A DNA stretch of 64,000 bases. Source: an uncultured Acidobacteriota bacterium (lineage in GTDB: Bacteria; Acidobacteriota; UBA6911). Position 1 is the first letter of the stretch. The number at the start of each line of letters is the position of its first letter. Location of the stretch: NCBI GenBank assembly GCA_963827655.1, contig CAWHCF010000017.1:12580-76579 (forward strand). The letters run 5' to 3'. A model generated the notes under the pieces. The model was given only the letters and a program-made list of their open reading frames with translations. It had not been told where the DNA came from and did not search any database. Below are positions 1 through 64,000 of this stretch, one piece after another. Made by a program: the position numbers and the translations under genes.

Positions 1-2783
1 TCTCGTTGAGAGGATCGCCGAACGTCACATCTCCGATGACGCCCGGACCGTCGGCCGTGACCACGAGAGACCCCTCGGTCAAAACCGTAGCCAGCGACGC
101 ATCGGCGAGACTGAAGATCGATTCTCCCCGGGCTCGGATCTGGGCCCCGGGAGCAAGTTGCCGTGATACGACCGGCGTGACCGGTGTGCCGTTGTTGCCG
201 ATGAGCTGGAGCTGAATCGTTCTCGGCTGAGCGCTGGTGTTGATGAAGTTGAGGTCGGTGAAAAATCGGATATCCCCGGTTCCACCCGAGGCAAACTGGG
301 CGGAATAGAGCTTTGTGGCAACAGAAGGAGGTTGGGCCGGCAGGGCGAAGACCGTAACGCCGCCATCGATAGACTGGTAGCCGATGACTCCGACGTTGCT
401 TGTGAGTTTGACGTATCCGGTCAAGCGCGGCTGCGCGATGCCGGGAAAGAGAGTGCTAAGGTCCTCCGCTATTCGACCGCGAGGAGCGAGAGTACGCGCC
501 ACCATGGCCTGCACGGCTCCGTTACTGTCCGTGAGCCTGAATTCCAAGGTAGCGCTGGTCGCATTGGGATTGACGACGTCGATGAGATTCTTGTAGGTAT
601 TGCCCAGAAAAATCCCACTACCCAGCTGGGCGCGCGTGAAATAAAGTTCCGTGTAGGTCTGGTTCCCGGCAACCGCGCCATCCAGCAAGTTCTGATCCGA
701 ATCGCCGTCCAGGAAGAACCCGGTTACCTGACTGCTGGTGGACTGCGCTTGAATCCAGCCGTTTCGCGGATCACTGAATGAGAGTCCGAGAACCTGCTCG
801 GCCAGCATGGCGACCTGTTTGCCGGGGCCGATCGTCACCATTCTGGGGTTAATGATGCTTCCGGGTGTTGTCGTCTGATTCCCGCCGTTGTCGAAGGCGG
901 TGAATAAGACATCCGCCGGCGTCGAGCCCCAGTTTGCCAGCGCAAGTCCCGTGAAGCGCTTGGCGTCACCCTGGAAATAAGGGAGGTTTATGCTGGCGGG
1001 CGTGGTGCCCGGACCTCTCTGAAGATCGGTCACAATCCAGCCCCGCTCTCCGCTCTGCTCGTTGAAGAACTTTACCCAGGCATTTCGGATGTTCTGAACT
1101 TTGGCAATCTGGTCCGGAGCCGGCTGCTGGCCCCGCTTGGTGAGAAGAATAAAGGCCTGGCGAAATACTTTGGGAGACTGCAGCACTGAAGGCTCGCGCG
1201 CGCCGTTTGCGGCGATGATGCTGTCGATGGTGACCTCTTTCCGGGTGCCGCCAAACGTCACGCCGATCTGCGGCGCGGAACCGGGCTGACGCGTGGTGCC
1301 GATCACGTTTTCGACCACGAACATGTTGGGAACATCTTCCTTTCCCACCAGCCCTATCGCATATTGGTCCAGACGGCTCAAGGTATCGGTCCCTCGGACT
1401 GTGACAAAACGCGTGTTGCCCGACTCGGCCCCGCGATCCTGGATATCATTTCCTTCCATGACGGAACCATCCGAGTCGAAGAAGAAACTCCAATGAGCCG
1501 CGTCCCGGCCCAGAATGGTTCTGGAATTGATCTCGCCATCGCGGAAGCGAGTGAAGGCCAACCACCGATGACCCGATTCCTGGCCCAGAATGCCCAGCGT
1601 GCTGTTGGTTCCGAGGTAGACTTGATTCGGGTCGCTCGGATAACGTTGCGGGCCCGTCAGGCTTCCCATCATTACGAAACTCCGCAACCGCCCGCCGCTT
1701 CCGAAGAAAGAAGTGTTATCACCTCGCCCGAGACCGATCCCTGAGACTTCGTTCTTGATATTGAGCTCGTAAGCGTAGGCGTCGCCCAGATTGAAATCAA
1801 AGTCGAGGAAGATGATCAGATGGTCGAAGTCATCCGGGTGGCTCTGGTAGAACTTCTTGGCCACAAGCGTCTCGGAAATAATCGACTCACTCGAGAAGAC
1901 CTCGACAATGGCGCCGCTCAGCGCGCCGGTGGGGAGATCGGAAGAAAAATTCACCGGAGCAATCCCGGTCTGGTTTGAACCCGGAGTGATGCCTGTGATG
2001 GCCTCTATGCCATCCACCCTCGGCCCGTAAACGAATTCGATAATTCCATTCGTGAACAATTTGATACTGAAGCTGTTGGCATTGGTGGTGTCGAATTGCG
2101 GGACGTTTTCCCATATGAACACGATGCCGTCGGAATCACGACGGAAGCTGATTGATCCGGTCGAGGGATCGAGGTCATTGAAAAAAGCACCGATCCGCGG
2201 AGGTCCGTAAGCAAAGCGGGCTAAATCTCGGTCGGTGCTTTCGGGGTCGGGCGTATTGAACGTCAGGTTCCCGTCAGAGTTCACGTTCACCGATGTGTAA
2301 CTTGCGCCGTAGAAGGTGAACGAGAATTCGAGGGAGATGGGACGCGAGTCATCATCGCTCAGGGGGATCCGGGTTCCTCCCGAAGCGTTGAAACCCGTGC
2401 TGGTGCTTGAAACACGATAACTGTTTGCGCCGGCCGGTTCGAAGCGTGAAAGACTTTCCATCAAGATCGAACGGGTTCGTGTCGGTTATGAGCGTGCCGT
2501 CATCTTCAATGACAGCGACGTCACCAATATCCGCCTGGATCCTGGATTCGCCCGCTGCCGCCAGCAGGCGGTCACGGCCCGGCCTTTTGAAGTTCAGTTG
2601 TTCGTAGTAGAGCCCTCGCGCCAACGCATTGAGCTCTCGCTGGGGACTTGTTCCGCAAACAAAGCGATGTTCCGAAACAGCCTGGGTTTTGATCGCCAGG
2701 TTGTTCTTGGAAATCCCAAGAGCCGGGATGACGGTGAAGGTCAGGATGCAAGCTATGCGTAGTCGTACTTTTGAAAGACTCAT
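1..2783 (-). pseudogene. Large secreted protein, disrupted as sequenced. The signal-peptide N-terminus (ATG 2783) is in one frame and the ~820-codon body (2461 to beyond position 1) is in the +1 frame. The C-terminus lies outside the window.
   Basis: My translation of the minus strand from 2461 down to 1 has no stop (...SRFEPAGANSYRV...LGQESGHRWLAF...AAHWSFFFDSDGSVMEGNDI...). It is absent from the ORF track because it has no stop in the window. ORF 2352..2957 supplies MSLSKVRLRIACILTFTVIPALG from ATG 2783, then turns into low-complexity junk after ...NPFDLDGKS. No family recognised. Confidence 0.6.
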
Positions 2784-3060
2784 GTCGTTAAGACTTGGAA
2801 AGCTCCTTTTGATTAGTTGGCTGTACTTCGCGTTTCTTGGTGTCATCGAGTCTCCGTGGTTAATGGGGCGGAACAAAACCCAAACCTCTAAGACTCGAAG
2901 AAACGCCGAGATACCAAGACGCGCAGAAACTCTATAGAGTACCGGGAACCATTTCAAGGTTCATCAAAGGCGCCGCTTTCGGGCACAAACCCGGTAGCCC
3001 GATTCGAGTAGAGCGCCCGGTGGAGCGTGCTCGACACGCCTCCGAACCTAATGATATATC

Positions 3061-3089
3061 TTGGCTTGTGGTCTTTAGGATGCTATACT
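3061..3089 (+). promoter_or_regulatory. Candidate sigma70-type promoter for the OmpA-family gene
   Basis: TTGGCT (3061-3066), 17-nt spacer, TATACT (3084-3089), about 110 nt upstream of ATG 3202. Sequence match only. Confidence 0.35.
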
Positions 3090-3201
3090 CGCGTCAGTTT
3101 TTTGGGGGTTTCGGTCAGGAACCTCGTTGGTTGAAATCGGTTGGGGTGCCGGAGCATCCATAGCATGTCGCTAGCTGCATTCACGGAGGTTATGGATCAT
3201 T

Positions 3202-5316
3202 ATGGCGCAAGCCGCACGTTCGCTCGCTGTGATCCTTGCTGCTCTCCCGCTCACGATCCCTGGGCTCGCCCAGCAAGATCAGAAAAAGAAATCGACAGCT
3301 CCATCGTTGGACGGCACGTCCGGGCTGTTTCGAACCTGGGACGCGGAGACGCTCCGCGCGGGGGAGTTCAACTTTACTATCGGCTGGAGCCACCTGAACC
3401 GTGATCCGGGCGAACTTATCATCAAAACTCTCCCGGTAGGTGTGGCGTTCGGATTGGCCGACCGCTTCGAGGTCTTCGGGTCGGTCGATGCCACAAAGCG
3501 CATCGAAGGGCGAGGCATTGGAATCTACCGCGTGCTCCCAGGCCAGCTTCCAAGGCCGGCTACCACGCTTCAAGGAGCGACCTACTTCACAAACGAGGCT
3601 CCCTTCATCGATGTTCCGCGCGCGACGGGCCTCGGAGACGCCCGTCTCGGTGCCAAGGTCAACTTTCTCTCGGAACGGAGCGGAGCTCTGTTGTCGATGG
3701 GGTTGGCGGCTTTTGTCAAGCTCCCCACCAACGATGCCATCGGTTATCTCAACCGCGGTCTGGGAACCGGCGAAATGGATGCCGGGTTTCTATATTTGCT
3801 TTCAAAAACCGCCTTCAATGTCGGCCAGTTTCATCTGAATACCGGAGTCAACTTCGTGCGCAACCCCAACCCGAATGGGGGATCGCTGGCTGATCTGCAG
3901 CACGAGTTCCTTTACCGGGGAGGCGCGGCTTTTCCAGCCTACAGCAAGCTCCAGCTCATCGTGGAGGTCGATGGCAAGACATACTTTGGCGCTCGAAGCG
4001 CAGGGCTGAATCCCAGAAGCCCTGTGGACTTGCTCGCGGGCGCAAGGGTGCATCCCGCTGACTGGATTTCATTCGGCGCGGCGTACCGCGCCTCTTTTAA
4101 CCGCATCAGGGAGGATCCTCCGGCCCAGCTCTTCCCCGCCGGAATCAACGGCTTCGTGGCCCAGCTGGCCTTCATGAAACGCAGGAACGATCCGCCCACG
4201 GCCACATGCTCGGTTACCAATGCCACTATCAAGCAGGATGAAACGACGACGGTGCGTGCCGGCGCCGTCGATCCGGATGGCGATACCTTGACCTATACCT
4301 GGACGACGACCGGAGGCAAGGTAACGGGCACCGGCGACACCGTCACCTTCGACGCTACCGGTGTGGCTCCGGGCAAATATACGGTTACGGCGACGGTTTC
4401 TGACGGGAAGCACCAGGTTACCTGCAGTTCCGAAATCACGGTTGTGAAGAAGAATCTCCCGCCCACGGTGGAGTGCTCGCCCGCGAATACCACGATCACG
4501 ATGGGTGAGAGCGCCACCATCACGGCCAAGGCTACCGATCCGAACAACGATTCTTTGACCTACAGGTGGACGGTCAACGGCCAGCCACTGGCGGCGGATA
4601 CGCCTACAGTCACGTTTGGATCGGAAGGACGGCAGCCTGGCACCTATAAAGTGGAATTGACGGTAAGTGATGGCGAACTGACTGCGAACTGTTCGGTCAC
4701 GGTCACGGTTCGGGAGCGGCCTAACCGCCCGCCGACAATCGAGTGCCTGACCACGAGCCTCGACATCGCCGCCGGCAGGACTGCCGACCTTAGAGTGCGA
4801 ATGTCGGATCCCGACAATGACAAGACCACCGTGACCTGGTCGGCCACCGGAGGCACCGTCAGTGGAGCCGGCGAGACAGCGACCTTCAACTCGACCGGGC
4901 TGAGGGCCGGAACCTACACGGTAACGGCAACGGTCGACGATGGCCGCGGCGGACGCGCTTCGTGCAACATGACCGTCAATGTCAGCGAGCGCATGACGCT
5001 GCCAGGCAGCTTCCGTCCCGGCAGCGCGCGTCTGGATAACGTGGCCAAGGCTGCTCTGGACGACATCGCCGTGCGCATGCAGAACAATACCCGGATGCGG
5101 GCTAACATCATCGGGTACACGGATGACAGCCGGCAGGATAAGGGCCTGGGAATCAAGCGCGCTCAGGCGGCGGCCGATTACCTCCGCAAGAAGGGAATCG
5201 ACGCCTCGCGGCTGACCACGACGGATGGCAGCACATCCAATCCTGTTGCCGACAATAAGACGGTGGCAGGACGCAGATCCAATCGCCGTATCGAAATAGA
5301 ATTCACAGTCAAATGA
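3202..5316 (+). CDS. Outer-membrane protein with an N-terminal barrel-like region, three tandem ~89-aa PKD/Ig-like repeats and a C-terminal OmpA-type peptidoglycan-binding domain
   Basis: 704-aa ORF with signal peptide MAQAARSLAVILAALPLTIPGLAQQ. Three repeats (nt ~4192-4992) each carry DP(D/N)xD..T(Y/V)xW...PG.Y.V...V.DG. The C-terminus NIIGYTDD...GLGIKRAQAAADYL...RRSNRRIEIEF is OmpA_C-like. Confidence 0.85.
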   Translation: MAQAARSLAVILAALPLTIPGLAQQDQKKKSTAPSLDGTSGLFRTWDAETLRAGEFNFTIGWSHLNRDPGELIIKTLPVGVAFGLADRFEVFGSVDATKRIEGRGIGIYRVLPGQLPRPATTLQGATYFTNEAPFIDVPRATGLGDARLGAKVNFLSERSGALLSMGLAAFVKLPTNDAIGYLNRGLGTGEMDAGFLYLLSKTAFNVGQFHLNTGVNFVRNPNPNGGSLADLQHEFLYRGGAAFPAYSKLQLIVEVDGKTYFGARSAGLNPRSPVDLLAGARVHPADWISFGAAYRASFNRIREDPPAQLFPAGINGFVAQLAFMKRRNDPPTATCSVTNATIKQDETTTVRAGAVDPDGDTLTYTWTTTGGKVTGTGDTVTFDATGVAPGKYTVTATVSDGKHQVTCSSEITVVKKNLPPTVECSPANTTITMGESATITAKATDPNNDSLTYRWTVNGQPLAADTPTVTFGSEGRQPGTYKVELTVSDGELTANCSVTVTVRERPNRPPTIECLTTSLDIAAGRTADLRVRMSDPDNDKTTVTWSATGGTVSGAGETATFNSTGLRAGTYTVTATVDDGRGGRASCNMTVNVSERMTLPGSFRPGSARLDNVAKAALDDIAVRMQNNTRMRANIIGYTDDSRQDKGLGIKRAQAAADYLRKKGIDASRLTTTDGSTSNPVADNKTVAGRRSNRRIEIEFTVK

Positions 5317-5338
5317 TTCTGACGTCTTCGCGTCCTGG

Positions 5339-7366
5339 TTGTGTGTTCGAATTCGCGCCGGGACGCGAGGATGCAAAGAAAAGAGGTTTAGCATCCCGCG
5401 CCCCTTGAAACACACTTCCTTTGCACTTGTCTTGCTGCTTCACGCTTTCAGCTTCCGACTGGGGATGCCCGGCCAGTTGAGCGGCGCTACTGCTGTGGCT
5501 CAATTCGAGCGGCTGGGTCCCTTTGGAGGCGATGTCCGTTCACTCCTGATTAACCCTCATAATCCGGCCATGGTTTATTTGGGAACGAGCGACGGCCAGA
5601 TCTACAAATCAGCGGACGGCGGCGCTTCGTGGAATCTCCTGGTTCCCGGAATCGGCCAGCGCAAGTTCGTGATAGACACGCTGGTCCAGCATCCGGTCGA
5701 GCCCGACGTTCTGTATGCGGGCGCCTGGGACCTGCGCTCGAATGGCGGCGGGCTATTTGAATCGCGCGACGCAGGGTTGACCTGGACCAGATTAGCCCTG
5801 CCCCAGCAGTCGTCTTCCGTGCGCGATCTTGCCATCTGCCGGAACAAGCCGTCGTACATGGTCGTGGGAACACTCGACGGCGTCTACGTGAGCGATGATG
5901 CCGGAAAGAAGTGGCGGCGCGTCGGAAGGGATGTTCCGGGACTCCGGAATGTGAAGTCGATTGCGATTCATCCACGTGACCCCAGACTCCTGTTCGGTGG
6001 AACATTCCGCTTGCCTTATAGATCCACCGACTTCGGCAAGACCTGGACACGCATTGAGCAGGGCATGTACTTCGATTCGGATGTCTTCTCGATCACCGTG
6101 GATGTTCAGAATCCCGAGGTTTTGTTTGCCGGCGCTTGCAGCGGGATCTATCGCTCGGTTAACCGCGGAGAATCGTGGACGAGGTTAAGGGTGGTTCCCA
6201 AGCGTTTCACGGTCCGAACCCACGTGGTTTACATCGATCCGTTCAATTCTCATTGGGTTTATGCCGGGACGACCGAAGGACTGTTCTTGACCCGCGACCG
6301 CGGCAAGACCTGGAAGCGTCTTACGTCGCAGGCACTCACGGTCAACGCCATACAGGTGGATCCCAAGAACAATCGAAAAATTACGATTGCCACCGACGAC
6401 CAGGGAGTCTTGAGAAGCGACGATGGCGGCGAAACATGGAAAGAGTCTAACCTGGGTTTTGTCCATCGCCAGATATCGCGCATTATGCCCGACCCGGAAA
6501 CATCAGGGCAATTCCTGACCGGGGTCGTGTCGGATGGGAGCAAGGGTGGATTCTTTGCTCTCAACAAGCATGGTCAATGGTTGCCGCTAACCTCGCAGAT
6601 CGCGACCGGTGGACTGGAGATACTGTCGTTCCTTTCACTTCCCGGAGAGCGCGGCAGACTCGCGGGCACTGCCCGGGGTCTTCACTGGGAGAAACCCGGG
6701 TCAAAGCTCTGGGCCAAAATTCCAGGGGATATCGCGAGAGCCGTGGTCAATGACCTCGTCCTCGATCCCAACAACGAGTGGATTTATGCTGGAACCAACG
6801 AAGGCGTGTTTCGAGCTGATATCGAAACCGTGGAATTTCAGAGACCGCCTGCATTGCGTTTTAAACCAAACGTATTGACGCTGGCGGTCGTTCCAGGGAC
6901 GCCCCCATGGATTTACGCCGGGACAAGCTTCGGCGTGATGCGTTCGTCGGATCAGGGGATCAAATGGGAAATTGTGTCCAACGGTCTCCCCTACCGGAGT
7001 GGCGTCGAGTGCCTGGCGGTCTCTCCGGCTAACCGTCAGCATATTTTTGCGGGCACCGTGGCGGGACTCTTTGAAACTCTCGACGAGGGAGTCTCATGGC
7101 GCAAGGTCCGCGACGGCCGCCTGGGGGTCGAAGTGACGTCGGTAATCTTTCTCGACAACGCGGGCAAGCGGATTATGGCCGCAGACAGGACTTTCGGCGG
7201 AGTGTTCCTGTCTGAAGATGGCGGCGCGCGCTGGGAAAAGGTTGCTGCCGCGGAATTCGCGTCCCCTGTCCGCTCCCTCGCTCGCGACCCGGCGCGCCCG
7301 CAGGATTTCTATCTCGGTACTCAGTCTGAAGGTGTTTACCGCCTGAGACTCCAGAGCTCCCCATAA
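5339..7366 (+). CDS. Secreted BNR/Asp-box repeat protein (sialidase-fold / Ycf48-like beta-propeller)
   Basis: 675-aa ORF with at least 10 Asp-box motifs (SADGGASW, SRDAGLTW, SDDAGKKW, STDFGKTW, SVNRGESW, TRDRGKTW, SDDGGETW, SSDQGIKW, TLDEGVSW, SEDGGARW). The true start is probably downstream of the TTG at 5339, for example TTG 5405 before the hydrophobic KHTSFALVLLLHAFSF. Confidence 0.8.
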   Translation: MCVRIRAGTRGCKEKRFSIPRPLKHTSFALVLLLHAFSFRLGMPGQLSGATAVAQFERLGPFGGDVRSLLINPHNPAMVYLGTSDGQIYKSADGGASWNLLVPGIGQRKFVIDTLVQHPVEPDVLYAGAWDLRSNGGGLFESRDAGLTWTRLALPQQSSSVRDLAICRNKPSYMVVGTLDGVYVSDDAGKKWRRVGRDVPGLRNVKSIAIHPRDPRLLFGGTFRLPYRSTDFGKTWTRIEQGMYFDSDVFSITVDVQNPEVLFAGACSGIYRSVNRGESWTRLRVVPKRFTVRTHVVYIDPFNSHWVYAGTTEGLFLTRDRGKTWKRLTSQALTVNAIQVDPKNNRKITIATDDQGVLRSDDGGETWKESNLGFVHRQISRIMPDPETSGQFLTGVVSDGSKGGFFALNKHGQWLPLTSQIATGGLEILSFLSLPGERGRLAGTARGLHWEKPGSKLWAKIPGDIARAVVNDLVLDPNNEWIYAGTNEGVFRADIETVEFQRPPALRFKPNVLTLAVVPGTPPWIYAGTSFGVMRSSDQGIKWEIVSNGLPYRSGVECLAVSPANRQHIFAGTVAGLFETLDEGVSWRKVRDGRLGVEVTSVIFLDNAGKRIMAADRTFGGVFLSEDGGARWEKVAAAEFASPVRSLARDPARPQDFYLGTQSEGVYRLRLQSSP

Positions 7367-7460
7367 CCTCGAGACCGGTCCCGCCCTTTTAATTTCCCGG
7401 CGCCTTTTTGTCTTCACCACAACGACGCGAAGTCGCGAGGATCAGGGTATAATCTCCGAC

Positions 7461-10265
7461 ATGTCTTACGGACGCTGGATCTTGATCGGCTCGCTTGCGG
7501 TCGTGGTGTCTTCGCTTTCCTTTGCTCAGACGCGGAGGCCGAGTACCCAGCGCCCCAGGCCCGAGACGACTCGTCCCGGTCACGTCTACATGCAATACAT
7601 GAAGGATTTCGAGGAAAGAGAGGACGTCACCAGAGCCGTCCTGAAGAACGGACTGACAGTTCTGGTCAACGAGTCCCGTACTGCGCCCCTGGCGGCAATC
7701 TCGATTTACGTAAAAGCCGGTTTCCTTCAGGAGCCGGATGAAGTCGCGGGTGTTTCGCGCGTGATCGAGCGCATGCTGTTTAAAGCCACCTCTACGCGCG
7801 GTGCCGGCGTGATCGACAAGGAAATACGGGCGATGGGCGGCGTCCTGCGCACTTCGAGTAACTACGATCATTCCGCATTCCTCATGGTGGTGCCGTCGAG
7901 TCAATGGAAAAAGGCTTTGGAAATACAGGCTGACGGGTTGCTGAACCCCTTGTTCCAGCCGGAGGCCCTGAAGAGAGAAGTCGAAGCCATCCTTGACGAG
8001 GCCAGGGAGAAGCGCGACCACCCTCAGGGCTCCTTGTCCGAGAAGCTCCTGGCTCTTGGATTCACTCAGCATCGTCTCCGGCGGCCGACCATGGGGAGAG
8101 AGGACGCCCTTCAGCGTCTCGGCCCGGAGAAACTTCTGGATTTTCACAGAAACATTTACCTGCCTGGCCGCATGGTGCTCGTCGTCTCGGGAGACGTTAA
8201 CACGTCGGAGATTCTGAACGAGACCGTGCGACTGTATGGAAAGAGCCGGAGTGCTGGTGAGAAGCTCTCCATCTCTGCCACAGAACCGGAACAGGGCAAC
8301 TTTCGCTACCAGGAGGTCCGGGGGCCGGTCCAGCTTCCGCAACTGCTTTTCGGCTTTCACGCCCCTCGGCCAAGCTCTGAGGACTACCCGGCCTTCGAAG
8401 TTTTGAGGGCACTCATCGGCATGGGCGAAGGCTCCATCCTGGCGCGCAGGCTCAAGGCGGAAAAAAAGATGATCCTGCGCGGATCGGCGAACCTCCTGGC
8501 AATTCCGGAGTTAAGTTACCTCATTCTTGAGATGGAGGTCGAACCCGGGAACATAGATCAAAGCGAGCTGTCAGTTTTAACGGAATTGGAGGTGCTCAGA
8601 CGCGAAGAACCGGACGCGGCGGATCTGGAGCGGGCGCAGGCCTTGCTGGAACGGAAGCGCTGGGGCGACATGCAAACCCTCGAGTCGCGGGCGGAGACGT
8701 TTGCGCGGATCGAGGCCCTGCGAGGCTGGCGAGGGATGAATGACTATGTCGGCGCGTTTCGTAAAGTGAAACCTGCCGACGTAACTCGGGTGGCAAAAAA
8801 ATACCTGAGCCTGGAGAGTTGTTCTGTGCTCGAGTACCTGCCGGAAGGAGGAGAGCCGCGAAATCTATCCACGGAGGTCATTCAGAAAACGCTGCGCGGA
8901 CTGCTCGAACCTTCCACCCAGGAAGTGCTCGCGGCCCGGGAGAAGGCTACCAGGCTGGCGTTCCAGGCCGGGGAGCGTGCGGGCGACTTCAAGTACAGTG
9001 AAGTTCGTTACCCGATGCAAAAGGCCTCGGTTCTCCGAGGGCCCGAGCTCTTCATCCGGGAGGATCATACTGCGCCCGTCATAGATCTCGGTATTTTCCT
9101 GCCGGGAGGGAAGCTGTCCGAGAACAAGGAAAACGCCGGCATCACCTCGCTGATGCTGGCTACCATGCTCGCCGGAGGGACCAAGGAGATGGTTCCGGAG
9201 CGGTTCTTTCAGCAGCTGGAGATTTTCGGAGCCGAAATCGTTCCGGTAGTCGGCGACGACTACTTTGGTTTTTACTCTTCGGTCCTGTCGCGGAACATCG
9301 AGCGGACCATGGATCTACTGCTCGAGTTGATCCGGAGGCCGCAATTCGATCCGGAGCAGGTTGCGCGTCAGAAAGAATTACAGCTGGCCGGAATCCGGCG
9401 TGATTCGGATTCAAGTTTCGCATGTGCTTACCGCCTGTTGGAGCAAGGCCTCTTCGGGGACTTTCCTTATGCCTTGAGGGCGGCCGGAAATGAGAGCAGT
9501 GTTTCGTCGCTGACGGTCGACGCACTTCAAGCCTGGTACAAGTCTCAGGTGCAGGAGCGCAAGCCACTGGTTGTAATCATAGGCGATACTCATGGGACCA
9601 ATCTCGCCCGCTATTTCGTGCGCAATTTCAGCGGGTCCCGGTATCAGGATGTCAAGCTGGCTGAAACTTTCCCGAAACCGATCGAGAAGAGACGACGTCA
9701 GACAGGCGAGTGCGGCAGCAACCAGGGTATTGCGATGATTGGTTTCCCCGCGCCGCCCGATGGCGACGAAGACGCTTTCGCGCTCGAGGTGCTTCAGAGT
9801 TATGCTTCCGGACCCGGGGGCCGTCTGGCGGAACAACTGAAAGAGCGGCACGCCCTTATGCGCAATGTTTCGATGAACTATACTCCGCGCCTTCGAGGCG
9901 GCCTGATAGCAATATATACGCTCAACAGCACGGAAGACGCGGAGAAATCTCTCAAGGGCCTCGAAGAGGAAATCTTGAGACTTTCCGACACGCCTGTCTC
10001 GTTCAAGGAGTATCGCTCTGCCGTTAATTCCGCCGTCGGCGGCTACTTGGTCAATCACCAGCGACGTCCGATTCAAATCTCAACCTTGGTCCGTCACATC
10101 CTGAACGGCACAGAAATCGAGGGAATGAATCAGCACGTGTCGCAGCTGCAGGCCGTCAACCAGGAAGACCTGCAGGAGGTCGCGCGCCGCTTTCTCAAGA
10201 TGGACAGGTCGGTGACTGTGGAGCTACACGGCAAATCCAATAAGCCTGCCGGAACTCAACCCTAG
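7461..10265 (+). CDS. Two-module M16 (pitrilysin/insulinase) family protein, predicted non-catalytic
   Basis: 934-aa ORF with signal peptide MSYGRWILIGSLAVVVSSLSFAQ. Two M16-like halves are present. The position of the HxxEH zinc motif reads GVSRVIERMLFKAT (RxxER). Confidence 0.8.
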   Translation: MSYGRWILIGSLAVVVSSLSFAQTRRPSTQRPRPETTRPGHVYMQYMKDFEEREDVTRAVLKNGLTVLVNESRTAPLAAISIYVKAGFLQEPDEVAGVSRVIERMLFKATSTRGAGVIDKEIRAMGGVLRTSSNYDHSAFLMVVPSSQWKKALEIQADGLLNPLFQPEALKREVEAILDEAREKRDHPQGSLSEKLLALGFTQHRLRRPTMGREDALQRLGPEKLLDFHRNIYLPGRMVLVVSGDVNTSEILNETVRLYGKSRSAGEKLSISATEPEQGNFRYQEVRGPVQLPQLLFGFHAPRPSSEDYPAFEVLRALIGMGEGSILARRLKAEKKMILRGSANLLAIPELSYLILEMEVEPGNIDQSELSVLTELEVLRREEPDAADLERAQALLERKRWGDMQTLESRAETFARIEALRGWRGMNDYVGAFRKVKPADVTRVAKKYLSLESCSVLEYLPEGGEPRNLSTEVIQKTLRGLLEPSTQEVLAAREKATRLAFQAGERAGDFKYSEVRYPMQKASVLRGPELFIREDHTAPVIDLGIFLPGGKLSENKENAGITSLMLATMLAGGTKEMVPERFFQQLEIFGAEIVPVVGDDYFGFYSSVLSRNIERTMDLLLELIRRPQFDPEQVARQKELQLAGIRRDSDSSFACAYRLLEQGLFGDFPYALRAAGNESSVSSLTVDALQAWYKSQVQERKPLVVIIGDTHGTNLARYFVRNFSGSRYQDVKLAETFPKPIEKRRRQTGECGSNQGIAMIGFPAPPDGDEDAFALEVLQSYASGPGGRLAEQLKERHALMRNVSMNYTPRLRGGLIAIYTLNSTEDAEKSLKGLEEEILRLSDTPVSFKEYRSAVNSAVGGYLVNHQRRPIQISTLVRHILNGTEIEGMNQHVSQLQAVNQEDLQEVARRFLKMDRSVTVELHGKSNKPAGTQP

Positions 10266-10345
10266 CGTCTTCGCGTCTCAGTGGTTCAGCCATCAGCACC
10301 AAACCACCACCAGGACACAAGACATAAAGAAGCGCAAAGATCGCC

Positions 10346-12469
10346 GTGTACTGGAGCCGAGGTAAGCTTCCGATTCGATCACGGATGGGGATTTTCACAC
10401 TCGTCCTGATCATAATATGGTTCCTGAGACTGGTCCCGGCGATCCGGGGCGCTTTATCGCCTGGCCTGTTGCTGGTGTTGGACCTCACCGGTCTTCTGCT
10501 GGTCATTCCAGCCATTTACTATATCTGGAAGCTCTTTACCTTCGTCAAGAGTGAGCTGCTCTGGAAAATACGCCGCCGCTTGATCCTGGCACACATGTTT
10601 ATCGGCGTGATCCCGGTCATCCTGGTTCTCACGATTCTTTACGTGTCTGCGCTGCTCTTCTACTACCAGCTCAGCTATTACCTGATTCAGAACCAGATTG
10701 GTATTCACATCGCGCAGGCCCACGCATTGAATCTTTCACTGCGCAGCGCGATGGAGCAGGCTCTGGCTCGTTCATCCGCGGCACCCGGCGTTTTGAGATC
10801 TGTCCTGGATCGCGACGGCAAGTATGTGCTGGGGACTTACCCATCCGCCTCCATCATTCTACGCATCCAGGATCAAACATCCGGTCAGGTCTCCGTAGAT
10901 GCGAATCGGAGCATGAAAAAGGAATGGCTGGGGAACTATCAGCTTCCTCGCTGGACCAGCGATCATGAATTCAGCGGACTCGTGGTCGAAGACTCCCAGC
11001 CGGAATTGTATCGTGGGGCCGACGGCTCAGACGACGATGGGGGGCGGGGAAGGCTTTTTCTGCGAAGTCTGGTCTTCAGTGATTTCAGATCCGACACTCC
11101 ATTCAGCCTCGAGCTTTCGGTTCCCTTGGATCAGTACCTGTTGGATCGGCTGAAAGCGGCCGTGGGCCAGGATCTGCTTCTGGCCCATCACGTCCCTGCG
11201 TCGAGTCTCAACGTGATGCTCCAGAACACCGATATTCTGCGGCGGAATATCTTGAGTGCCACATTTGATATGACGGAAGAGCAGCAATCGCTGGGTCGTC
11301 CGGTCTGGTCGATTCTCCTGTTTCCGGTCTCGTGGAACACCGGAAATGAAGAGGGCCGCGCGGCAACCGAAGTCCTGTTCGTCGAACTGTCGACCTCGAA
11401 ACTGATCCAGAACGTCTTTCGCTCCGAGAGTAATGTGAGTCAAACCATTCTCGGGCTCTTGCGCATCGTGTTGGGTTTCTTTCTTGCCATCGAAGTCATT
11501 TCGCTTTTGGTCGGAATCGTCTTGACCAAATCGATTACACAGGCGGTCCACAACCTCTATCGCGGGACTGAATTCGTCAAGCGCGGCGATTTCAGCCATC
11601 GAATTGTAGTCAAATCGAACGACCAGTTGGGCGCTCTCGCCAAGTCCTTCAATCAGATGACCGACTATGTTCAATCGCTGGTCAAGGAGCGTGTGGAAAA
11701 AGAACGGCTGCAGCGAGAACTGGAGATCGCCAAGGAGGTCCAGGAACAGCTCTTTCCGCGCGAAGCTCCGCGCATGGAGCGCATGGAACTCACCGGACTC
11801 TGCCTGCCGGCGCGAGTGGTCAGCGGTGACTATTACGATTTTCTTAAGTTCGATGCGCACAGCCTGGGGATGGCGCTGGGGGACATTTGCGGCAAAGGGA
11901 TTTCGGCCGCCCTCTTGATGGCGAACCTTCAAGCGACGCTCCGCAGCAACGTGATCAACCTCTTCGGCGACGAAAACGCCCCCGCCGAACGGCTCCAAGG
12001 GGAGGGAGCCGTTGCCCAGGTGGTCAAGATGATTAACCGCCAGATCTACAATTTCACGGCATCCAATAAGTTCGCCTCGTTTTTTTATGGAGTTTACAAC
12101 GACGCCAATGCTTCGCTCACGTACTGCAATGCAGGACACAATCCGCCCCTGTATTTCCAAAACGGCGGGTTTCAGCGCCTCTCGACCGGCGGCACCGTGG
12201 TCGGGATATTTCCCGACGCAGAATATCAGCAGGCTACACTGTATCTGCAGCCCGGCGATCTCCTGCTAGCCTATACCGACGGGATCGTGGAGAGCGTGAA
12301 TGAATACGGTGAGGAATTCGGCGAGCAGAGGCTGATCCAGATTCTCGAGCAGAACCGGCAGCTTTCGGCGCAGGAAATCCAGAAGGTGATCGTCGACCAG
12401 GTCTTGGACTGGGCCTTCGAGCAGGAGCGCGACGACGATATGACTCTGATCGTGGCAAAATTTAGTTGA
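10346..12469 (+). CDS. Membrane sensor with HAMP domain and PP2C-type (SpoIIE/RsbU-like) serine phosphatase domain
   Basis: 707-aa ORF with N-terminal TM helices and a HAMP-like segment (...FVKRGDFSHRIVVKSNDQLGALAKSFNQMTDYV). SpoIIE motifs are VVSGDYYDF, GDICGKGISAALLMANL, YCNAGHNPP, AYTDGIVES and DDDMTLIV. The start may be ATG 10385. Confidence 0.85.
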   Translation: MYWSRGKLPIRSRMGIFTLVLIIIWFLRLVPAIRGALSPGLLLVLDLTGLLLVIPAIYYIWKLFTFVKSELLWKIRRRLILAHMFIGVIPVILVLTILYVSALLFYYQLSYYLIQNQIGIHIAQAHALNLSLRSAMEQALARSSAAPGVLRSVLDRDGKYVLGTYPSASIILRIQDQTSGQVSVDANRSMKKEWLGNYQLPRWTSDHEFSGLVVEDSQPELYRGADGSDDDGGRGRLFLRSLVFSDFRSDTPFSLELSVPLDQYLLDRLKAAVGQDLLLAHHVPASSLNVMLQNTDILRRNILSATFDMTEEQQSLGRPVWSILLFPVSWNTGNEEGRAATEVLFVELSTSKLIQNVFRSESNVSQTILGLLRIVLGFFLAIEVISLLVGIVLTKSITQAVHNLYRGTEFVKRGDFSHRIVVKSNDQLGALAKSFNQMTDYVQSLVKERVEKERLQRELEIAKEVQEQLFPREAPRMERMELTGLCLPARVVSGDYYDFLKFDAHSLGMALGDICGKGISAALLMANLQATLRSNVINLFGDENAPAERLQGEGAVAQVVKMINRQIYNFTASNKFASFFYGVYNDANASLTYCNAGHNPPLYFQNGGFQRLSTGGTVVGIFPDAEYQQATLYLQPGDLLLAYTDGIVESVNEYGEEFGEQRLIQILEQNRQLSAQEIQKVIVDQVLDWAFEQERDDDMTLIVAKFS

Positions 12470-12539
12470 TTTGTCGTAGTTTAGGTATGATTATTAAACT
12501 ATCGGATTAATATCGAGCAATTGTAATGGAAGATCAAGA

Positions 12540-13616
12540 ATGAGTGGAGAAACATCGTCCGTGCTTGATCTGCCGGATCGGTGGGCGTCCATCGATCGGC
12601 AAGGGATGCGGGATGTGCTTGAGTCATCTCCGAACCAGCTGCGATCGGCAGTTGAGATAGCCGGTCGCATTTCGGTTTCGATTCCGGGGCAGATCGCCAA
12701 CGTTGTTGTCACCGGGCTCGGAGGTTCGGCGATTGGAGGGGACGTCGTCTCCTCGGTGGCAGGAGAATTGCTGCGCGTCCCCTTGATTGTGAACCGCGAC
12801 TACGGGCTGCCAGCGTTTGTAGGTCCGTCTTCGCTGGTTATCGCGTGCAGCTATTCCGGAAACACGGAAGAGACCCTGGACGCGTTCGCGGAAGCGCGCC
12901 GCTCGGGCGCATCCGTCTTCTGCGTCACCTCGGGCGGGCGGCTGGCTGCCCTGGCGCGAGAACAAGAGATTCCGCTGGTACTGATACCCGGAGGGTTGCA
13001 GCCCCGGGCGGCGCTCGGTTTCTCGACCATCGCGCTTCTGGGCGCGCTTCGAGCCTTCGGATTGGTTCCGGACTTGACGGGCGCTTGTCAAGAGACCATC
13101 AACCTTGTCTCTTCACTCGTAGATCGCTACCACCCGGAGATTCCGGAAGCAAGCAACAGAGCCAAGGTTCTGGCGCGCTCACTGCACGGACGAATTGTGG
13201 TGATCTACGGATCGACCGGTGTGGTAAGTGGAGCGACGGTCCGATGGCGTGGTCAGATGGAGGAAAATGCCAAGAATCTCGCGTTCCATCATCTGCTGCC
13301 GGAAATGAATCACAACGAGCTGGTTGGTTGGGAATACCCTGCGGAAATCCTGAAGCAGCTGGGTGTCATATTCCTGAGGGACCGAGGGGATCACCCTCAG
13401 GTACAGCGGCGGTTCGAGTTCACACGAGAGTTTATCGCCGCCCGCGCCGGAGTGGCGCACGAAGTGTGGACCGAAGGGGAGTCTCGGCTGGCGCGCATTT
13501 TTTCAGTCATATGCCTGGCGGATTTTGTCAGCCTGTATCTCGCTTATCTGAACGAGGTCGATCCTACGCCGGTTGAAGCGATCGAAGCGCTGAAGCACAA
13601 ACTTGGCCGCTCTTAG
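12540..13616 (+). CDS. Bifunctional phosphoglucose/phosphomannose isomerase (SIS domain)
   Basis: 358-aa ORF with SIS-type GLGGSAIGGDV and CSYSGNTEETL. Length and C-terminal half are typical of the PGI/PMI family. Its TAG stop (13614-13616) lies at the edge of the MITE-like element. Confidence 0.75.
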   Translation: MSGETSSVLDLPDRWASIDRQGMRDVLESSPNQLRSAVEIAGRISVSIPGQIANVVVTGLGGSAIGGDVVSSVAGELLRVPLIVNRDYGLPAFVGPSSLVIACSYSGNTEETLDAFAEARRSGASVFCVTSGGRLAALAREQEIPLVLIPGGLQPRAALGFSTIALLGALRAFGLVPDLTGACQETINLVSSLVDRYHPEIPEASNRAKVLARSLHGRIVVIYGSTGVVSGATVRWRGQMEENAKNLAFHHLLPEMNHNELVGWEYPAEILKQLGVIFLRDRGDHPQVQRRFEFTREFIAARAGVAHEVWTEGESRLARIFSVICLADFVSLYLAYLNEVDPTPVEAIEALKHKLGRS

Positions 13617-13755
13617 GGTTCGCGCAGAAATAAGTTCGCATTCTGCAGCCCGAAGGGGCGCGATCCTCAGCCTGCTTAGCGAACAGAAACCGGTTCATGA
13701 TTGACCGCCGGCTTTCGCGCCAGAATGTGAAGTTATTTCTGGGCGAGCCCTTAGG
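13612..13755. mobile_element. MITE-like palindromic element, copy 1 (~140 bp)
   Basis: Left end AGGGTTCGCGCAGAAATAAGTTCGCATTCTG. The reverse complement of the right end is AGGGCTCGCCCAGAAATAACTTCACATTCTG (~27/31 match). It shares a conserved core (GCGCGATCCTCAGC.TGCTTAGCGAACAGAAACCGGTTCATGATT) with copies at 24028 and 48253, and is flanked by TTAG on both sides. Confidence 0.8.
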
Positions 13756-13894
13756 CGCTTGACGAAACGTTCAGACCAACATGTTGTCGTTCACAAGGGC
13801 CTTTCGTTCGGGGCGAAGTCCCCGAACGAACCTTAGCGTCTTCGCGGTAACGCCAGGCCCGAACGCACACGAAGAACCACCGGGGGAGAAAGAA

Positions 13895-15244
13895 TTGCGA
13901 CGAGAGATTTTTCGGGAATACGACATCCGCGGAATCGCGGGACGAGACTTGACTCAGGAGTCGGTCGAGCTCATCGGACGGGGGATCGGGACCTTGCTGC
14001 ATCGCGCCGGCAAACGCAGGATCACCGTGGGACGCGATTGCCGGCCAAGTTCCGATCCGTTCCGGGATGCGCTTACCGGCGGGCTCACGGCCAGCGGCGT
14101 CTCGGTGATTGATGTGGGGGTTGTGCCCACGCCGCTCTTGTACTACTCGATCCATCACCTGGCAACCGATGGCGGCGTGATGATAACCGGGAGCCACAAT
14201 CCGTCCGACTACAACGGGTTCAAGGCCTGTATCGGGACCGAGTCGATTTACGGGAGCCGCATTCAGGAGATTTACGAATTGATCCGAGCCGGCGACTTTG
14301 CCCGCGGCTCGGGGGCGGTAGAGAACGCGGAAATAACCCAGTCTTACCGGCAGGCTCTTCTAGACCAGATCCGTGTGGCGCGAAAGGTCCGGGTGGCCGT
14401 AGACTGCGGGAACGGCACGGCGTGCCTTGTGGCGCCGGATTTGTTAAGAGCCCTGGGATGCGAGGTGCGCGAACTCTACTGCGAGATGGACGGAAGTTTT
14501 CCCAATCATCATCCCGACCCGACGGTGGAGGCAAACCTGCGCGACTTGCAGTCGGTCGTCCAGGCTGAAGATCTCGAGCTCGGGATCGCTTTTGACGGCG
14601 ATGCCGACAGGATCGGCGTGGTGGACAACGGCGGAAGAATCATCTGGGGGGATTACCTGATGGTGCTTTACGCCCGGGATATCCTCAAACAGAGGCCTGG
14701 TGCCACAATCATCTCGGAGGTGAAATCTTCGATGAACCTTTTCCGGGATATCGAGAACCATGGCGGGCGGGCCATTATGTGGAAGACGGGCCACTCCCTG
14801 ATCAAGGCCAAGATGCGCGAAGAACGCGCCGCGCTGGCCGGTGAGATGAGCGGTCACATGTTTTTCGCAGACCGATACTTCGGATACGACGACGCAATCT
14901 ATGCGGCGTGCCGGCTGCTGGAAATCGTTGCGCAGTCTTCACATTCTCTTGCCAGCATGCTGTCGGATCTTCCGCCGACCGTGATGACGCCTGAGATCCG
15001 GGTTCAGTGCGACGACGATAGAAAATTCGAGGTAGTGGAGAAAGTGAAGGCTCACTTTCGGCGGCTGAATCAGGTTATCGAAGTCGACGGAGCCCGCATC
15101 CTCTTCTCCAAAGGGTGGGGGCTCGTCCGAGCCTCCAATACACAGGACGTCCTGGTTCTGCGTTTTGAAGCCGACGACCAGAGCAGCCTGGATTCTATTC
15201 GTTCCCAGGTGGAGGAACAGGTCCACCTGGCCAAGGCGTCATAA
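13895..15244 (+). CDS. Phosphomannomutase/phosphoglucomutase (alpha-D-phosphohexomutase)
   Basis: Active-site TGSHNPSDYNGFK and metal loop FDGDADRIGVVD. The ORF track starts at 13781, inside repeat DNA. An in-frame TTG at 13895 preceded by GGGGGAG and followed by REIFREYDIRG fits the family N-terminus better. Confidence 0.85.
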   Translation: MRREIFREYDIRGIAGRDLTQESVELIGRGIGTLLHRAGKRRITVGRDCRPSSDPFRDALTGGLTASGVSVIDVGVVPTPLLYYSIHHLATDGGVMITGSHNPSDYNGFKACIGTESIYGSRIQEIYELIRAGDFARGSGAVENAEITQSYRQALLDQIRVARKVRVAVDCGNGTACLVAPDLLRALGCEVRELYCEMDGSFPNHHPDPTVEANLRDLQSVVQAEDLELGIAFDGDADRIGVVDNGGRIIWGDYLMVLYARDILKQRPGATIISEVKSSMNLFRDIENHGGRAIMWKTGHSLIKAKMREERAALAGEMSGHMFFADRYFGYDDAIYAACRLLEIVAQSSHSLASMLSDLPPTVMTPEIRVQCDDDRKFEVVEKVKAHFRRLNQVIEVDGARILFSKGWGLVRASNTQDVLVLRFEADDQSSLDSIRSQVEEQVHLAKAS

Positions 15245-15312
15245 GCTCCCAGGCGGCGTCTCGGAAACCCCGGGTCGTGGCGGTTAGAAAGAGTCCCGGA
15301 AGGCCGGGGTCG

Positions 15313-15341
15313 TTGACAGTTCTCAAGAGTATTTGTAAAAA
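15313..15341 (+). promoter_or_regulatory. Candidate sigma70-type promoter upstream of the PSRP/PDRP gene
   Basis: TTGACA (15313-15318), 17-nt spacer, TAAAAA(T) (15336-15342), about 35 nt upstream of ATG 15375. Sequence match only. Confidence 0.4.
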
Positions 15342-15374
15342 TAGCGCATAGCTTCCAAAGGACCTCCCTTCGTT

Positions 15375-16193
15375 ATGGCTGAATATCACGTCTTCGTCGT
15401 ATCTGACGGTACCGGCGAGACCGCGACGAAAATGTCCAAGGCGGCGCTGTTACAGTTCACGCCGCGCAACACGATCTTTACGCGTCACAGCAATGTGCGC
15501 TCGATCGAAATGATTCGCGAAGTGGTAAAGGACGCGCAACGGGATCGCGCCCTGGTTATTCACACCTTTGCCTCGCAGGAACTCCGCCGCGCGATGGAAG
15601 AGGCCTGCCAGGACCGCAACGTTCCAAGCCATGATCTATTGGGATCCCTTTTCGAGACGCTGCAGGAGTTCTTTGGTGTTTCCCCCACCGAGAAGCCAGG
15701 ACTCTTGCATCAGGTGGACGACGACTACTTCGAGCGCGTCGATGCTCTTTCGTTCACAGTGCGTCACGACGAGACACGGTCCGCCGACGGCCTGCATGAG
15801 GCCGAGATCGTCCTGGTCGGCGTGTCGCGTACCTCGAAGACTCCTCTGAGTGTCTATCTCGCCCAGGAGGGGTGGAAGGTAGCCAACATGCCGGTGGTGA
15901 TCGGAGAGAAGCTGCCTGAGGAGTTGTTCCAGCTTGACCAATCGCGGATCGTGGGGCTGACGATTACTCCGGAGCGGCTGGCCGAAGTGCGGAAGGCGCG
16001 ACTCTCCCGCCTGGGAACCGCCGACTCCACGTATGCGGATCTGAAGCGAGTTACCGAGGAGCTCGAGTACTGCCGGAAAATCTTCGACCAGAATCCGCGC
16101 TGGTTGCGCGTCGACGTCACCGGGAAATCGGTCGAGGAGATCGCTTCAGAAATACTTGACAAGATCGTCGGCAAGGAGCGGCGCCTGCAGTGA
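15375..16193 (+). CDS. ppsR: Pyruvate,phosphate dikinase / PEP synthase regulatory protein (bifunctional kinase-pyrophosphorylase, DUF299)
   Basis: 272-aa ORF. It starts MAEYHVFVVSDGTGETA and has the P-loop-like GVSRTSKTPLS, both hallmarks of the PSRP/PDRP family. Confidence 0.8.
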   Translation: MAEYHVFVVSDGTGETATKMSKAALLQFTPRNTIFTRHSNVRSIEMIREVVKDAQRDRALVIHTFASQELRRAMEEACQDRNVPSHDLLGSLFETLQEFFGVSPTEKPGLLHQVDDDYFERVDALSFTVRHDETRSADGLHEAEIVLVGVSRTSKTPLSVYLAQEGWKVANMPVVIGEKLPEELFQLDQSRIVGLTITPERLAEVRKARLSRLGTADSTYADLKRVTEELEYCRKIFDQNPRWLRVDVTGKSVEEIASEILDKIVGKERRLQ

Positions 16194-17059
16194 TGGAGTT
16201 TGCCAAGCTTCACGCACTGGGCAATGACTTTCTCGTGATGAATGTCGCCGGCGCGGCCTATGCGCAGGCCCTTGCGTCCCACGCCAGACAGATCTGCGAC
16301 AGGCACTGTGGCGTCGGCGCCGACGGCATTCTCTACTACCAACCCACGATCGGGGATCCCGAGTCGGACTTTTCGGCCCTTATCTTTAACGCGGACGGAA
16401 GCAAGGCAGAAATGTCCGGCAACGGCGTGCGCTGTCTGGCGGCCTTTCTTCACCAGAGCGGGCAGAGCCGCCAATCGACGGTTCGGATACGCACGGTATC
16501 GGGCATAAAGCGTCTCACGCTTCACGGGAACGATGGGGAAACTTACACGTTTGAGACTTCAATGGGCACCCCCATCACCGATCCGGTTCGTATACCAGCG
16601 CGGCTCGCAGCGTTGCCGGGCCCGGTGGTACGGTACCCGCTCGAGGTGGGATCAGAGGTGGTGAAGGTGACACTATGCTCGATGGGAAACCCTCACTGCT
16701 CGACCTTCTGGCCTGACCTGGATTCGGCGCCGATCGACCGGCTGGGCGCGCTCCTGGAGCGGCATGACATTTTTCCCAATCGCACCAACGTGGAATTCAT
16801 CCAGGTGGTGGACCGTCATCAGCTTCGAACCCGCTTCTGGGAACGTGGCGTTGGCCGGACCCTGGCCTCGGGTACTGGAAGTTCCGCTGCCGCCGTGGCG
16901 GCCATCTTGAGTGATCTGGCCGAAAGCCCGGTGACCGTCCATACGGAGCTGGGAGCCCTTTTGGTGTCCTGGGAGAACGAGGGCGAGGTGCTCCTTACAG
17001 GGCCCGCCGAGTTCATCTGCACCGGGAGGTACACAAAAGCGGTAGGCAGTGAGCAGTAG
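16190..17059 (+). CDS. dapF: Diaminopimelate epimerase; the second catalytic Cys position reads Ser
   Basis: Carries FAKLHALGNDFLV, MSGNGVRC (first catalytic Cys) and SMGNPH. The region aligned to E. coli [13 protein letters not shown] reads RTLASGTGSSAAAV. It overlaps the ppsR stop (GTGATG at 16190-16195). Confidence 0.85.
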   Translation: MMEFAKLHALGNDFLVMNVAGAAYAQALASHARQICDRHCGVGADGILYYQPTIGDPESDFSALIFNADGSKAEMSGNGVRCLAAFLHQSGQSRQSTVRIRTVSGIKRLTLHGNDGETYTFETSMGTPITDPVRIPARLAALPGPVVRYPLEVGSEVVKVTLCSMGNPHCSTFWPDLDSAPIDRLGALLERHDIFPNRTNVEFIQVVDRHQLRTRFWERGVGRTLASGTGSSAAAVAAILSDLAESPVTVHTELGALLVSWENEGEVLLTGPAEFICTGRYTKAVGSEQ

Positions 17060-17124
17060 GCGGCAAGCAGTGGGCCTGGTGCCCATTGTTTACTGCTTAC
17101 TGCCTGCCCCCTACTGCCTGCTGC
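17043..17124. repeat. Heptamer-periodic inverted repeat (CAGT / ACTG type) filling the dapF-M20 spacer
   Basis: CAGT at 17047, 17054 and 17068. ACTG at 17092, 17099 and 17113. The arrangement is mirror-symmetric about GGGCCTGGTGCCC. The dapF stop TAG (17057-17059) lies inside the left arm, and the M20 ATG (17126) follows the right arm. Confidence 0.8.
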
Positions 17125-17125
17125 T

Positions 17126-18265
17126 ATGCTTGCTGACGCGCTAGTCGAATATTTCCAATCTAACCTCCCGGGCGCTCTGGATCTCCTGAGAACCATCGTC
17201 GAGATCGAATCCTGTTCGTACGACAAGCCAGGAATTGATGCGCTGGCGGAGTTTCTGGCTCCGCGGTTCAGAGATCGCGGCGCTGTCGTGGAAATCCTGA
17301 GCGACCCGGTCCGGGGCAACGCTCTGAAAGCTGTTTATGAAAGCAAGCGGGCGGGAAAGCCGGTCATGATTCTGGGACATCTCGATACCGTCTGGCCTTC
17401 AGGTTCCACAAGCGCTCGCCCCTTTCGAGTAGAAGAAGGGAGGGCTTACGGTCCCGGCGTCTTCGATATGAAGAGCGGGATCGTCCTCTCCCTTCTCACT
17501 TGTCAAGTTCTTCATGAGAAGAAAATCGATCCGGGCAAAAACCTCATATTCTTTTTCTCGGGGGACGAGGAGATCGGCAGCAAAACCGCTCTGCCGCATC
17601 TCAGTTCGATCGCCAGTTCCTGTGGAAATGTCCTGTGTCTGGAACCGTCGCTCCCTGGCGGTAAGGTCAAGACATTCCGTAAAGGGGTTGGGAGGTTCGA
17701 TATCCGGGTCGAAGGGATTCCGTCGCATGCCGGCGTCGACCACGAGACGGGCGCCAACGCGATTCAGGAGTTGAGCCGGCTGGTGCTACACTTACAGGGT
17801 CTCACGGATTACGCGCGGGGGATCACCGTCAACGTTGGTAAAATCCAGGGCGGAACTGCTTCCAACGTAGTTCCCGCGCTGTGTGAAGCGGAAGTCGACT
17901 TCCGCGTCGCCACGGTGGCGGATGGTCGCTGGTTGGAGAGTGTGGTGCACTCCGTTCAACCTGCGGATCACAGGTGCAAGATTCAAATCCAGGGAGGTTT
18001 GGAACGACCCCCGCTGGAGCGGACACCCGCTGTGATTGCGCTTTACCAGAAAGCGCGAGGGCTTGCGTCTTCGGTGGGGATGGACCTCGGGGAAGGCTCC
18101 ACGGGTGGAGGGAGCGATGGATCGTTCACAGCCGGAATGGGCATCCCGACTCTCGACGGGCTCGGAGTGCAAGGCGACGGAGCCCATGCGCTGCACGAGC
18201 ACATCGTTGTCGGCGACATAGCGCGCCGGACCGCCTTGCTGACCTTGTTGGTGCAGTCGCTTTAA
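17126..18265 (+). CDS. M20 family metallopeptidase (carboxypeptidase G2 / DapE-ArgE like)
   Basis: 379-aa ORF with LGHLDTVWP, FSGDEEIGS and HAGVDHETGANA, typical of M20 dimetal hydrolases. It is adjacent to dapF. Confidence 0.75.
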   Translation: MLADALVEYFQSNLPGALDLLRTIVEIESCSYDKPGIDALAEFLAPRFRDRGAVVEILSDPVRGNALKAVYESKRAGKPVMILGHLDTVWPSGSTSARPFRVEEGRAYGPGVFDMKSGIVLSLLTCQVLHEKKIDPGKNLIFFFSGDEEIGSKTALPHLSSIASSCGNVLCLEPSLPGGKVKTFRKGVGRFDIRVEGIPSHAGVDHETGANAIQELSRLVLHLQGLTDYARGITVNVGKIQGGTASNVVPALCEAEVDFRVATVADGRWLESVVHSVQPADHRCKIQIQGGLERPPLERTPAVIALYQKARGLASSVGMDLGEGSTGGGSDGSFTAGMGIPTLDGLGVQGDGAHALHEHIVVGDIARRTALLTLLVQSL

Positions 18266-18397
18266 GAGTTTGATATTCTGTCGTAGCGTAGTGTGAATAT
18301 GTGCACAGACACTTCCTTCCGGGCTGGCGATACCGACGCGCGAATAGTGGCGCCTGAAAAGAGCCGGCGGTTGCCGCGTTTCAGGAACCCACTGGTG

Positions 18398-19267
18398 ATG
18401 TCCTCTCTTGCGGTTGTTGTATTCGGGCTGGTCAGCGCCGGCCTGGCCGCGGGCCAGGGAGCAAAAAAGCCATTTGCTTACGCCGGGCCGCAGTACGTTA
18501 TCACCGCTGAGATCGGCGGGTCTCATAGCTTTATTGTGAACGTCATCAACCTTTCGGATTTTGTCATCGTAGTGCAGGCGAGCGACCTGATCTATAGAGG
18601 CGCATCCGAGCGCTACTATATCGGACAAGTTTTCGAGCAAGACCACCAGGACACGCGTGGAGAACCCCAGAAATATACGGCGTCCGTTCTCTTGAAGGGA
18701 CAGACTTTCACCGGCCTGACCGTGCTCGGGGCCTTTCGGGAACTGGATCAGATCGAAGAGATGAGCATCCGGATCGGAGCCAAGCGCTTCTACCTGGAGC
18801 AGTTGGAGCAGGTTCATTTCGAACAACTGGCCGCGAAGATCGGCGAGCTGGACATGAAAAAAGGGAATCCGACGGAGGCGCTTCGGGAAGCCAATATTCC
18901 CGAAATTGGAAAGGCTCGGAGCCCGGATGGAACATCGGAGTGGGACCGCGATTGGCAGGGTCTCCTGAACGCCGAAGGAGTGAATCCACCGCGCATCATC
19001 CAGAGACTTGACGTGACTCCGACCGACGAGGCCCGTCGGGCGAACGTGCACGGCAAGCTCAGGCTCAATGCTGTGATTAACAAGAACGGAGGAATTCAGG
19101 ACCTCAAAGTACTCAAGGGATTGGGCCGAGGCCTGGACGAGCGAGCCCTGGATGCGGTTAAGAACAGTTGGGTTTTTCTCCCGGCGACCAAAAACGGTGA
19201 AGTGGTGGAGACCAATGTCACTTTCGAGATCGAAATTCCACCTTCGACTGAGGCCAAGCGCCCATAG
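18398..19267 (+). CDS. TonB C-terminal domain protein
   Basis: The C-terminus (...ARRANVHGKLRLNAVINKNGGIQDLKVLKGLGRGLDERALDAVKNSWVFLPATKNGEVVETNVTFEIEI) is TonB_C-like. ATG 18398 precedes the hydrophobic MSSLAVVVFGLVSAGLAAG. The ORF track start at 18293 is probably too far upstream. Confidence 0.7.
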   Translation: MSSLAVVVFGLVSAGLAAGQGAKKPFAYAGPQYVITAEIGGSHSFIVNVINLSDFVIVVQASDLIYRGASERYYIGQVFEQDHQDTRGEPQKYTASVLLKGQTFTGLTVLGAFRELDQIEEMSIRIGAKRFYLEQLEQVHFEQLAAKIGELDMKKGNPTEALREANIPEIGKARSPDGTSEWDRDWQGLLNAEGVNPPRIIQRLDVTPTDEARRANVHGKLRLNAVINKNGGIQDLKVLKGLGRGLDERALDAVKNSWVFLPATKNGEVVETNVTFEIEIPPSTEAKRP

Positions 19268-19275
19268 GCAGGCCC

Positions 19276-19300
19276 GGCGCTTGTTTTGCGCCTGTTTCTT
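19276..19300 (+). terminator. Weak intrinsic-terminator-like hairpin after the TonB-domain gene
   Basis: GGCGC-ttgtttt-GCGCC (19276-19292) followed by the T-rich TGTTTCTT. The stem is short (5 bp). Confidence 0.3.
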
Positions 19301-19343
19301 CGCGGTTGACGATGGAGCAGGTTTAGATTTATGAGACTGATCT

Positions 19344-19766
19344 ATGAAATCCTTGATCGCAATCTGTGTTCTGCTGCTATACGGTGCGCCGGAGTTGACG
19401 GCTAAGTGGCAAGGCCGTTCCGACGATTCGTCGGCTCCCAGAATCACCCTGGAAGAGTTCAAGAGACTTCTCGAGTCTGACAGTATCGTCGTGTTGGACG
19501 TGCGCAGCCCGGAATCTTACCGGGAAGGCCACATCCCCGGCGCGATCTCGATACCGAATGACGCGGTCGTTTCCCGCGTGAATGAGTTGAAGGGATTCAA
19601 GAAGCCGATTGTCACCTATTGCAGTTGATCGGCCGAACAGACCAGCGCCCGTGCGGTGCTGACGCTGCAGAGCCTGGGAATCGGCAAGGCGAGCGCTCTC
19701 CTGGGGGGCTACCGCGCGTGGCAAGCCGAAGGTAAACCCGTGGTCAAGGGCGACAAACCCAGGTAA
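19344..19766 (+). CDS. Periplasmic single-domain rhodanese (sulfurtransferase) with in-frame TGA at 19626-19628. It is either a candidate selenocysteine codon or a nonsense mutation.
   Basis: The ORF track ends at ...KKPIVTYCS*. The same frame continues SAEQTSARAVLTLQSLGIGKASALLGGYRAWQAEGKPVVKGDKPR to TAA 19764-19766, which is the missing C-terminal third of the rhodanese fold. Signal peptide MKSLIAICVLLLYGAPELTA. Confidence 0.6.
19631..19674 (+). promoter_or_regulatory. SECIS-like stem-loop immediately 3' of the in-frame UGA
   Basis: Hand-folded. Upper stem is 19643-19649 (CAGCGCC) paired with 19655-19661 (GGUGCUG, one G-U pair), with loop CGUGC (19650-19654). Lower pairs are C42:G64, 19638-40 with 19665-67, and 19631-33 with 19672-74. 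The loop GU sits 26-27 nt from the U of UGA. Confidence 0.4.
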
Positions 19767-19822
19767 TTGAGAATTCCTCACCACCAATTAGGCGCAGCGC
19801 GCCAAGATTCGCCGAAGAGGGG

Positions 19823-20617
19823 CTACTCGTAGTATTGCGCGATCGCTTCCAGCAGTGATTCAGTCGTGTTTTCGCGAGCCCGGATCTCGGGCTGCTTGCC
19901 CAAGGATTCCACGGTTCCGGCTGTGATCGGTCCCAGAACCGCAACGTTTGCGGTTCGAAGGATGCGTTTCCCCTCCGGGTCGCCCATCAACTTCACAAAA
20001 TTGCTCACGGTCAAGGAACTGGTAAAGACGATCAGGTCCGGAACCTGGTTTAGAAGAGTGTTGAGGGTCGATTCCTCCACCTTGGGCAATACGCTCTCGT
20101 AGCAGGCCACAACATCGACCCGCGCACCGGCGGACTCGAGGGCGCGCGGCAGCACATCCCGCCCTTCCTTCGCGCGGGGAATCAGGATATGCCGGCCGGC
20201 CAGATGTTCAAGTCCGCCATGGAATTCGGTAAGCGCGCGGACAACGCCTTCGGCCACAAAATCGTCGGGAATCAAGTGGACTTCAACGCCGGCGTCCATC
20301 AAGGCCGCGGCGGTAGCAGGTCCTACCGCGCAAACCTTTGGATTGCGCAAGCGCTCCATCGGGATACCTCGCTCGGTCATCCGCCGGAAGAAATAGTGCG
20401 CCCCGTAGGAGCTGGTGAAGATGATCCAGGCGTATGCTTCGAGAACGTCCAGCGATGCATCGATAGGGTCGGTATCGCCGATTTCCTGGATTTTAATGGT
20501 CGGAAACGGGATGACTCGGGCGCCAAGCCGGGCGAGACCGGCGGACAGCCGGGTCGATTTCAGCTCGCTGGCGGTCAGAACCACGATCTTGTTTTCGAGC
20601 GGCAAGTGAGCGGTCAT
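19823..20617 (-). CDS. hemD: Uroporphyrinogen-III synthase
   Basis: ORF 19823..20743. ATG 20617 (MTAHLPLENKIVVLT...) lies 13 nt after the hemC stop. It has a two-lobe HemD-like sequence (family-level resemblance) and the operon position hemA-hemC-hemD. Confidence 0.7.
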   Translation of the reverse strand: MTAHLPLENKIVVLTASELKSTRLSAGLARLGARVIPFPTIKIQEIGDTDPIDASLDVLEAYAWIIFTSSYGAHYFFRRMTERGIPMERLRNPKVCAVGPATAAALMDAGVEVHLIPDDFVAEGVVRALTEFHGGLEHLAGRHILIPRAKEGRDVLPRALESAGARVDVVACYESVLPKVEESTLNTLLNQVPDLIVFTSSLTVSNFVKLMGDPEGKRILRTANVAVLGPITAGTVESLGKQPEIRARENTTESLLEAIAQYYE

Positions 20618-20630
20618 TCGACCCACGAAG

Positions 20631-21545
20631 TCAAGCCGGACCCCGGAGAATCTCCTCACCTCCATCGGCGAGAATTTTATCCGCGAGCGATTGTGCGGCT
20701 TTTTCTGCAAGGTGTAGTGGTTGCGAGATCGATGCGCGAACAAACTTGCTGCCGTCCGGGGTTGAAACCAAGCCGTCGATTTCCAGGATCTTGTCTTCGA
20801 GACTTGCGTGGACGGCGATGGGGCTGTTGCATCCGCCCTTCAACCGGCGCAGGAAAGCCCGTTCCGCCAGCACGGCCGTGGCGGTAGGACGATGGTTCAG
20901 AAATGCGATCATTTCGGACACTCGCTTGTCGTTTTTTCGCGTTTCGAGCCCCAGCGCTCCCTGGCCCGGCGCCGGCAGCATTTCGTTCAGCTCGAGACGA
21001 GCGCTGATGCGATCCTGCATCCCGAGACGATTGAGTCCCGCGCAGGCAAGAATGATGGCATCGTAGTTTCCATCGTCGAGTTTTCTCAAACGGGTGTCGA
21101 CATTGCCGCGGATGTCGCGGACCTTCAAATCAGGACGGGCGGCAAGGATCTGGGCCTGGCGGCGCACGCTCCCGGTCCCGACGACCGCGCCCGAAGGGAG
21201 GGCCTCCAGACTCTGGGCCCCGTTTCTGCTGATAAGCGCGTCGCGGGCATCCTCTCGGATGGGGATGGCGCTGATCTCCAGAGGACCTGGAATGGAAGTG
21301 GGCATATCTTTCATGCTGTGAACGGCCAGGTCGATCTCCGCCGCCTCCAGGGCTTCCTCGATCTCTTTTACGAAGACCCCGCGGGCCGACCCGGATCGGA
21401 TCGAGGCCTTTGCGTCTTGATCGCCGGTGGTCTTGAAGATTTGGATCGTGACTTCGAGGTCAGAAAACCGGTCGAGGACTTGTCTTCTCACCCACTGGGC
21501 CTGGGCCTGGGCCAGCACGCTGCCGCGAGAACCGATCCTTAACAT
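20631..21545 (-). CDS. hemC: Hydroxymethylbilane synthase (porphobilinogen deaminase)
   Basis: 304 aa, starting MLRIGSRGSVLAQAQAQWV, with RGNVDTRLRKL and the cofactor-Cys motif GGCNSPIAVHA. Confidence 0.9.
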   Translation of the reverse strand: MLRIGSRGSVLAQAQAQWVRRQVLDRFSDLEVTIQIFKTTGDQDAKASIRSGSARGVFVKEIEEALEAAEIDLAVHSMKDMPTSIPGPLEISAIPIREDARDALISRNGAQSLEALPSGAVVGTGSVRRQAQILAARPDLKVRDIRGNVDTRLRKLDDGNYDAIILACAGLNRLGMQDRISARLELNEMLPAPGQGALGLETRKNDKRVSEMIAFLNHRPTATAVLAERAFLRRLKGGCNSPIAVHASLEDKILEIDGLVSTPDGSKFVRASISQPLHLAEKAAQSLADKILADGGEEILRGPA

Positions 21546-21558
21546 TGCAGATCTACTC

Positions 21559-21709
21559 GATTGCAGATTGCTGATTGCGGATTGCGGATTGCGGATTGCA
21601 GATTTTTACAAGCAAGAGTCATCTGATTTTCCTGGTCTGCAATCGGAACCCCGACTATCCAGCAAATCCGGTTTTTCAATCCGCAATCCGCAATCTGAAT
21701 TGCAATCGG
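21559..21709. repeat. Heptamer arrays (GATTGCG)n and (CGCAATC)n forming a long inverted repeat in the hemA-hemC spacer
   Basis: GATTGCA GATTGCT GATTGCG GATTGCG GATTGCG GATTGCA (21559-21600) faces CAATCCG CAATCCG CAATCTG..CAATCGG (21677-21709). Extra units sit at 21638-21646 and 21662-21670. Confidence 0.85.
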
Positions 21710-23071
21710 CTAGGTTTCGCTGTTTTTCTGCAACTTGAAAATACGCCTGATGGTGTCCAGATAGGCTTCATCGTGCAAGGAATCATGGCTCATGCTCTTC
21801 ATTTGCGTGATGAGCGGGTGCGCGATTTTGCCCGCAATGCGCGATACCATCCACTCGAGCTCCTGCAGTTCCTTCTCACTGCGCGGGCCGGATCTTTTGA
21901 GATAGCGTTCGAGTTCCGCCTGGCAGATCTCTTCAATCCGGCGTTGAAGCTGTGCGACCACCGGGCTCCGGTCCAGCGAGCGCAGGCGGGCGCAGAAGGA
22001 TTCCACCTCCTGTTCCACGATCTTCTCGGCAAGAACCGCTTCCTTGCGCCGTTCCTGGAGGTTGGCGTCGACCACTGCGCCGAGATCATCGACGTTGTAG
22101 TAGAAAACATTATCGATCGTGCCCACCCGTGGATCGACATTCCGGGGGACTGAAATGTCGATGAACACAATAGGTTCATTCTTGCGCTGCATCATGACTT
22201 CTTCGGCCATCGGCCGGGCTATGAGAATCTCCGGCGAGCCGGTCGAGGTAAGGACGACATCAGACAAAGATATCCACTTCATCAGGTTGTCGAAAGGAAC
22301 GGCTTCACCCCTGAATTTTTGAGCCAGATCGTGCGCTGCCGCCGGGCTGCGATTGGCCACGCGGATAAGTTTGGCCCCGGCTCCTGCCAGATGGCGGACT
22401 GCGAGTTCCCCCATCTTACCGGCTCCGACGATCAGAATGGCGGCTTTTCGCAGCTCTCCGAGGATCTTGCGCGCGAGGTCGACGGCAGCCGAACTCACTG
22501 ATACCGCGTAGTCTCCGATGCTGGTTTCAGAACGGACACGCTTGGCGGTGTGGAAAGCCGCCTGGAGCAACCCGTTGAGGTAGGTCCCCGTCGTGCCGGC
22601 CTCAACCGCGATGCTGTAAAACGATTTCAACTGACCAAGGATCTGGGGCTCTCCCAGAATCATCGAGTCGAGCGAGCTGGCAACCCGGAAGACATGCCGG
22701 ATGGCCTGATCATCGTGGTAACGGTAAAGCTTCCGGGAGAGGTGCTCGCCGGTCAGACTGCTGGTTTCGCTCAGGAACGATTCGAGAGTCTCCAGTCCTT
22801 CAGGCTTTTTTTCAACCCGGGCAAGAAGTTCGACTCGATTGCATGTGGAGAAGATTATCACCTCCTCCACGCCGGGGCGTCCCGCCAGCCGGCGCAGAGC
22901 TTCAGGCAAACCCGATTCGTCGAAGGAGGCAAGCTCGCGCGTCTCCAGGCCGGCGGTCCGGTGATTGAGTCCAACCAAAAGGAGGTTCAAAATCGAATTA
23001 CCCGAAGAGGACTTGAGACGCCGCAGTTGTGAGCGGACCAGACCTGAGGCCGTCTCGACTGCCAATCGCAT
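21710..23071 (-). CDS. hemA: Glutamyl-tRNA reductase
   Basis: Carries LLLVGLNHRTAGLETRE, the catalytic Cys in FSTCNRVELL, and the NADPH site VGAGKMGELA. 453-aa ORF; the exact start is uncertain. Confidence 0.9.
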   Translation of the reverse strand: MRLAVETASGLVRSQLRRLKSSSGNSILNLLLVGLNHRTAGLETRELASFDESGLPEALRRLAGRPGVEEVIIFSTCNRVELLARVEKKPEGLETLESFLSETSSLTGEHLSRKLYRYHDDQAIRHVFRVASSLDSMILGEPQILGQLKSFYSIAVEAGTTGTYLNGLLQAAFHTAKRVRSETSIGDYAVSVSSAAVDLARKILGELRKAAILIVGAGKMGELAVRHLAGAGAKLIRVANRSPAAAHDLAQKFRGEAVPFDNLMKWISLSDVVLTSTGSPEILIARPMAEEVMMQRKNEPIVFIDISVPRNVDPRVGTIDNVFYYNVDDLGAVVDANLQERRKEAVLAEKIVEQEVESFCARLRSLDRSPVVAQLQRRIEEICQAELERYLKRSGPRSEKELQELEWMVSRIAGKIAHPLITQMKSMSHDSLHDEAYLDTIRRIFKLQKNSET

Positions 23072-23128
23072 CGCGTCGCCGAAACAAACTCCAGCGGCGC
23101 CCTGCGGCGGCGCTCGCGTGTGCCATGA

Positions 23129-23935
23129 TCATAAATACGCGTGCAGGCTCCTGAACCAGCTCATGCTGAATGTAAAGAGCGCCGAAACAAAACCAACGAT
23201 GCTGATGTACGCCGCTCGGCGGCCACGCCAGGACGAGGAGAGGCGGTATAGAACCAGGATCAGATAGATGGCCCAGGTGATCAGCGAGGTGGTCTGTTTC
23301 GGATCCCAGCTCCAAAAATGGCCCCAGGCTTGCTGGGCCCAGAACGCGCCAGTAATAATCGTAATACTCATGAGGACGAAGCCCGCAAAAAGCGATCGCC
23401 TCAACAGTTCATCGCAGACCTGTAATGAGGGCAACCTGAAATAGAAAAAGCGAAACTTCTTGGACTTCAGCTCTTTCTCCTGGATCAAATAGAGGACCCC
23501 TGAAATGAAGGTCAAGAAGAAGGCCGCATACGCCAGGAATGCCACGCTCCCGTGGAAATAGACCCAGTTGCTTTTCAGAATCGGCGGAATGGCGTGATTT
23601 TCCTCCCAGGCGAGCTCGGACAGGATCATCAAGGAGGAAACCAGGGGCAAGACGAACGCACCGAGCACGTTGATCTTGTAGCGGAAGTAAGCCACGATAA
23701 AAGTCAGGGTAAGGCTCCAGGCAAAGAAACAAAGAGATTCCGGGAGGTTGGTAATGGGGAAGTGCCGGCGCTCGATCCCCAGGAGGATCAAGAAGGCAGT
23801 GTGGGAAGCAAACCCGGCGACGACAAGTATCAACGCGAGATTGATGAATAGTTTCCGCTTTTGATAGAAACCGAACAGGGAATGGAGGAGGCCCACCGCA
23901 TAGAGGGCCATTGTAATCTGCAAGACCCAAGCCAT
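23129..23935 (-). CDS. Cytochrome c assembly protein family (CcsA/HemX-like) membrane protein
   Basis: 268 aa and polytopic. It has the Trp-rich motif WAQQAWGHFWSWDPKQTTSLITW and sits directly upstream of hemA, as in hemAXCD-type clusters. Confidence 0.75.
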   Translation of the reverse strand: MAWVLQITMALYAVGLLHSLFGFYQKRKLFINLALILVVAGFASHTAFLILLGIERRHFPITNLPESLCFFAWSLTLTFIVAYFRYKINVLGAFVLPLVSSLMILSELAWEENHAIPPILKSNWVYFHGSVAFLAYAAFFLTFISGVLYLIQEKELKSKKFRFFYFRLPSLQVCDELLRRSLFAGFVLMSITIITGAFWAQQAWGHFWSWDPKQTTSLITWAIYLILVLYRLSSSWRGRRAAYISIVGFVSALFTFSMSWFRSLHAYL

Positions 23936-24027
23936 GGAGATGACTCAAGAAGTCAAAATGTTAACACTTGCGCTGGACCACTCCAACCGAAAAGGTTCTT
24001 CGCGGCTTCCTGTCTTTAAAGGCCACC

Positions 24028-24180
24028 CCTAAGGGTTCGTGCAGAAATAAGTTCGCATTCTGCTGCGCCCCAGGCCCGACGGGGCGCGATCCTCAGCGTG
24101 CTTAGCGAACAGAAACCGGTTCATGATTAACCACCGACTCTCGCGCCAGAATGTGAAGTTATTTCTGCGCGAGCCCTAAG
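24028..24180. mobile_element. MITE-like palindromic element, copy 2 (~152 bp)
   Basis: Same terminal inverted repeats and core as copies 1 and 3. Flanked by TAAG on both sides. Intergenic, between the ccsA-like gene and the M50 protease gene. Confidence 0.8.
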
Positions 24181-24209
24181 ACGCGAAGACGCTAAGAAAC
24201 ACAAAGAAG

Positions 24210-24953
24210 GTGTGCTATAGTTTCGTTTTTTTTCAGTCATCCCGGAGCGCCGCGCGGGTGGATTTTATTCAGAGAATCGACATTGCGACTTTACTCATTC
24301 AATTTGCGGTTCTTCTCTTCTCGCTGAGCATTCACGAAGCATCCCATGCCTGGGTGGCCGACCGATTCGGCGACTACACCGCCAGGTATTTGGGGCGGGT
24401 GACGCTAAACCCAGTGGCCCACATCGATCCGATCGGCACCCTGCTGTTTCCGATTATTGCGATTGTGACCGGCCTTCCCCTTATTGGCTGGGCAAAACCG
24501 GTACCGGTAAACTCGGTACATCTCTCGAATCCTCGGCGGGACCAGATCTATATCTCGCTCGCCGGCCCGGCTTCCAACCTGCTGGCGGCCGCGGCCGCCT
24601 TCGCCTTTCTTGCGGCAATAAAGTTTGCATCCACTCACGCTGGCGCTCTGGTCGACAATATGGTGATTACGATGAGAATCCCGAGTGAGAAATCGGCACT
24701 GGCGCCAATCCTCGGGATGCTGTTCTTCATCGCGCTTATGAATCTTGCGCTTGCTCTTTTTAACGTTATCCCTATTCCCCCTCTGGACGGGCACTGGGTG
24801 CTCTACGGGTTACTCCCCTCTGGGGCCGCCCAGATCATGGACCGCATGAGCTCCTACGGAATTCTGATACTTTGGGGATTGATGCTTTTCGGGGCATTCA
24901 ACTTCATTTTCGAATGGCCCCGGAATGTGCTGGGCCTTTTGTATTATCTTTAA
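24210..24953 (+). CDS. Site-2 protease family (M50) membrane metalloprotease
   Basis: HEASHAW (HExxH) in a TM helix, and a polytopic 247-aa ORF with a later LDG motif (PIPPLDGHW). Confidence 0.8.
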   Translation: MCYSFVFFQSSRSAARVDFIQRIDIATLLIQFAVLLFSLSIHEASHAWVADRFGDYTARYLGRVTLNPVAHIDPIGTLLFPIIAIVTGLPLIGWAKPVPVNSVHLSNPRRDQIYISLAGPASNLLAAAAAFAFLAAIKFASTHAGALVDNMVITMRIPSEKSALAPILGMLFFIALMNLALALFNVIPIPPLDGHWVLYGLLPSGAAQIMDRMSSYGILILWGLMLFGAFNFIFEWPRNVLGLLYYL

Positions 24954-24959
24954 GAGTCT

Positions 24960-25715
24960 ATGGACAGTAACAATCTGCTCGATTCCCAAGGCGAATCGTC
25001 GACGGCATCGACCATCACGATCAAGTTGGATGGCTTCGAGGGTCCGCTCGATCTTCTGCTTCATCTACTTAAACGAGAGGAGATCGATATCTGGAATATT
25101 CCCATTGCCCGCATCACAGAGCAATACCTGGAATATCTCCAGCTCATGAAGGACCTGAATATTAACGTTGCGGGCGAGTGGCTGGTGATGGCGGCTACTC
25201 TGATTCACATCAAGTCGCGAATGCTTCTGCCCCCAGATCCCGTGGCGGCCGCGCCCGAAGCGTCGGATGATCCCCGGACCGACCTGGTCTACCAGCTTCT
25301 GGAACACCAGAAATTCAAGAATGCGGCTCAGATGCTTTACACCCGAGAAGAAGTGGAGAACGCGGTTTGGAGCAGTCCCCCTCGTGAAGTACTGGAAGGC
25401 GAGAAGGACGTCGTTGCCGTCAGCCTGTTCGATCTGTTGAAGGCGTTTCACGACATTGTGAAGCGTTTCGAAGCGCAGCGCGCTCTGGAACTGGGGGGAG
25501 AGGAGGTTTCCATCGATGAGAAAATCGCCGAAATCAGGCGCCTTCTTCTGATACACGACAGCATGGTGTTTTCCGCATTCTTCGCTCGATCTCCGTCAAA
25601 ACACCACCTGATTGTGACGTTCCTCGCGCTGCTCGAACTGGTAAGACTGCACGAAATCTGGCTTTATCAACTCAAATCCTTCGACGAAATCCACATCAGC
25701 AAAGGGAAACGGTAG
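24960..25715 (+). CDS. scpA: Segregation and condensation protein A
   Basis: LDGFEGPLDLLLHLLKREEIDIWNIPIARITEQYLEYL is the ScpA signature N-terminus. It is followed by scpB. Confidence 0.9.
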   Translation: MDSNNLLDSQGESSTASTITIKLDGFEGPLDLLLHLLKREEIDIWNIPIARITEQYLEYLQLMKDLNINVAGEWLVMAATLIHIKSRMLLPPDPVAAAPEASDDPRTDLVYQLLEHQKFKNAAQMLYTREEVENAVWSSPPREVLEGEKDVVAVSLFDLLKAFHDIVKRFEAQRALELGGEEVSIDEKIAEIRRLLLIHDSMVFSAFFARSPSKHHLIVTFLALLELVRLHEIWLYQLKSFDEIHISKGKR

Positions 25716-25730
25716 GGACTCCCCAAAGCT

Positions 25731-26288
25731 GTGTCCCGCCCAATGAATATGGAAGTTGATGAGCTGCTACCGATACTCGAAGCGATCATCTACGTCGCGG
25801 ATCAGCCGGTTAAACGCGATCAGTTCAGAGAGATTCTGCCGGACGAAAGCTCCGACAAGATCGAGTTGGCGCTGGCCAAGCTGATGGATGAATTCAACTC
25901 GCGGCCCGGAGGAATGATCATTCGCGAGGTGGCCGGCGGTCTCAAAATGACGACGCGTCCTGAGTATCACGAGCACGTGCGCGCGTATCTGAAAACAAAG
26001 CCGAGCGCGAAACTTTCGATGGCATCCCTTGAAACTCTGGCCGTGGTTGCCTACAGGCAACCCGTTACGCTAGCCGAGATCCTCGCAATTCGCGGCAAGA
26101 AATCATCCACTGCGCTCAATACTCTTCTGGAAAAAAAGCTGGTTGCGATTGTTGGGCGCAAGCCTGTGGTCGGCAGGCCGATTCTCTATGGTACCTCGCG
26201 CGAGTTCCTGATTCATTTTGGCCTGAAGGATCTTTCAGATTTGCCCACTCTGGAAGAGTTTGCGGAAATTGCCGGCGAGCGGCTGTGA
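25731..26288 (+). CDS. scpB: Segregation and condensation protein B
   Basis: LEAIIYVADQPV...SLETLAVVAYRQPVTLAEILAIRG...PILYGTSREFLIHFGL has typical ScpB winged-helix repeats. Confidence 0.9.
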   Translation: MSRPMNMEVDELLPILEAIIYVADQPVKRDQFREILPDESSDKIELALAKLMDEFNSRPGGMIIREVAGGLKMTTRPEYHEHVRAYLKTKPSAKLSMASLETLAVVAYRQPVTLAEILAIRGKKSSTALNTLLEKKLVAIVGRKPVVGRPILYGTSREFLIHFGLKDLSDLPTLEEFAEIAGERL

Positions 26289-27017
26289 GTGATGGCCGAG
26301 CGACTTCAGAAGATAATCTCTGCAGCCGGACTAGCGTCGCGCCGCAAGGCCGAGGTTCTGATCATGGACGGGAGGGTCACCGTCAACGGCGAGCTTGTCA
26401 GGAAACTGGGAACCAAGGCTGACCCTTTCCGAGACCACATCAAGGTCGATGGCAAGTTGATACGGCAACTCCCGCCGAAGGTCTATTTGCTGCTCAACAA
26501 GCCGCGGGGAGTGATCTCTTCCGTGGCAGACCCGCAGGGCCGCGTCAAGGTCACCGATCTGGTGAAAACCAAGGAAAGAGTCTATCCTGTAGGACGTCTT
26601 GATTATGATACTGAAGGATTAATCCTTCTCACCAATGACGGCGGCTTTGCGCGCATCGTGAGCAGCGCCGGCGCGCACATCTCGAAGGTGTATCATGTGA
26701 AGGTCAAAGGCAAGCCCGAAGTGGCTTCATTGACGCGGCTCAAGGAAGGGCTGCCGCTGAAGGATGGTCGACACCTCGCTCCTTCAAAGATTCGGACCTT
26801 GCGGGAAGGAAGCAATAGCTGGTACGAGGTTACGCTGACTCAAGGCAAGAACCAGCAGATTCGCAAGATGTTTGAGGCGGTTGGCCACAGGGTCCTCAAG
26901 CTGCGGCGCGTTGCCATAGGATTCCTTACCGGATCAGGGCTTGAGGTGGGCGCTTACCGGCGGCTGAATGAGCGAGAAGTTGCCCGCATCTTAAGACTGG
27001 GCCGGCAGCTCGATTGA
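26289..27017 (+). CDS. rluB: 23S rRNA pseudouridine synthase, RsuA/RluB family
   Basis: N-terminal S4 domain (RLQKIISAAGLASRRKAEVLIMDGRVTVNG) and catalytic motif GRLDYDTEGLILLTNDG. Confidence 0.85.
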   Translation: MMAERLQKIISAAGLASRRKAEVLIMDGRVTVNGELVRKLGTKADPFRDHIKVDGKLIRQLPPKVYLLLNKPRGVISSVADPQGRVKVTDLVKTKERVYPVGRLDYDTEGLILLTNDGGFARIVSSAGAHISKVYHVKVKGKPEVASLTRLKEGLPLKDGRHLAPSKIRTLREGSNSWYEVTLTQGKNQQIRKMFEAVGHRVLKLRRVAIGFLTGSGLEVGAYRRLNEREVARILRLGRQLD

Positions 27018-27208
27018 CTTTGAGGTCTCAACTGCTCCAGGTACGTCACGTATTGCGACAGTACTTGGGTTCGATACGATTCTGCGCAGCTCCAGCGCTG
27101 CAGCAGCGAATGCACGCTGGGTCAGGCAGCTACATCTGCGCCGCAGACGATCGCACTCGTGCGCGCGCAGGGCTTGCAGAGAAGCAGTACTCCGAGCACG
27201 GCAGGAGT

Positions 27209-27856
27209 ATGTTTACCGGGATTATTGAGGAGACCGGCGCCGTCCAACGTTTGAGTGTCGGTTCGCAGGGCGCAACTCTCACGATCGCCGGGGCGAGCAT
27301 CATACCCGGCATGAAGCCTGGGGACTCCGTAGCCGTGAACGGTGTTTGCCTGACCGTGACTGAATGCAACTCCGGGATGTTTTCCTGCGATCTTTCCGCC
27401 GAGACCCTTGAACGCACTACGCTGCGCTGTCTCACTCCGGGGTTGGCGGTTAACCTGGAACGACCGTTGGCGTTCGGCGATCGTCTGGGCGGACATTTTG
27501 TCATGGGACACGTGGATGCGGTAGGAAGCCTGATTTCCAGGAAGCCCTCCGGAGAGGGTTCGATAATGTTTTTCGGTTATCCGACGGAGTTGGAACGATA
27601 CCTTGTTTATAAAGGCTCCGTCGCGGTAGATGGCATAAGCCTTACGATCGCTTCACTCGGCCAACGCTGCTTCAGCGTCGCGATTATTCCTCATACTCTG
27701 GACGCGACCAATCTTCGCGATTTGAGACCGGGAGCCTCGGTGAACCTCGAAGTCGATCTACTCGGAAAATACCTGGAGCGATTTTTTCACCTCGGCCTCA
27801 CCGGAAAACCCTCTGCGAGTTTGACCGAGGAGTATCTCAAGGAGCAGGGATTCTGA
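27209..27856 (+). CDS. ribE: Riboflavin synthase (alpha chain)
   Basis: MFTGIIEETGAV... is the canonical N-terminus. ATG 27209 is preceded by AGGAG. Two internal repeats carry GDSVAVNGVCLTV and GSVAVDGISLTI. The ORF track start at 27014 is a spurious extension. Confidence 0.9.
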   Translation: MFTGIIEETGAVQRLSVGSQGATLTIAGASIIPGMKPGDSVAVNGVCLTVTECNSGMFSCDLSAETLERTTLRCLTPGLAVNLERPLAFGDRLGGHFVMGHVDAVGSLISRKPSGEGSIMFFGYPTELERYLVYKGSVAVDGISLTIASLGQRCFSVAIIPHTLDATNLRDLRPGASVNLEVDLLGKYLERFFHLGLTGKPSASLTEEYLKEQGF

Positions 27857-28500
27857 TGCTAGGACGCACCAACGTGATGGCGCTCAGTATCCTGGTGTTC
27901 CTTGGTTGCGCGGCTGGGGCCGAGGCGCCCATTCCTCCCTTTGGGCGCGACACCGTCCTGGTCTGGAAAGTAACCAACGAAGGCGACACTGACGCCGGGA
28001 CCTTCGTGGTGCGCATCGCCGAGTTTCTTCCCAATCGCTTTATCGAATGGGAAAATGCGCAGACGCAGGGTACGATTTTCATGTCGCACGATGCCGTGAC
28101 CAAGTCCCGGGTTTTCGTCAACGCGCGTCTTTTCGAGGCGGGGGTCGATAGCAAAGGCAAGGACTCCACGACTCTCTGGCTGAGCCAACGGGTCTTCCGA
28201 GAACTGAAAGCGAAGGGGAGAGTAAAACTCGCGATTGATTCGCTCGATGGTTGGATGACTCTCGAAGGGAGTGAGCAGATTCAGGTCGAGGTGAACAAAG
28301 TTCCGACGGAAGTGCCGGTGGTCAAGGTAAAGGACGACCGCGGCATGGAGCGGTGGTTCTTAGACCTGGAAGAAAACCCGTTGATGGTAAAGCACAGTTA
28401 TCGCGCCTACAGCCAGACTCTCAAGAGCATAACCACCGATCGCCCTAACACGTTGCGATGGATCAAGGGGAAGAAGCTTGGTCGAGGTGGAAGCTTCTAG
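27856..28500 (+). CDS. Hypothetical secreted/lipoprotein-like protein, translationally coupled to ribE
   Basis: 214-aa ORF with N-terminus MLGRTNVMALSILVFLGCAAG. Its ATG overlaps the ribE stop (TGATG at 27854-27858). No family recognised. Confidence 0.55.
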   Translation: MLGRTNVMALSILVFLGCAAGAEAPIPPFGRDTVLVWKVTNEGDTDAGTFVVRIAEFLPNRFIEWENAQTQGTIFMSHDAVTKSRVFVNARLFEAGVDSKGKDSTTLWLSQRVFRELKAKGRVKLAIDSLDGWMTLEGSEQIQVEVNKVPTEVPVVKVKDDRGMERWFLDLEENPLMVKHSYRAYSQTLKSITTDRPNTLRWIKGKKLGRGGSF

Positions 28501-28592
28501 AGGCGCTCCTGAACTCGTACACCTCTTTTTTCCTTGTCGTGCGGGGCAAAACAAGAACACAAAAGCTGCCCGACGCCCAGCCGGCGTATCGA

Positions 28593-29315
28593 TCAGCCGT
28601 GCCGGTTGCGCACTAATCCAGAAGCAATCGCGGTTCGTGTCCGCTGCGCGAGTTCGTCGCTGTCGTGCATTCCCGGTTCATGGGTGAAAATCGGGTCATG
28701 AAAAATGACCTCGATCACTCCTGGGTGAATTCCGTAGGTTCCCGGAGGTTGAATCTTTCGGCTGTTGACAATCGATACGGGAAGGATAGGCGTCTTCGCT
28801 TTGAGCGCCATCAGGAAGGCTCCCTTCTTGAATGGCCCGAGCTGGCCATCCCGGCTGCGTGTACCCTCGGGAAAGGCAACGAGCGAATATCCCTCTTTCA
28901 AGAGTCGCACTGCACAGTCAATGCTGGTTTTTGCTCTGGCCGGGTTCGAACGATCGATCGGAACGAACCGGACCTGCTTGAGGAGCACCGAAAGAACGGG
29001 AATCCGCATCATCTCCTTTTTGATCAGGGCTCGAAAGTCGCGTGGTATCGCGTGCAAGAGTACGGGGCCGTCAAAGTTTCCTTGATGGTTGGAGACGAAA
29101 AAGTAGTTCTGCCCGGGACGAATTTTTTCCCGTCCTTCCAACTTGACTCGGACGCCGCAGAGCCATCCCGCCGTTCGAATACAGAGGTGAGCCGCTCGAT
29201 AAATGAACGTTGTATTTCCGGACGCAACGGTCCATAACATTGCGACGGGAGTCATGACAAGGATGAACAGGCCGACAAAGAGATAAACCAGGGAGGCTCG
29301 GGCGAACTGTTTCAT
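28593..29315 (-). CDS. plsC: 1-acyl-sn-glycerol-3-phosphate acyltransferase
   Basis: HX4D motif FVSNHQGNFDG and the FPEGTRSRDG motif. ATG 29315 (MKQFARASLVYLFVGLF) gives a TM anchor. The ORF track start at 29384 lies in repeat DNA. Confidence 0.85.
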   Translation of the reverse strand: MKQFARASLVYLFVGLFILVMTPVAMLWTVASGNTTFIYRAAHLCIRTAGWLCGVRVKLEGREKIRPGQNYFFVSNHQGNFDGPVLLHAIPRDFRALIKKEMMRIPVLSVLLKQVRFVPIDRSNPARAKTSIDCAVRLLKEGYSLVAFPEGTRSRDGQLGPFKKGAFLMALKAKTPILPVSIVNSRKIQPPGTYGIHPGVIEVIFHDPIFTHEPGMHDSDELAQRTRTAIASGLVRNRHG

Positions 29316-29490
29316 CGACTGGTCCCTTTTGGACTGCGGCGACTTGCCGCGCTTCACGGTCAGTCTACATGCGTCGATCGTCAATCGTCATTCGTCAGTG
29401 TTCTTGTGAGAGACCAGAATACCTGATCACTTTTTTTACCGCAAAGAGAGGATAAAGTCTGTGCGTGTTGCGGAGTATCGGGGGTGATCC

Positions 29491-30681
29491 GTGGGATTCC
29501 ATTCGATAGGGGAAGCGCTGGAAGATATTCGCGACGGCAAAATCATCATCGTCGTCGATGACGAGGACCGCGAGAACGAGGGGGATTTTACCCTGGCCGC
29601 CGAGAAAGTGACGCCGGAAGCCATCAACTTCATGGCCCATTACGGTCGCGGTCTGATCTGTCTGCCGCTGACGGCCGAGCGCCTGGACCAGTTGAATATT
29701 CCGCTGATGGTGGAGGGAAATACGAGTAAGTATGGAACTGCCTTCACAGTTTCGATCGAAGCTCGGCACGGTGTTACCACCGGCATTTCCGCCGCCGACC
29801 GCGCGACCACGATTCTAACGGCGATCAATCCGAGGAGCACGCCATCGGATCTGGTGCGGCCAGGACATGTGTTTCCGCTGCGCGCGCGGGCGGGCGGAGT
29901 CCTGGAACGAGCGGGCCAAACGGAAGCTGCGGTCGATCTCGCGCGTCTTGCCGGTCTCTCGCCCGCCGGCGTCATCTGCGAAGTCATGAACCAGGATGGC
30001 ACGATGGCCCGCATTCCGGAGCTGCGCAAAGTGGCCCGCCGCCACCGGCTGAAGATCATCACCGTGGCCGATCTGATTGCCTTCCGTTTGAAAAACGAAA
30101 CCTTCGTTCACAGGATTACCGAAGCCGATGTTCCCACCGAATTCGGCGAATTTCGGGTGATCGTGTTTGAAAACTCGCTGGACCACCAGCATCATGTCGC
30201 GCTGGTTAAGGGGGTCATCGATCCGAATGAGCCCACGCTGGTGCGCGTGCAATCGCAGTCGACCATGGCGGACGTATTTCATTCCCTGCTCAGCGAGAGC
30301 GGCGCGCAGTTGCGCGCGGCGCTGAGCATGATTGATGGGGCTGGAGCCGGGGTCGTGGTGTACTTGCGCCAGGAGGGCGGCGGAACGGGACTGGCTGAAG
30401 AAATATGCGGGTATGGGTTGCGCCGGCACAGGCCCGTGGCCGCAGAAGCCGGCGCATGGCTCGAGTCCAACCCGGACCTTCGGGTTTACGGCATCGGGGC
30501 GCAGATTCTAACGCAACTGGGCGTCCGAAAGCTGCGCCTGCTCACGAATCACCCCAAGAAGATTATCGGGCTTCAAGGCTATGGCTTGACGGTGATCGAG
30601 CAGGTTCCGCTGGTAACGAACCGGTCGGAACTTTACCTGCGAAAGGATTTGAGTCCTGGGAAGCGCGAGACGCCAAGCTAG
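29491..30681 (+). CDS. ribBA: RibBA-type protein with an intact DHBP synthase half and a GTP cyclohydrolase II-like half lacking the zinc cysteines
   Basis: N-terminal half carries [16 protein letters not shown] and [14 protein letters not shown]. In the C-terminal half the positions of HSECLTGD...RCDCG read QSQSTMAD...LSESG. Confidence 0.85.
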
Positions 30682-31286
30682 ACCTTCGAGAGGAAGTGTC
30701 CCAGCTTCTCTTTCTTGATTTTTAGATAGTCCCGCGTCGAGGAGTTCGGAGTTATCTCCAGGGGAATGCGCTGCTGCACTTGTACGCCTTCTTTTTCGAG
30801 GGCCCGCACTTTTTCGGGGTTATTGGAGAGAAGGCGAATGCTTCGAAACCCGAGATACTTCAGAATCTCGGCCGGCATGCGATATTCGCGTTGATCGGCC
30901 TTAAACCCCAGTTCCTGGTTGGCTGAAACTGTGTCCAGTCCCTGGTCCTGCAGTTCATAGGCGCGTATCTTGTTGATCAGACCGATTCCACGGCCTTCCT
31001 GCTGCTGGTAGACCAGGACTCCGAAACCGGCCTGTGAAATCAGTTGCATCGATGTATGAAGCTGATCTCTGCAATCACAACGGACGGAGGCGAACACATC
31101 TCCGGTGAGGCACTGCGAGTGAATTCGAACCATCGGAATCGAGCCCGCAGGCGGAGGGCCAGCCATCAGCGCCACGGCTTCTTCGCCTGAATCCAGGTCA
31201 CGGAATCCATAGACCGTGAAGTCTCCGTAGGGTGTGGGGAGCGTGGCGCGAGGAACTTTGGCGAAATTCATATAGTCAATTCTCAC
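30678..31286 (-). CDS. ribA: GTP cyclohydrolase II (stand-alone)
   Basis: [24 protein letters not shown] has all three zinc Cys, and [21 protein letters not shown] is present. It is convergent with ribBA, and the two stop codons share the tetranucleotide CTAG (30678-30681). Confidence 0.9.
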
Positions 31287-31419
31287 TGGGCGGCCCCGGG
31301 CGAGGTCTCCGGTATATTTTGGACCGCGGCGGGAGTATTATCCGCATGGATCGCGTGGCTGTCAACCTGCGCGCCGTGGCCTCGGTGTGGCAACTGCGAA
31401 GATCAAAGAATCAGGGCAT

Positions 31420-32028
31420 ATGGATGACAATCCGGCTAAGAAGATAATCGTGGCCATCACGGGAGCGACGGGATCTATCCTGGGGGTGCGTCTGCTGCAG
31501 CTCTCGCGCGGCGCAGGGATTGAGACGCACCTCGTGGTGAGCAAGTGGGGCGTTCGAACACTCATGCATGAAACATCCTATGGGATCGAGCAGGTCAGGC
31601 AAATGGCGAGTTTCAGCTACCAGGAGGGTGATGCCGGCGCCGCGATTTCGAGCGGCTCCTTCTTGACCGACGGAATGGTCGTGATTCCATGCAGTATGAG
31701 AACTCTGGGCGCGGTCGCGAGCGGTCACGGCGACAACTTGATCCATCGTGCAGCCGATGTCGTTCTGAAAGAGCGCCGGAAACTGGTTCTCGTAGTACGC
31801 GAAGCGCCATTCAATGAAATCCATTTGGAGAACATGTTGAAACTGACGCGCATGGGCGCGGTCATTACTCCTCCAGTCCCGGCGTTCTACAATCACCCTC
31901 GGACGATTGCCGACGTCGTGGATCACATCGCGTCGCGCGCACTGGACCATCTGGGTATTCATCTGGATCGCGTCAGCCGCTGGGATGGTGTGATGTCATC
32001 AGACGGAGCGTCTCTGATGCAGGAGTGA
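31420..32028 (+). CDS. ubiX: Flavin prenyltransferase UbiX
   Basis: KIIVAITGATGSILGVRLL...VIPCSMRTLGAVASG...VVREAPFNEIHLENM is typical UbiX/Pad1. ATG 31420 is preferred over the track start at 31387. Confidence 0.85.
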   Translation: MDDNPAKKIIVAITGATGSILGVRLLQLSRGAGIETHLVVSKWGVRTLMHETSYGIEQVRQMASFSYQEGDAGAAISSGSFLTDGMVVIPCSMRTLGAVASGHGDNLIHRAADVVLKERRKLVLVVREAPFNEIHLENMLKLTRMGAVITPPVPAFYNHPRTIADVVDHIASRALDHLGIHLDRVSRWDGVMSSDGASLMQE

Positions 32029-32165
32029 GGAGTATCCTCGGTCTTCGCGAGTTCTGTTAGTTCCGCACCATTAATTCCACTCTGCAATCGCGCGCATTCC
32101 TCCTTGCCTTTCTGGGCCCCATACGATAAAAAAACAACCCCCCTTAACCAGGGAGGATCCATCTC

Positions 32166-33422
32166 ATGAAACAGCACACCTTGATCAGCTCCATTGTCCT
32201 GACCCTGTTGGGTTGGAGTATTAACGCTCACGCTGACGTAGTCACCGACTGGAACACGGCCGCCCTGAACGCCATCCGCCTTGACCGAACGCCTCCGCCA
32301 GTCGCTTCTCGCGCCCTCGCCATCCTGCACGCGTCTATTTACGACGCGGTGAACGGGATCAGCCGCAGCCACGAAGCGTACTTCGTGCCGAGCCAGGTCC
32401 CTGCCAGGGCTTCCAGAGAGGCCGCCGCCAGCGCGGCCGCGCACAAAGTGCTCAGTACGCTCTTCCCGAACAGCGCCGCCGCCTTCGATATGCTCCATGC
32501 CACAACGCTCGCCGCCATTCGGAACGGTCTGCAAAAGGCAGCGGGCGTCGCCTGGGGCGAATCGGTCGCCGCCCGGATCCTTGCCTGGCGGGCGATCGAT
32601 GGGTCCGGCGTGCTCGTGGCGCCTCCTTCCGGCAACGGTCCCGGTGACTGGCAGCCGACGCCGGAGGCGTTTCTTCCTTATTTGCTGCCGCAGTGGGGTT
32701 TTGTCGCCTCCTTTGCGATTCCCAGGGCGTCCGCTTTTCGTCCGCCCGGACCACCGCTTCTGGACAGTGCGAGATGGGCGGCGGATTACAACGAGGTCAA
32801 GGAAATCGGTCGGGCCACCGGTTCTACGCGCACGGCGGAACAGACCGAAATCGCGCTGTTCTGGGCCGATGGTGCCGGCACGGAAACTCCGCCGGGACAT
32901 TGGAACAGCATCGCGCAAAATGTCGGGGAGCGAAACACACTGGAAGAGAACGCCCGGCTGTTTGCCCTTTTGAACATTGCGCTGGCCGACGCCGCCATAT
33001 GCTCCTGGGATGCCAAATACTTCTATAACTTCTGGCGCCCGGTGACTGCGATTCGTAACGGTGATACGGATCGCAACGACGCAACCACGCCCGATCCCGA
33101 GTGGAGTTCACTGATAGTGACTCCTCCATTTCCAGACTACACGTCCGGCCATAGCACTTTCAGCGGCGCGGCAGCGACCGTGCTGGCTTTGTTCTATGGT
33201 ACGGACAATATAGTATTCGCCACCGGCTCGGATTTCTTGCCGCGCGTCTTCCGACGCTTTACCAGTTTTTCGGCTGCGGCCCGGGAAGCGGCGCTCAGCC
33301 GCCTGTACGGTGGTATCCACTACCGGTCTGCCAATGACGACGGTTTGACTGCGGGCAGCGCCGTCGGCACGTGGACGTTCAGAAATTACCTTCAGCCGAA
33401 AAACAATCGTTCGCGAAAGTGA
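32166..33422 (+). CDS. Secreted PAP2-superfamily / vanadium-dependent haloperoxidase-like protein
   Basis: Signal peptide MKQHTLISSIVLTLLGWSINAHA. PAP2 motifs are PPFPDYTSGHSTFSGAAA and SRLYGGIHYRSANDDG. Confidence 0.75.
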   Translation: MKQHTLISSIVLTLLGWSINAHADVVTDWNTAALNAIRLDRTPPPVASRALAILHASIYDAVNGISRSHEAYFVPSQVPARASREAAASAAAHKVLSTLFPNSAAAFDMLHATTLAAIRNGLQKAAGVAWGESVAARILAWRAIDGSGVLVAPPSGNGPGDWQPTPEAFLPYLLPQWGFVASFAIPRASAFRPPGPPLLDSARWAADYNEVKEIGRATGSTRTAEQTEIALFWADGAGTETPPGHWNSIAQNVGERNTLEENARLFALLNIALADAAICSWDAKYFYNFWRPVTAIRNGDTDRNDATTPDPEWSSLIVTPPFPDYTSGHSTFSGAAATVLALFYGTDNIVFATGSDFLPRVFRRFTSFSAAAREAALSRLYGGIHYRSANDDGLTAGSAVGTWTFRNYLQPKNNRSRK

Positions 33423-33568
33423 ATTTCGGTGACAGGTTCCAAATTGCGTGGCAGAACTCTCGTCTTTGGCCTCTCTTGACAACGCAATTTGGCGCCTGTC
33501 ACCAAATTTAAAGCCTGGTGTTTCTTCGTGTCTTGGTGTCCTGGTGGTATTGGTTTGAAAGGCCGGAA

Positions 33569-34303
33569 TCAGGGAAGCTGGCGGATGCGAAGATTCCTGA
33601 ATTCAATCGGTGACCCTTCCGACTCCAGACAGAGGTAGCCGGTGCGAGGTTCGGCGTCGCTGCCGCCCGAGACTTCCTCCCCGTTGACCCACAGCCGCAC
33701 TTCGCCATTGATGGCCCGGACGTAGTAATGGTTCCACTCTCCGACGCCTTTGCTGAGCTGCTTGCGTGGGAAACTGCGCGAGCCGTTGGGGGAGGTCGGA
33801 GGAAACGGTTTGAGCTTGGATTTGCCCACGGCAAAGATGTCGCCGTTGGTGCTGAACCAGTCGCCTTTCTTTCCGGATCGTTTCTCGTATTGCTCGGCGA
33901 ACCCGTGATCGAGCATCTGCACCTCGATGCCACCCTGGGGCAGCACATTTGGTTTCAGCTCCTTGAGCGCCTCTTCCGGCACCCAGACGAAGACGCCCGA
34001 GTTGCCTGCGGGACGCAAATGCCGCCATTCCACGACCAGCTCGAAGTTGCTGAACAGTTGCTGCGTGCGCATCACGCCGATCGGCTGGCCCGTGCAGCTC
34101 AGCAGATCGTTCTTCCAGGTCCAGGTCTCGGGATAACAATTGACGTTGGCAAAGTCCTCCTGCCCCAGCGCGCGCCAGCCGGGTCCGGTGCCGTCGACGA
34201 ACGCCTTGGGCAGGCTCGGTTCCTGGCCGAGGCAGAAGGCGATCGCCGGCAGCACCACCATCCCAAGCCAACCTGAGACTCGCGCAAGAGAAACATGCCA
34301 CAT
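33569..34303 (-). CDS. DUF1080 (3-keto-disaccharide hydrolase-like, LamG fold) secreted protein
   Basis: ...GVFVWVPEE...NGDIFAVG...NGEVRLWVNGEEV...GYLCLESEGSPIEFRNLRIRQL. ATG 34303 is preceded by GGGAGGG and gives the signal peptide MWHVSLARVSGWLGMVVLPAIAF. Confidence 0.75.
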   Translation of the reverse strand: MWHVSLARVSGWLGMVVLPAIAFCLGQEPSLPKAFVDGTGPGWRALGQEDFANVNCYPETWTWKNDLLSCTGQPIGVMRTQQLFSNFELVVEWRHLRPAGNSGVFVWVPEEALKELKPNVLPQGGIEVQMLDHGFAEQYEKRSGKKGDWFSTNGDIFAVGKSKLKPFPPTSPNGSRSFPRKQLSKGVGEWNHYYVRAINGEVRLWVNGEEVSGGSDAEPRTGYLCLESEGSPIEFRNLRIRQLP

Positions 34304-34531
34304 GAAGAGCCCTCCCACTGTTATTTCAAGAGAAGCGCACGGCACAAACCGGCTTCCGGGCATTTCTATCGAGAAAGCGCTGGGGACGCAAGCCCATTCT
34401 CGAATTCCGGACTGCGTGGGGTGCGATCCAATCACAACTCGGGTCAGGATCGGCGCGCGGGGCCTCAAAAAACACCAAAGGGATTTCTCCGAGCGGCCAG
34501 CCCCAGGTTGACAAAACCTTCCCCGCGATAG

Positions 34532-34825
34532 CTACGATTTCAGGGTATGGTAAAAGGCTCGCTCACGCTTCTCCAACCGTGGCAGGGCTTCCCCCTTGAT
34601 GTAGCGTTCGAAGTGGGGAGTCGACATGTGGGTCTGATAAGCCGATTCATCCGTATATTGCTCGTAGAGGAAGAAGACCTGCGGATCCTCGGCGGATCTG
34701 TGCGTCTGGTAAAAGAGGCAGCCCGGTTCCGCTCTCGAAAGGGGTGTCATGGTCTCGAGAATCTCTCGGATTTTTTCCTCCTCGCCGGACTTGACTCGAT
34801 AGGTCGCTGCGACGACATAAGCCAT
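34532..34825 (-). CDS. Antibiotic-biosynthesis-monooxygenase (ABM) domain protein / putative quinol monooxygenase
   Basis: MAYVVAATYRVKSGEEEKIREILE...CLFYQTHRSAEDPQVFFLYEQYTDESAYQTHMSTPHF matches the ABM/YgiN pattern. Confidence 0.75.
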   Translation of the reverse strand: MAYVVAATYRVKSGEEEKIREILETMTPLSRAEPGCLFYQTHRSAEDPQVFFLYEQYTDESAYQTHMSTPHFERYIKGEALPRLEKRERAFYHTLKS

Positions 34826-35119
34826 AGGGACGTCTCCTGTATAAGACTGCACGCTTCAGATCCCAACTTACCACCAGGACGCAAGGACGCCAAGAGACTC
34901 GAAGGCTTGGCTCTAGATCTCGACAGTCTTCGGGCTTCGTCCGGGGACTCAAACTGCTAGTCCAGAAACTTGGGGTTTGCGCCGGACTCTTGGTAGAATC
35001 CCGGAACCAGAGGCGACCTTATTTCAGACCATTCGGCGCTCTGGTTGACATTGCCGATCGCCTCGTGCTGGAACAGTCGCATCTGATCAGCTATTCCGGA
35101 GAATCACGGAGCACCATCG

Positions 35120-35476
35120 ATGCCCATTCGCACGCAGCAAGAAGAGCCGGGTTTGCTTGTAGCCACTGTAAGCGGACGCGTTCATTACCGTGAGTTTCGG
35201 CCGCTGTGGCAAGAGAGTGCTGAGGCCATTGGACGGCTGGGCAAAATAAGAATCCTCATCGTGCTCGACAATTTCCAGGGATGGGAACAAAGTGAGGGAT
35301 GGGGAGACACGAGCTTTCAGGAAAAATACGACCCATTCATCGAACGCATCGCTATTGTGGGGGATAGTCAATGGAAGGACCTCGTCCTCGCGTTCGCAGG
35401 CAAGCCGTTTCGAACTCTCCCGATTCAATATTTCCTGCCCACGCAACTCGCGGAAGCGCGCGCCTGGCTGGGTTGA
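35120..35476 (+). CDS. SpoIIAA-like (STAS/SEC14-like, DUF3478) protein
   Basis: 118 aa, ...LVATVSGRVHYREF...KIRILIVLDNFQGWE...WGD...ERIAIVGDSQWKDL..., as in the SpoIIAA-like family. Confidence 0.65.
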   Translation: MPIRTQQEEPGLLVATVSGRVHYREFRPLWQESAEAIGRLGKIRILIVLDNFQGWEQSEGWGDTSFQEKYDPFIERIAIVGDSQWKDLVLAFAGKPFRTLPIQYFLPTQLAEARAWLG

Positions 35477-35484
35477 GTCAAATC

Positions 35485-36151
35485 GTGCTGCGATTGAAGT
35501 CGCCCAGTGGTGGCAAGCGGCGCCTGGGAATAGTGGCTTCGAAGCTCGCCCTTTTCTTTGCGTTCACTCTCCCGGCGTCGGCCCAGGTTTTCGAGCTGAC
35601 GCCACTGTTCGGCTATCGAATGGGCGGCACGCATCCAGGTGAAGAACGAAGGGGAGAGTACGTCCATCAAGGCCAGGTTGAAGGACGGTTTTGCCTATGG
35701 TTTGGCGGCAGGATATCGGTTCGACGAAGAGTCGGTCATTGAGTTCCGATGGGCACGCCAGCATAGCCGGCTCCGCTTACCGGATCCTGTCTCCCCGGAT
35801 CTGGTCTCGCCGATCGATACCACGATCGACCAATTCCACTGTGATTTTACTCACGAGTATGAGTGGGACCATTATCCCGGCATCCGGCCTTATGTCCTGG
35901 GAAGTGCAGGCGCCACCAGATTCGGCCTCCCCGGTGAAAGCTTCACGCGTTTCTCTTTCGGCCTGGGCGGGGGCGTGAAGATTTCCATTCATCCGCGCGT
36001 GCGTTGGCGCATTCAGGCAGAGTGGCTTCCCATCTGGATCGAGCCGGAGGCGAGAGGCCTGACCTGCAGGGGCGGCGTCTGCGCTGTGTTCTTGTCGGGG
36101 ACCCTGACGCACCAGTTTGAGGTCAGCTTCGGTCCCGTTTTTCATTTTTGA
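35485..36151 (+). pseudogene. Small outer-membrane beta-barrel protein, frameshifted (+1) between signal peptide and barrel
   Basis: Frame of ORF 35371..35742 gives ...LGIVASKLALFFAFTLPASAQVFELTPLFGYRMGG. Frame of ORF 35639..36151 gives ...IKARLKDGFAYGLAAGYRF...GGGVKISIHP...FEVSFGPVFHF. The break lies between 35600 and 35640. GTG 35485 or TTG 35494 are candidate starts. Confidence 0.6.
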
Positions 36152-36187
36152 GAAAGGGAGAGTGGCGAGTGGCTCCGAATCTCTTAT

Positions 36188-36252
36188 TTAGCGTTCGCGC
36201 AGAAATAAGTTCACATTCTGCTGCAGGCCCGAGGCCGCCGGCTAGGCGCGAG
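36188..36252. mobile_element. Truncated (left-half) copy of the MITE-like element
   Basis: GCGTTCGCGCAGAAATAAGTTCACATTCTGCTGCAGGCCC...GGCGCGA matches the left ~65 bp of copy 3 and then diverges. It overlaps the 3' end of the decayed gene. Confidence 0.7.
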
Positions 36253-39200
36253 CGACGATGCGGACGCGGCCGGTACGTGGGGAGCGGGCAACAAAGCCAC
36301 GATGGGGGTTCCGCCGAGTACAACCTGGCAGACGATTATTCTGCGCAGAATAGTCGCTAATCCCTGTCCTTTTTCTTCCGTTTTTCCCTGCGTGATCTCG
36401 AAGATCGTAGTCGTGCCGCTGATCTCGTTCCCCACGACGAGCAGCGGCCCCTTGATCGGACTGTCCTTCTCATCGATGAACAAGATCCCTTCAGGCCCGA
36501 GGTCGCCCGCCTGCGGGGTGCCGGGCGCGGAACCGAAGTCGCGCCGGTTTACGTAGGTGATGAAGACAGGTTCATGAGGATCGCTGATGTCGTACACCAC
36601 CACACCGCCGATGCGCTCGAGCCCTATGAACGCGTAGGTGTTTCCTGCCACCGTCCCGATCGCGATTCCCTCCGGCTCCGGGCCTTTGTCATCACTGCGG
36701 TTGTCGAAATCGTTGCTGGTGTTAGAGGCGTTGAAGTTGGCCGGAGAGGTGATGGCGGTTATCCATTCCAGCTGGTCGCTGCTGTCGAATACCAGCTCGC
36801 CGGTCTCGCTCCAGATGGAAAACGACCTGGTACCGAAGGCAAACAGTTGTTCAAAGGCGCCCGTCGCCGGATTCCTGCCCAGCGTGTTTGTGATATTCAG
36901 CCGGCCCAGGTTGGCATTGTTCTTGAGCACAGCACCGTCAGGAAATGCCGCCGGGTCCAGGTTAACGCTGCCGATGCGCACTGCTTCCTGGAAAGCGCTG
37001 TACTCGCGCGCATCCCCTTCGTTCGCGGTCACCAGGTAGGTATCGGAACGAGATTTATAAGAAGCAATTGCCGTCGGGCAAGAACAGGCCCTTTACCGGC
37101 CACTGTCGGATGTTGATCTTGTTATCCCGGTCGCTGGCATCGAGGCCGTTCAGACGGACATCGATGATGCCGAGCTGCTCCGGTTCGGGCACATAGTTCA
37201 AGGTGAACTTGCCGTCCGGATGGATCGTGATATTGGCCACGCCGAAATCGTTGTCGTTGATCACCGCGAGCGTCCATGGATCAATAACCGCCAATCCTTC
37301 GACTTTCTGCGCGCGATTGTAGCCGGCTTTGTTGAGATCCACATGCAGGCTCTTCGCGATCGGCTGGATGCCGTTGGCCACCATTTCGGCGACGCTGAGC
37401 TGATCCACGGTCTTGCCCGTCGATCCCACGACGCCTGTGAGCGCCGTCACGTCCGTGGCGCCGGTGAGATTGAACCGGTAGATCTTCTTCTCTATGTGGG
37501 CCGGATTGTCATCCGGCAGCGCATCGTCATCGCGCTCCAGCGCCAGGAACTCGCCGTATCCGAGCGAGACGGCGTCACCGATCTTGTCCGCGCGGGTATT
37601 CGGTTCGGGGCCGAGATCCGGATTGTCCAGCACGTAGATGAACTGCCGGGTGGCTCGCGTCGTGGGATTGAACTCGACCACTCGGATGTTACGCATCTGG
37701 TTGAGCGCACTGTTCGCGAGGGTCGGCGGATTGCGCAACGGGCTTTGCATGAAGGCATAGATTTTGCCGTCGTCATAGGCAACCCCCTCGAAGCCCCGGT
37801 TCTGGCGGCGTTGGCCGAGCACCGCGGGAAGGACCTCGGTCCCGTACGTGCCGGCCGGCTTGACCGGCTGCGGCGGCTGTGCCCATCGGAACGAAGCGGT
37901 CAAGCAGCACTCCGGCGGCGCTGAAGTGGTAGATCGCCGGGCGATACTCGTCAACCATCCAGAATGTGCCGTTGCTTGGATCGATGACGATGCCTTCGAG
38001 GTCGGCGCCAAAGGGGTCGAGCGGGAGAAGGTTGCCGAGCAGGTTGACGGGCACCTCGTCGTTGTAGGGCGTATTACCTGAATCGCCCAGGGCCGTGTTG
38101 GACAATCCGGTGAGCGGGGCTCCAGACGCCCAGCTTCAGCGGAATGATCTGGGTCACGTCGATCCGGTTGCCGTCCAGCTCGAACCGCACCAGTTGTGGA
38201 GTGAAGTCCGGCAGAAGGAAAGGGCGTAATATGCCGGTCGGCTCGGCATTAGGACCACGGTCGGTGTGGGTGATGAACTTGAGCGCTCCGCTGACAGGAT
38301 GAGTTCCCTCGAAGTGCAACCCGGAGAATCCGCCCAGGAAGAGCGTCTGGTTTCCCAGTGTTCTCCCGATCGGGGGGAGAGATGACGAACGGAAATTGTA
38401 GCGTCTTCGCGGTTGCCTCAACCTTGCTATGGTCCTTGTGACCGAGTGCTGCGAGCTTTGTAACCACGGCTCTCTTGATGTCGATGATGGCAATAGCATT
38501 GTTCTCCTGGAGTGTCACATAGGCTGTCTTCGAATCGTGACTGACGGCAATGTACTCCGGTTCCATGTCCTGCGAGACTCTGGCGCCCGGCCCGAAGATG
38601 CGGATTCCAGGGGGAAGCGGGCCGGTATTGAACGCCCGAAAATCCACGGTGCGCACATCGTCCTGCTTCAGCTTCGCGACGTCACCTTTCATCTGGATGA
38701 TGCTCACCGAGCCTTCGGGATCGATGGTATAGGTGTCGTTGGGTTCCCCTTCGTTGGCGATCAGCAGCCAATCCCCATCCGGTGAGAAGGTCAACATGTC
38801 CGGGAGCGCCCCGACCTGCTAGAACGTTGAGGACTCTCAGGTCCTTGGCGCTGAAAAACACGACCTTGCCGGGATCGGTCTTGATGGCGTTTTCAACCGC
38901 CACAGCGACGACACCTTTGTCCACGGCCACGCTGTTGGCAACGGCCCCGTAGGGCCTGACGTCGATCTGGGCCACGCGGGTGACAGCGGCTGGATTCGCT
39001 ATAGTCAGCACGTCGACCGTGGCCGACAGGGCATTCACGACGAAGAGCCGCTGGGTCTTGGGGTCGTGCGCTACGATCTCGGCGCCCCCCGCATTGAAAA
39101 TGCCGCTCGCATAGGAACCGATCGGCTTCAGCTTGATTGATTCGCGGTCGTCCTGGTCGTCTGCCGGAGCAAGTGTCGCGGTCAAGGCGAGGGAAACAGC

Positions 39201-39257
39201 CAGCAGGGGACCCAACAAGGTCGAAAGCCTGGTTCCACGTGTCAAAGTTTGTTTCAT
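36211..39257 (-). pseudogene. Choice-of-anchor-I family secreted protein with a nested phytase-like (esterase-like activity of phytase) domain, broken by five +1 frameshifts
   Basis: Six consecutive minus-strand ORFs read as one protein: 38682..39311, 38249..38797, 38074..38499, 37773..38105, 37055..38011 and 36211..37032. Landmarks in order are signal peptide [178 protein letters not shown] and [16 protein letters not shown]. Confidence 0.8.
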
Positions 39258-39562
39258 CGGGCGTTGAAATGCCATGTAGCGCATGAGCAGCCTCCGGGTC
39301 GTAGAGATCACAAGATTTCGGATGCGAAGGAGGGAGATCGTGCCCTGGAGATGTGAACCATTTTTGACAGTCTTGTGACTTAAAGGTTAAGAACCTGCGG
39401 CGGAAAACGCAGCAGTACCTGTCCAGGAACGGGCAACAGATTTACAACTCGGTCCAATACGGAGGAACAGTTAAACCTCTTTTGGTGTCAAAACAGCGGG
39501 CTTTCTTGGTCGCAAAGGTCAGGCGTGCCGGGTGAGTTCAAGCAAGTTCAAGGAGGATAAGC

Positions 39563-39949
39563 ATGACGACAAGGGCTTTAACCCTTACCATCCTGTGGCT
39601 CATGGAGGCTGCGGTCTATGCTCAGGCTGGAGTCGCGGGTAAGTGGCGCACAGCCGAACAACCAAACCCGGAACTAGTAATCCGATTGGACCTCGAAACA
39701 GACGGAGCCCGGGTGTCTGGCACCGTAACCCATTTCGAACAGGAGCCGCGTCAGATTTCAAACGGAAGAGTAGACGGATCGAAACTCAGCTTTGAAACCG
39801 CGGGGCTGCTTAACGGCGAAGAAGTTACTGTTTCCTGGCACGGTGAAGTCAAAGGTGACGACCTTGCCCTGAGCCGCCGAATCCAGATGCCCAACGGTCG
39901 CATCATCACCCCTTCGGGCGACCCACATAAATTTCATCGAGCGAAGTAG
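39563..39949 (+). CDS. Small secreted hypothetical protein
   Basis: 128-aa ORF with AAGGAGG-like RBS (caaggaggataagcATG) and signal peptide MTTRALTLTILWLMEAAVYAQA. No family recognised. Confidence 0.6.
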   Translation: MTTRALTLTILWLMEAAVYAQAGVAGKWRTAEQPNPELVIRLDLETDGARVSGTVTHFEQEPRQISNGRVDGSKLSFETAGLLNGEEVTVSWHGEVKGDDLALSRRIQMPNGRIITPSGDPHKFHRAK

Positions 39950-40191
39950 TCGGGCTTGCCTCTCGTGGCTCGCGAAGGGCTCGAGATCGAAGTCCCATGG
40001 TCCCGGGCCGCCGGGCCGCTAATCTCGCGGCCGAGCGGCCTGGTCCTCGATGAATGCTACCGCTTTGAAACTGAGGACAGGGAAGCCGCCGGTGTTCACT
40101 GTCGGCTCCGCTGGTGACGTGAAAGCGTCCCGGGTCAGCGTGCTTCCGGCGGACGCCGGCAGGGTCGGGATTCATGTTGGGGGCGAATTCG

Positions 40192-40362
40192 TCAGGGCTT
40201 GGTTGCCTGGATCTCCAGCCCGGTGCAGATGTTGGCGCGGTGCGTCTGGAACCGTGCGGTAGCTGAAAAGAGTGCCTCGGCTATCCCCGGGCTGGTCTTG
40301 TATTCGGAGATCAGCTTGAGAATGCGCCGCTTGGCTGGGCGGCCAGGTCGTCGAGCCCAGGC
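40192..40362 (-). pseudogene. Remnant of a LuxR/NarL-type HTH (GerE) domain without start codon or receiver domain
   Basis: Hand translation of the minus strand gives ...RPAKRRILKLISEYKTSPGIAEALFSATARFQTHRANICTGLEIQATKP*. This follows the LuxR_C pattern (..ILxLIxxGxSxxEIAxxLxxSxxTVxxHRxNI..). It is bounded upstream by TAG (40363-40365) and has no ATG/GTG/TTG start. Confidence 0.45.
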
Positions 40363-40466
40363 CTATGCCGGTCACGACCGGCGCCGGGCGGGGGTCCGCT
40401 GGATCAGGCAGGAGGAATGGCCGGGGCTGGCGTAGTAATCCCCGGCACTCAAAGAAACGCTAAGGG

Positions 40467-42278
40467 CTACCGGTTTTGGGCCGCTGCGCTTTCCGTGCCG
40501 GCGTAATAGCCTCGTCGGGCATTGATGGAATAGTCGCTGTTCAGGCGACCGAAGCGGTCGTTGAGGCGAACCTCGATTCTGCGAAAGGTACTGTCACGGG
40601 TGCCGTTGCTGGATTGGTATCCCAGGGTGTAACGCAGCTTCAACCGCGATATGGCCGCGGCCATGGCCGCGTCGAGCGAGCCGGTTGTAGAAACGTCAAT
40701 GATTTCTCCGCCCGTCTCCTCCGTAACTTTACTCACGGAACCGAACCCGCCCAACCAGAGGGGGACCCGCATCGTCACCGGCGCTGCCTCCCCCGCAGTT
40801 TTCACGCTATAAATGACGGTTTCCGTTTCCATCGCGAATCGAATGAGCTGGTCCTGGCTCATGCGCGGCCTGGTGGTGGCCAGGTTGTCTGAGATCAGGA
40901 TGACCGCGCGGCGCTTGTCCGGCGCAACCAGGCTGAGGTAGTTTACCGCGTCGAAGAGCCCATCAACGATATTAGTGCCGCCGCCGGCGCGGATCTCAGA
41001 GATGCGATCGGCGATTCGCTGACGGTCGGTGGTCAAGTCTTCGAGCCGCTGCACCTCTCCGGCAAAGGTAAACAGGGCGACCTGGTCGCCACGCTTAAGC
41101 TGTGACAGCGCCTTATAGGCGGCCTGGCGTATCTCGGACATGTAGGGGGCGACACTCCCGCTGCGATCAATCACGAGAGCGAGGGCCAGAGGCAGTTCAT
41201 CGCGGGAGAAGGACTGGATCTCCTGTTCGATTCCGTCTTCAAAGATCCGAAAATCCGGCTGTTTCAAGTTCTCGAGAGGGCGGCCGCCCCGGTCGCGCAC
41301 TATGGCGTCGACCATCACCAGCCGCACGTCGACTTTGAGCTTGTATCCGCCGGAGTCCCAGTCGGGCGGAGAAGGGAGAGGCGCACTCGAAGGCGGGATC
41401 GGCTGGCGGGATGCAGCCTCGGCCGGGGCAGGGCCAGGATCGGCGGATTCAGCTTCGTCCTTCGTGAAATCGGGAACGGGTTCTACCTTGTCCTCCACCG
41501 GTCGAGTATCGCGGGTCGACGGAAACCTGCTGAGAATCGGGCGCGACGGAGACGGTGACGGAGATGGTGAGGGCGGCGAAGTATTTTGAGCTATCTGAAT
41601 TGAGCGCTGTACGGCGGTGACGGGAACGCTGAAAGCCTGGTCGAACATGGCTTCAAACAGCATGTCACGCGGCAAATCGAGATCGGGGCCGCGCTGAAGC
41701 AGGATGCTGGCCAGACCGATCCCTGCCCCAATGGCTCCTCCGTAAGCAGCGCCTTTAACTCCTCCAGCCATGGTACCAAGGACGGCGCCCTGCAGTCCCC
41801 CTTGAGCCACGACCGTAATGCTCCCGCCGTTGCCGGCTTCACCTTTTAACTGAGGCTCGCCTTTCTTGGCTTTGTCTACCTGGGTCAAACCAGCTCGCGT
41901 CACGCTCGCTTTGAGGGGCAGGTTGGTGCCGTCGGGAAGGCGAACCTCCTCAAAACGCAACCTGAGCTCGGCGCGCCCCTTGACTCGACCCGGACGTTGA
42001 ACCTTGCTGACGGTGGCAGTGACCGAGCTTCCGCTTGGAATCGCGATCTCGCCGCCGACTCGAACGGGTTCGATCGTTCTGAAGTGAACCCGGTCGCCCT
42101 GACGTGAGGTCTGGGTATGAAGCGACGTCTCGAGTTGCAAGATCAGCCTCTCACCCGAGGGGACCGCGAGGGAATCAGCCGAGGGGCCGCTCGACTGCGC
42201 CAGGAGAGATGAGAATGGAGCAACCATCGCTCCCAGCACAAGAATTGCCACGCTGAGGACTGGTTTTAGGTAAGTCAT
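40467..42278 (-). CDS. VWA-domain protein of the VWFA-related acidobacterial family, with an extended N-terminal region
   Basis: 603 aa with a signal peptide, a Gly-zipper-like segment (GGLQGAVLGTMAGGVKGAAYGGAIGAGIG) and an SP-rich linker (SPPSPSPSPSPS). It then has YKLKVDVRLVMVDAIVRDRGGRPLENLKQPDFRIFEDGIEQEIQSF and a VWA fold (LALVIDRSGS). Confidence 0.8.
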   Translation of the reverse strand: MTYLKPVLSVAILVLGAMVAPFSSLLAQSSGPSADSLAVPSGERLILQLETSLHTQTSRQGDRVHFRTIEPVRVGGEIAIPSGSSVTATVSKVQRPGRVKGRAELRLRFEEVRLPDGTNLPLKASVTRAGLTQVDKAKKGEPQLKGEAGNGGSITVVAQGGLQGAVLGTMAGGVKGAAYGGAIGAGIGLASILLQRGPDLDLPRDMLFEAMFDQAFSVPVTAVQRSIQIAQNTSPPSPSPSPSPSRPILSRFPSTRDTRPVEDKVEPVPDFTKDEAESADPGPAPAEAASRQPIPPSSAPLPSPPDWDSGGYKLKVDVRLVMVDAIVRDRGGRPLENLKQPDFRIFEDGIEQEIQSFSRDELPLALALVIDRSGSVAPYMSEIRQAAYKALSQLKRGDQVALFTFAGEVQRLEDLTTDRQRIADRISEIRAGGGTNIVDGLFDAVNYLSLVAPDKRRAVILISDNLATTRPRMSQDQLIRFAMETETVIYSVKTAGEAAPVTMRVPLWLGGFGSVSKVTEETGGEIIDVSTTGSLDAAMAAAISRLKLRYTLGYQSSNGTRDSTFRRIEVRLNDRFGRLNSDYSINARRGYYAGTESAAAQNR

Positions 42279-42475
42279 GGTGCGGTTCCTTGAAACACGT
42301 TAAATACGTACAAAAATGCTAAGTATTGTAGATGAAGAGAGGCTCTGGAATGGTTCAAAAAATTCCTCTACATTCTGAATCGAAGTAATTTGTGGTTTCT
42401 TCGTGACTTCGCGTCTTTTGGTTGACCAGCCAGGCATCAAGCCGGCATAGCCCCCTTCAGGTGTCGACCGCCGGA

Positions 42476-42601
42476 TCAATTCACGGCGGGACCGATCCAG
42501 ACCGTCTGGATGTTTACGAATTCTCGAATGCCGAACTCCGAAGCGCTTGAGCATTCTTCGGTCGCGGGATTGATCGATTCGATGATTCCGTGAGAAGCCA
42601 T
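42476..42601 (-). pseudogene. 41-codon micro-ORF that looks like an aldehyde dehydrogenase reduced to its N- and C-termini by an internal deletion
   Basis: GGAGGtgaatATG, then MASHGIIESINPATEECSSASEFGIREFVNIQTVWIGPAVN*. ...INPAT(G)E... is the usual ALDH N-terminal motif, and ...G(I/L)xEFxxxKTVWI... is the usual ALDH C-terminal motif. Confidence 0.4.
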
Positions 42602-42611
42602 ATTCACCTCC

Positions 42612-42710
42612 GGCAGGCCGGCAGCAGGGGCACCCGACTACGACCCACAGCTTTCAGCCTTCAGCCTACTGTTTACTGCGTACTACTTGCTGCCTGTTAC
42701 TGCTTGCTGC
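42612..42710. repeat. Heptamer-periodic inverted repeat (GGCAG / CTGCC type) overlapping the metG 3' end
   Basis: GGCAGGC CGGCAGC AGGGG (42612-42630) faces CAGCTTT CAGCCTT CAGCCTA CTGTTTA CTGCGTA CTACTTG CTGCCTG TTACTGC TTGCTGC (42648-42710). The metG stop (42683-42685) and last ~9 codons lie inside the array. Confidence 0.75.
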
Positions 42711-44365
42711 AACCTGGCAACCTGGGCGTCGATGACCGGGTCTTCGATCTTTTGGAACAGGATTTCCCTCGGCCCGAGGGGTTGGCCTTCAGGCAGCCTC
42801 AGCGTGGAGACCTCATCCCAGCGGCGGTAGTCGGGCGCCTTCAGCATCTGGCGCAGCTTTTCGGCCGAGAACGGCATGAAAGGCTCCATCAAGAGCGCGA
42901 GCGCCGCCTGGAGCTGCAGGGCGGTGTTGAGCGTAGTCGCGCACCGCGCCCGATCGGTCTTTGCCGTGGACCAGGGTGCCGCGTCGTTGAAATACTTGTT
43001 TCCGGCGCGGGCCAGATCCATCAATTCCCCTAACGCCCGCCGCACTTGAAATTCGTCCAGTGACTTTCCGATCCGGCCAGCGGCGGCGACCGTCTCGGCC
43101 AGAATCGCGCAATCGACGGGGGCGAGCGGCCCCGCCGGAGGAACCTTTCCTTCAAATTGCCTCTCGATGAACGAGAGGGTGCGGTTCACCAGATTGCCCA
43201 GCACGTCTGCGAGTTCACTATTGTTTCGGGTCTGGAAATCCTTCCACGCAAAGTCGGCGTCCTTGGTCTCAGGGGCATTGGCGGCCAGGTAATAGCGCAG
43301 GGGGTCAGGCGGGAAGATCTCCAGGTAGTCGTCGACCCATATCGCCCAGTTCCGGCTGGTGGAAAGCTTCTGTCCCTCAATCGTGAGAAACTCGTTGGCC
43401 GGGACATTGTCGGGCAGAATGTAGTCTCCGTGGGCCATGAGCATGGCGGGCCACACGATCGCATGGAAGACGATATTATCCTTCCCGATGAAATGGATCA
43501 GCCGCGTGTTGCGATCGCACCAATAATCCTTCCAGCGCTCTGGAGTGTTCAGTTTCTGCGCCCATTCGACAGTGGATGAGATGTAGCCGATCGGGGCATC
43601 AAACCAGACATAAAGCACTTTGCCTTTGGCTCCCTCCAGAGGGACCGGGATCCCCCAGTCAATGTCGCGCGTGATCGACCGGTCGGTCAGCCCTTCGTTG
43701 AACCAACCCGAGGAGAATTCGCGCACATTGCTTTTCCAGCGCGCCTTCGATTCCTGCCACTTCTCGAGAGCCTCTTGAAACTGCGAAAGTCTGAAATACC
43801 AGTGGAGCGTGGATCTCATTTCAGGCGCCGAGCCGCAAATCTTGCAGCGCGGGTTAATGAGCAACTCGGGTTCGAGCCAGCGGCCGCACGATTCGCACTG
43901 GTCACCGCGGGCCCCGGGGCGATGGCAATGAGGACATTCCCCCTCGATATAGCGGTCGGGGAGAAATCGTCGGCACGTGACGCAGTAGTACTGCTTCACC
44001 TCCTGCTGTCGAATGTGCCCCTTGTCGTAGAGCTTCGAAAAAAAGTCTTGCGAGATCTTATGGTGCAACGGAAGAGAAGTGCGAGAGTAATTGTCGAAAT
44101 TAATACCGAGAGCCCGAAAGCTCTCCTTTATCATCGAGTGGTACCGGTCCACGATCTCCTGCGGCGAAACACCCTCACGATCGGCGCGGATGGTAATCGG
44201 TACACCGTGCTCGTCGGAGCCGCAGATGAAAACGACGTCGCTCCCTTTGAGCTGCTGATACCTGACGTAAACATCCGCCGGAATGTAGGCCCCGGCCAGA
44301 TGGCCCAGGTGTAAGGGCCCATTGGCGTAGGGGAGGGCGGCGGTTACAAGTATTTTTTCAGGCAC
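42683..44365 (-). CDS. metG: Methionine--tRNA ligase (short form, no C-terminal tRNA-binding domain)
   Basis: GTG start. ALPYANGPLHLGHLAG is the HIGH motif, CPHCHRPGARGDQCESCG are the zinc knuckles, and GQKLSTSRNW is the KMSKS variant. Confidence 0.95.
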   Translation of the reverse strand: MPEKILVTAALPYANGPLHLGHLAGAYIPADVYVRYQQLKGSDVVFICGSDEHGVPITIRADREGVSPQEIVDRYHSMIKESFRALGINFDNYSRTSLPLHHKISQDFFSKLYDKGHIRQQEVKQYYCVTCRRFLPDRYIEGECPHCHRPGARGDQCESCGRWLEPELLINPRCKICGSAPEMRSTLHWYFRLSQFQEALEKWQESKARWKSNVREFSSGWFNEGLTDRSITRDIDWGIPVPLEGAKGKVLYVWFDAPIGYISSTVEWAQKLNTPERWKDYWCDRNTRLIHFIGKDNIVFHAIVWPAMLMAHGDYILPDNVPANEFLTIEGQKLSTSRNWAIWVDDYLEIFPPDPLRYYLAANAPETKDADFAWKDFQTRNNSELADVLGNLVNRTLSFIERQFEGKVPPAGPLAPVDCAILAETVAAAGRIGKSLDEFQVRRALGELMDLARAGNKYFNDAAPWSTAKTDRARCATTLNTALQLQAALALLMEPFMPFSAEKLRQMLKAPDYRRWDEVSTLRLPEGQPLGPREILFQKIEDPVIDAQVARLQQAVTGSK

Positions 44366-44367
44366 TG

Positions 44368-44680
44368 CATCCCTCCGGCGTCGTGGATAAAGAGCGTAAT
44401 AGTACCATACGCCTCAAATGGAGACTGACCATTGTCCCTGCGGCTTCAGGTCAAGAAATCGTCAATCGTCAATCGTCAATCGAGAGGTGGCTGGGGCGAG
44501 AGTTACATAGTCGGTGAGGGCTTCATCCCTCCGGCGTCGTGGATAAAGAGCGTAATAGTACCATACGCCTCAAGGGAGACTGGCCATTGTCCCTGCGGCT
44601 TCAGGTCAAGAAAATCGTCAATCGTCAATCGTCAATCGAGAGGTGGCTGGGGCGAGAGTTACATAGTCGGTGAGGGCTTC
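44368..44680. repeat. Tandem direct duplication, 2 x ~156 bp
   Basis: 44368-44523 and 44524-44680 are about 97% identical by eye. The differences are AAATGG vs AAGGG, TGACC vs TGGCC and GAAATC vs GAAAATC. Each unit contains the (AATCGTC)3 array, the last ~20 codons plus stop of the NUDIX gene, and the sequence that precedes the metG start. Confidence 0.9.
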
Positions 44681-45184
44681 GCGCGTCGACGGGAAGGCCA
44701 GCTCTTCCCAGGGAATCTCGGACGGCTCGAAGGCGCGTACTTCCTGGCTTTCGCTGGTTCGGCCGGCAACTCCTCCCGTCACCGTAGCGAGATACACAAC
44801 CAGCACGACTCCCACCTGGCTGTAAGAGTAGACATTCAGCAGGTCGTCGAGCCTGATATCGAGCAGTGTTTCTTCAAGGGTTTCTCGGATGGCAGCGTCG
44901 GGAACGCGCTCCCCCAGGTCTACATAGCCGCCAGGGAATGTCCACCGGCCGTAGCCCGGTTCGATGTTGCGCCGCAGCAGCCAGATCCGGCCCTCCTGAC
45001 GCGGTACGGCGGCGGCCACAATCTTTGGATTCAAGTAGTAGATGAAACTGCAGCCCGAACAGAATTTCCGCACGCGTTGCTCAAACTCGATAAACTTATC
45101 TTCGAGCTTTCCGCCGCAGCGCGGACAATACTTGACCCAGGTTGAATCGACGCTGTGCTGGTGTGGATGGTAAGTCGAATGCAT
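44618..45184 (-). CDS. NUDIX hydrolase with N-terminal zinc ribbon
   Basis: CPRCGGKL...CSGCS ribbon, and Nudix box GGYVDLGERVPDAAIRETLEETLL. The last residues RLTIDD* are encoded by the heptamer array. Confidence 0.85.
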   Translation of the reverse strand: MHSTYHPHQHSVDSTWVKYCPRCGGKLEDKFIEFEQRVRKFCSGCSFIYYLNPKIVAAAVPRQEGRIWLLRRNIEPGYGRWTFPGGYVDLGERVPDAAIRETLEETLLDIRLDDLLNVYSYSQVGVVLVVYLATVTGGVAGRTSESQEVRAFEPSEIPWEELAFPSTREALTDYVTLAPATSRLTIDD

Positions 45185-45224
45185 ATTCCGAGATTGTACG
45201 ACCGAGGTCCAGTAGAAATCGAGA

Positions 45225-45292
45225 AGTATAGTAGCAGTAGGCAGTGGGCGGTAGCCAGTATGGCAATGCTGCCTGGTGCCTGCTGCATACTG
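45225..45292. repeat. Heptamer-periodic inverted repeat (CAGT type) in the divergent NUDIX/GNAT spacer
   Basis: AGTATAG TAGCAGT AGGCAGT GGGCGGT AGCCAGT ATGGCA faces TGCTGCC TGGTGCC TGCTGCA TACTG. Confidence 0.7.
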
Positions 45293-45300
45293 ATTTGTCC

Positions 45301-45744
45301 ATGATTCGAGACTATCGGCCTGGGGATTTCTGGCGCCTCTACGAGATCGACCATATCTGCTTCCGGTCTGATGTGTCCTATTCTCGAGCCGAGCTTCTCT
45401 TCTACTTGAAGCATCCTCAGTCCATTACCCGAGTTGCTCAAATGAAAAAGGAGATTCTCGGGTTTGCCATAGGGCGAATTGAGACGGACCGGTCGGCTCA
45501 CGTTCTGACGTTAGACGTGGTGCCTGAGGCGCGCCGGCGAAAAATCGGAACCGCGTTGATGGCATCCCTGCACGATGCGTTCAAGGAACAAAGGGTGGTG
45601 ATGAGCTTTCTGGAAGTGGACTCGGCCGACCAGGGGGCGCAGCTGTTCTACCAGGCGATGAACTACAGATATGTTGAAACTCTGAGGGGTTACTATGGGG
45701 GGCGAAGCGACGCCTATCGCTTGATGCGCGTGATGACTGCTTGA
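45301..45744 (+). CDS. GNAT family N-acetyltransferase (RimI-like)
   Basis: MIRDYRPGDFWRLYEIDHICF...VLTLDVVPEARRRKIGTALM (acetyl-CoA Q/RxxGxG/A motif)...FYQAMNYRYV. ATG 45301 is preferred to the track start at 45244, which lies in the repeat. Confidence 0.8.
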   Translation: MIRDYRPGDFWRLYEIDHICFRSDVSYSRAELLFYLKHPQSITRVAQMKKEILGFAIGRIETDRSAHVLTLDVVPEARRRKIGTALMASLHDAFKEQRVVMSFLEVDSADQGAQLFYQAMNYRYVETLRGYYGGRSDAYRLMRVMTA

Positions 45745-45897
45745 TTGCAACAACCGCAAAAAATACGCAAAGAGCCGTGGGGCCACAACCAAAGTGATCC
45801 TGGTATTTCTCGGCTCTTCGCGGTTAGCGCTGCGGAACAAATACCAACTTGGACACGAAGAAACGCCAGGATCTCGACGAGAGAATCCTGAAAACCG

Positions 45898-46971
45898 TCA
45901 GCTGTCTTTGGACTGATAACCTTTCCGAGTCAGAATCTTGACCTTGTCAGGCTTTCCGTCGTTGTTGATGTCCGCGACTACGTCTACCTTTATCTTCCTG
46001 TATTTCCCGTCCTTTTTGGTATTTGAGGAGGCGTAGGCCACGCTGTATTGACTGCGCAGCATGACGGAGACGTTGTTGAAAATGCTCGGGAACTCCGTGA
46101 CGAAACGCGGGAAGTAAGCCTCTCCTCCGGTGAATTCCGCAAATGATCGCAGCCGATTATCCGACATCAGCAATTCCAGATTGGTTTCAGGGCCGATATA
46201 GCCGGCGGCGTCGGCGCGAATCCGAAAGTTCTGCCCCAGACCTATGGCGTAAACGCTGGCGTTGGCGGCCTTGCACCTCTTCAAGGCCTCGTCGTAGGTG
46301 TGTTTGGAAAAGGTATCCAGCCCCGTTGAGACCAGCAATACCGCCACTTTTCCATCAATCTCCTCCGTGCGATCCAGGGTATCGATGAGCGCGTCGGAAA
46401 GATTGCTTTCGCTGAAAGCAGGATAGTTGAACCGCGCCAGGGCTTCGTGGAGCTTCTGGCGATCTTGCGTGAAGTCGCTGAGGATCGTCGGTCGCATGTC
46501 GTAGCCGATGACAGCCACCCAGTCTCCCGGTCGCAGAGTCTTGGCGAAACCGTAAATCGCCTCCCACACTTCGTAGATGAACCAGGAAACCTGCTTGCTG
46601 TACTCCACCAGCATCACCACCGTTATGTTGGCGTCCACCGGGGCGAAGTGGCTGATCTCCTGCTTGACGTTGTCTTCGTAAACGGTAAAGTGTTCCGGTC
46701 TCAAACCGGTTATGACGTTTCCTTTCGGATCGGTTACCAGGACCTGGAGCGATACCAGATCAACGGCGACCGAAATGGCAGTTTGGCCTTTGGGCCGGTC
46801 CTGGTCTTGCTCGCCAGCCGCCGGCTTGGATGTTCGCTGAGGCGGACCTTGTTTCTTGGGCGGGTCCTGCGCGAATGCGCTCGGGGCGCCCGGCGGCAGC
46901 GATGAATCGCTGGTTGTCGACACGATCGAAGCCGCAAGAACAATCAAGAGCAAAAATGTGATCGATTTCAC
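45898..46971 (-). CDS. VWA-domain protein, VWFA-related acidobacterial family
   Basis: Signal peptide MKSITFLLLIVLAASIV. Then AISVAVDLVSLQVLVTDPKGNVITGLRPEHFTVYEDNVKQEISHF and a VWA fold. C-terminus is LRSQYSVAYASSNTKKDGKYRKIKVDV...KGYQSK. Confidence 0.85.
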   Translation of the reverse strand: MKSITFLLLIVLAASIVSTTSDSSLPPGAPSAFAQDPPKKQGPPQRTSKPAAGEQDQDRPKGQTAISVAVDLVSLQVLVTDPKGNVITGLRPEHFTVYEDNVKQEISHFAPVDANITVVMLVEYSKQVSWFIYEVWEAIYGFAKTLRPGDWVAVIGYDMRPTILSDFTQDRQKLHEALARFNYPAFSESNLSDALIDTLDRTEEIDGKVAVLLVSTGLDTFSKHTYDEALKRCKAANASVYAIGLGQNFRIRADAAGYIGPETNLELLMSDNRLRSFAEFTGGEAYFPRFVTEFPSIFNNVSVMLRSQYSVAYASSNTKKDGKYRKIKVDVVADINNDGKPDKVKILTRKGYQSKDS

Positions 46972-47131
46972 GACCTATCCTCCCCTGGGACAGAGTGGAT
47001 TTTCCATGGGGCGAATGGTAACACAATCCGGCAGTGTTATGAAAGAAAGCTGAGATTTGGAAGCTTTGGGTGCGGGAGAGACACCTGCGCAGCGCGAAAA
47101 AGAGAAGTCGCAAAGAGTTTCTCCAAACTAT

Positions 47132-47161
47132 TTGACCTTGGAAATTCAGGGTGACTATAAT
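47132..47161 (+). promoter_or_regulatory. Near-consensus sigma70-type promoter for the LysW-like gene
   Basis: TTGACC (47132-47137), 18-nt spacer, TATAAT (47156-47161). GGAGG (47189-47193) and GTG 47199 follow. Confidence 0.5.
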
Positions 47162-47198
47162 TCGGACGTTTTTCATGAAATGCGTATCGGAGGTAATC

Positions 47199-47456
47199 GT
47201 GAGCTACTGCCCCGAATGTGAGGCTGCAATCGATGATACTGAGATCGACGATGTCGGGGAAGTCCTTCCCTGCCCGGAGTGCGGCGTGGAACTTGAAGTA
47301 GTTTCCGTAGATCCTGTCGAATTCGACCTCGCGCCGATGGATGAGGACGAAGACGACGAGGATGAATATGACTTCGACGAAACGGATGAAGAAGAGGAGT
47401 GGGACGATGAGAATTCCCACGACGATGAAGATGAAGATGACGAAGATAAGTACTAG
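47199..47456 (+). CDS. LysW-like zinc-ribbon protein with a ~45-residue poly-acidic tail
   Basis: (V)SYCPECEAAIDDTEIDDVGEVLPCPECGVELEVVSVDPVEFDLAP parallels the LysW/ArgW amino-group carrier fold. The tail is MDEDEDDEDEYDFDETDEEEEWDDENSHDDEDEDDEDKY. The GTG 47199 start lies downstream of the promoter, whereas the track start at 47151 lies upstream of the -10 box. Confidence 0.6.
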   Translation: MSYCPECEAAIDDTEIDDVGEVLPCPECGVELEVVSVDPVEFDLAPMDEDEDDEDEYDFDETDEEEEWDDENSHDDEDEDDEDKY

Positions 47457-47540
47457 AATTATCCCTGCATGAGTCTGGCCTCCGTTTTATCGCATCTAAA
47501 AATCCAGCAACTCGGGGTTGTTATCCAAGAGGATTACTAG

Positions 47541-48239
47541 GTGCTGAATCATCTTAAGCTCCTGGTGTGGGACCTGGATTACCTCGTCTTCGACTGTTCA
47601 GCGCTCAAAGTTTCAGCTTTGCGCCAGAGCCTTATCTCATTTGCCGAATCGATTCCACAGAGTGTCCGCCTTCCTGATGCCATCGATGCCGAAGGGGGTT
47701 ATCTCGACTATGGATTTCGCTGGCCCCAGTTTCTTGAGATTGGTCTTGATGAGGAGCGATTGGGGCAGTTTCAACGCGCCTTCCACATCCACCAGGACCG
47801 CTATGTTCAAGCCGGTGTGGGCCGGGTTTATCCTGGAGTGCATGATTTTCTGATGGATTGCCGGAAGGGGGACATCCGCCTGGCGCTGGGCGCCGAGGCG
47901 AGCCGCGACTATCTCCTGGCCGTCACGGATCAACACAGACTCGACAACATATTCGATATGGCGCTGTGCACCGAGGAATTCGGTGTAGGTAGCGCCGACG
48001 AGATGTTCGAGGAAATCATGAACCACACCGAGGTCTATCCGAGCGAAACCCTGGTGCTTGGAACCCGTCCGGCCTTTTTTCAGGCGGCGCACAACCTCGA
48101 CCTGCTTACGGTTGGCTGCGGGTGGGGGCTGCGCCAGCAATACCGGCTCGCCGAAGCCGATCTGCAGGCGCCTGCGCTGTCGCATCTGCACGCGGTCATC
48201 GAGCAGGCCGACCACCTCTCTAATCGTTACTCGAGCTGA
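47541..48239 (+). CDS. HAD-superfamily hydrolase
   Basis: Motif I LVWDLDYLVFD (DxD). 232 aa with HAD-like spacing. Subfamily not recognised. Confidence 0.6.
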   Translation: MLNHLKLLVWDLDYLVFDCSALKVSALRQSLISFAESIPQSVRLPDAIDAEGGYLDYGFRWPQFLEIGLDEERLGQFQRAFHIHQDRYVQAGVGRVYPGVHDFLMDCRKGDIRLALGAEASRDYLLAVTDQHRLDNIFDMALCTEEFGVGSADEMFEEIMNHTEVYPSETLVLGTRPAFFQAAHNLDLLTVGCGWGLRQQYRLAEADLQAPALSHLHAVIEQADHLSNRYSS

Positions 48240-48252
48240 TTCCCGACAGAAT

Positions 48253-48409
48253 CTAAGGGTTCGCGCAGAAATAAGTTCGCATTCTGCTGCAGGCCCCCAG
48301 ACCCGCTGGCGAGGCGCGATCCTCAGCGTGCTTAGCGAACAGAAACCGGTTCATGATTAGCACCGATTCTCGCGCCAGAATGTGAAGTTATTTTTGCGCG
48401 AGCCCTAAA
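48253..48409. mobile_element. MITE-like palindromic element, copy 3 (~157 bp)
   Basis: CTAAGGGTTCGCGCAGAAATAAGTTCGCATTCTGC...GCCAGAATGTGAAGTTATTTTTGCGCGAGCCCTAAA, with the same core as copies 1 and 2. Intergenic, between the HAD and LarE-like genes. Confidence 0.8.
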
Positions 48410-48469
48410 GGGCGCAAAGAAGGGCAGAGAACTTTTGTGTCCTGGTGTCTTCGTGGTAAAGTGTGACCC

Positions 48470-49288
48470 ATGGAACTGCATGAAAAGGAAGCCAGACTGG
48501 AAGCCCTGCTCAAGGAGCTCTCTCCGGTCATGGTGGCGTTCAGCGGGGGAGTGGATAGCTCGTACCTCGCGTATAAGGCCCACCAGGTTTTGGGCGACCG
48601 GGCGCTGGCCATCACGGCAGAGAGTCCCTCGGTTCCTTCGCATCAGCGCAAGATGGCACTCCAGGTGGCCTCGCAGTTCGGGTTCCTCCACGAGATCATT
48701 CATACGGATGAAGTAACCCGCGACGATTATCGAGAGAACTCCCCGAATCGCTGCTACTTTTGCAAGGATGAGCTGTACAGCAGGCTCGCGGCGTTGGCGA
48801 AGGAACGCGGATTTTCCGCCATAGTCGATGGACTGAATGCGGACGATCTGGGAGATTTTCGGCCCGGGCGCAAGGCAGCCCGCGAACAGGGAGTACGGAG
48901 TCCCCTGGTCGAGGCCGGGCTGCGCAAGGAGGAAATCCGCGAGCTGTCGCGGCGCGCAGGTCTCCCGACTGCAGACCAGCCTGCCTCGGCTTGCCTTTCT
49001 TCTCGTTTCCCATACGGTATCCAAATAACCGAGGAGAAACTGGCCATCGTGGACCGCGGAGAAGAGTCGCTGCGAGAAATGGGCTTCCGCGTGTTCAGGG
49101 TGCGGCACCACGAGGATACTGTACGGCTCGAATTCGGACCTGAGGATCTCAACCGCGCGCTCGATTTCGAAATGGCGAAGAAACTGACCTCCGTGTTCAA
49201 GCGCCTGGGATACAAATACGTAACGCTGGACCTGGAAGGATACCGCAGCGGTTCGCTCAACGAGGTGCTGGTCCGTAGCATTGATTAG
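48470..49288 (+). CDS. PP-loop ATP pyrophosphatase, LarE-like sulfur transferase family
   Basis: PP-loop VAFSGGVDSSYLA, CYFCK, and ...PASACLSSRFPYG (LarE-type Cys loop). 272 aa. Confidence 0.75.
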   Translation: MELHEKEARLEALLKELSPVMVAFSGGVDSSYLAYKAHQVLGDRALAITAESPSVPSHQRKMALQVASQFGFLHEIIHTDEVTRDDYRENSPNRCYFCKDELYSRLAALAKERGFSAIVDGLNADDLGDFRPGRKAAREQGVRSPLVEAGLRKEEIRELSRRAGLPTADQPASACLSSRFPYGIQITEEKLAIVDRGEESLREMGFRVFRVRHHEDTVRLEFGPEDLNRALDFEMAKKLTSVFKRLGYKYVTLDLEGYRSGSLNEVLVRSID

Positions 49289-49399
49289 GCCGCCCGCCCT
49301 CCGACGGTTTCGCGCGCAACTAGCGTTTCTTCGTGTCTCTGTGGTTAGTGCCGCTGATTAAACTCAACCGCGAAGACCGGCAGAAGTCGCCAGGATTTC

Positions 49400-51124
49400 A
49401 TGAAGGCCGATTCGAAACTTAGCCCGCTTCTGCGTTTTTCTCTTCTCAGCACTTTCGTCGCTGTCTGTGTGGCTCTTCCCCTGGGCGCGGGCGCCTCAAA
49501 GGCCCCGGTGCGCAGCATGCGCGGAATGGTAGTTTCGACCGAGGTGCGCGCGAGCCGCGCCGGGGTAGAAATACTGAAGCAAGGGGGCAATGCGGTCGAC
49601 GCTGCTGTGGCCGTGGGGTTCATGCTGGCTGTGACTCACCCGTCCGCAGGCAATCTGGGCGGCGGGGGGTTCATGATGATCCGGATGAGCAAGACCGGCG
49701 AGACCGTGGCGGTCGACTACCGCGAAATGGCGCCCGCCGGGGCCAGCCGCACGATGTACCTGGACAAGGAGGGTAATACGACCCCGGAAGCTTCGACCGT
49801 CGGGTATCGGGCGATCGCGGTGCCAGGCACCGTGGCAGGCTTGTCGCTGGCGTTGGAGAAGTATGGGACCATGAGACTCCCCCAGGTGATGGCGCCCTCG
49901 ATCGAACTGGCCCGAGCGGGGTTGGAACTGAGCTACTTCGAGAGCGAATCGCTCAAGACCGCGAGAAAGCTTCTAAGCCGATTTCCCGAAACCATGCGGC
50001 TCTACCTGCGCGATGGCAACTACTATTCCGAGGGGGAAACCTTTGTCCAGCCCGATCTGGCGCGATGCCTCGAGCTGATTGCGCGCAACGGCCCTCGTGA
50101 GTTCTACGAAGGTTCTATCGCTCAGCTAATAGTCAAGGATATGCAGGCCAATGGTGGTCTGATCACGGTCGACGATTTGAAAGCGTATCGTTCGACGGTG
50201 CGCAAGCCCATCGAGGGGACTTACCGCGGATATCGGATTTTTTCGATGCCGCCACCGAGCTCTGGCGGAATCGCCCTGGTGGAGATGCTCAATATCCTGG
50301 AAGCTTATCCGCTCGCGGACTACGGCCAGGGAGCCAGCCGCACACTTCACCTTCTTGCCGAGGCTATGAAGCGCGCCTTCGCCGATCGCGCGGAGTATCT
50401 GGGAGACCCCGACTTCGTCCGAATCCCGATCGCGGGGCTGATTTCCAAACGGTACGCCGCGGAGCGCCGCGCGACGATCGACCCTTTTCTGGCGTCTGAT
50501 TCCTCCAAACTTGGGTATGGCAAGCCTGGGGACTACGAATCTGAGCAGACCACGCATTTTTCCATCGTTGATGCCGCCGGTAATGTCGTGGCCAACACCT
50601 ATACGCTCAACGGCGGTTACGGATCGGGAGTGACCATTCCGGGAACGGGCATTCTGATGAACAACGAGATGGACGATTTCAGCTCCAGACCCGGCGCTCC
50701 CAACGCCTATGGTCTGGTGCACGGCGAGGCCAATTCCATCGCGCCGCGTAAGCGCCCGCTCAGTGCCATGTCTCCCACGATTGTCGTCAAAGACGACAAG
50801 CCGCTCCTGGTTCTAGGAAGTCCGGGCGGCCCCACCATCATCAATACTGTGCTCCAGACGTTGATCAACACGATCGACTTTCAGCTTACCGTTCAGGAAG
50901 CCGTGGACGCCCCCCGCATCCATCACCAGTGGATGCCTGACAAGCTCGTGATCGAGCGAATCGGATTTGCTCAGGACGTGATGGACGCATTGAAAGCGCG
51001 CGGACACTCTTTAGAGCTGCGCCGCAGCATCGGCGACTGCCATGCGATCATGATCGATTCCAAGACTGGAGTGCGCCTGGGGGCCGCCGACCCTCGTATG
51101 GACGGGGTTGCGATAGGCTACTGA
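49400..51124 (+). CDS. ggt: Gamma-glutamyltransferase
   Basis: Signal peptide present. Autoprocessing/catalytic site is EQTTHFSIVDAAGNVV. Also has GSPGGPTIINTVLQ and PRIHHQW. Confidence 0.9.
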   Translation: MKADSKLSPLLRFSLLSTFVAVCVALPLGAGASKAPVRSMRGMVVSTEVRASRAGVEILKQGGNAVDAAVAVGFMLAVTHPSAGNLGGGGFMMIRMSKTGETVAVDYREMAPAGASRTMYLDKEGNTTPEASTVGYRAIAVPGTVAGLSLALEKYGTMRLPQVMAPSIELARAGLELSYFESESLKTARKLLSRFPETMRLYLRDGNYYSEGETFVQPDLARCLELIARNGPREFYEGSIAQLIVKDMQANGGLITVDDLKAYRSTVRKPIEGTYRGYRIFSMPPPSSGGIALVEMLNILEAYPLADYGQGASRTLHLLAEAMKRAFADRAEYLGDPDFVRIPIAGLISKRYAAERRATIDPFLASDSSKLGYGKPGDYESEQTTHFSIVDAAGNVVANTYTLNGGYGSGVTIPGTGILMNNEMDDFSSRPGAPNAYGLVHGEANSIAPRKRPLSAMSPTIVVKDDKPLLVLGSPGGPTIINTVLQTLINTIDFQLTVQEAVDAPRIHHQWMPDKLVIERIGFAQDVMDALKARGHSLELRRSIGDCHAIMIDSKTGVRLGAADPRMDGVAIGY

Positions 51125-51165
51125 TCCTGGAGTTTCTTCGTGTCTTAGCGGTATTTGTTCCGCAT

Positions 51166-52243
51166 TTAAGATTGGGGCTTCGCGGCGAAGTAGCCCTTTC
51201 GATACCGGAGATGGTGGGTAGGATCCGCGCCGTCAAGAACGACTTTCACTCGCCGAAAGGCGCCGTCGCGCGCGGGATTGGAAGAGATAAAACCGATGCT
51301 GTACTGGTTGCGGAGTTCGTGGGCGATCTCGGACACGATGCGCGTTCATCTCGGCTACTTTTTGCGGGAAGAATGCCTTCCCGCCGGTCTCGTCCGAAAT
51401 CTTTTGCAGAGCGTCGCGCGCCTTTTCCGGCACCGACTTTGAGAAGCGTCCGAACAGACCTTTCTCGGGAGTCGGATTCATGATTCCAATATTGAAAACC
51501 TGAACATCAAGCTCCTGGACCTTGGCCACCAGTTCGTCCAGCTTGTAATAGCTGTCACGATCCTCTCCGTCGCTGACCACGACGACTGCTTTCTTGGGTT
51601 TCTTGCCGGTCTGCGCCTTCTGGATACTCAGGTAGATCGCGTCATAAAGAGCGGTCCCTCCCGAGACGATCGTGTTCTCGAGGGCATCCGTGATCAGATC
51701 GATATCGCTGGTGTAGTCCTCGAGCAGCTCAATCTCATCGTTAAAGCCCACCAGAAAGACTTCATCCTCAGGATTGCTGGCCTTGATAAAGGCGAGAGCG
51801 GACCGGTTCACCATCTCGATCTTGTTCCGCATGCTTCCACTGATGTCCAGGGTAATCCCCATGCTGACCGGGACGTCCTCCTGGGAAAAAAACGAAACGT
51901 TCTGCGCGACGCCGTCCTCGAATAGCTTGAAATTCTCCTTCTTCAGACCTCCGACGAAATGACCGTTCTTGTCATAAACGGAGGTATGGACAACGACCAG
52001 ATCGACACTGACGCCGATCGTGTACCCCTTCTGGCGCTCTGGACGCTCTTCCTGAGGGGAGCCCGACTCAAGTTCCGGCTTGTTGGGCCGTTTTCGTTCG
52101 TCGGGTTTGGATTTACCTTCGTCGGGTTTGGATTTAGCCTGGGGAAACGCCGAGAGTACGGTTGAGTCTGAAATCGAGCTGGAAATGACGAGGGTCAGGC
52201 AGAGCGCAATCGCGGCGGCCGCTAAGCTAAGTCTTCGGCGCAT
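51166..52243 (-). pseudogene. VWA-domain protein, VWFA-related acidobacterial family, with a +1 frameshift near 51340-51347
   Basis: ORF 51233..52243 is family-like up to ...GGKAFFPQKVAEMNA and then turns to junk. The next frame reads IVSEIAHELRNQYSIGFISSNPARDGAFRRVKVVLDG...HLRYRKGYFAAKPQS* (stop 51166-51168), matching the paralogue C-termini. Confidence 0.7.
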
Positions 52244-53153
52244 AATAACCCTCCTTAGCGTGGAGTATCAGCTTTGGAAGGCCTTCGGGCGGATCCAGCT
52301 TGATCTTGACCTTGCGCCATTTCCCGTCGTGATTCTTGTTCGTGGGCACGTATCCGACGACGTACTGGTTGCGCAACTCGGCGTGAATCAAGTCAATGTA
52401 GTAGTCCAGCTCATTGAAGTTATTGGGGAAGAAAGCGCGCCCGCCCGTCAGCCCCACGATGTTCTGTATCTCCGAGCGGCCGTAGCCCAGCTTGCCTTCT
52501 TCGCCGATCGCGTAGATCTGCACGTCAGATTCCTTGGCGAACTCCCGTATTTCCGAGGCCGAGTAACGGCTGCTGTTGTCCTCTCCATCGGTGATCAGGA
52601 TCAGCGCCTTCTTTTCATTCCTGGCCGCCTTGATATTGTCCAGTCCCAGATAGACCGCATCGTAGAGAGCCGTGCGTCCTCCCGGCTGGCTGAAGGAAAT
52701 CTCGTTTTGAATGGACGAGCTCTGGCTGGTGAAGCTCTGAACCAGTGAAGTCTTCTGGTTGAACGTCACCAGGAAGAATTCATCCTCGGGATTGCCTGAC
52801 TGGAGAAAACGGGAGACAGAGTTCCGGGCCGTGTGAATGTTGTCCTTCATGCTTCCGCTGATATCAAAGAGAATTCCAACGGAAATCGGCGCGGATTCCT
52901 GGGTGAAATGAGAGACGCTCTGCTCGACCTTATCCTCAAACACCTTGAAGTGCTCTTTTTCGAGTCCAGTGACGTAACGGTTCAGAGGATCGGTGACCGA
53001 GATCTTGATGAATACAGTTTCGACGCCGACGCGAAAGGTCGGCTTGGCCGGCTTATCCTGGGTTTTAGAGGACTGACCCCAGGCAAGAGTCGCGAAGCAA
53101 GCCAAAAGAATCAAACAAGGCGCCAGGCTTCTCGGCTTTGCAAGTGGCATCAC
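52227..53153 (-). CDS. VWA-domain protein, VWFA-related acidobacterial family
   Basis: FRVGVETVFIKISVTDPLNRYVTGLEKEHFKVFEDKVEQSVSHF...ILFDISGSM...HAELRNQYVVGYVPTNKNHDGKWRKVKIKL. Its 3' end overlaps the start of the downstream paralogue by 17 nt. Confidence 0.85.
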   Translation of the reverse strand: MMPLAKPRSLAPCLILLACFATLAWGQSSKTQDKPAKPTFRVGVETVFIKISVTDPLNRYVTGLEKEHFKVFEDKVEQSVSHFTQESAPISVGILFDISGSMKDNIHTARNSVSRFLQSGNPEDEFFLVTFNQKTSLVQSFTSQSSSIQNEISFSQPGGRTALYDAVYLGLDNIKAARNEKKALILITDGEDNSSRYSASEIREFAKESDVQIYAIGEEGKLGYGRSEIQNIVGLTGGRAFFPNNFNELDYYIDLIHAELRNQYVVGYVPTNKNHDGKWRKVKIKLDPPEGLPKLILHAKEGYYAPKT

Positions 53154-53273
53154 GGTACCAGAGAGATCATAGTTTCATCGTGTTCCGCATTTTACCTCAC
53201 CGAGAATCCAAGTCAAGCACAGTAATAAGGTTCCTGACGTTTCTTCGAGGCTTTGTGTCTCGGCGGTTAGCTC

Positions 53274-55523
53274 CTATTTCCCCACCAGCCGGTCCAAAAA
53301 TTCGAGTCCAACCAGAACTTCTCGCGGTTTGGAGCCTTCGGCGGGACCGACCAGGTTGTTTTGATACATCATGTCGACGAGCTTGGCGGCCCGACCATAA
53401 CCGATACTGAGACGTCTTTGAAGCAAGGACGTGGAGGCACGCCCCTCGCTCACCACAATCCGGACGGCATCGTTGTAGAGTTCGTCATGCGCGCCGCCGT
53501 CCACCGGGTTTCCCTCCTCATCGACTTCTTCCTGGCCGTAGGTAAGGACGGAATTGTCGTACGCCGGGCGGCCCTGGCCGCGCAAGTGCTCGACAATCAG
53601 CAGAGCTTCCTTCTCGGTGACAAAGGCGCCGTGAACGCGGGTAAGCCTGGACGAACCGGGCGGGATAAACAGCATGTCGCCATTTCCCAGAAGCAGTTCG
53701 GCGCCGTTAGAATCAATGATCGTCCGGGAGTCGACCTTCGTGGCCACCTTGAAAGCGATCCGGCAAGGAAAATTCGCCTTGATCACTCCGGTGATTACGT
53801 CGACCGAGGGCCTTTGGGTCGCGAGGATGAGATGTATGCCGACGGCTCGGGCCATGGCGGCCAGGCGTGAAATCGATTCTTCAACCTCACGCGACGAAAC
53901 CATCATGAGGTCAGCCAGCTCGTCGATGACCAGGATCAGGTAAGGAAGCGCCTTCTCGAGTTCCCCCTCGATGTCGTTGCTGTCGATGAGCGACAGCTGG
54001 CGTCCGCCCGCTCGAATCAGGGTATTGTACTGGTCTATATTCCGAACGCCTCTCAGGGCCAGTTTTTTGTACCGCGTCTCCATCTCGCTGGTAGCCCAGC
54101 GCAATGCATTTGCCGCCTCCTTGGGATCCGTCACGATGGGAGTCAGTAGATGAGGGATGTCGGCATAGATTCCGAGCTCGAGACGCTTGGGGTCGATCAA
54201 AATGAACTTCACTTCCTCGGGCGTGGATTTGTACAGAACCGAGGTGATCATGCAATTCAGCGCTACGCTCTTGCCCGCTCCGGTAGCCCCCGCGATCAGA
54301 AGGTGCGGCATCTTGGCCAGGTCGGTCACATAGACATTGCCGTTGATTAATTTCCCCAGTGCGAGGGTAAGTCTGGATTGAGACTTTCGGAAGACTTCCG
54401 ACTCGATCACCTCGCGCAAAAAGATGGTTTCGCGCTGCGGATTGGGCACCTCCATTCCCACGGTAGCCTTCCCGGGAATGCGATCGATTCGAATCGACTC
54501 CGCCTTGATCCCCAGGCATAGATCGTCGACCAGCGTGGTGATTTTCGAGTACTTGATGCCGGCATCCGGTTTGAACTCGAAAGTGGTGACGACAGGACCG
54601 GGATGAATCTGGGTGATGTTTCCATGCACGTCGAATTCCGCACACTTGTCGGATATCTGGCGCGCCCGTTCCATCAGCTCCGCTTCGTTCACACTCAGAT
54701 GGTCTTCAACTTCGGCCAGCAGGTCGGAAGGCGGAAACAGGTATTTCCGGTTGCGCGGCCGGTCGTCGACCGGTGAGGGACGGGCGGCTTCGGTCTCGGG
54801 CGCTCGTACGACCGGAGGACGCGGTTCGGATCGCGTTGTAACCTGGCTGGGTTTTACGGGCACAGGACGCGGCGTCAGATCCAAGACTGCGGAACCCGCA
54901 GATTTTATGTTGACCACGGTTCGGAGTGGTTTGCGACTCTCACGCCAGCTACGAAACCTCTTCAGCAGACCCGGACCTGCCGATTCCTTTTCGGCTGCAA
55001 GGCGGCCGACTGTGGCGTCGAGCGAAACGGTCGTCGCTGTCAACAGCCCGAGCACGAAAGTTCCAATCAGCAGCACCACGGTTCCGGTCAGGTTCAGGTT
55101 TGGCAGGAGCAGATCCGCCAGCAGCACACCGACGACACCTCCCGGCAGGAAGTTGACGTCCGGCAGCGGAATCGGAACCATCTGCAGGACCGTGCAGGCG
55201 GTGGCAATTAACAGCGCCAGTCCGAGCGCGCGCAAGTACGGCGATTGAATTTGCCGGCCGCGGATCAGTTTCCAGCTCAGGATGACCATGGGAATCAACA
55301 ACAGAAAGGCCGACAGACCCATAGCTTGAAAGAGAAGGTCGCTGACAATGGCGCCGACTCTCCCTATTCGATTCTCGGCTCCTGCCTTGTTGAAGATCGA
55401 GTTGAAACTCGAGTCGCTCGGATTGTAAGAAACCAGACAGAAAAAGAGCAGGATGGTCACAAGCAGGCCAAGGACTCCAATGTACTCGTGCCGCTTCGCC
55501 GGAGTGTGCAGGGACATGCTCAA
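53274..55523 (-). CDS. ftsK: DNA translocase FtsK
   Basis: Four N-terminal TM helices, Walker A IAGATGAGKSVALN, and gamma domain LLQRRLSIGYGRAAKLVDMM. Confidence 0.95.
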   Translation of the reverse strand: MSMSLHTPAKRHEYIGVLGLLVTILLFFCLVSYNPSDSSFNSIFNKAGAENRIGRVGAIVSDLLFQAMGLSAFLLLIPMVILSWKLIRGRQIQSPYLRALGLALLIATACTVLQMVPIPLPDVNFLPGGVVGVLLADLLLPNLNLTGTVVLLIGTFVLGLLTATTVSLDATVGRLAAEKESAGPGLLKRFRSWRESRKPLRTVVNIKSAGSAVLDLTPRPVPVKPSQVTTRSEPRPPVVRAPETEAARPSPVDDRPRNRKYLFPPSDLLAEVEDHLSVNEAELMERARQISDKCAEFDVHGNITQIHPGPVVTTFEFKPDAGIKYSKITTLVDDLCLGIKAESIRIDRIPGKATVGMEVPNPQRETIFLREVIESEVFRKSQSRLTLALGKLINGNVYVTDLAKMPHLLIAGATGAGKSVALNCMITSVLYKSTPEEVKFILIDPKRLELGIYADIPHLLTPIVTDPKEAANALRWATSEMETRYKKLALRGVRNIDQYNTLIRAGGRQLSLIDSNDIEGELEKALPYLILVIDELADLMMVSSREVEESISRLAAMARAVGIHLILATQRPSVDVITGVIKANFPCRIAFKVATKVDSRTIIDSNGAELLLGNGDMLFIPPGSSRLTRVHGAFVTEKEALLIVEHLRGQGRPAYDNSVLTYGQEEVDEEGNPVDGGAHDELYNDAVRIVVSEGRASTSLLQRRLSIGYGRAAKLVDMMYQNNLVGPAEGSKPREVLVGLEFLDRLVGK

Positions 55524-55541
55524 TCCTATTCCAAATCCAAT

Positions 55542-57245
55542 CTAGATTTCCAGAACTAACGGGACAATCATAGGGCGAGTTCCCGTGCGCTTGCGAAAGA
55601 ATCGCTTCAAATCGGCACGGATCATTTCGGTCAAAACCAGAGAGTCGGCACGTTCTTCTTCGGTGCTTTCCTTAAGGGTGTTAAGTACGATCTGCTTGCC
55701 CTCGGCCAGGATTGCGGAACCCCCTTTCTCGTCAAGGTGCCCCCGGCTGACCAGTTCGGGCAAGCCTTCAAGCTCGCCCGTCGACTTGTTGATCGCTACC
55801 ACGGCCAGAACGACTCCCTCCTCGGAAAGATGCTGCCGGTCTCGAACCATGAACTCATCGACGTCGGCCATGCCGCTGTCATCCAGGAGCCGCCGTCCCA
55901 CCGGAGCCTTGCCACGAATCCCGGCCCAGTCCGCGGTGAAGGTGATAATGTCGCCGGTCTCGGCCAGGAGGATCCGATCTTTGGTAATCCCGGTTTCCTG
56001 GGCAACCAGCGAGTGATGATAGAGCTGGCGGTATTCTCCATGGATCGGGACAAAAAACCGGGGCCGGGTTAGGTTCAGCATGAGCTTCAACTCTTCCTGG
56101 CTCGCATGTCCGGAGACATGAATCGACCACCTGCTCTCGTCGTAGACTTTTGCGCCACGCCGGCAAAAATGGTTTATCAGATGTGAGATGCGGCTCTCGT
56201 TTCCCGGAATCGCCCGGGCGCTGATGATTATCGAGTCATCCGGCTCCACTCTGAAGTTCTTGTGTTTGTCCAGCGCAAGCTTTCCCAGGGCCGCCATCGG
56301 TTCACCCTGGCTTCCGGTCGCCAGCAGGACGATCTGGTCAGCCGGGAGTTGCAGGCCCTCATTTATGTCCGCCAGAGTTCCGGCAGGAACGCTTATGTAT
56401 CCCATGCTACGAGCAATCCCCAGGTTCTCTTTCATGCTTCGTCCGACAAGCACTACGCGTCTTCGGAACTCCCGGGCCAGTTCCAGGATGATCTGGATCC
56501 GATGAATGCTCGAGGCGAAGCAGGCCACGATGATCTTGCCCTGGCTGGTATGAAAGATCTGTTCGAGGTGCCGCTGTACGTGGTTTTCGGAAGGCGTGTA
56601 CCCGGGCCGTTCACTATTTGTGCTGTCGGAGAACAGAGCCAGAACCCCGCGTTCTCCGTAATAGGAGAAGCGGCTGTAGTCAGTGGTTTTGCCATCGGGA
56701 GGAGACTGATCGAACTTGAAATCCCCCGTATGAATAAGGGTTCCCAAATCGGTCGTGATGGCGAGTCCGATGCTATCGGCTATGCTGTGGGTTACCCGGA
56801 GAAACTCCAGGTGCATGTCGCCGACTTGCAGGGTATCGCGCGCTTGAACCCGGTTCAGCTGAACGCGGTCGAGCAGCCTCTGCTCTGAAAGCCGTCCTTC
56901 GGCGAAGGCCAGCGTGAGTGGAGTGCCATACACCGGCGCCGGAATCTCGTCGAGCAAGTAGGGAAGAGCTCCAATGTGGTCCTCATGGCCGTGAGTCAGC
57001 ACGATCGCTTTCACTTCGTCCTTGTGCTCCACCAGGTAGCGAAGGTCCGGCACGACGAGGTCGACCCCGAGGAGGTCATTGCGAGGAAACATCAGTCCGG
57101 CATCCACCACCAGAATGGTTCCGGCGTGGCGGATGGCCATCATGTTCATTCCGAATTCCCCCAGTCCTCCCAGGGGAATCACTTCAATCTGGTCGCTGGT
57201 CACAGTTCGCGGCTCGTCCGGTAAAGTGCGCGAAAAGTATAACAT
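55542..57245 (-). CDS. rnj: Ribonuclease J
   Basis: Metallo-beta-lactamase motif LTHGHEDHIGALPYL plus beta-CASP and C-terminal domains. 567 aa. Confidence 0.9.
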   Translation of the reverse strand: MLYFSRTLPDEPRTVTSDQIEVIPLGGLGEFGMNMMAIRHAGTILVVDAGLMFPRNDLLGVDLVVPDLRYLVEHKDEVKAIVLTHGHEDHIGALPYLLDEIPAPVYGTPLTLAFAEGRLSEQRLLDRVQLNRVQARDTLQVGDMHLEFLRVTHSIADSIGLAITTDLGTLIHTGDFKFDQSPPDGKTTDYSRFSYYGERGVLALFSDSTNSERPGYTPSENHVQRHLEQIFHTSQGKIIVACFASSIHRIQIILELAREFRRRVVLVGRSMKENLGIARSMGYISVPAGTLADINEGLQLPADQIVLLATGSQGEPMAALGKLALDKHKNFRVEPDDSIIISARAIPGNESRISHLINHFCRRGAKVYDESRWSIHVSGHASQEELKLMLNLTRPRFFVPIHGEYRQLYHHSLVAQETGITKDRILLAETGDIITFTADWAGIRGKAPVGRRLLDDSGMADVDEFMVRDRQHLSEEGVVLAVVAINKSTGELEGLPELVSRGHLDEKGGSAILAEGKQIVLNTLKESTEEERADSLVLTEMIRADLKRFFRKRTGTRPMIVPLVLEI

Positions 57246-57325
57246 AGCTTGGCTCTTGCGCAGATTCGCGTCCCGTTCTTAGTGTTTCTTTGTGTCTTCG
57301 TGTCTTTGTGGTTAAAGCTGTCTAA

Positions 57326-58142
57326 CTAGCGGTTGAAGTTACGGGCGTAAATGGCCGCCAGTCTTTCAAATTCCTGGATGGTCAGGTCTTCGGCCCGGCG
57401 CCCCGGATCGATACGGGCTTGGGCCAGGAGTGCGTCTGATACGAGCCCGATCTGTGGATCGTGGCGGAGAGAGTTGGCAAGCGTCTTGCGTCGATGACCG
57501 AATGCCGCTTTGGCGACAGGAACCAGAGAGTTGGTTAACGTCCGGTCTTTTGGCCGTGGGTGTGGTCGAAAGGTAACGACCGCAGAAACTACCTGCGGAC
57601 GCGGTGAAAAGCAACCAGCGGCGACTTCGAATTCCAGTCGCACCTGCGCGAGATGCTGGCAGTACACCGAGAAGTAACCGTACTGGCGCGTTCCGGGGCT
57701 GGCGACTATCCGCTGGGCTACCTCGAGCTGGACCATGGCGGTGATGTCCCGGACGGAAAGATCGAGGGAGAGCAGCTTCTCGATGATGGCTGTGGCTATG
57801 TTATACGGCAAGTTCCCTGTCACTCTGAGAGACTGGCCGGCTTTCAGGTAAGGGGATACCAGGGCCGGGATATTCAAGCTCAGGATATCCCCCGCCACGC
57901 ACCGTTGCGGAGGGAAAGCGGGCAAGGGAAACCTGGAGCGCCGAAACGCAGTCGCGGTCCAGTTCCACCGCGACCAGCCGAGCCACCCGTGGAGCGAGGC
58001 GCTCCGATAACGCTCCATACCCGGCGCCAACCTCCAGAACTGTGTCGGTAGAGGCCGGGTCGACGAGACGGATCAGACGGTCCAGAATCCGTGCATCTCT
58101 AAGAAAATGTTGCCCCAAACGCTTCTTTGCCCGTGACTTCAC
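57326..58142 (-). pseudogene. rsmA: 16S rRNA (adenine1518/1519-N6)-dimethyltransferase, frameshifted as sequenced at a C5/G5 run (57889-57893)
   Basis: ORF 57801..58166 gives KKRLGQHFLRDARILDRLI...VLEVGAGYGALSERL...AVELDRD. ORF 57326..58030 gives ...AGDILSLNI...LRVTGNLPYNIATAII...RPHP...AFGHRRKTL. A GTG start at 58142 is preceded by GGAGG. A sequencing error is a likely explanation. Confidence 0.8.
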
Positions 58143-58227
58143 TTGACAACCTCCGGACGCGTCCACATAATTAGTCCGTTTTGCTCACGCACGACGGAGC
58201 GATCATAGATTTCGGAGGGACACCTGA

Positions 58228-58554
58228 ATGAGCGAAAAAGTTGCGGAAGTGGCGGATCAGAACTTCGAGACGGAAGTCCTAAACTCTAACATGCCGGTCC
58301 TGGTGGATTTCTGGGCCGCCTGGTGTGCTCCTTGTCGCATGCTCGCTCCTGTGGTTGAAGCGATCGCCGAAAAATACGCGGGCAAGGCGAAAGTGGTCAA
58401 GCTCAACGTCGACGAAAACACCTCAACCTCCGGGAAATACAACATCAAAGGTATCCCCACACTTCTACTCTTCAAGGATGGCGTCATCAAGGAGCAGATC
58501 GTCGGTAACACGACGAAAGATACCATCTCCAAGATGATCGACAACCATCTGTAA
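58228..58554 (+). CDS. trxA: Thioredoxin
   Basis: 108 aa, with VLVDFWAAWCAPCRMLAPV (a CxxC active site reading CAPC rather than CGPC) and GIPTLLLFKDG. Confidence 0.9.
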   Translation: MSEKVAEVADQNFETEVLNSNMPVLVDFWAAWCAPCRMLAPVVEAIAEKYAGKAKVVKLNVDENTSTSGKYNIKGIPTLLLFKDGVIKEQIVGNTTKDTISKMIDNHL

Positions 58555-58684
58555 CCGATCGCTCGTGGCGCCGGTCCCGCGCTGGGGTCGCAGGAATGCA
58601 GCCTTCCGCCGGGCGCGCAAACATAAGATGATCCGGGAAAGATTCAATCCGTAATCCTCTGCTAGTAGTCTGCAATCGAGAGTT

Positions 58685-60007
58685 GTGATGGCTAATCTCG
58701 TCGTGGTGGGTGCTCAGTGGGGCGATGAAGGCAAGGGCAAGATCGTCGACCTGTTGACCACGCACTTCGACGTGGTAGCCCGCTATCAAGGGGGACACAA
58801 CGCCGGTCACACGGTGATCATCAGCGGAAAGAAGTACGTCTTGCATTTGATACCGTCGGGAATACTGCATCCGGATAAGGTATGCGTGATCGGGAACGGC
58901 GTGGTCATTGATCTCTTGGCCCTGAAGCGTGAGATCGCGGAGTTGCGCGCCGCAGGGATAGACTGCAAGGGGAGGCTGCTTGTCAGCCACCGCGCCCATG
59001 TCATCCTGGAATATCACCGGCTGGTCGAGACAGCGGCTGAAGAGCGACGCGGCGAAAACCGAATTGGCACTACCCAGCGCGGGATCGGCCCGGCTTACGA
59101 AGACAAGATGGGGCGCCGCGGCTTGAGAATCTCCGACCTTCAGGATCCTTCAACGCTGCGGCGTGTCCTGGAAGAGAACCTTCGCGAAAAGCGCGTGAGC
59201 TTGCCCGCCGCAAAGGGGGCGCTCGACGTCGACGCCATTCATGCCGGGACGCGGGCTCTGGGCGAGGAACTGTCGGAGTACTTCGTCGACACGGCTGAGT
59301 ATTTGAATCGCGTCATGGACCAGGGGAAGCGGGTTCTTTTCGAGGGGGCCCAGGGTACCCTGTTGGATGTGGACCACGGCACTTACCCGTTTGTGACCGC
59401 TTCCAGCGCAACGGCAGGGGGAGCTTGCACCGGAACCGGAGTGGGGCCTACCCGCATCGATGGTGTCGTCGGCATCGTCAAGGCCTACACGACCCGCGTG
59501 GGAGAAGGGCCGTTCCCGACCGAGCTAAGGGATGATACCGGTGAGGGAATTCGGCAAAGAGGACAGGAATTCGGGGCCTCGACCGGGCGTCCTCGAAGAT
59601 GCGGCTGGTTCGACGCCGTCGTGGTCCACTACGCTCGCTTGATTAATAACCTGGACACCCTCGTGATCACGAAGCTGGACGTCCTGGATCCGCTCGCAGA
59701 GATCAAGATTTGCAAGGGCTATCGTTACAAAGCGAGTCTGCTCGAGTCTTTCCCTCCCGAAATCGACGTACTGGCCGAGTGCCGGCCCGAATATGTAACG
59801 GTGCGGGGTTGGAACACGAAGACGGCGGGGATTCAGGACTTCGACGATCTTCCTTCTCTGGCTAAAGACTACCTGAAACGCATCTCGGATCTGGTGCGGG
59901 CCGAGATCTCAGTGGTCTCAACCGGACCCGATCGTACCGAAACCATCATGACCTCGCCCAGATCGCGCCTTCAAACCTGGATCTCACCAAACCTGACCTG
60001 GGCTTGA
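58685..60007 (+). CDS. purA: Adenylosuccinate synthase
   Basis: VVVGAQWGDEGKGKIVD, GGHNAGHT, GTTQRGIGPAYEDK and TGRPRRCGW. Confidence 0.95.
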   Translation: MMANLVVVGAQWGDEGKGKIVDLLTTHFDVVARYQGGHNAGHTVIISGKKYVLHLIPSGILHPDKVCVIGNGVVIDLLALKREIAELRAAGIDCKGRLLVSHRAHVILEYHRLVETAAEERRGENRIGTTQRGIGPAYEDKMGRRGLRISDLQDPSTLRRVLEENLREKRVSLPAAKGALDVDAIHAGTRALGEELSEYFVDTAEYLNRVMDQGKRVLFEGAQGTLLDVDHGTYPFVTASSATAGGACTGTGVGPTRIDGVVGIVKAYTTRVGEGPFPTELRDDTGEGIRQRGQEFGASTGRPRRCGWFDAVVVHYARLINNLDTLVITKLDVLDPLAEIKICKGYRYKASLLESFPPEIDVLAECRPEYVTVRGWNTKTAGIQDFDDLPSLAKDYLKRISDLVRAEISVVSTGPDRTETIMTSPRSRLQTWISPNLTWA

Positions 60008-60054
60008 GGTCAGACACCTACGGTTCTGGACACTGGGTCAATAAGGAGGCAGGA

Positions 60055-60531
60055 ATGTCAGACGGAACGAAGGGCATGATGAAATGGCCGCTGATCATTG
60101 CGGCTGCGCTCGTGCTACTGCGCCTGGTACTCGAGCAGGCAGGCGCCCCTGAGACCGTCAACAACATCCTCGGCGTGTCATGGCTCTATTTCATCACACC
60201 GGTCTATTTCGCAAACCGTATTGTCGGAAGCGGCGACACGCGTCCCTTCAGGACTCTTTTTAAGACCCTCCTCGTGTACATCACTTACACGCGGTTGATG
60301 ATCATCCCTACCTACTGGCTGGCTTATATGCTTCAGTGGAAAGCGCCCCGCTTCGGGCTCCAGATGGGTGGGGTGGTCGGGGAAGGCATCAGCCCGGTCG
60401 AAGGTTACCTTTGGATTCCGGTCCGTAACGCGCTTGTCTGGATAGTGGGCGGGACCATCATCGGCATGATTATCGGCGGAGTGACCTTGCTGATTCGAAG
60501 ACGCGGCGCGGGCGCTCCACGCACTGCATAG
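60055..60531 (+). CDS. Hypothetical polytopic membrane protein
   Basis: ATG 60055 is preceded by AAGGAGG, and four hydrophobic segments are present. No family recognised. The track start at 60004 overlaps the purA stop. Confidence 0.6.
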   Translation: MSDGTKGMMKWPLIIAAALVLLRLVLEQAGAPETVNNILGVSWLYFITPVYFANRIVGSGDTRPFRTLFKTLLVYITYTRLMIIPTYWLAYMLQWKAPRFGLQMGGVVGEGISPVEGYLWIPVRNALVWIVGGTIIGMIIGGVTLLIRRRGAGAPRTA

Positions 60532-60537
60532 TTGCTA

Positions 60538-60559
60538 AAATTAGGGACGTCCCTAATTT
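60538..60559 (+). terminator. Perfect 22-bp palindrome; likely intrinsic terminator of the purA-membrane protein unit
   Basis: AAATTAGGGAC|GTCCCTAATTT starts 7 nt after the stop at 60529-60531. As RNA it gives a 9-bp stem and ACGU loop ending in UUU. Confidence 0.5.
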
Positions 60560-60806
60560 CCCACGGGTCTGGCGTTCTGCTCGGCGAGCCCTCATTCGTT
60601 GCGTCATTTCACGGCGGGCGCTCAAAAAGGAATCAAAGACCCTTCCGTCCAGGAGATACTGCTCTCCGGCTATCTTTTCGATTCGAGCAACTATCCTCAT
60701 CGCCGCCGCCTCCGATATCAATAGAGTCTACGAATCAGAGGCCCTGTCTGGTTTTCAGTTTTTGGTTTATACTTGAAAACAACCTTGCCGCGTGAGGAGA
60801 TCCACG

Positions 60807-61343
60807 ATGAAGGTCAAGAGTCCTGCTACCCTCGAAGACCTGATGAAAATGCCCAAGGACGGCTACAAATACGAGCTGGTGGATGGATCAATTGTGGCCA
60901 GTCCCACCGGCATGTATCATTCCGAGGTTGGGGCGCGTATTTCCTATATACTCCAGAAATTCCTGGATCAGGAACCGCTGGGGCGGATCTACGGGAGCGA
61001 CGTAGGGATCCAGCTGCCGGATGGGAATTTGCGTTCTCCAGATGCCTGTTTTGTCTCCGCAGCAAAACTCCCGGGAGGGAAATCCCCGGTTACCTTTGGT
61101 GAACTGGTTCCGGACCTGGCGGTCGAGGTTCTGTCTCCCGGCGATAGCGCGCGCGAAGTTGCCGATAAAATCGGCGAGTATCTCGAGTGCGGCGTCCCGT
61201 TGGTCTGGCTGGTCGATCCCAAGGGGAAAACGGTTACCGTTTACCGGACACTGACCGATGCGCGGCGCCTGAGCTCCGAAGAGATTCTCTCGGCCGAGCC
61301 GGTTCTGCCGGGCTTCTCGTGCCGGGTCTCGCAGTTCTTCTAG
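60807..61343 (+). CDS. Uma2 family endonuclease (DUF820, PD-(D/E)xK-like)
   Basis: ...YELVDGSIVASPTGMYHSEVG...RSPDACFVS...VPDLAVEVLSPGDS...KIGEYLECGVPLVWLVDP fits the Uma2 pattern. ATG 60807 is preceded by GAGGAG. Confidence 0.8.
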   Translation: MKVKSPATLEDLMKMPKDGYKYELVDGSIVASPTGMYHSEVGARISYILQKFLDQEPLGRIYGSDVGIQLPDGNLRSPDACFVSAAKLPGGKSPVTFGELVPDLAVEVLSPGDSAREVADKIGEYLECGVPLVWLVDPKGKTVTVYRTLTDARRLSSEEILSAEPVLPGFSCRVSQFF

Positions 61344-61406
61344 CAACCCGGCTTCCCGGTTCTTGGTTTCGAGCCTTGGTGGTTAGCGTCCAGGAATTTC
61401 ATTGCC

Positions 61407-62769
61407 TCAGTCCACCGGCTTTACCTCTTCCATCAGCGTGAAGAAGCCTTCGGCCAGCGTTGGGTGAATGTAGACCGCGCCCTTCAGCAGCGTGTAGGGG
61501 AGGTCGGCCAGCATCAGAGTGCCCAGCATCTGAACCAGCTCTCCACCCTCGGTAGATAGGATTGCGGCGCCTAGTATGCGGTCGTTAGAGGCATCGACGA
61601 CCAGCTTCATCAGACCTGCAGTCTCGTCGCGTTCGATCGCCCGCGCGACCCGGCTCATCGGGATTTTCCCCACCTTGACTCGAAATCCTCTGTTCTCGGG
61701 CCTCCTTTTCACCGATGCCGACACGACCGAGCTGTGGATCCGTGAAAACCGAGTAAGGAACGATGCGGTGGTCGATAGTCAGATTCTTGTTCTCGATCAG
61801 GTTGGCGTAAATGATCTGGTAGTCGTTGTAGGATATGTGAGTGAAGGCCGGTCCCCCTTTAACGTCGCCCAATGCCCAGATACCCGGAACGTTGGTTTCC
61901 AGCCGGCCGTTTACTTTGACAAAACCACGGCTATCCGCTTCCACTCCGGCTTTCTCGAGACCCAGGTCTCGAGTGCTGGGGACTCGCCCGGTGGCGATGA
62001 GCAGGTGAGAACCCGAATGCGTCGAGGAGCCTTCCACATCGAGAAGGATGCGGCCGTTTTTTCGGTGGACGCGCGATGTTCGCGCATTCAGAACGAAGCG
62101 GACACCTTCCGCCTCCAGAGCCTTCTGAAGTTCGGCGGCAACGTCAGGATCCTCACGCGACAGCACTTGATCATGAGCGTGGACGATGGTGACCTCGCTG
62201 CCGTAGCGACGAAACATCTGGCCGAACTCGAGACCGATGTAGCCTCCGCCGAGGATGAGCAGGTGTTCGGGGAGTTGGCGCAGCTCCATCAGGGTGGCAT
62301 TGGTCAGGTAATTGATCGCGTCCAGTCCTTCGATCTTTGGAATGGCGGGATGAGTTCCTGTGTTTATGAAGATTCGTTCGCTCTCGAGTGTTTTATCGCC
62401 GACCGTGACGGCGCGCGGACCTGAAAAGCGGGCCTGCCCCCGGTAGAGGTGGAGGTTCGGACGGCTGCTCACGCCGCGCTCAAGGCCGGCGCGGAAACTC
62501 TGCACGACCTTGTCTTTCTGTGCCACAATTTCGGCCAGGTCGACGCTCACTTCGCCGGCGCGGATACCCCACCGGGCGGCGTTGCGCGCGTAATGAGCTA
62601 TCTGGGCGCGCGCGACCATGGTTTTGGTCGGCGTGCAGCCGGTGTTGACGCACGATCCTCCTAAATGTTCTTTCTCGATCAGGGCCACGGACCACCCCTG
62701 ATCGGCCAGTTTCTGCGCCAGCGGGTTGCCTCCCTGGCCGGAGCCGATTACGATCGCATCGTGTCTCAT
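61407..62769 (-). pseudogene. Class I pyridine nucleotide-disulfide oxidoreductase (mercuric reductase / dihydrolipoamide dehydrogenase-like), with a +1 frameshift near 61695-61705
   Basis: ORF 61585..62769 gives DAIVIGSGQGGNPLA and the redox CVNTGCTPTK, and is good up to ...TDPQLGRVGIGEKEARE. ORF 61407..61724 gives the dimerisation domain RGFRVKVGKIPMSRVARAIERDETAGLMKLVVDA...AVYIHPTLAEGF. Confidence 0.75.
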
Positions 62770-62965
62770 GGGATTCCTCCACGCCTCAGCTTAACGCCTT
62801 TGTCCCTTTGTGGTAATAGAAAGAACAAAATACACCTGGAATCCGTAGAGACGCTCGTAGGAATCTTGGTTGAAACCTTTATCCTGATAGCGCCACTTAC
62901 CTAGCGTGATTTTCCACGCAACAGCATCGTAATCGAGCTGTGCCGTGAAAGGAGCATGAAGTTGT

Positions 62966-63709
62966 ATGAGGAGAATTCTGGCTGTTCTTGCTGTAACGCC
63001 GTTCGTCATGGCGCTGACGGTGGCAGATCCGCTCATCGCTCAAGACTTTCAAAAAGCTTACTCAATCAGCGCGGGCGGGCAGATCCGGATTGCGACGGTC
63101 TCGGGTAACGTTGCGGTGGCCGGCTATAACGGCGATACGATTCTGGTTCACGGTTACAAGGAAGGGCGCGATCGTGACCAGGTTCAGATTGAAGATACCA
63201 GCGCCGGCGACCGAGTCGACCTGCGGGTACGATATCCGGAGTCGTGCAACTGTGACGCGAGCGTTCGGTTTGATGTCCGCGTGCCGCGCGCCGTCACCTA
63301 CAATTTCGAACGCATTTCGTCGGTAAGCGGTAATGTTCTTGTAGAGGACATCACAGGGCGCCTGAAGGCGGAGGCCGTAAGCGGCAACGTCGATGTCAAG
63401 GATGTCTCCGGTCTGGTCAGCGCATCGGCCGTCAGCGGAAACGTCACCGTCGAAATCAGGAGTCTCGAAGGCGCGGGAGACATGAAATTCTCGGCGGTCA
63501 GCGGCAATGTCACTGTCAAGGCTCCGGCAAATCTGGACGCCGACATTGAAATGTCGAGCGTGAGCGGTTCGCTCAAGACCGATTTTCCAATTGAGGTGCA
63601 GGAACGTCGCTATGGCCCGGGCCGGTCCGCGCGCGGCCGGTTGGGAGCCGGGTCACGCAATCTGCGGATAAGCAGCGTTTCGGGGCGCGTGAGCCTGACG
63701 CGCACGTGA
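62966..63709 (+). CDS. DUF4097 family beta-strand repeat protein (putative adhesin-like)
   Basis: Signal peptide MRRILAVLAVTPFVMALTVA, and a VSGNV motif recurring 7 times (VSGNVAV, VSGNVLV, VSGNVDV, VSGNVTV...). Confidence 0.75.
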   Translation: MRRILAVLAVTPFVMALTVADPLIAQDFQKAYSISAGGQIRIATVSGNVAVAGYNGDTILVHGYKEGRDRDQVQIEDTSAGDRVDLRVRYPESCNCDASVRFDVRVPRAVTYNFERISSVSGNVLVEDITGRLKAEAVSGNVDVKDVSGLVSASAVSGNVTVEIRSLEGAGDMKFSAVSGNVTVKAPANLDADIEMSSVSGSLKTDFPIEVQERRYGPGRSARGRLGAGSRNLRISSVSGRVSLTRT

Positions 63710-63772
63710 TGGAACCTTGGTAATCTTGGCGTTTTGACGGTGAGAAAAGCCGGGGACATCCGGAGGAATAGA

Positions 63773-64000
63773 TTGGCGGAAGCGCGACTGCTACAGAGTT
63801 CTGCGGCGTGGGGAAGGGAAGAGGCGGAAAATATCGTGGCCCGTGCCCGTGACGGCGACGAGGAAGCCTTCCTCGCGATTTTTAACCGCTACGCGAAACC
63901 GGTCCAAGCCTTCATCTTCAATCTTCTAGGGGATCGCGGGCGAGCCGAGGAATTGACGCAGGAGACGTTTTATCGTGCTTTCCGCAGGCTCGAAAGCATG
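63773..64000 (+). CDS. ECF (sigma-70 family group 4) sigma factor, 5' part only; runs off the window
   Basis: ...ARARDGDEEAFLAIFNRYAKPVQAFIFNLLGDRGRAEELTQETFYRAFRRL is region 2 of ECF sigma factors. A TTG at 63773 is preceded by GGAGGA. GTG 63740 is an alternative start. Confidence 0.7.
   Translation, partial: MAEARLLQSSAAWGREEAENIVARARDGDEEAFLAIFNRYAKPVQAFIFNLLGDRGRAEELTQETFYRAFRRLESM

Follow-up and report, generated by a model that had tools for sequence, protein, structure and literature searches.

The window, the whole 64,000-nucleotide stretch of DNA that was analysed, comes from a draft soil-bacterium genome of 8.18 Mb in 53 contigs and carries a series of interrupted reading frames, which raises the question of whether the organism or its assembly is at fault. 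The original prediction described ten reading-frame breaks, all in one direction and each mended by skipping one base. The ORF pieces and their frames were as described. A frameshift-aware Viterbi gene model, run independently of that list of breaks, also recovered ten same-strand frame changes, every one a skip-one-base (+1) event, at estimated sites 2442, 35632, 37067, 37878, 38121, 38358, 38817, 51340, 57898 and 61698. No convincing −1 event was found in the window, and the remaining frame changes between neighbours were ordinary gene junctions. The hemC/hemD pair near 20.6 kb and purA with the next ORF near 60.0 kb were rejected as frame breaks, each gene matching a complete separate family, and 16190, 27849 and 35474 were rejected as normal short start/stop overlaps. 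At 52227, two VWA-type ORFs overlapped by 17 nt; this was a gene junction, because an orthologous contig also carries two adjacent VWA ORFs. At the breaks, the upstream frame was usually open well beyond the site, so that no stop codon marks it. The ten breaks are very probably residual single-base consensus errors of the draft assembly, as indicated by the scale of the phenomenon, the split essential genes, the few in-frame stops and the shorter contigs of related strains. The organism's genes themselves are almost certainly intact.

Outside the choice-of-anchor gene, homologs placed several of the breaks closely. The break in the gene for a large secreted protein (2354..2485, minus strand) lay in an interval open in both frames, with an estimated site at about 2442 where one base has to be skipped; a paralog on another contig (71% and 64% identity) spanned the junction with a 2-residue offset. 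The gene for a small outer-membrane beta-barrel protein (OMP) was broken on the plus strand (35600..35742, Viterbi delta 6.3, most likely site 35629-35632). The upstream frame held the signal peptide and the FELxPxxG start that three homologs share, and positions 39-155 of the OMP_b-brl profile were in the downstream frame. The N-terminal motifs of the homologs placed the site in ACGC at 35629-35632, without a homopolymer. In the acidobacterial VWA-domain gene (51235..51345, minus strand), the TIGR03436 profile matched at 2-267 and then at 273-323, and ortholog alignment put the extra base within GCGC at 51340-51343. Orthologs L030 and L031 read in one frame over this site (...N-T/S-IVSEIAHELRNQ), and a paralog also confirmed the break. 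The gene rsmA, encoding the 16S rRNA dimethyladenosine transferase, was broken at 57803..58072 on the minus strand (RrnaAD profile 3-72, then 81-261). Four orthologs (L029, L030, L077 and L037) spanned this break in one frame and read P-N-A-V-V-V-A-G-D where the window has P-S-A-T-V | V-A-G-D. They identified the extra base as 57899-57900 (GTG-C-GTG), upstream of and outside the C5 run at 57889-57893, in or beside which it had been placed originally. In the pyridine-nucleotide-disulphide oxidoreductase gene (61587..61778, minus strand, estimated site about 61698, Viterbi delta 10.7), Pyr_redox_dim 1-27 ended the upstream piece and 24-106 was found in the downstream piece.

Five of the ten breaks lie in a single gene, the choice-of-anchor gene on the minus strand, and may not be independent. 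The Pfam profile coordinates continued over the pieces (choice_anch_I 11-94, 102-239, then 261-489), the pieces scored 67-242 bits against their Pfam families, no in-frame stops were found in the six pieces, and the homolog in a relative (G026) read in a single frame. Break 1 (38684..38844, site about 38817-38825) separates choice_anch_I 11-94 from 102-239, and the alignment with the relative's homolog stops at 38844 in the first frame and resumes at 38818 in the one that follows. Break 2 (38251..38514, estimated site about 38358) had a Viterbi delta of 17.1; no ortholog covering the inserted domain was found there, the relative's homolog included, and the extra base may lie in the G6 run at 38372-38377. 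Break 3 (38076..38135) had an estimated site at about 38121 and a Viterbi delta of 4.0, and the piece upstream of it had no direct family match. For breaks 2 and 3, the support consists of coding potential and a missing profile start. At break 4 (37775..38248, estimated site about 37878, Viterbi delta 11.5), consecutive pieces matched a Phytase-like profile at 62-117 and then at 97-284. Break 5 (37057..37092) could be placed within 37068-37072, in a GG or AA doublet; the alignment with the relative's homolog changes frame between LPDG and TYLVTANEGD.

Seven of the ten break sites were covered by independent metagenome contigs of related strains (91-99% alike, runs X1, X2 and X4 among them). 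Because these contigs are from related strains, they show the extra base to be absent from relatives and say nothing direct on the source strain. The X4 contig over 37888-38337 had one gap and was one base shorter than the window (site 38121), as was the X4 contig over 51165-51838 (one gap, site 51340), and the X4 contig over 38678-39620 was net one base shorter (site 38817). All three were only 91-97% identical to the window and thus came from another strain. This evidence is the net length of three pieces, and among the 12 of 44 indels that were listed none fell at a covered site. The other four covered sites had no spanning contig among the pieces listed, and three sites lay outside the compared stretch. 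The contigs of two independent rhizosphere runs further revealed a strain-variable segment at 36150..39453 with the entire choice-of-anchor gene. One contig each of X1 and X2 joined 36149 directly to 39454, with shorter sides of 54 and 41 letters, and contig depth in X1/X2 was 0.3-3 over the gene versus about 10 around it. Related strains are thus without the segment that holds the choice-of-anchor gene.

The same scan was applied to all 53 contigs. With a delta of at least 6 as the threshold for strong candidates, 1,077 candidates (792 skip and 285 add) were obtained from 3,086 same-strand neighbour pairs with overlapping frames, with every contig affected, at 0.5-4.5 per 10 kb. In silico, recall at this threshold was 0.689 for 470 inserted bases and 0.569 for 441 deleted bases, and without a threshold it was 0.98 for insertions and deletions alike. 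The density control, which was one 400-kb stretch of one relative from the same family (G006), gave 9 candidates in 400 kb, versus 52.6 per 400 kb here. Seven of these control calls were skip and two were add, a small excess indicating that the method itself contributes to the bias seen with high thresholds. After subtraction of the control and division by recall, the totals were about 940 insertions and 430 deletions (~69% insertions). An intact paralog spanning the junction confirmed 720 of the 2,410 tested candidates, 534 of the skip and 186 of the add type. We estimate that roughly 1,100 genes of the assembly are interrupted by consensus errors. The breaks in the window are among considerably more than 1,000 single-base errors of the consensus throughout the genome, and they are therefore a data-quality warning and not biology.

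The original prediction would have fallen with an even genome-wide split of the two directions; the split was about 3:1 in favour of skipping, a genuine though not an absolute bias. The breaks in the window and their direction were borne out, but the probability of 1/512 attached to ten agreeing breaks was based on the wrong null. Since about 70-74% of the breaks genome-wide go the skip way, ten of ten has a P of about 0.03-0.05 in this genome, and with insertions exceeding deletions about 3:1 a window of about ten errors will occasionally show a single direction. The proposed association of the extra base with short G/C runs was no stronger than expected by chance either, and runs of at least 4 were not enriched at +1 sites genome-wide.

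Four of six essential single-copy genes tested (rpoB, rpoC, secA and dnaE) were split, all in the skip direction, while gyrA and ileS were intact. The profile matches were 4-961 then 921-1238 for rpoB, 1-538 then 543-1004 for rpoC, 1-145 then 145-783 for secA, and 1-228 then 223-1022 for dnaE. A second, weaker polymerase paralog, on contig C47, was intact. Interruptions by in-frame stops were confirmed for 34 of 747 same-frame neighbours one or two stops apart, versus the 720 confirmed frameshifts. When skip-type events were pinned against the DNA of close paralogs, 34 of 35 were exactly one extra base. Pinned 1-nt insertions outnumbered pinned 1-nt deletions by about 3:1, and 26 of 36 pinned insertions had no identical base alongside.

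Programmed +1 ribosomal frameshifting, quadruplet decoding or transcript slippage would mean that the extra bases are real and bypassed in expression. All ten breaks of the window and the four broken essential genes do need the same +1 correction. However, about a quarter of the breaks genome-wide need the opposite one, and the open upstream frames place no stop codon at the sites. In a k-mer scan around 827 skip sites, no shared motif was found; only generic GC-rich words were up, about 1.3-3 fold, and the sequence contexts of the pinned events differed from one another. The programmed +1 site of prfB (release factor 2) is conserved from ortholog to ortholog and sits in a defined slippery or stop context. 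One base is skipped for the full protein here as in prfB, but here the contexts have nothing in common and the orthologs are unbroken: rsmA, the VWA gene and the choice-of-anchor domain read in one frame in other acidobacterial contigs or the relative, so the shift site is not conserved. The contigs of related strains being one base shorter also stands against it. Programmed shifting, already considered unlikely originally at such a density of breaks and with no shared slippery motif seen, is close to refuted. We give hardly any credence to a variant in which some skip sites are real and are read through by a so far undescribed +1 or quadruplet mechanism that needs no motif, which if true would explain why rpoB, rpoC, secA and dnaE share the same correction, or to its milder form, in which only the choice-of-anchor gene, on a strain-variable island, is a decaying accessory gene.

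Genuine pseudogenisation would mean that the frameshifts are real, if only in the choice-of-anchor gene, and that this gene is in the course of being lost. That gene has five breaks in 3.1 kb next to intact neighbours and is missing from the X1 and X2 contigs that join 36149 to 39454. Genes with several breaks were also over-represented in the genome, 34 with at least 4 (4.7 expected) and 17 with at least 5 (0.7 expected), and clustering above a uniform rate would also come from genuine decay. However, the direction mix of these multi-hit genes equalled that of single hits, and for this reason the clustering in one gene does not favour pseudogenisation as had been argued originally. The same type of break occurs in rpoB, rpoC, secA and dnaE, which cannot all be dead, and in-frame stops were confirmed 21 times more rarely than frameshifts. 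The choice-of-anchor pieces have kept strong family scores and are free of stops. Bacterial pseudogenes are biased to deletions of varied size, according to the parts of PMC6054270 and PMC2817411 considered here. The breaks resemble the reductive-evolution pseudogenes of PMC6054270, as described in those parts, in that genes are frameshifted, at times with several lesions per gene. They differ in being nearly all 1 nt, insertion-biased at about 3:1 and nearly without nonsense changes, and in striking essential genes. Real decay is thus improbable, although less so than decoding of the extra bases.

Insertion-biased consensus error was originally put forward as the most economical explanation for rsmA, and the evidence supports this reading for the whole genome. 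The cause would lie in sequencing or consensus building. The commoner error mode, with about 70-74% of the frame-breaking errors, is the insertion of a spurious base, in most cases a G or C and mostly without an adjoining identical base, and the rarer mode is a missing base, mostly within G/C runs. The errors cluster locally, the five in the choice-of-anchor gene matching the clustering genome-wide, and read support for the choice-of-anchor segment may have been thinner, or mixed, at the time of consensus building. Calls of 'split', 'truncated', 'pseudogene' or 'programmed frameshift' on this genome need an ortholog or read check first. The signature (3:1 insertions, mostly G/C, mostly off homopolymers and clustered) is unusual and merits reporting to the assembly maintainers, and it may aid builders of frameshift-correction tools.

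Consensus indels of long-read or low-coverage assemblies fragment genes and are addressed by Kastor and proovframe (PMC12007338; bioRxiv 10.1101/2021.08.23.457338, from the parts considered here). In PMC12007338, deletions exceeded insertions in most of the Table 1 rows of a Nanopore benchmark, among the rows considered. The insertion excess found here, about 3:1, runs opposite to that one benchmark, which makes the error profile unusual. In the section on a 59% GC genome, the same paper ties deletions to homopolymers and insertions to no particular homopolymer, and the genome studied here likewise shows a homopolymer link for deletions and not for insertions. As with the long-read consensus errors described in these sources, there were hundreds to thousands of 1-nt indels genome-wide, essential genes included, and marker-gene completeness was lowered, to 90.3% in this assembly.

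The breaks in the window were called with a three-periodic hexamer coding model, trained on 2,104 long ORFs from the genome that contains the window, in a seven-state Viterbi scan that allowed frame changes and was run without the list of the original prediction. The scan independently recovered the same ten same-strand breaks, each read through by skipping one base, at approximately 2442 (secreted protein), 35632 (OMP), 37067, 37878, 38121, 38358 and 38817 (choice-of-anchor gene), 51340 (VWA), 57898 (rsmA) and 61698 (oxidoreductase). Against these ten skip events (an extra base), there was no add event (a missing base) in the window, and the remaining frame changes between neighbours were normal gene junctions. 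The predicted ORF pieces and frames were correct in an ORF check, and the single direction and size of the breaks held. The hemC/hemD pair, with an ORF overlap of 113 nt, and purA with its neighbour were considered as extra breaks; both were ordinary gene junctions.

Profile and homolog matches show that the ORF pieces are, as read from the sequence, parts of single genes. In the choice-of-anchor gene, Pfam choice_anch_I positions 11-94, 102-239 and 261-489 continued over the pieces, with Phytase-like positions 62-117 and 97-284 nested within. The Pfam RrnaAD profile was matched by rsmA at 3-72 in one piece and 81-261 in the next, and NCBIfam TIGR03436 by the VWA gene at 2-267 and then 273-323. 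Paralogs bridged the junctions of the secreted protein and VWA genes, one relative's homolog bridged choice-of-anchor breaks 1 and 5, and orthologous contigs bridged the rsmA and VWA breaks. Homologs of rsmA, VWA and the choice-of-anchor gene read through unbroken. The signal peptide and FELxPxxG start of the OMP, common to three homologs, lay in the upstream frame. Choice-of-anchor breaks 2 and 3 were called from coding potential only. For the oxidoreductase, Pfam Pyr_redox_dim positions 1-27 and then 24-106 over two pieces are the sole basis of the break, and none of the orthologs among the loci fetched gave two aligned pieces.

The host genome, from a soil acidobacterium, comprises 8.18 Mb in 53 contigs with a marker completeness of 90.3%. 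A genome-wide scan of 3,086 same-strand neighbour pairs with overlapping open frames gave 792 skip and 285 add events at a likelihood margin (delta) of at least 6, and 590 and 192 at a delta of at least 10. None of the 53 contigs was free of events, whose density of 0.5-4.5 per 10 kb varied more than one rate permits (chi-square 155 on 52 df). Under a looser criterion the median 64-kb window of the genome held 11 events, so the ten breaks in the window are typical. When 470 extra and 441 missing bases were put into intact genes in silico, recall was 98% for both without a threshold, and 68.9% and 56.9%, respectively, at a delta of at least 6; the detector preferred skip events only mildly. In a margin-independent test, both flanking pieces had to match one intact paralog at consecutive coordinates. 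This was passed by 720 of 2,410 candidates, 534 of them skip (74%) and 186 add. Confirmation at a delta of at least 10 was equal by direction (250/543 and 75/160), which is consistent with most strong candidates being genuine and about half of the genes having a usable paralog. In a control of 400 kb from one same-family genome, of which the same model called 87% coding, only 9 candidates (7 skip, 2 add) reached a delta of 6, against 52.6 per 400 kb here. By our arithmetic, background subtraction and recall correction put the insertions at roughly 940 and the deletions at roughly 430, an insertion share of about 69%. The genome-wide excess is therefore in the same direction as in the window but is not exclusive. 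The original prediction gave ten agreeing breaks a chance of 1/512, which no longer applies; with 69-74% insertions genome-wide, the probability of ten in ten is 0.02-0.05, and the five breaks in one gene may have one cause.

NCBIfam searches of the genome found four essential genes split over two open frames in the skip direction: rpoB (profile 4-961, then 921-1238), rpoC (1-538, then 543-1004), secA (1-145, then 145-783) and the main dnaE (1-228, then 223-1022). The junctions of these genes lie near 80.9, 83.8 and 37.5 kb of contig C8 and near 161.8 kb of contig C29. The gyrA and ileS genes were intact. We know of no living cell in which rpoB, rpoC, secA and dnaE are all broken, which argues for error and not biology. 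Among 747 same-frame neighbour pairs with one or two stops between them, the paralog test confirmed 34 as one gene, against 720 frameshifts, so the lesions are indels and not substitutions. Pinning by DNA alignment started from 83 events with a paralog of at least 80% protein identity; an alignment was accepted at 93% identity or more if the feasible interval held a single indel. This pinned 49 events; 16 were set aside (two to four indels) and 18 were dropped (below 93%, duplicated or without alignment). One extra base was found in 34 of the 35 pinned skip events. In addition, contigs of an independent soil run, from other strains 91-97% alike, lacked one base relative to the window in each of three intervals, 37888-38337, 38678-39620 and 51165-51838, and each interval contains one break site. 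That comparison covered a 20-kb stretch with seven break sites, three lying outside; four covered sites were without a listed spanning piece and are neutral in this comparison, and none of the seven was among the 12 indels listed out of 44. Since essential genes are hit, stops are few, lesion size is uniform, orthologs are unbroken and contigs of another run are shorter over three sites, the ten breaks are almost certainly an assembly artefact from insertion-biased consensus error, the first reading of the original prediction. This is a data-quality matter, and it bears on every other reading of a broken gene in this genome.

Genuine decay of the choice-of-anchor gene, at this locus alone, is possible but unlikely. 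The five breaks in it had been offered as a sign of possible pseudogenisation, but clusters are general: among 1,557 events in 1,101 genes (looser set), 34 genes had at least four events (4.7 expected) and 17 had at least five (0.7 expected), with the same direction mix as elsewhere. Against decay, the pieces are without an in-frame stop and retain strong family scores, and each of the five lesions belongs to the error type that dominates in this genome. Real bacterial pseudogenes are reported to favour deletions (PMC6054270). Contigs of two independent rhizosphere runs skipped the segment with this gene, joining 36149 to 39454, and depth in both runs fell from about 10 to 0.3-3 over it. At consensus building, strain-variable segments may have been supported by fewer or by mixed reads. 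A DNA search of 30 relatives found no close ortholog of the locus, only one 66% match in the relative G026 and many short-repeat copies.

The placement of the extra bases in or beside short G/C runs did not hold. Homopolymers of at least 4 were not enriched near skip sites genome-wide, and G/C runs of at least 5 lay near 4.7% of 827 skip sites and 5.2% of controls. Such runs were enriched near add sites (at least 5 in 10.3% of 271; at least 6 in 4.1% vs 1.1%). No identical base adjoined 26 of the 36 pinned one-base insertions, and in 28 the inserted base was G or C; eight of the 11 pinned one-base deletions fell in runs of at least 2 and six in runs of at least 3. Homopolymer slippage was therefore rejected as the source of the insertions. 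A methylation-type or slippery motif was likewise rejected: the three pinned window sites have a CGC/GCG context in common, but no such word was prominent genome-wide, where only generic GC-rich k-mers rose at skip sites (1.3-3 fold). The original prediction had also seen no common slippery motif. By comparison with orthologs, the extra base of rsmA falls at 57899-57900, where the reading is ATV|VAGD, outside the C5 run proposed for it, and that of VWA falls within GCGC at 51340-51343; the OMP site lay within ACGC at 35629-35632. For the RNase J-like neighbour (55545-57245), the highest protein identity among the best 80 metagenome loci was 73%, and very near records may be absent from them. 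With no near-identical metagenome DNA, nucleotide-level pinning was possible only through ortholog protein alignments and close paralogs in the genome. In the part of a Nanopore benchmark considered (PMC12007338), deletions were tied to homopolymers and insertions were not, as here; however, deletions exceeded insertions in most of its table rows, whereas insertions exceed deletions here. The part considered of a PacBio simulator paper (PMC5964698) held no usable insertion/deletion ratio for consensus sequences.

Two further class-I aminoacyl-tRNA-synthetase-like genes, with weak ileS-family matches, were each broken into two open frames in the skip direction, on contigs C29 (121378-123721) and C46 (20999-23534) of this genome. 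In the 34 confirmed stop interruptions (contigs C1-C50), 30 of the 38 stops were TGA; some of these may be compensating indel pairs and some selenocysteine codons. The choice-of-anchor I gene (36214-39311) differs from the 596-residue G026 homolog by an insertion between profile positions 239 and 261, a Phytase-like esterase domain of about 430 residues. The last 27 codons and stop of this ORF overlap a repeat (36190-36300, about 110 nt) with further window copies at 48256-48319, 24032-24089, 13613-13649 and 24147-24179; BLAST gave 169 matches to it genome-wide, and many others came from related genera (G006, G007, G008, G010, G013 and G014). Coding potential stops at 36293, so the ORF tail probably reads into the repeat. 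Contig depth summed over three soil and rhizosphere runs showed 10- to 100-fold spikes at 44171-44837, 48173-48839 and 53509-54175, the highest up to about 1,000 at 48.2-48.8 kb, and loose contig ends were numerous at 48252-48408 and 44481-44638. The spike bins are repeated or widely conserved elements common to other organisms. A cluster of small indels at 42538-42644, within the spacer that separates ORFs 40467-42278 and 42683-44365, sets contigs of several runs apart from the window. Either strain variation or additional consensus errors, here outside coding DNA, account for it.

Follow-up and report, generated by a model that had tools for sequence, protein, structure and literature searches.

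The window (the whole stretch of DNA that was analysed, 64,000 nucleotides in length) contains a single-domain rhodanese gene whose reading frame is interrupted by a TGA. As called, the ORF runs from ATG 19344 to the TGA and its product ends ...IVTYCS, with Ser94 encoded by AGT (19623-25). Beyond the TGA the frame stays open for another 45 codons, reading SAEQTSARAVLTLQSLGIGKASALLGGYRAWQAEGKPVVKGDKPR, before it closes at a TAA. An earlier note on this DNA had described both the early end and the continuation in the same frame, and every sequence statement in it that was checked is correct. When Cys is written in place of the stop, the resulting product of 140 residues matches the Pfam Rhodanese profile PF00581 over residues 35-129 and profile positions 1-102 of 102 (E = 1.5e-18; 67.6 bits against a gathering threshold of 22.2). 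The domain is complete across the TGA, so that the frame behind it supplies the third of the rhodanese fold that the called ORF lacks, as the earlier note had proposed. All features of the locus are collected in Table 1.

Table 1. Position and nature of the features at the interrupted rhodanese gene (window coordinates).
Feature	Position	Strand	Remarks
Predicted selenoprotein gene	19344..19766	+	140 codons plus stop; single-domain rhodanese; in-frame UGA is codon 95
Probable N-terminal export signal MKSLIAICVLLLYGAPELTA	19344..19403	+	Predicted from the sequence
Cys93 codon TGC	19620..19622	+	Family-invariant (alignments A1 and A4); end of the active-site strand
UGA, proposed Sec95 (motif C-S-U)	19626..19628	+	TGA in 21 aligned homologues and in L018; TGC/TGT in about 45 relatives
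Extended lower stem	19631..19674	+	Can form here; not conserved
Conserved SECIS-like hairpin	19643..19661	+	7-bp stem 19643-49/19655-61; apical loop CGUGC 19650-54
True stop TAA of the full-length product	19764..19766	+	

The N-terminus of the product combines a charged start with a hydrophobic core, followed by L-T-A ahead of K21. Homologues begin with signal peptides, with lipoboxes (LLAAC in L004, LSGC in L044, LTAC in L018 and FVAC in L023) or with membrane anchors. The rhodanese is probably exported.

Relatives of the gene were compared at the TGA column. All ten contigs fetched for "truncated" homologues (L001-L010; approximately 44-88% identity) carry TGA at the same column, and so do 13 GTDB species representatives from the Acidobacteriota (Vicinamibacterales, Thermoanaerobaculia and unclassified) and the Chloroflexota, as well as a held-out tandem paralogue in L018. 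A further 34 TGA-form genes or contigs share this gene architecture. In every TGA case examined, the 45-46 codons that follow are open and conserved; in alignment A1 the residues E98, S101, G112, A118, G121, G122 and W126 are invariant. Compared with L001, the window gene has a dN/dS of 0.27 downstream of the TGA and 0.36 upstream of it. In about 45 genomic relatives a Cys codon (TGC or TGT) occupies the column, giving the reading YC[AS]C[PA]xExxS, and Cys is also found there in the proteins P0008, P0011, P0217 and P0255. One full-length relative, P0241, has Ser. The earlier note had asked what homologues carry at this position and had named a subfamily YC-x-C-P-x-E-x-x-S-A with Cys there: the column holds TGA or Cys codons, apart from the one Ser, and the named subfamily is found in the relatives with TGC or TGT. 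Overall, the UGA is conserved, Sec and Cys are paired at its column and the frame behind it is translated.

Similar tendencies are observed in protein catalogues. We took the 60 nearest single-domain cluster representatives (clustered at 50% identity, from 1.84 billion proteins), and 57 of them have precisely residue 94 as their last; the C-termini of the 21 representatives that were sampled all read ...YC[SAT]. Within the window, TGA closes more large ORFs than any other stop (16 of 36, including all three sites for which the earlier note had stated normal termination), so the genetic code is not reassigned.

Shortly after the UGA, positions 19631-19674 (44 nt) adopt the fold that the earlier note had drawn, with a 7-bp upper stem, a CGUGC loop and lower pairs out to 19631/19674. 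The upper hairpin proves to be conserved, but the lower stem is not: RNAalifold keeps inner pairs only (four consensus pairs, with a small covariation term). The folding energy of the element does not by itself stand out (z = -0.87 for 44 nt and -1.46 for 65 nt; the 25-nt core reaches -2.8), and the minimum-energy fold of the 65 nt favours another hairpin. The element has the features by which the field recognises bacterial SECIS elements (PMC1088965), a stem-loop that follows soon after the UGA and whose apical loop is small and contains G. Its core motif occurs once in the 64-kb window. Scanning against Rfam returned no SECIS or tRNA-Sec family; the single match was V_AS9, barely above threshold.

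Comparison of the TGA-bearing genes (Sec forms) with the Cys-bearing genes (Cys forms) is more informative. In the hairpin columns, 89% of the cells are paired in 21 Sec forms against 64% in 25 Cys forms, and three stem pairs show compensatory changes (C-G to G-C at one, C-G to U-A at the other two). None of 500 shuffles matched the observed pairing or covariation score (slid controls: 22-54%). Codon choice is frozen in the Sec forms (AGC in 20 of 21, GCC in 20 of 21, CGU in 15 of 17), whereas the Arg codons of the Cys forms vary (CGC seven times, CGG twice, CGT and CGA once each). Counting from the U of the UGA, the loop exposes G26 and U27, and U27 is present in 19 of 21 Sec forms against 4 of 25 Cys forms (p = 6.6e-7). 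A covariance model built on the hairpin, R1, gives 48-65 bits for the Sec forms, which are its training set, and 39 bits for the held-out Sec paralogue in L018; the Cys forms mostly score at most 31 bits, with one at 41. Two Cys forms, L019 and L024, also fold well in the hairpin columns. The hairpin is under nucleotide-level constraint, and this in TGA forms only.

For the active site we used an AF2 model of P0011, a Cys homologue with 48% identity to the window protein (pLDDT 85), which rhodanese structures match at TM 0.6-0.7. In this model a strand (96-100) leads into the loop C101-S-C103-S-A-E106, after which a helix starts at Q107. C101 corresponds to C93 of the window protein and the Cys/Sec column lies two residues into the six-residue loop, which fits the earlier note's suggestion of a catalytic loop with paired Cys and Sec. 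In HMMER alignments the first Cys falls on the catalytic Cys of 1yt8, 6mxv and 3tp9. With moderate security, then, Cys93 may be placed at the nucleophile position, as the first residue of the six-residue loop between strand and helix. Sec95 as the canonical catalytic residue was at first favoured, because U95 is as far from the conserved Gly as the corresponding residue of GlpE; it is still conceivable, but no longer preferred, given that both HMMER and the AF2 model put the first Cys there.

Among NCBIfam families the best match of the window protein is NF041203, "rhodanese_LYCAU, rhodanese-related (seleno)protein" (73.5 bits, E = 1.2e-20), the next family scoring 50.5 bits. The alignment is co-linear over the full length, residues 27-133 of the protein matching positions 16-123 of the 126 in the model. 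Residue 94 falls on model position 84, and the T-Y-C-S-U of the window protein was compared with the L-Y-C-A-U of the family name alone. The score lies below the curated cut-off of 115; the relatives obtain 46-101 bits and no clade member reaches the cut-off, and NF041203 is the best match for every clade member tested. Given these scores below 115, the clade appears to be a divergent sister group of NF041203, left unnamed by that curated model and by the NCBI pipeline, and the window gene itself would be a divergent new member of the known CxU rhodanese selenoprotein type. A protein search with the L073 protein, the highest NF041203 scorer, yielded generically named Cys forms and no true NF041203 member, and a full-text literature search for LYCAU returned nothing relevant.

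Neither the 64-kb window nor the flanks of the Sec-form loci yielded selA, selB, selD or tRNA-Sec when ARAGORN, motif scans and tblastn with E. coli SelA, SelB and SelD were applied to the window plus 1.4 Mb of loci. Among the fetched loci, full-length selB is present solely in L023, a Pyrinomonadaceae genome in which a Cys-form rhodanese adjoins selB; a Sec-form rhodanese occurs in another Pyrinomonadaceae genome. Selenoproteins or the Sec trait are documented in some Acidobacteria and Chloroflexi (PMC1794560, PMC12013277). Searching the window for in-frame joins at a TGA that have coding-like GC3 before and after it revealed no other selenoprotein gene, and what was seen otherwise were ordinary gene junctions. 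When all ORFs lying within 5 kb at 46 loci were compared with one another, no neighbour was shared beyond close relatives, the TonB_C/hemD context being confined to the window's own lineage.

The earlier note had counted ten +1 breaks elsewhere in the window; a heuristic scan was too noisy for such a count, and one broken gene was confirmed, on the minus strand at 37058-39386, with a frameshift and an in-frame stop, which tells us that lesions do occur in this assembly. It might thus be argued that the rhodanese gene is likewise a pseudogene truncated by a nonsense mutation, or the victim of a sequencing or assembly error, and that its sole product is a non-functional fragment of 94 residues. 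Gene callers indeed stop at the TGA, and the window has at least one gene that is broken in this way. Against this, the same TGA is found in more than 30 independent contigs or genomes from two phyla, down to approximately 35-45% protein identity, so that independent identical lesions or one-codon errors are not credible. The downstream frame is moreover always open and conserved, at the dN/dS of 0.27 given above. The earlier note had kept a nonsense-truncated gene as its alternative; with the TGA at the same column in two phyla and a conserved frame behind it, this is so improbable that we take it as excluded.

Other alternatives accept the conserved frame and dispute how it is decoded. The UGA could be read through without Sec, by a near-cognate or suppressor tRNA inserting Trp, Cys or Arg, or translation could terminate there and the 36-45 downstream codons be translated separately, for example from GTG 19656. 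The lack of Sec machinery in the window and in the Sec-form flanks is in line with such a reading, as are the GTG-started ORF of 36 residues at 19656-19766 and the Ser of P0241. Nonetheless we consider it unlikely. Apart from the one Ser, only TGA and Cys codons alternate at the column, a classic mark of Sec/Cys exchange, and a hairpin with G and U in its loop, at SECIS distance, is selected in TGA forms only. A piece of 94 residues and a loop-less piece of 36 cannot assemble a rhodanese fold. In addition, the closest curated family, NF041203, is a selenoprotein family with a C-x-U motif, and the Pyrinomonadaceae have full-length selB in one genome and the Sec form in another. The hairpin, finally, could be a by-product of the conserved T-S-A-R-A-A-L in G+C-rich genomes, any Sec insertion then being directed by another element. 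The 64% pairing of Cys forms in the same columns, the good folds of L019 and L024, and the four consensus pairs with a small covariation term from RNAalifold speak for this. Yet with the same amino acids to encode, Sec forms use AGC-GCC-CGU-GCG near-exclusively while the codons of Cys forms are varied; U27 separates the two groups (19/21 against 4/25, p = 6.6e-7), compensatory changes preserve the stem, and model R1 sets the Sec forms and the held-out paralogue apart from most Cys forms. We therefore regard a by-product as very unlikely.

Summarizing, 19344-19766 on the forward strand is very probably an intact selenoprotein gene for a probably exported rhodanese, in which UGA codon 95 specifies Sec under direction of the hairpin. 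The selenoprotein that the earlier note had put forward as a candidate thus agrees with the conserved TGA column, the Cys homologues, the open and conserved frame and the hairpin with its compensatory changes. Recoding would be directed by a hairpin within the ORF whose first base lies 17 nt past the U of the UGA and which has a G+C-rich stem of 7 bp. By analogy with E. coli fdhF, this hairpin may tether SelB-GTP-Sec-tRNA(Sec) to the ribosome while the UGA is in the A site. If selenium or SelB is limiting, translation would be expected to terminate at the UGA and to leave an inactive fragment of 94 residues, the very product that gene callers report. In the full-length protein, Sec95 would lie inside the active-site loop C-S-U-S-A-E, ahead of the helix and two residues past Cys93. 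The two residues might form a couple for sulfur or selenium transfer, or a redox couple, in which a persulfide or selenosulfide on one residue is resolved by the other as an Se-S bond. The Cys-only (C-x-C) homologues could carry out the same chemistry less efficiently.

With regard to the wider family, we tentatively raise the possibility, which at present seems the less probable outcome, that the relatives are more than further copies of the 2005 CxU rhodanese and make up a clade of their own, so far unrecognised and very large (57 or more clusters at 50% identity). Its members would be C-x-U rhodanese selenoproteins of soil Acidobacteriota and Chloroflexota, exported or lipid-anchored, with repeated switching between Sec and Cys. 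The genome of L018 carries Sec and Cys paralogues in tandem. If such a large clade exists, Sec use in soil Acidobacteriota would be far commoner than curated annotation shows, and the family might have a part in the trafficking of selenium or sulfur outside the cytoplasm. It would suggest that selenium use is under-counted in these abundant and mostly uncultured soil Acidobacteriota and Chloroflexota. Public catalogues record nearly all close relatives as rhodanese fragments of about 95 residues ending ...YC[SAT]. The cut-off of NF041203 is too strict for the clade to be recognised, and a clade-specific model or a lower cut-off would mend hundreds of gene calls and flag hosts that decode Sec. 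The natural Sec/Cys pairs, including the tandem paralogues, offer a test of what selenium contributes to extracytoplasmic C-x-U rhodanese chemistry. The known picture of Sec decoding is unchanged.

The hairpin resembles the SECIS of E. coli fdhF in that it lies inside the ORF just after the UGA and has a small apical loop with exposed G and U. In fdhF the exposed residues are G23 and U24; the window loop is one codon further from the UGA. Its upper stem also lacks the bulged U, and its loop reads CGUGC instead of GGUC.

Single-domain Cys rhodaneses such as GlpE, PspE, YgaP and TSTD1 (1gmx, 2jtq, 5hbo, 6bev) share the fold with the window protein, including the strand-ending Cys, the six-residue loop and the helix, although no solved structure reaches 30% identity. 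The window family differs from them by an invariant Cys or Sec at +2 and a Glu at +5 (C-x-[C/U]-x-x-E), by lacking their customary CRxGx[RT] loop, which is basic or Gly-rich, and apparently by being exported or membrane-anchored.

Several other selenoproteins with a rhodanese domain have been described: forms 1, 2 and 4 (UxxS/UxxG), a UxU form from Olavius symbionts, and TsoB with UxxxxU (PMC13188914, PMC1976440). They likewise have Sec in or at the active-site loop, but at another position or in another motif. The TsoB model gives the window protein 20.7 bits, a weak match far below its cut-off of 805. On our reading of its motif, the Olavius-symbiont UxU form (PMC1976440) may be the CxU family with a second Sec; TGA at the first-Cys column was found in none of the sequences that we examined.

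The closest known system is the CxU rhodanese selenoprotein itself (NF041203), whose first report, according to passages in PMC13188914 and PMC9312934, is that of Zhang and Gladyshev (2005, Bioinformatics 21:2580). The Acidobacteriota/Chloroflexota clade is distinguished from it by model scores, which stay below the cut-off. In common are the single domain of about 126-140 residues, the Sec two residues past a conserved Cys, and the description as a "(seleno)protein" family with both Sec and Cys forms.

The rhodanese gene reads ...KKPIVTY-C93-S94-TGA and then continues in the same frame with SAEQTSARAVLTLQSLGIGKASALLGGYRAWQAEGKPVVKGDKPR, as described in the earlier note, according to which the ORF halts at the TGA and the frame is preserved up to a TAA (coordinates of all features are provided in the table). 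Once the stop is replaced by Cys, the product of 140 residues matches the Pfam Rhodanese profile PF00581 over its whole length (profile positions 1-102 of 102, residues 35-129, E = 1.5e-18), so neither the active-site loop nor the final third of the fold is present in the 94-residue product as called. TGA also keeps its ordinary role as a stop, terminating 16 of the 36 large ORFs in the window, among them the three sites cited earlier for this point. Overall, sequence comparison supports the selenoprotein reading, with the gene as a putative divergent new member of the C-x-U rhodanese selenoproteins. The case is of moderate interest: the clade is large, concentrated in soil Acidobacteriota and Chloroflexota, and almost invariably truncated in gene calls to some 95 residues.

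Positions of the features discussed (window positions unless a homologue locus, L, is named)
Feature	Position (strand)	Remarks
Rhodanese gene	19344-19766 (+)	ATG 19344; Cys93 TGC 19620-22; TGA (codon 95) 19626-28; TAA 19764-66
Upper stem	19643-49/19655-61	alignment columns 18-24/30-36; loop C-G-U-G-C
44-mer of the earlier note	19631-19674	z = -0.87; fold exactly as drawn
65 nt after UGA		z = -1.46; another stem is favoured at minimum energy
25-nt hairpin core		z = -2.8
Terminator-like hairpin	19276-19292	after upstream TonB_C gene
L018 tandem paralogues	9845-10828 (+)	Cys form 9845-10321; Sec form 10349-10828, TGA 10688
L023 selB-like gene	7007-9007 (+)	666 aa; 30% identical to E. coli SelB over whole length
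L023 Cys-form rhodanese	9866-10342 (+)	selB 860 nt upstream; one 176-aa ORF between
L063 rhodanese, channel-like fusion	9908-10204 and onward (+)	Ca. Binataceae MAG
L075 homologue of L063	9998-11272	Myxococcota
L015 and L020 fusions	9269-10339 and 9266-10333 (+)	two Acidobacteriota genomes
Broken choice-of-anchor-I / phytase-like gene	37058-39386 (-)	PF22494 positions 11-94 in 38685-39386, 102-239 in 38252-38818; in-frame stop near 38249-51
Rfam V_AS9 match	29588-29691 (-)	inside ORF 29491-30681 (+), antisense

Searching protein databases with the read-through sequence yielded about 20 homologues (98% to about 41% identity) that all terminate at ...P-I-V-[TA]-Y-C-[SGTA], and two full-length ones with Cys at the next position, the catalogue proteins P0008 (...IVTYCSCAAEETS) and P0011 (...IVTYCSCSAEQTSARAV). 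At the DNA level, available for seven different "truncated" proteins on ten contigs, the stop is TGA in 10/10, followed by 45-46 further open codons that encode the conserved rhodanese C-terminus. Scanning one genome per bacterial species added 13 loci with TGA at this column (Vicinamibacterales, Thermoanaerobaculia and unclassified Acidobacteriota; Chloroflexia and Anaerolineales) and about 45 with TGC or TGT, a ratio skewed to Cys forms since one of the two search patterns demanded a Cys codon. Cys is what the TGC or TGT loci, P0008 and P0011 align to the UGA, the column that had been singled out for checking. For an unbiased check, 1.84 billion cluster representatives were searched by phmmer with only the 94 N-terminal residues. 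The top 150 matches include 60 single-domain proteins, 57 of which stop at query residue 94 exactly (...YC[SAT] is the end of all 21 sampled); at the Sec column, two of the three full-length ones carry Cys and the third Ser. P0241 (161 aa), a full-length close relative from the catalogues, carries Ser there (...SIVTYCASPEEHASARAAL...), neither Cys nor Sec. Nearly all close relatives in the JGI, ENA, Logan and NCBI catalogues (P0001-P0019, P0169-P0304) are called at about 90-115 aa, ending ...YC[SAT], often under the names "rhodanese-related sulfurtransferase", "PspE" or "SseA"; they are systematically cut short at the Sec codon.

Past the TGA, E98, S101, G112, A118, G121, G122 and W126 are invariant in the family, and dN/dS between the window gene and its homologue L001 (86-88% identical) is 0.27 downstream of the TGA against 0.36 upstream. 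Neither a pseudogene nor a sequencing error can account for the same-column TGA together with the open, conserved downstream frame seen in relatives. Of the two options originally raised, a selenoprotein or a nonsense-truncated gene, the comparative TGA pattern rules out the latter and supports the former. In a rough neighbour-joining tree Sec forms fall into no fewer than three or four clades, with Cys clades in between, which implies that Sec and Cys would have been swapped repeatedly during the evolution of the family.

In practice, a bacterial SECIS element is defined as a stable hairpin immediately following the UGA whose small apical loop includes a guanosine (PMC1088965). Folding reproduces the 44-nt stem-loop of the earlier note exactly; its energy alone is weak, and on its own the window hairpin is not impressive. 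The comparative view differs; it comes from an ungapped alignment of 21 TGA-form genes, with 25 Cys forms as contrast. The upper stem and loop as drawn hold up, being nearly invariant in the Sec forms, whereas the lower stem can be formed here but is not conserved. Pairs are formed in 89% of the cells for Sec forms and 64% for Cys forms (control with the 3' partner slid along the same columns: 22-54% and 29-55%, respectively). Pair-keeping double changes in the Sec forms comprise C-G to G-C at 18:36 (six times) and C-G to U-A at 21:33 and 24:30, and none of 500 shuffles reached their observed pairing or covariation score.

In a G+C-rich genome, the peptide S-A-R-A-A yields a partial stem unaided, so the discriminating evidence lies in codon freezing and the loop rather than in the stem. 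Freezing at synonymous sites is the strongest hairpin signal: Sec forms encode S-A-R-A by AGC (20/21), GCC (20/21), CGU (15/17 Arg codons) and GCG (18/21), whereas codon choice is varied in Cys forms with the same residues (loop Arg codon CGC in 7, CGG in 2, CGU in 1, CGA in 1). CGU retains a U beside the G of the apical loop (G26 and U27, with the U of UGA as 1), and U27 is found in 19/21 Sec forms against 4/25 Cys forms (Fisher p = 6.6e-7). The corresponding loop bases of the E. coli fdhF element are G23 and U24. A covariance model built from the 21 Sec-form sequences scores this training set at 48-65 bits and most Cys forms at 31 bits or less (one at 41). It also found a non-training sequence (39 bits, E = 5e-8) directly downstream of a Cys-form gene in L018, a Pyrinomonadaceae MAG; this turned out to be a tandem paralogue that carries TGA in the Sec column (...LIVTYCS*PNEHTSARAV...), the same CGUGC loop and a lipobox (LLTAC). 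The Cys-form copy may be a selenium-independent backup adjoining the selenium-dependent one.

We found no selA, selB, selD or tRNA-Sec in the 64-kb window or the flanks of Sec-form loci. The sole piece of Sec machinery seen is a full-length selB in L023, a genome of the same family as L018, in which a Sec form is present; its proximity to a Cys-form rhodanese, a single case, may have arisen by chance or point to a connection with selenium metabolism. The case for the window's own organism is made indirectly: without Sec decoding, so many lineages could not have retained an in-frame TGA together with an intact downstream frame and a hairpin that are both under constraint.

The gene stands alone between a TonB_C gene, which is followed by a terminator-like hairpin, and a converging hemD; no such hairpin was found after the TGA of the rhodanese gene itself. 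This TonB_C / hemD-hemC-hemA context is common to close relatives only, and no neighbour conserved across the rhodanese family was found. The window's lineage is an uncultured one within Acidobacteriota, with nearest named HemA matches just 61-64% identical. Given that the N-terminus resembles an export signal and that relatives have signal peptides, lipoboxes or N-terminal membrane anchors, the family is probably extracytoplasmic.

The Cys homologue P0011 (48% identical) is modelled by AlphaFold (pLDDT 85) as a single-domain rhodanese of the ordinary kind, with 2hhg, 3tp9, 6mxv, 3nhv, TSTD1 and YgaP as best PDB matches (TM 0.6-0.7, all below 30% identity). In this model Tyr is the last residue of the central strand, the loop consists of the six residues that follow (C-S-C-S-A-E) and the helix begins with the Gln after them. 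HMMER likewise places the first Cys of the motif on the catalytic Cys of solved rhodaneses. From this model and alignment, the invariant Cys93 is most likely at the canonical nucleophile position and Sec95 two residues into the active-site loop, in agreement with the Cys/Sec pair proposed earlier for the catalytic loop. The C-x-U couple might carry a persulfide or selenosulfide on one residue, to be resolved via a Se-S bond with the other; C-x-C forms would be its all-sulfur version.

Several further observations were made. The L015 and L020 proteins (about 355 aa) join an N-terminal SAM-methyltransferase-like domain to the C-x-C rhodanese of the family. L063 encodes a rhodanese of another kind, fused with an ion-channel-like domain, that has an in-frame TGA at ...VVYCGKFT*HRAAEA...; its homologue L075 has Cys at that position (...VVYCGGPTCPRAERA...), and the frame stays open beyond 300 codons. 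The two appear to be a further Sec/Cys pair, with motif C-x4-U. Elsewhere in the window, PF22494 is split over two frames of a broken gene, pointing to a frameshift near 38.7-38.8 kb, and an in-frame stop precedes the phytase-like part, which lends some support to the earlier remark on frame breaks. In a sequence of acidobacterial origin, the V_AS9 match (Vibrio antisense RNA AS9; 51.7 bits, gathering score 50) is probably due to conserved coding sequence rather than to a genuine sRNA.

Selenoproteins with a rhodanese domain are well known: five forms are listed in a 2026 review, which credits C-x-U to Zhang & Gladyshev 2005 (PMC13188914), a form also found in PMC9312934. Deltaproteobacterial symbionts of worms are rich in this family, and a UxU variant arose in them (PMC1976440); selenoproteins are also on record for some Acidobacteria and Chloroflexi (PMC1794560) and for Occallatibacter riparius (PMC12013277). 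The best NCBIfam match of the window protein is NF041203 (rhodanese_LYCAU, "rhodanese-related (seleno)protein"; 73.5 bits, E = 1.2e-20, co-linear over the model), with the next family at 50.5 bits. The curated cut-off of NF041203 is 115 bits; the window protein stays below it, and it is reached by 0/18 tested relatives (46-101 bits). Compared with the NF041203 family, the window protein thus shares the motif and would work alike, but by the family's own score it is no member; judged by these matches it is in a divergent sister clade, which explains why NCBI and JGI annotate the clade's genes as short rhodaneses.
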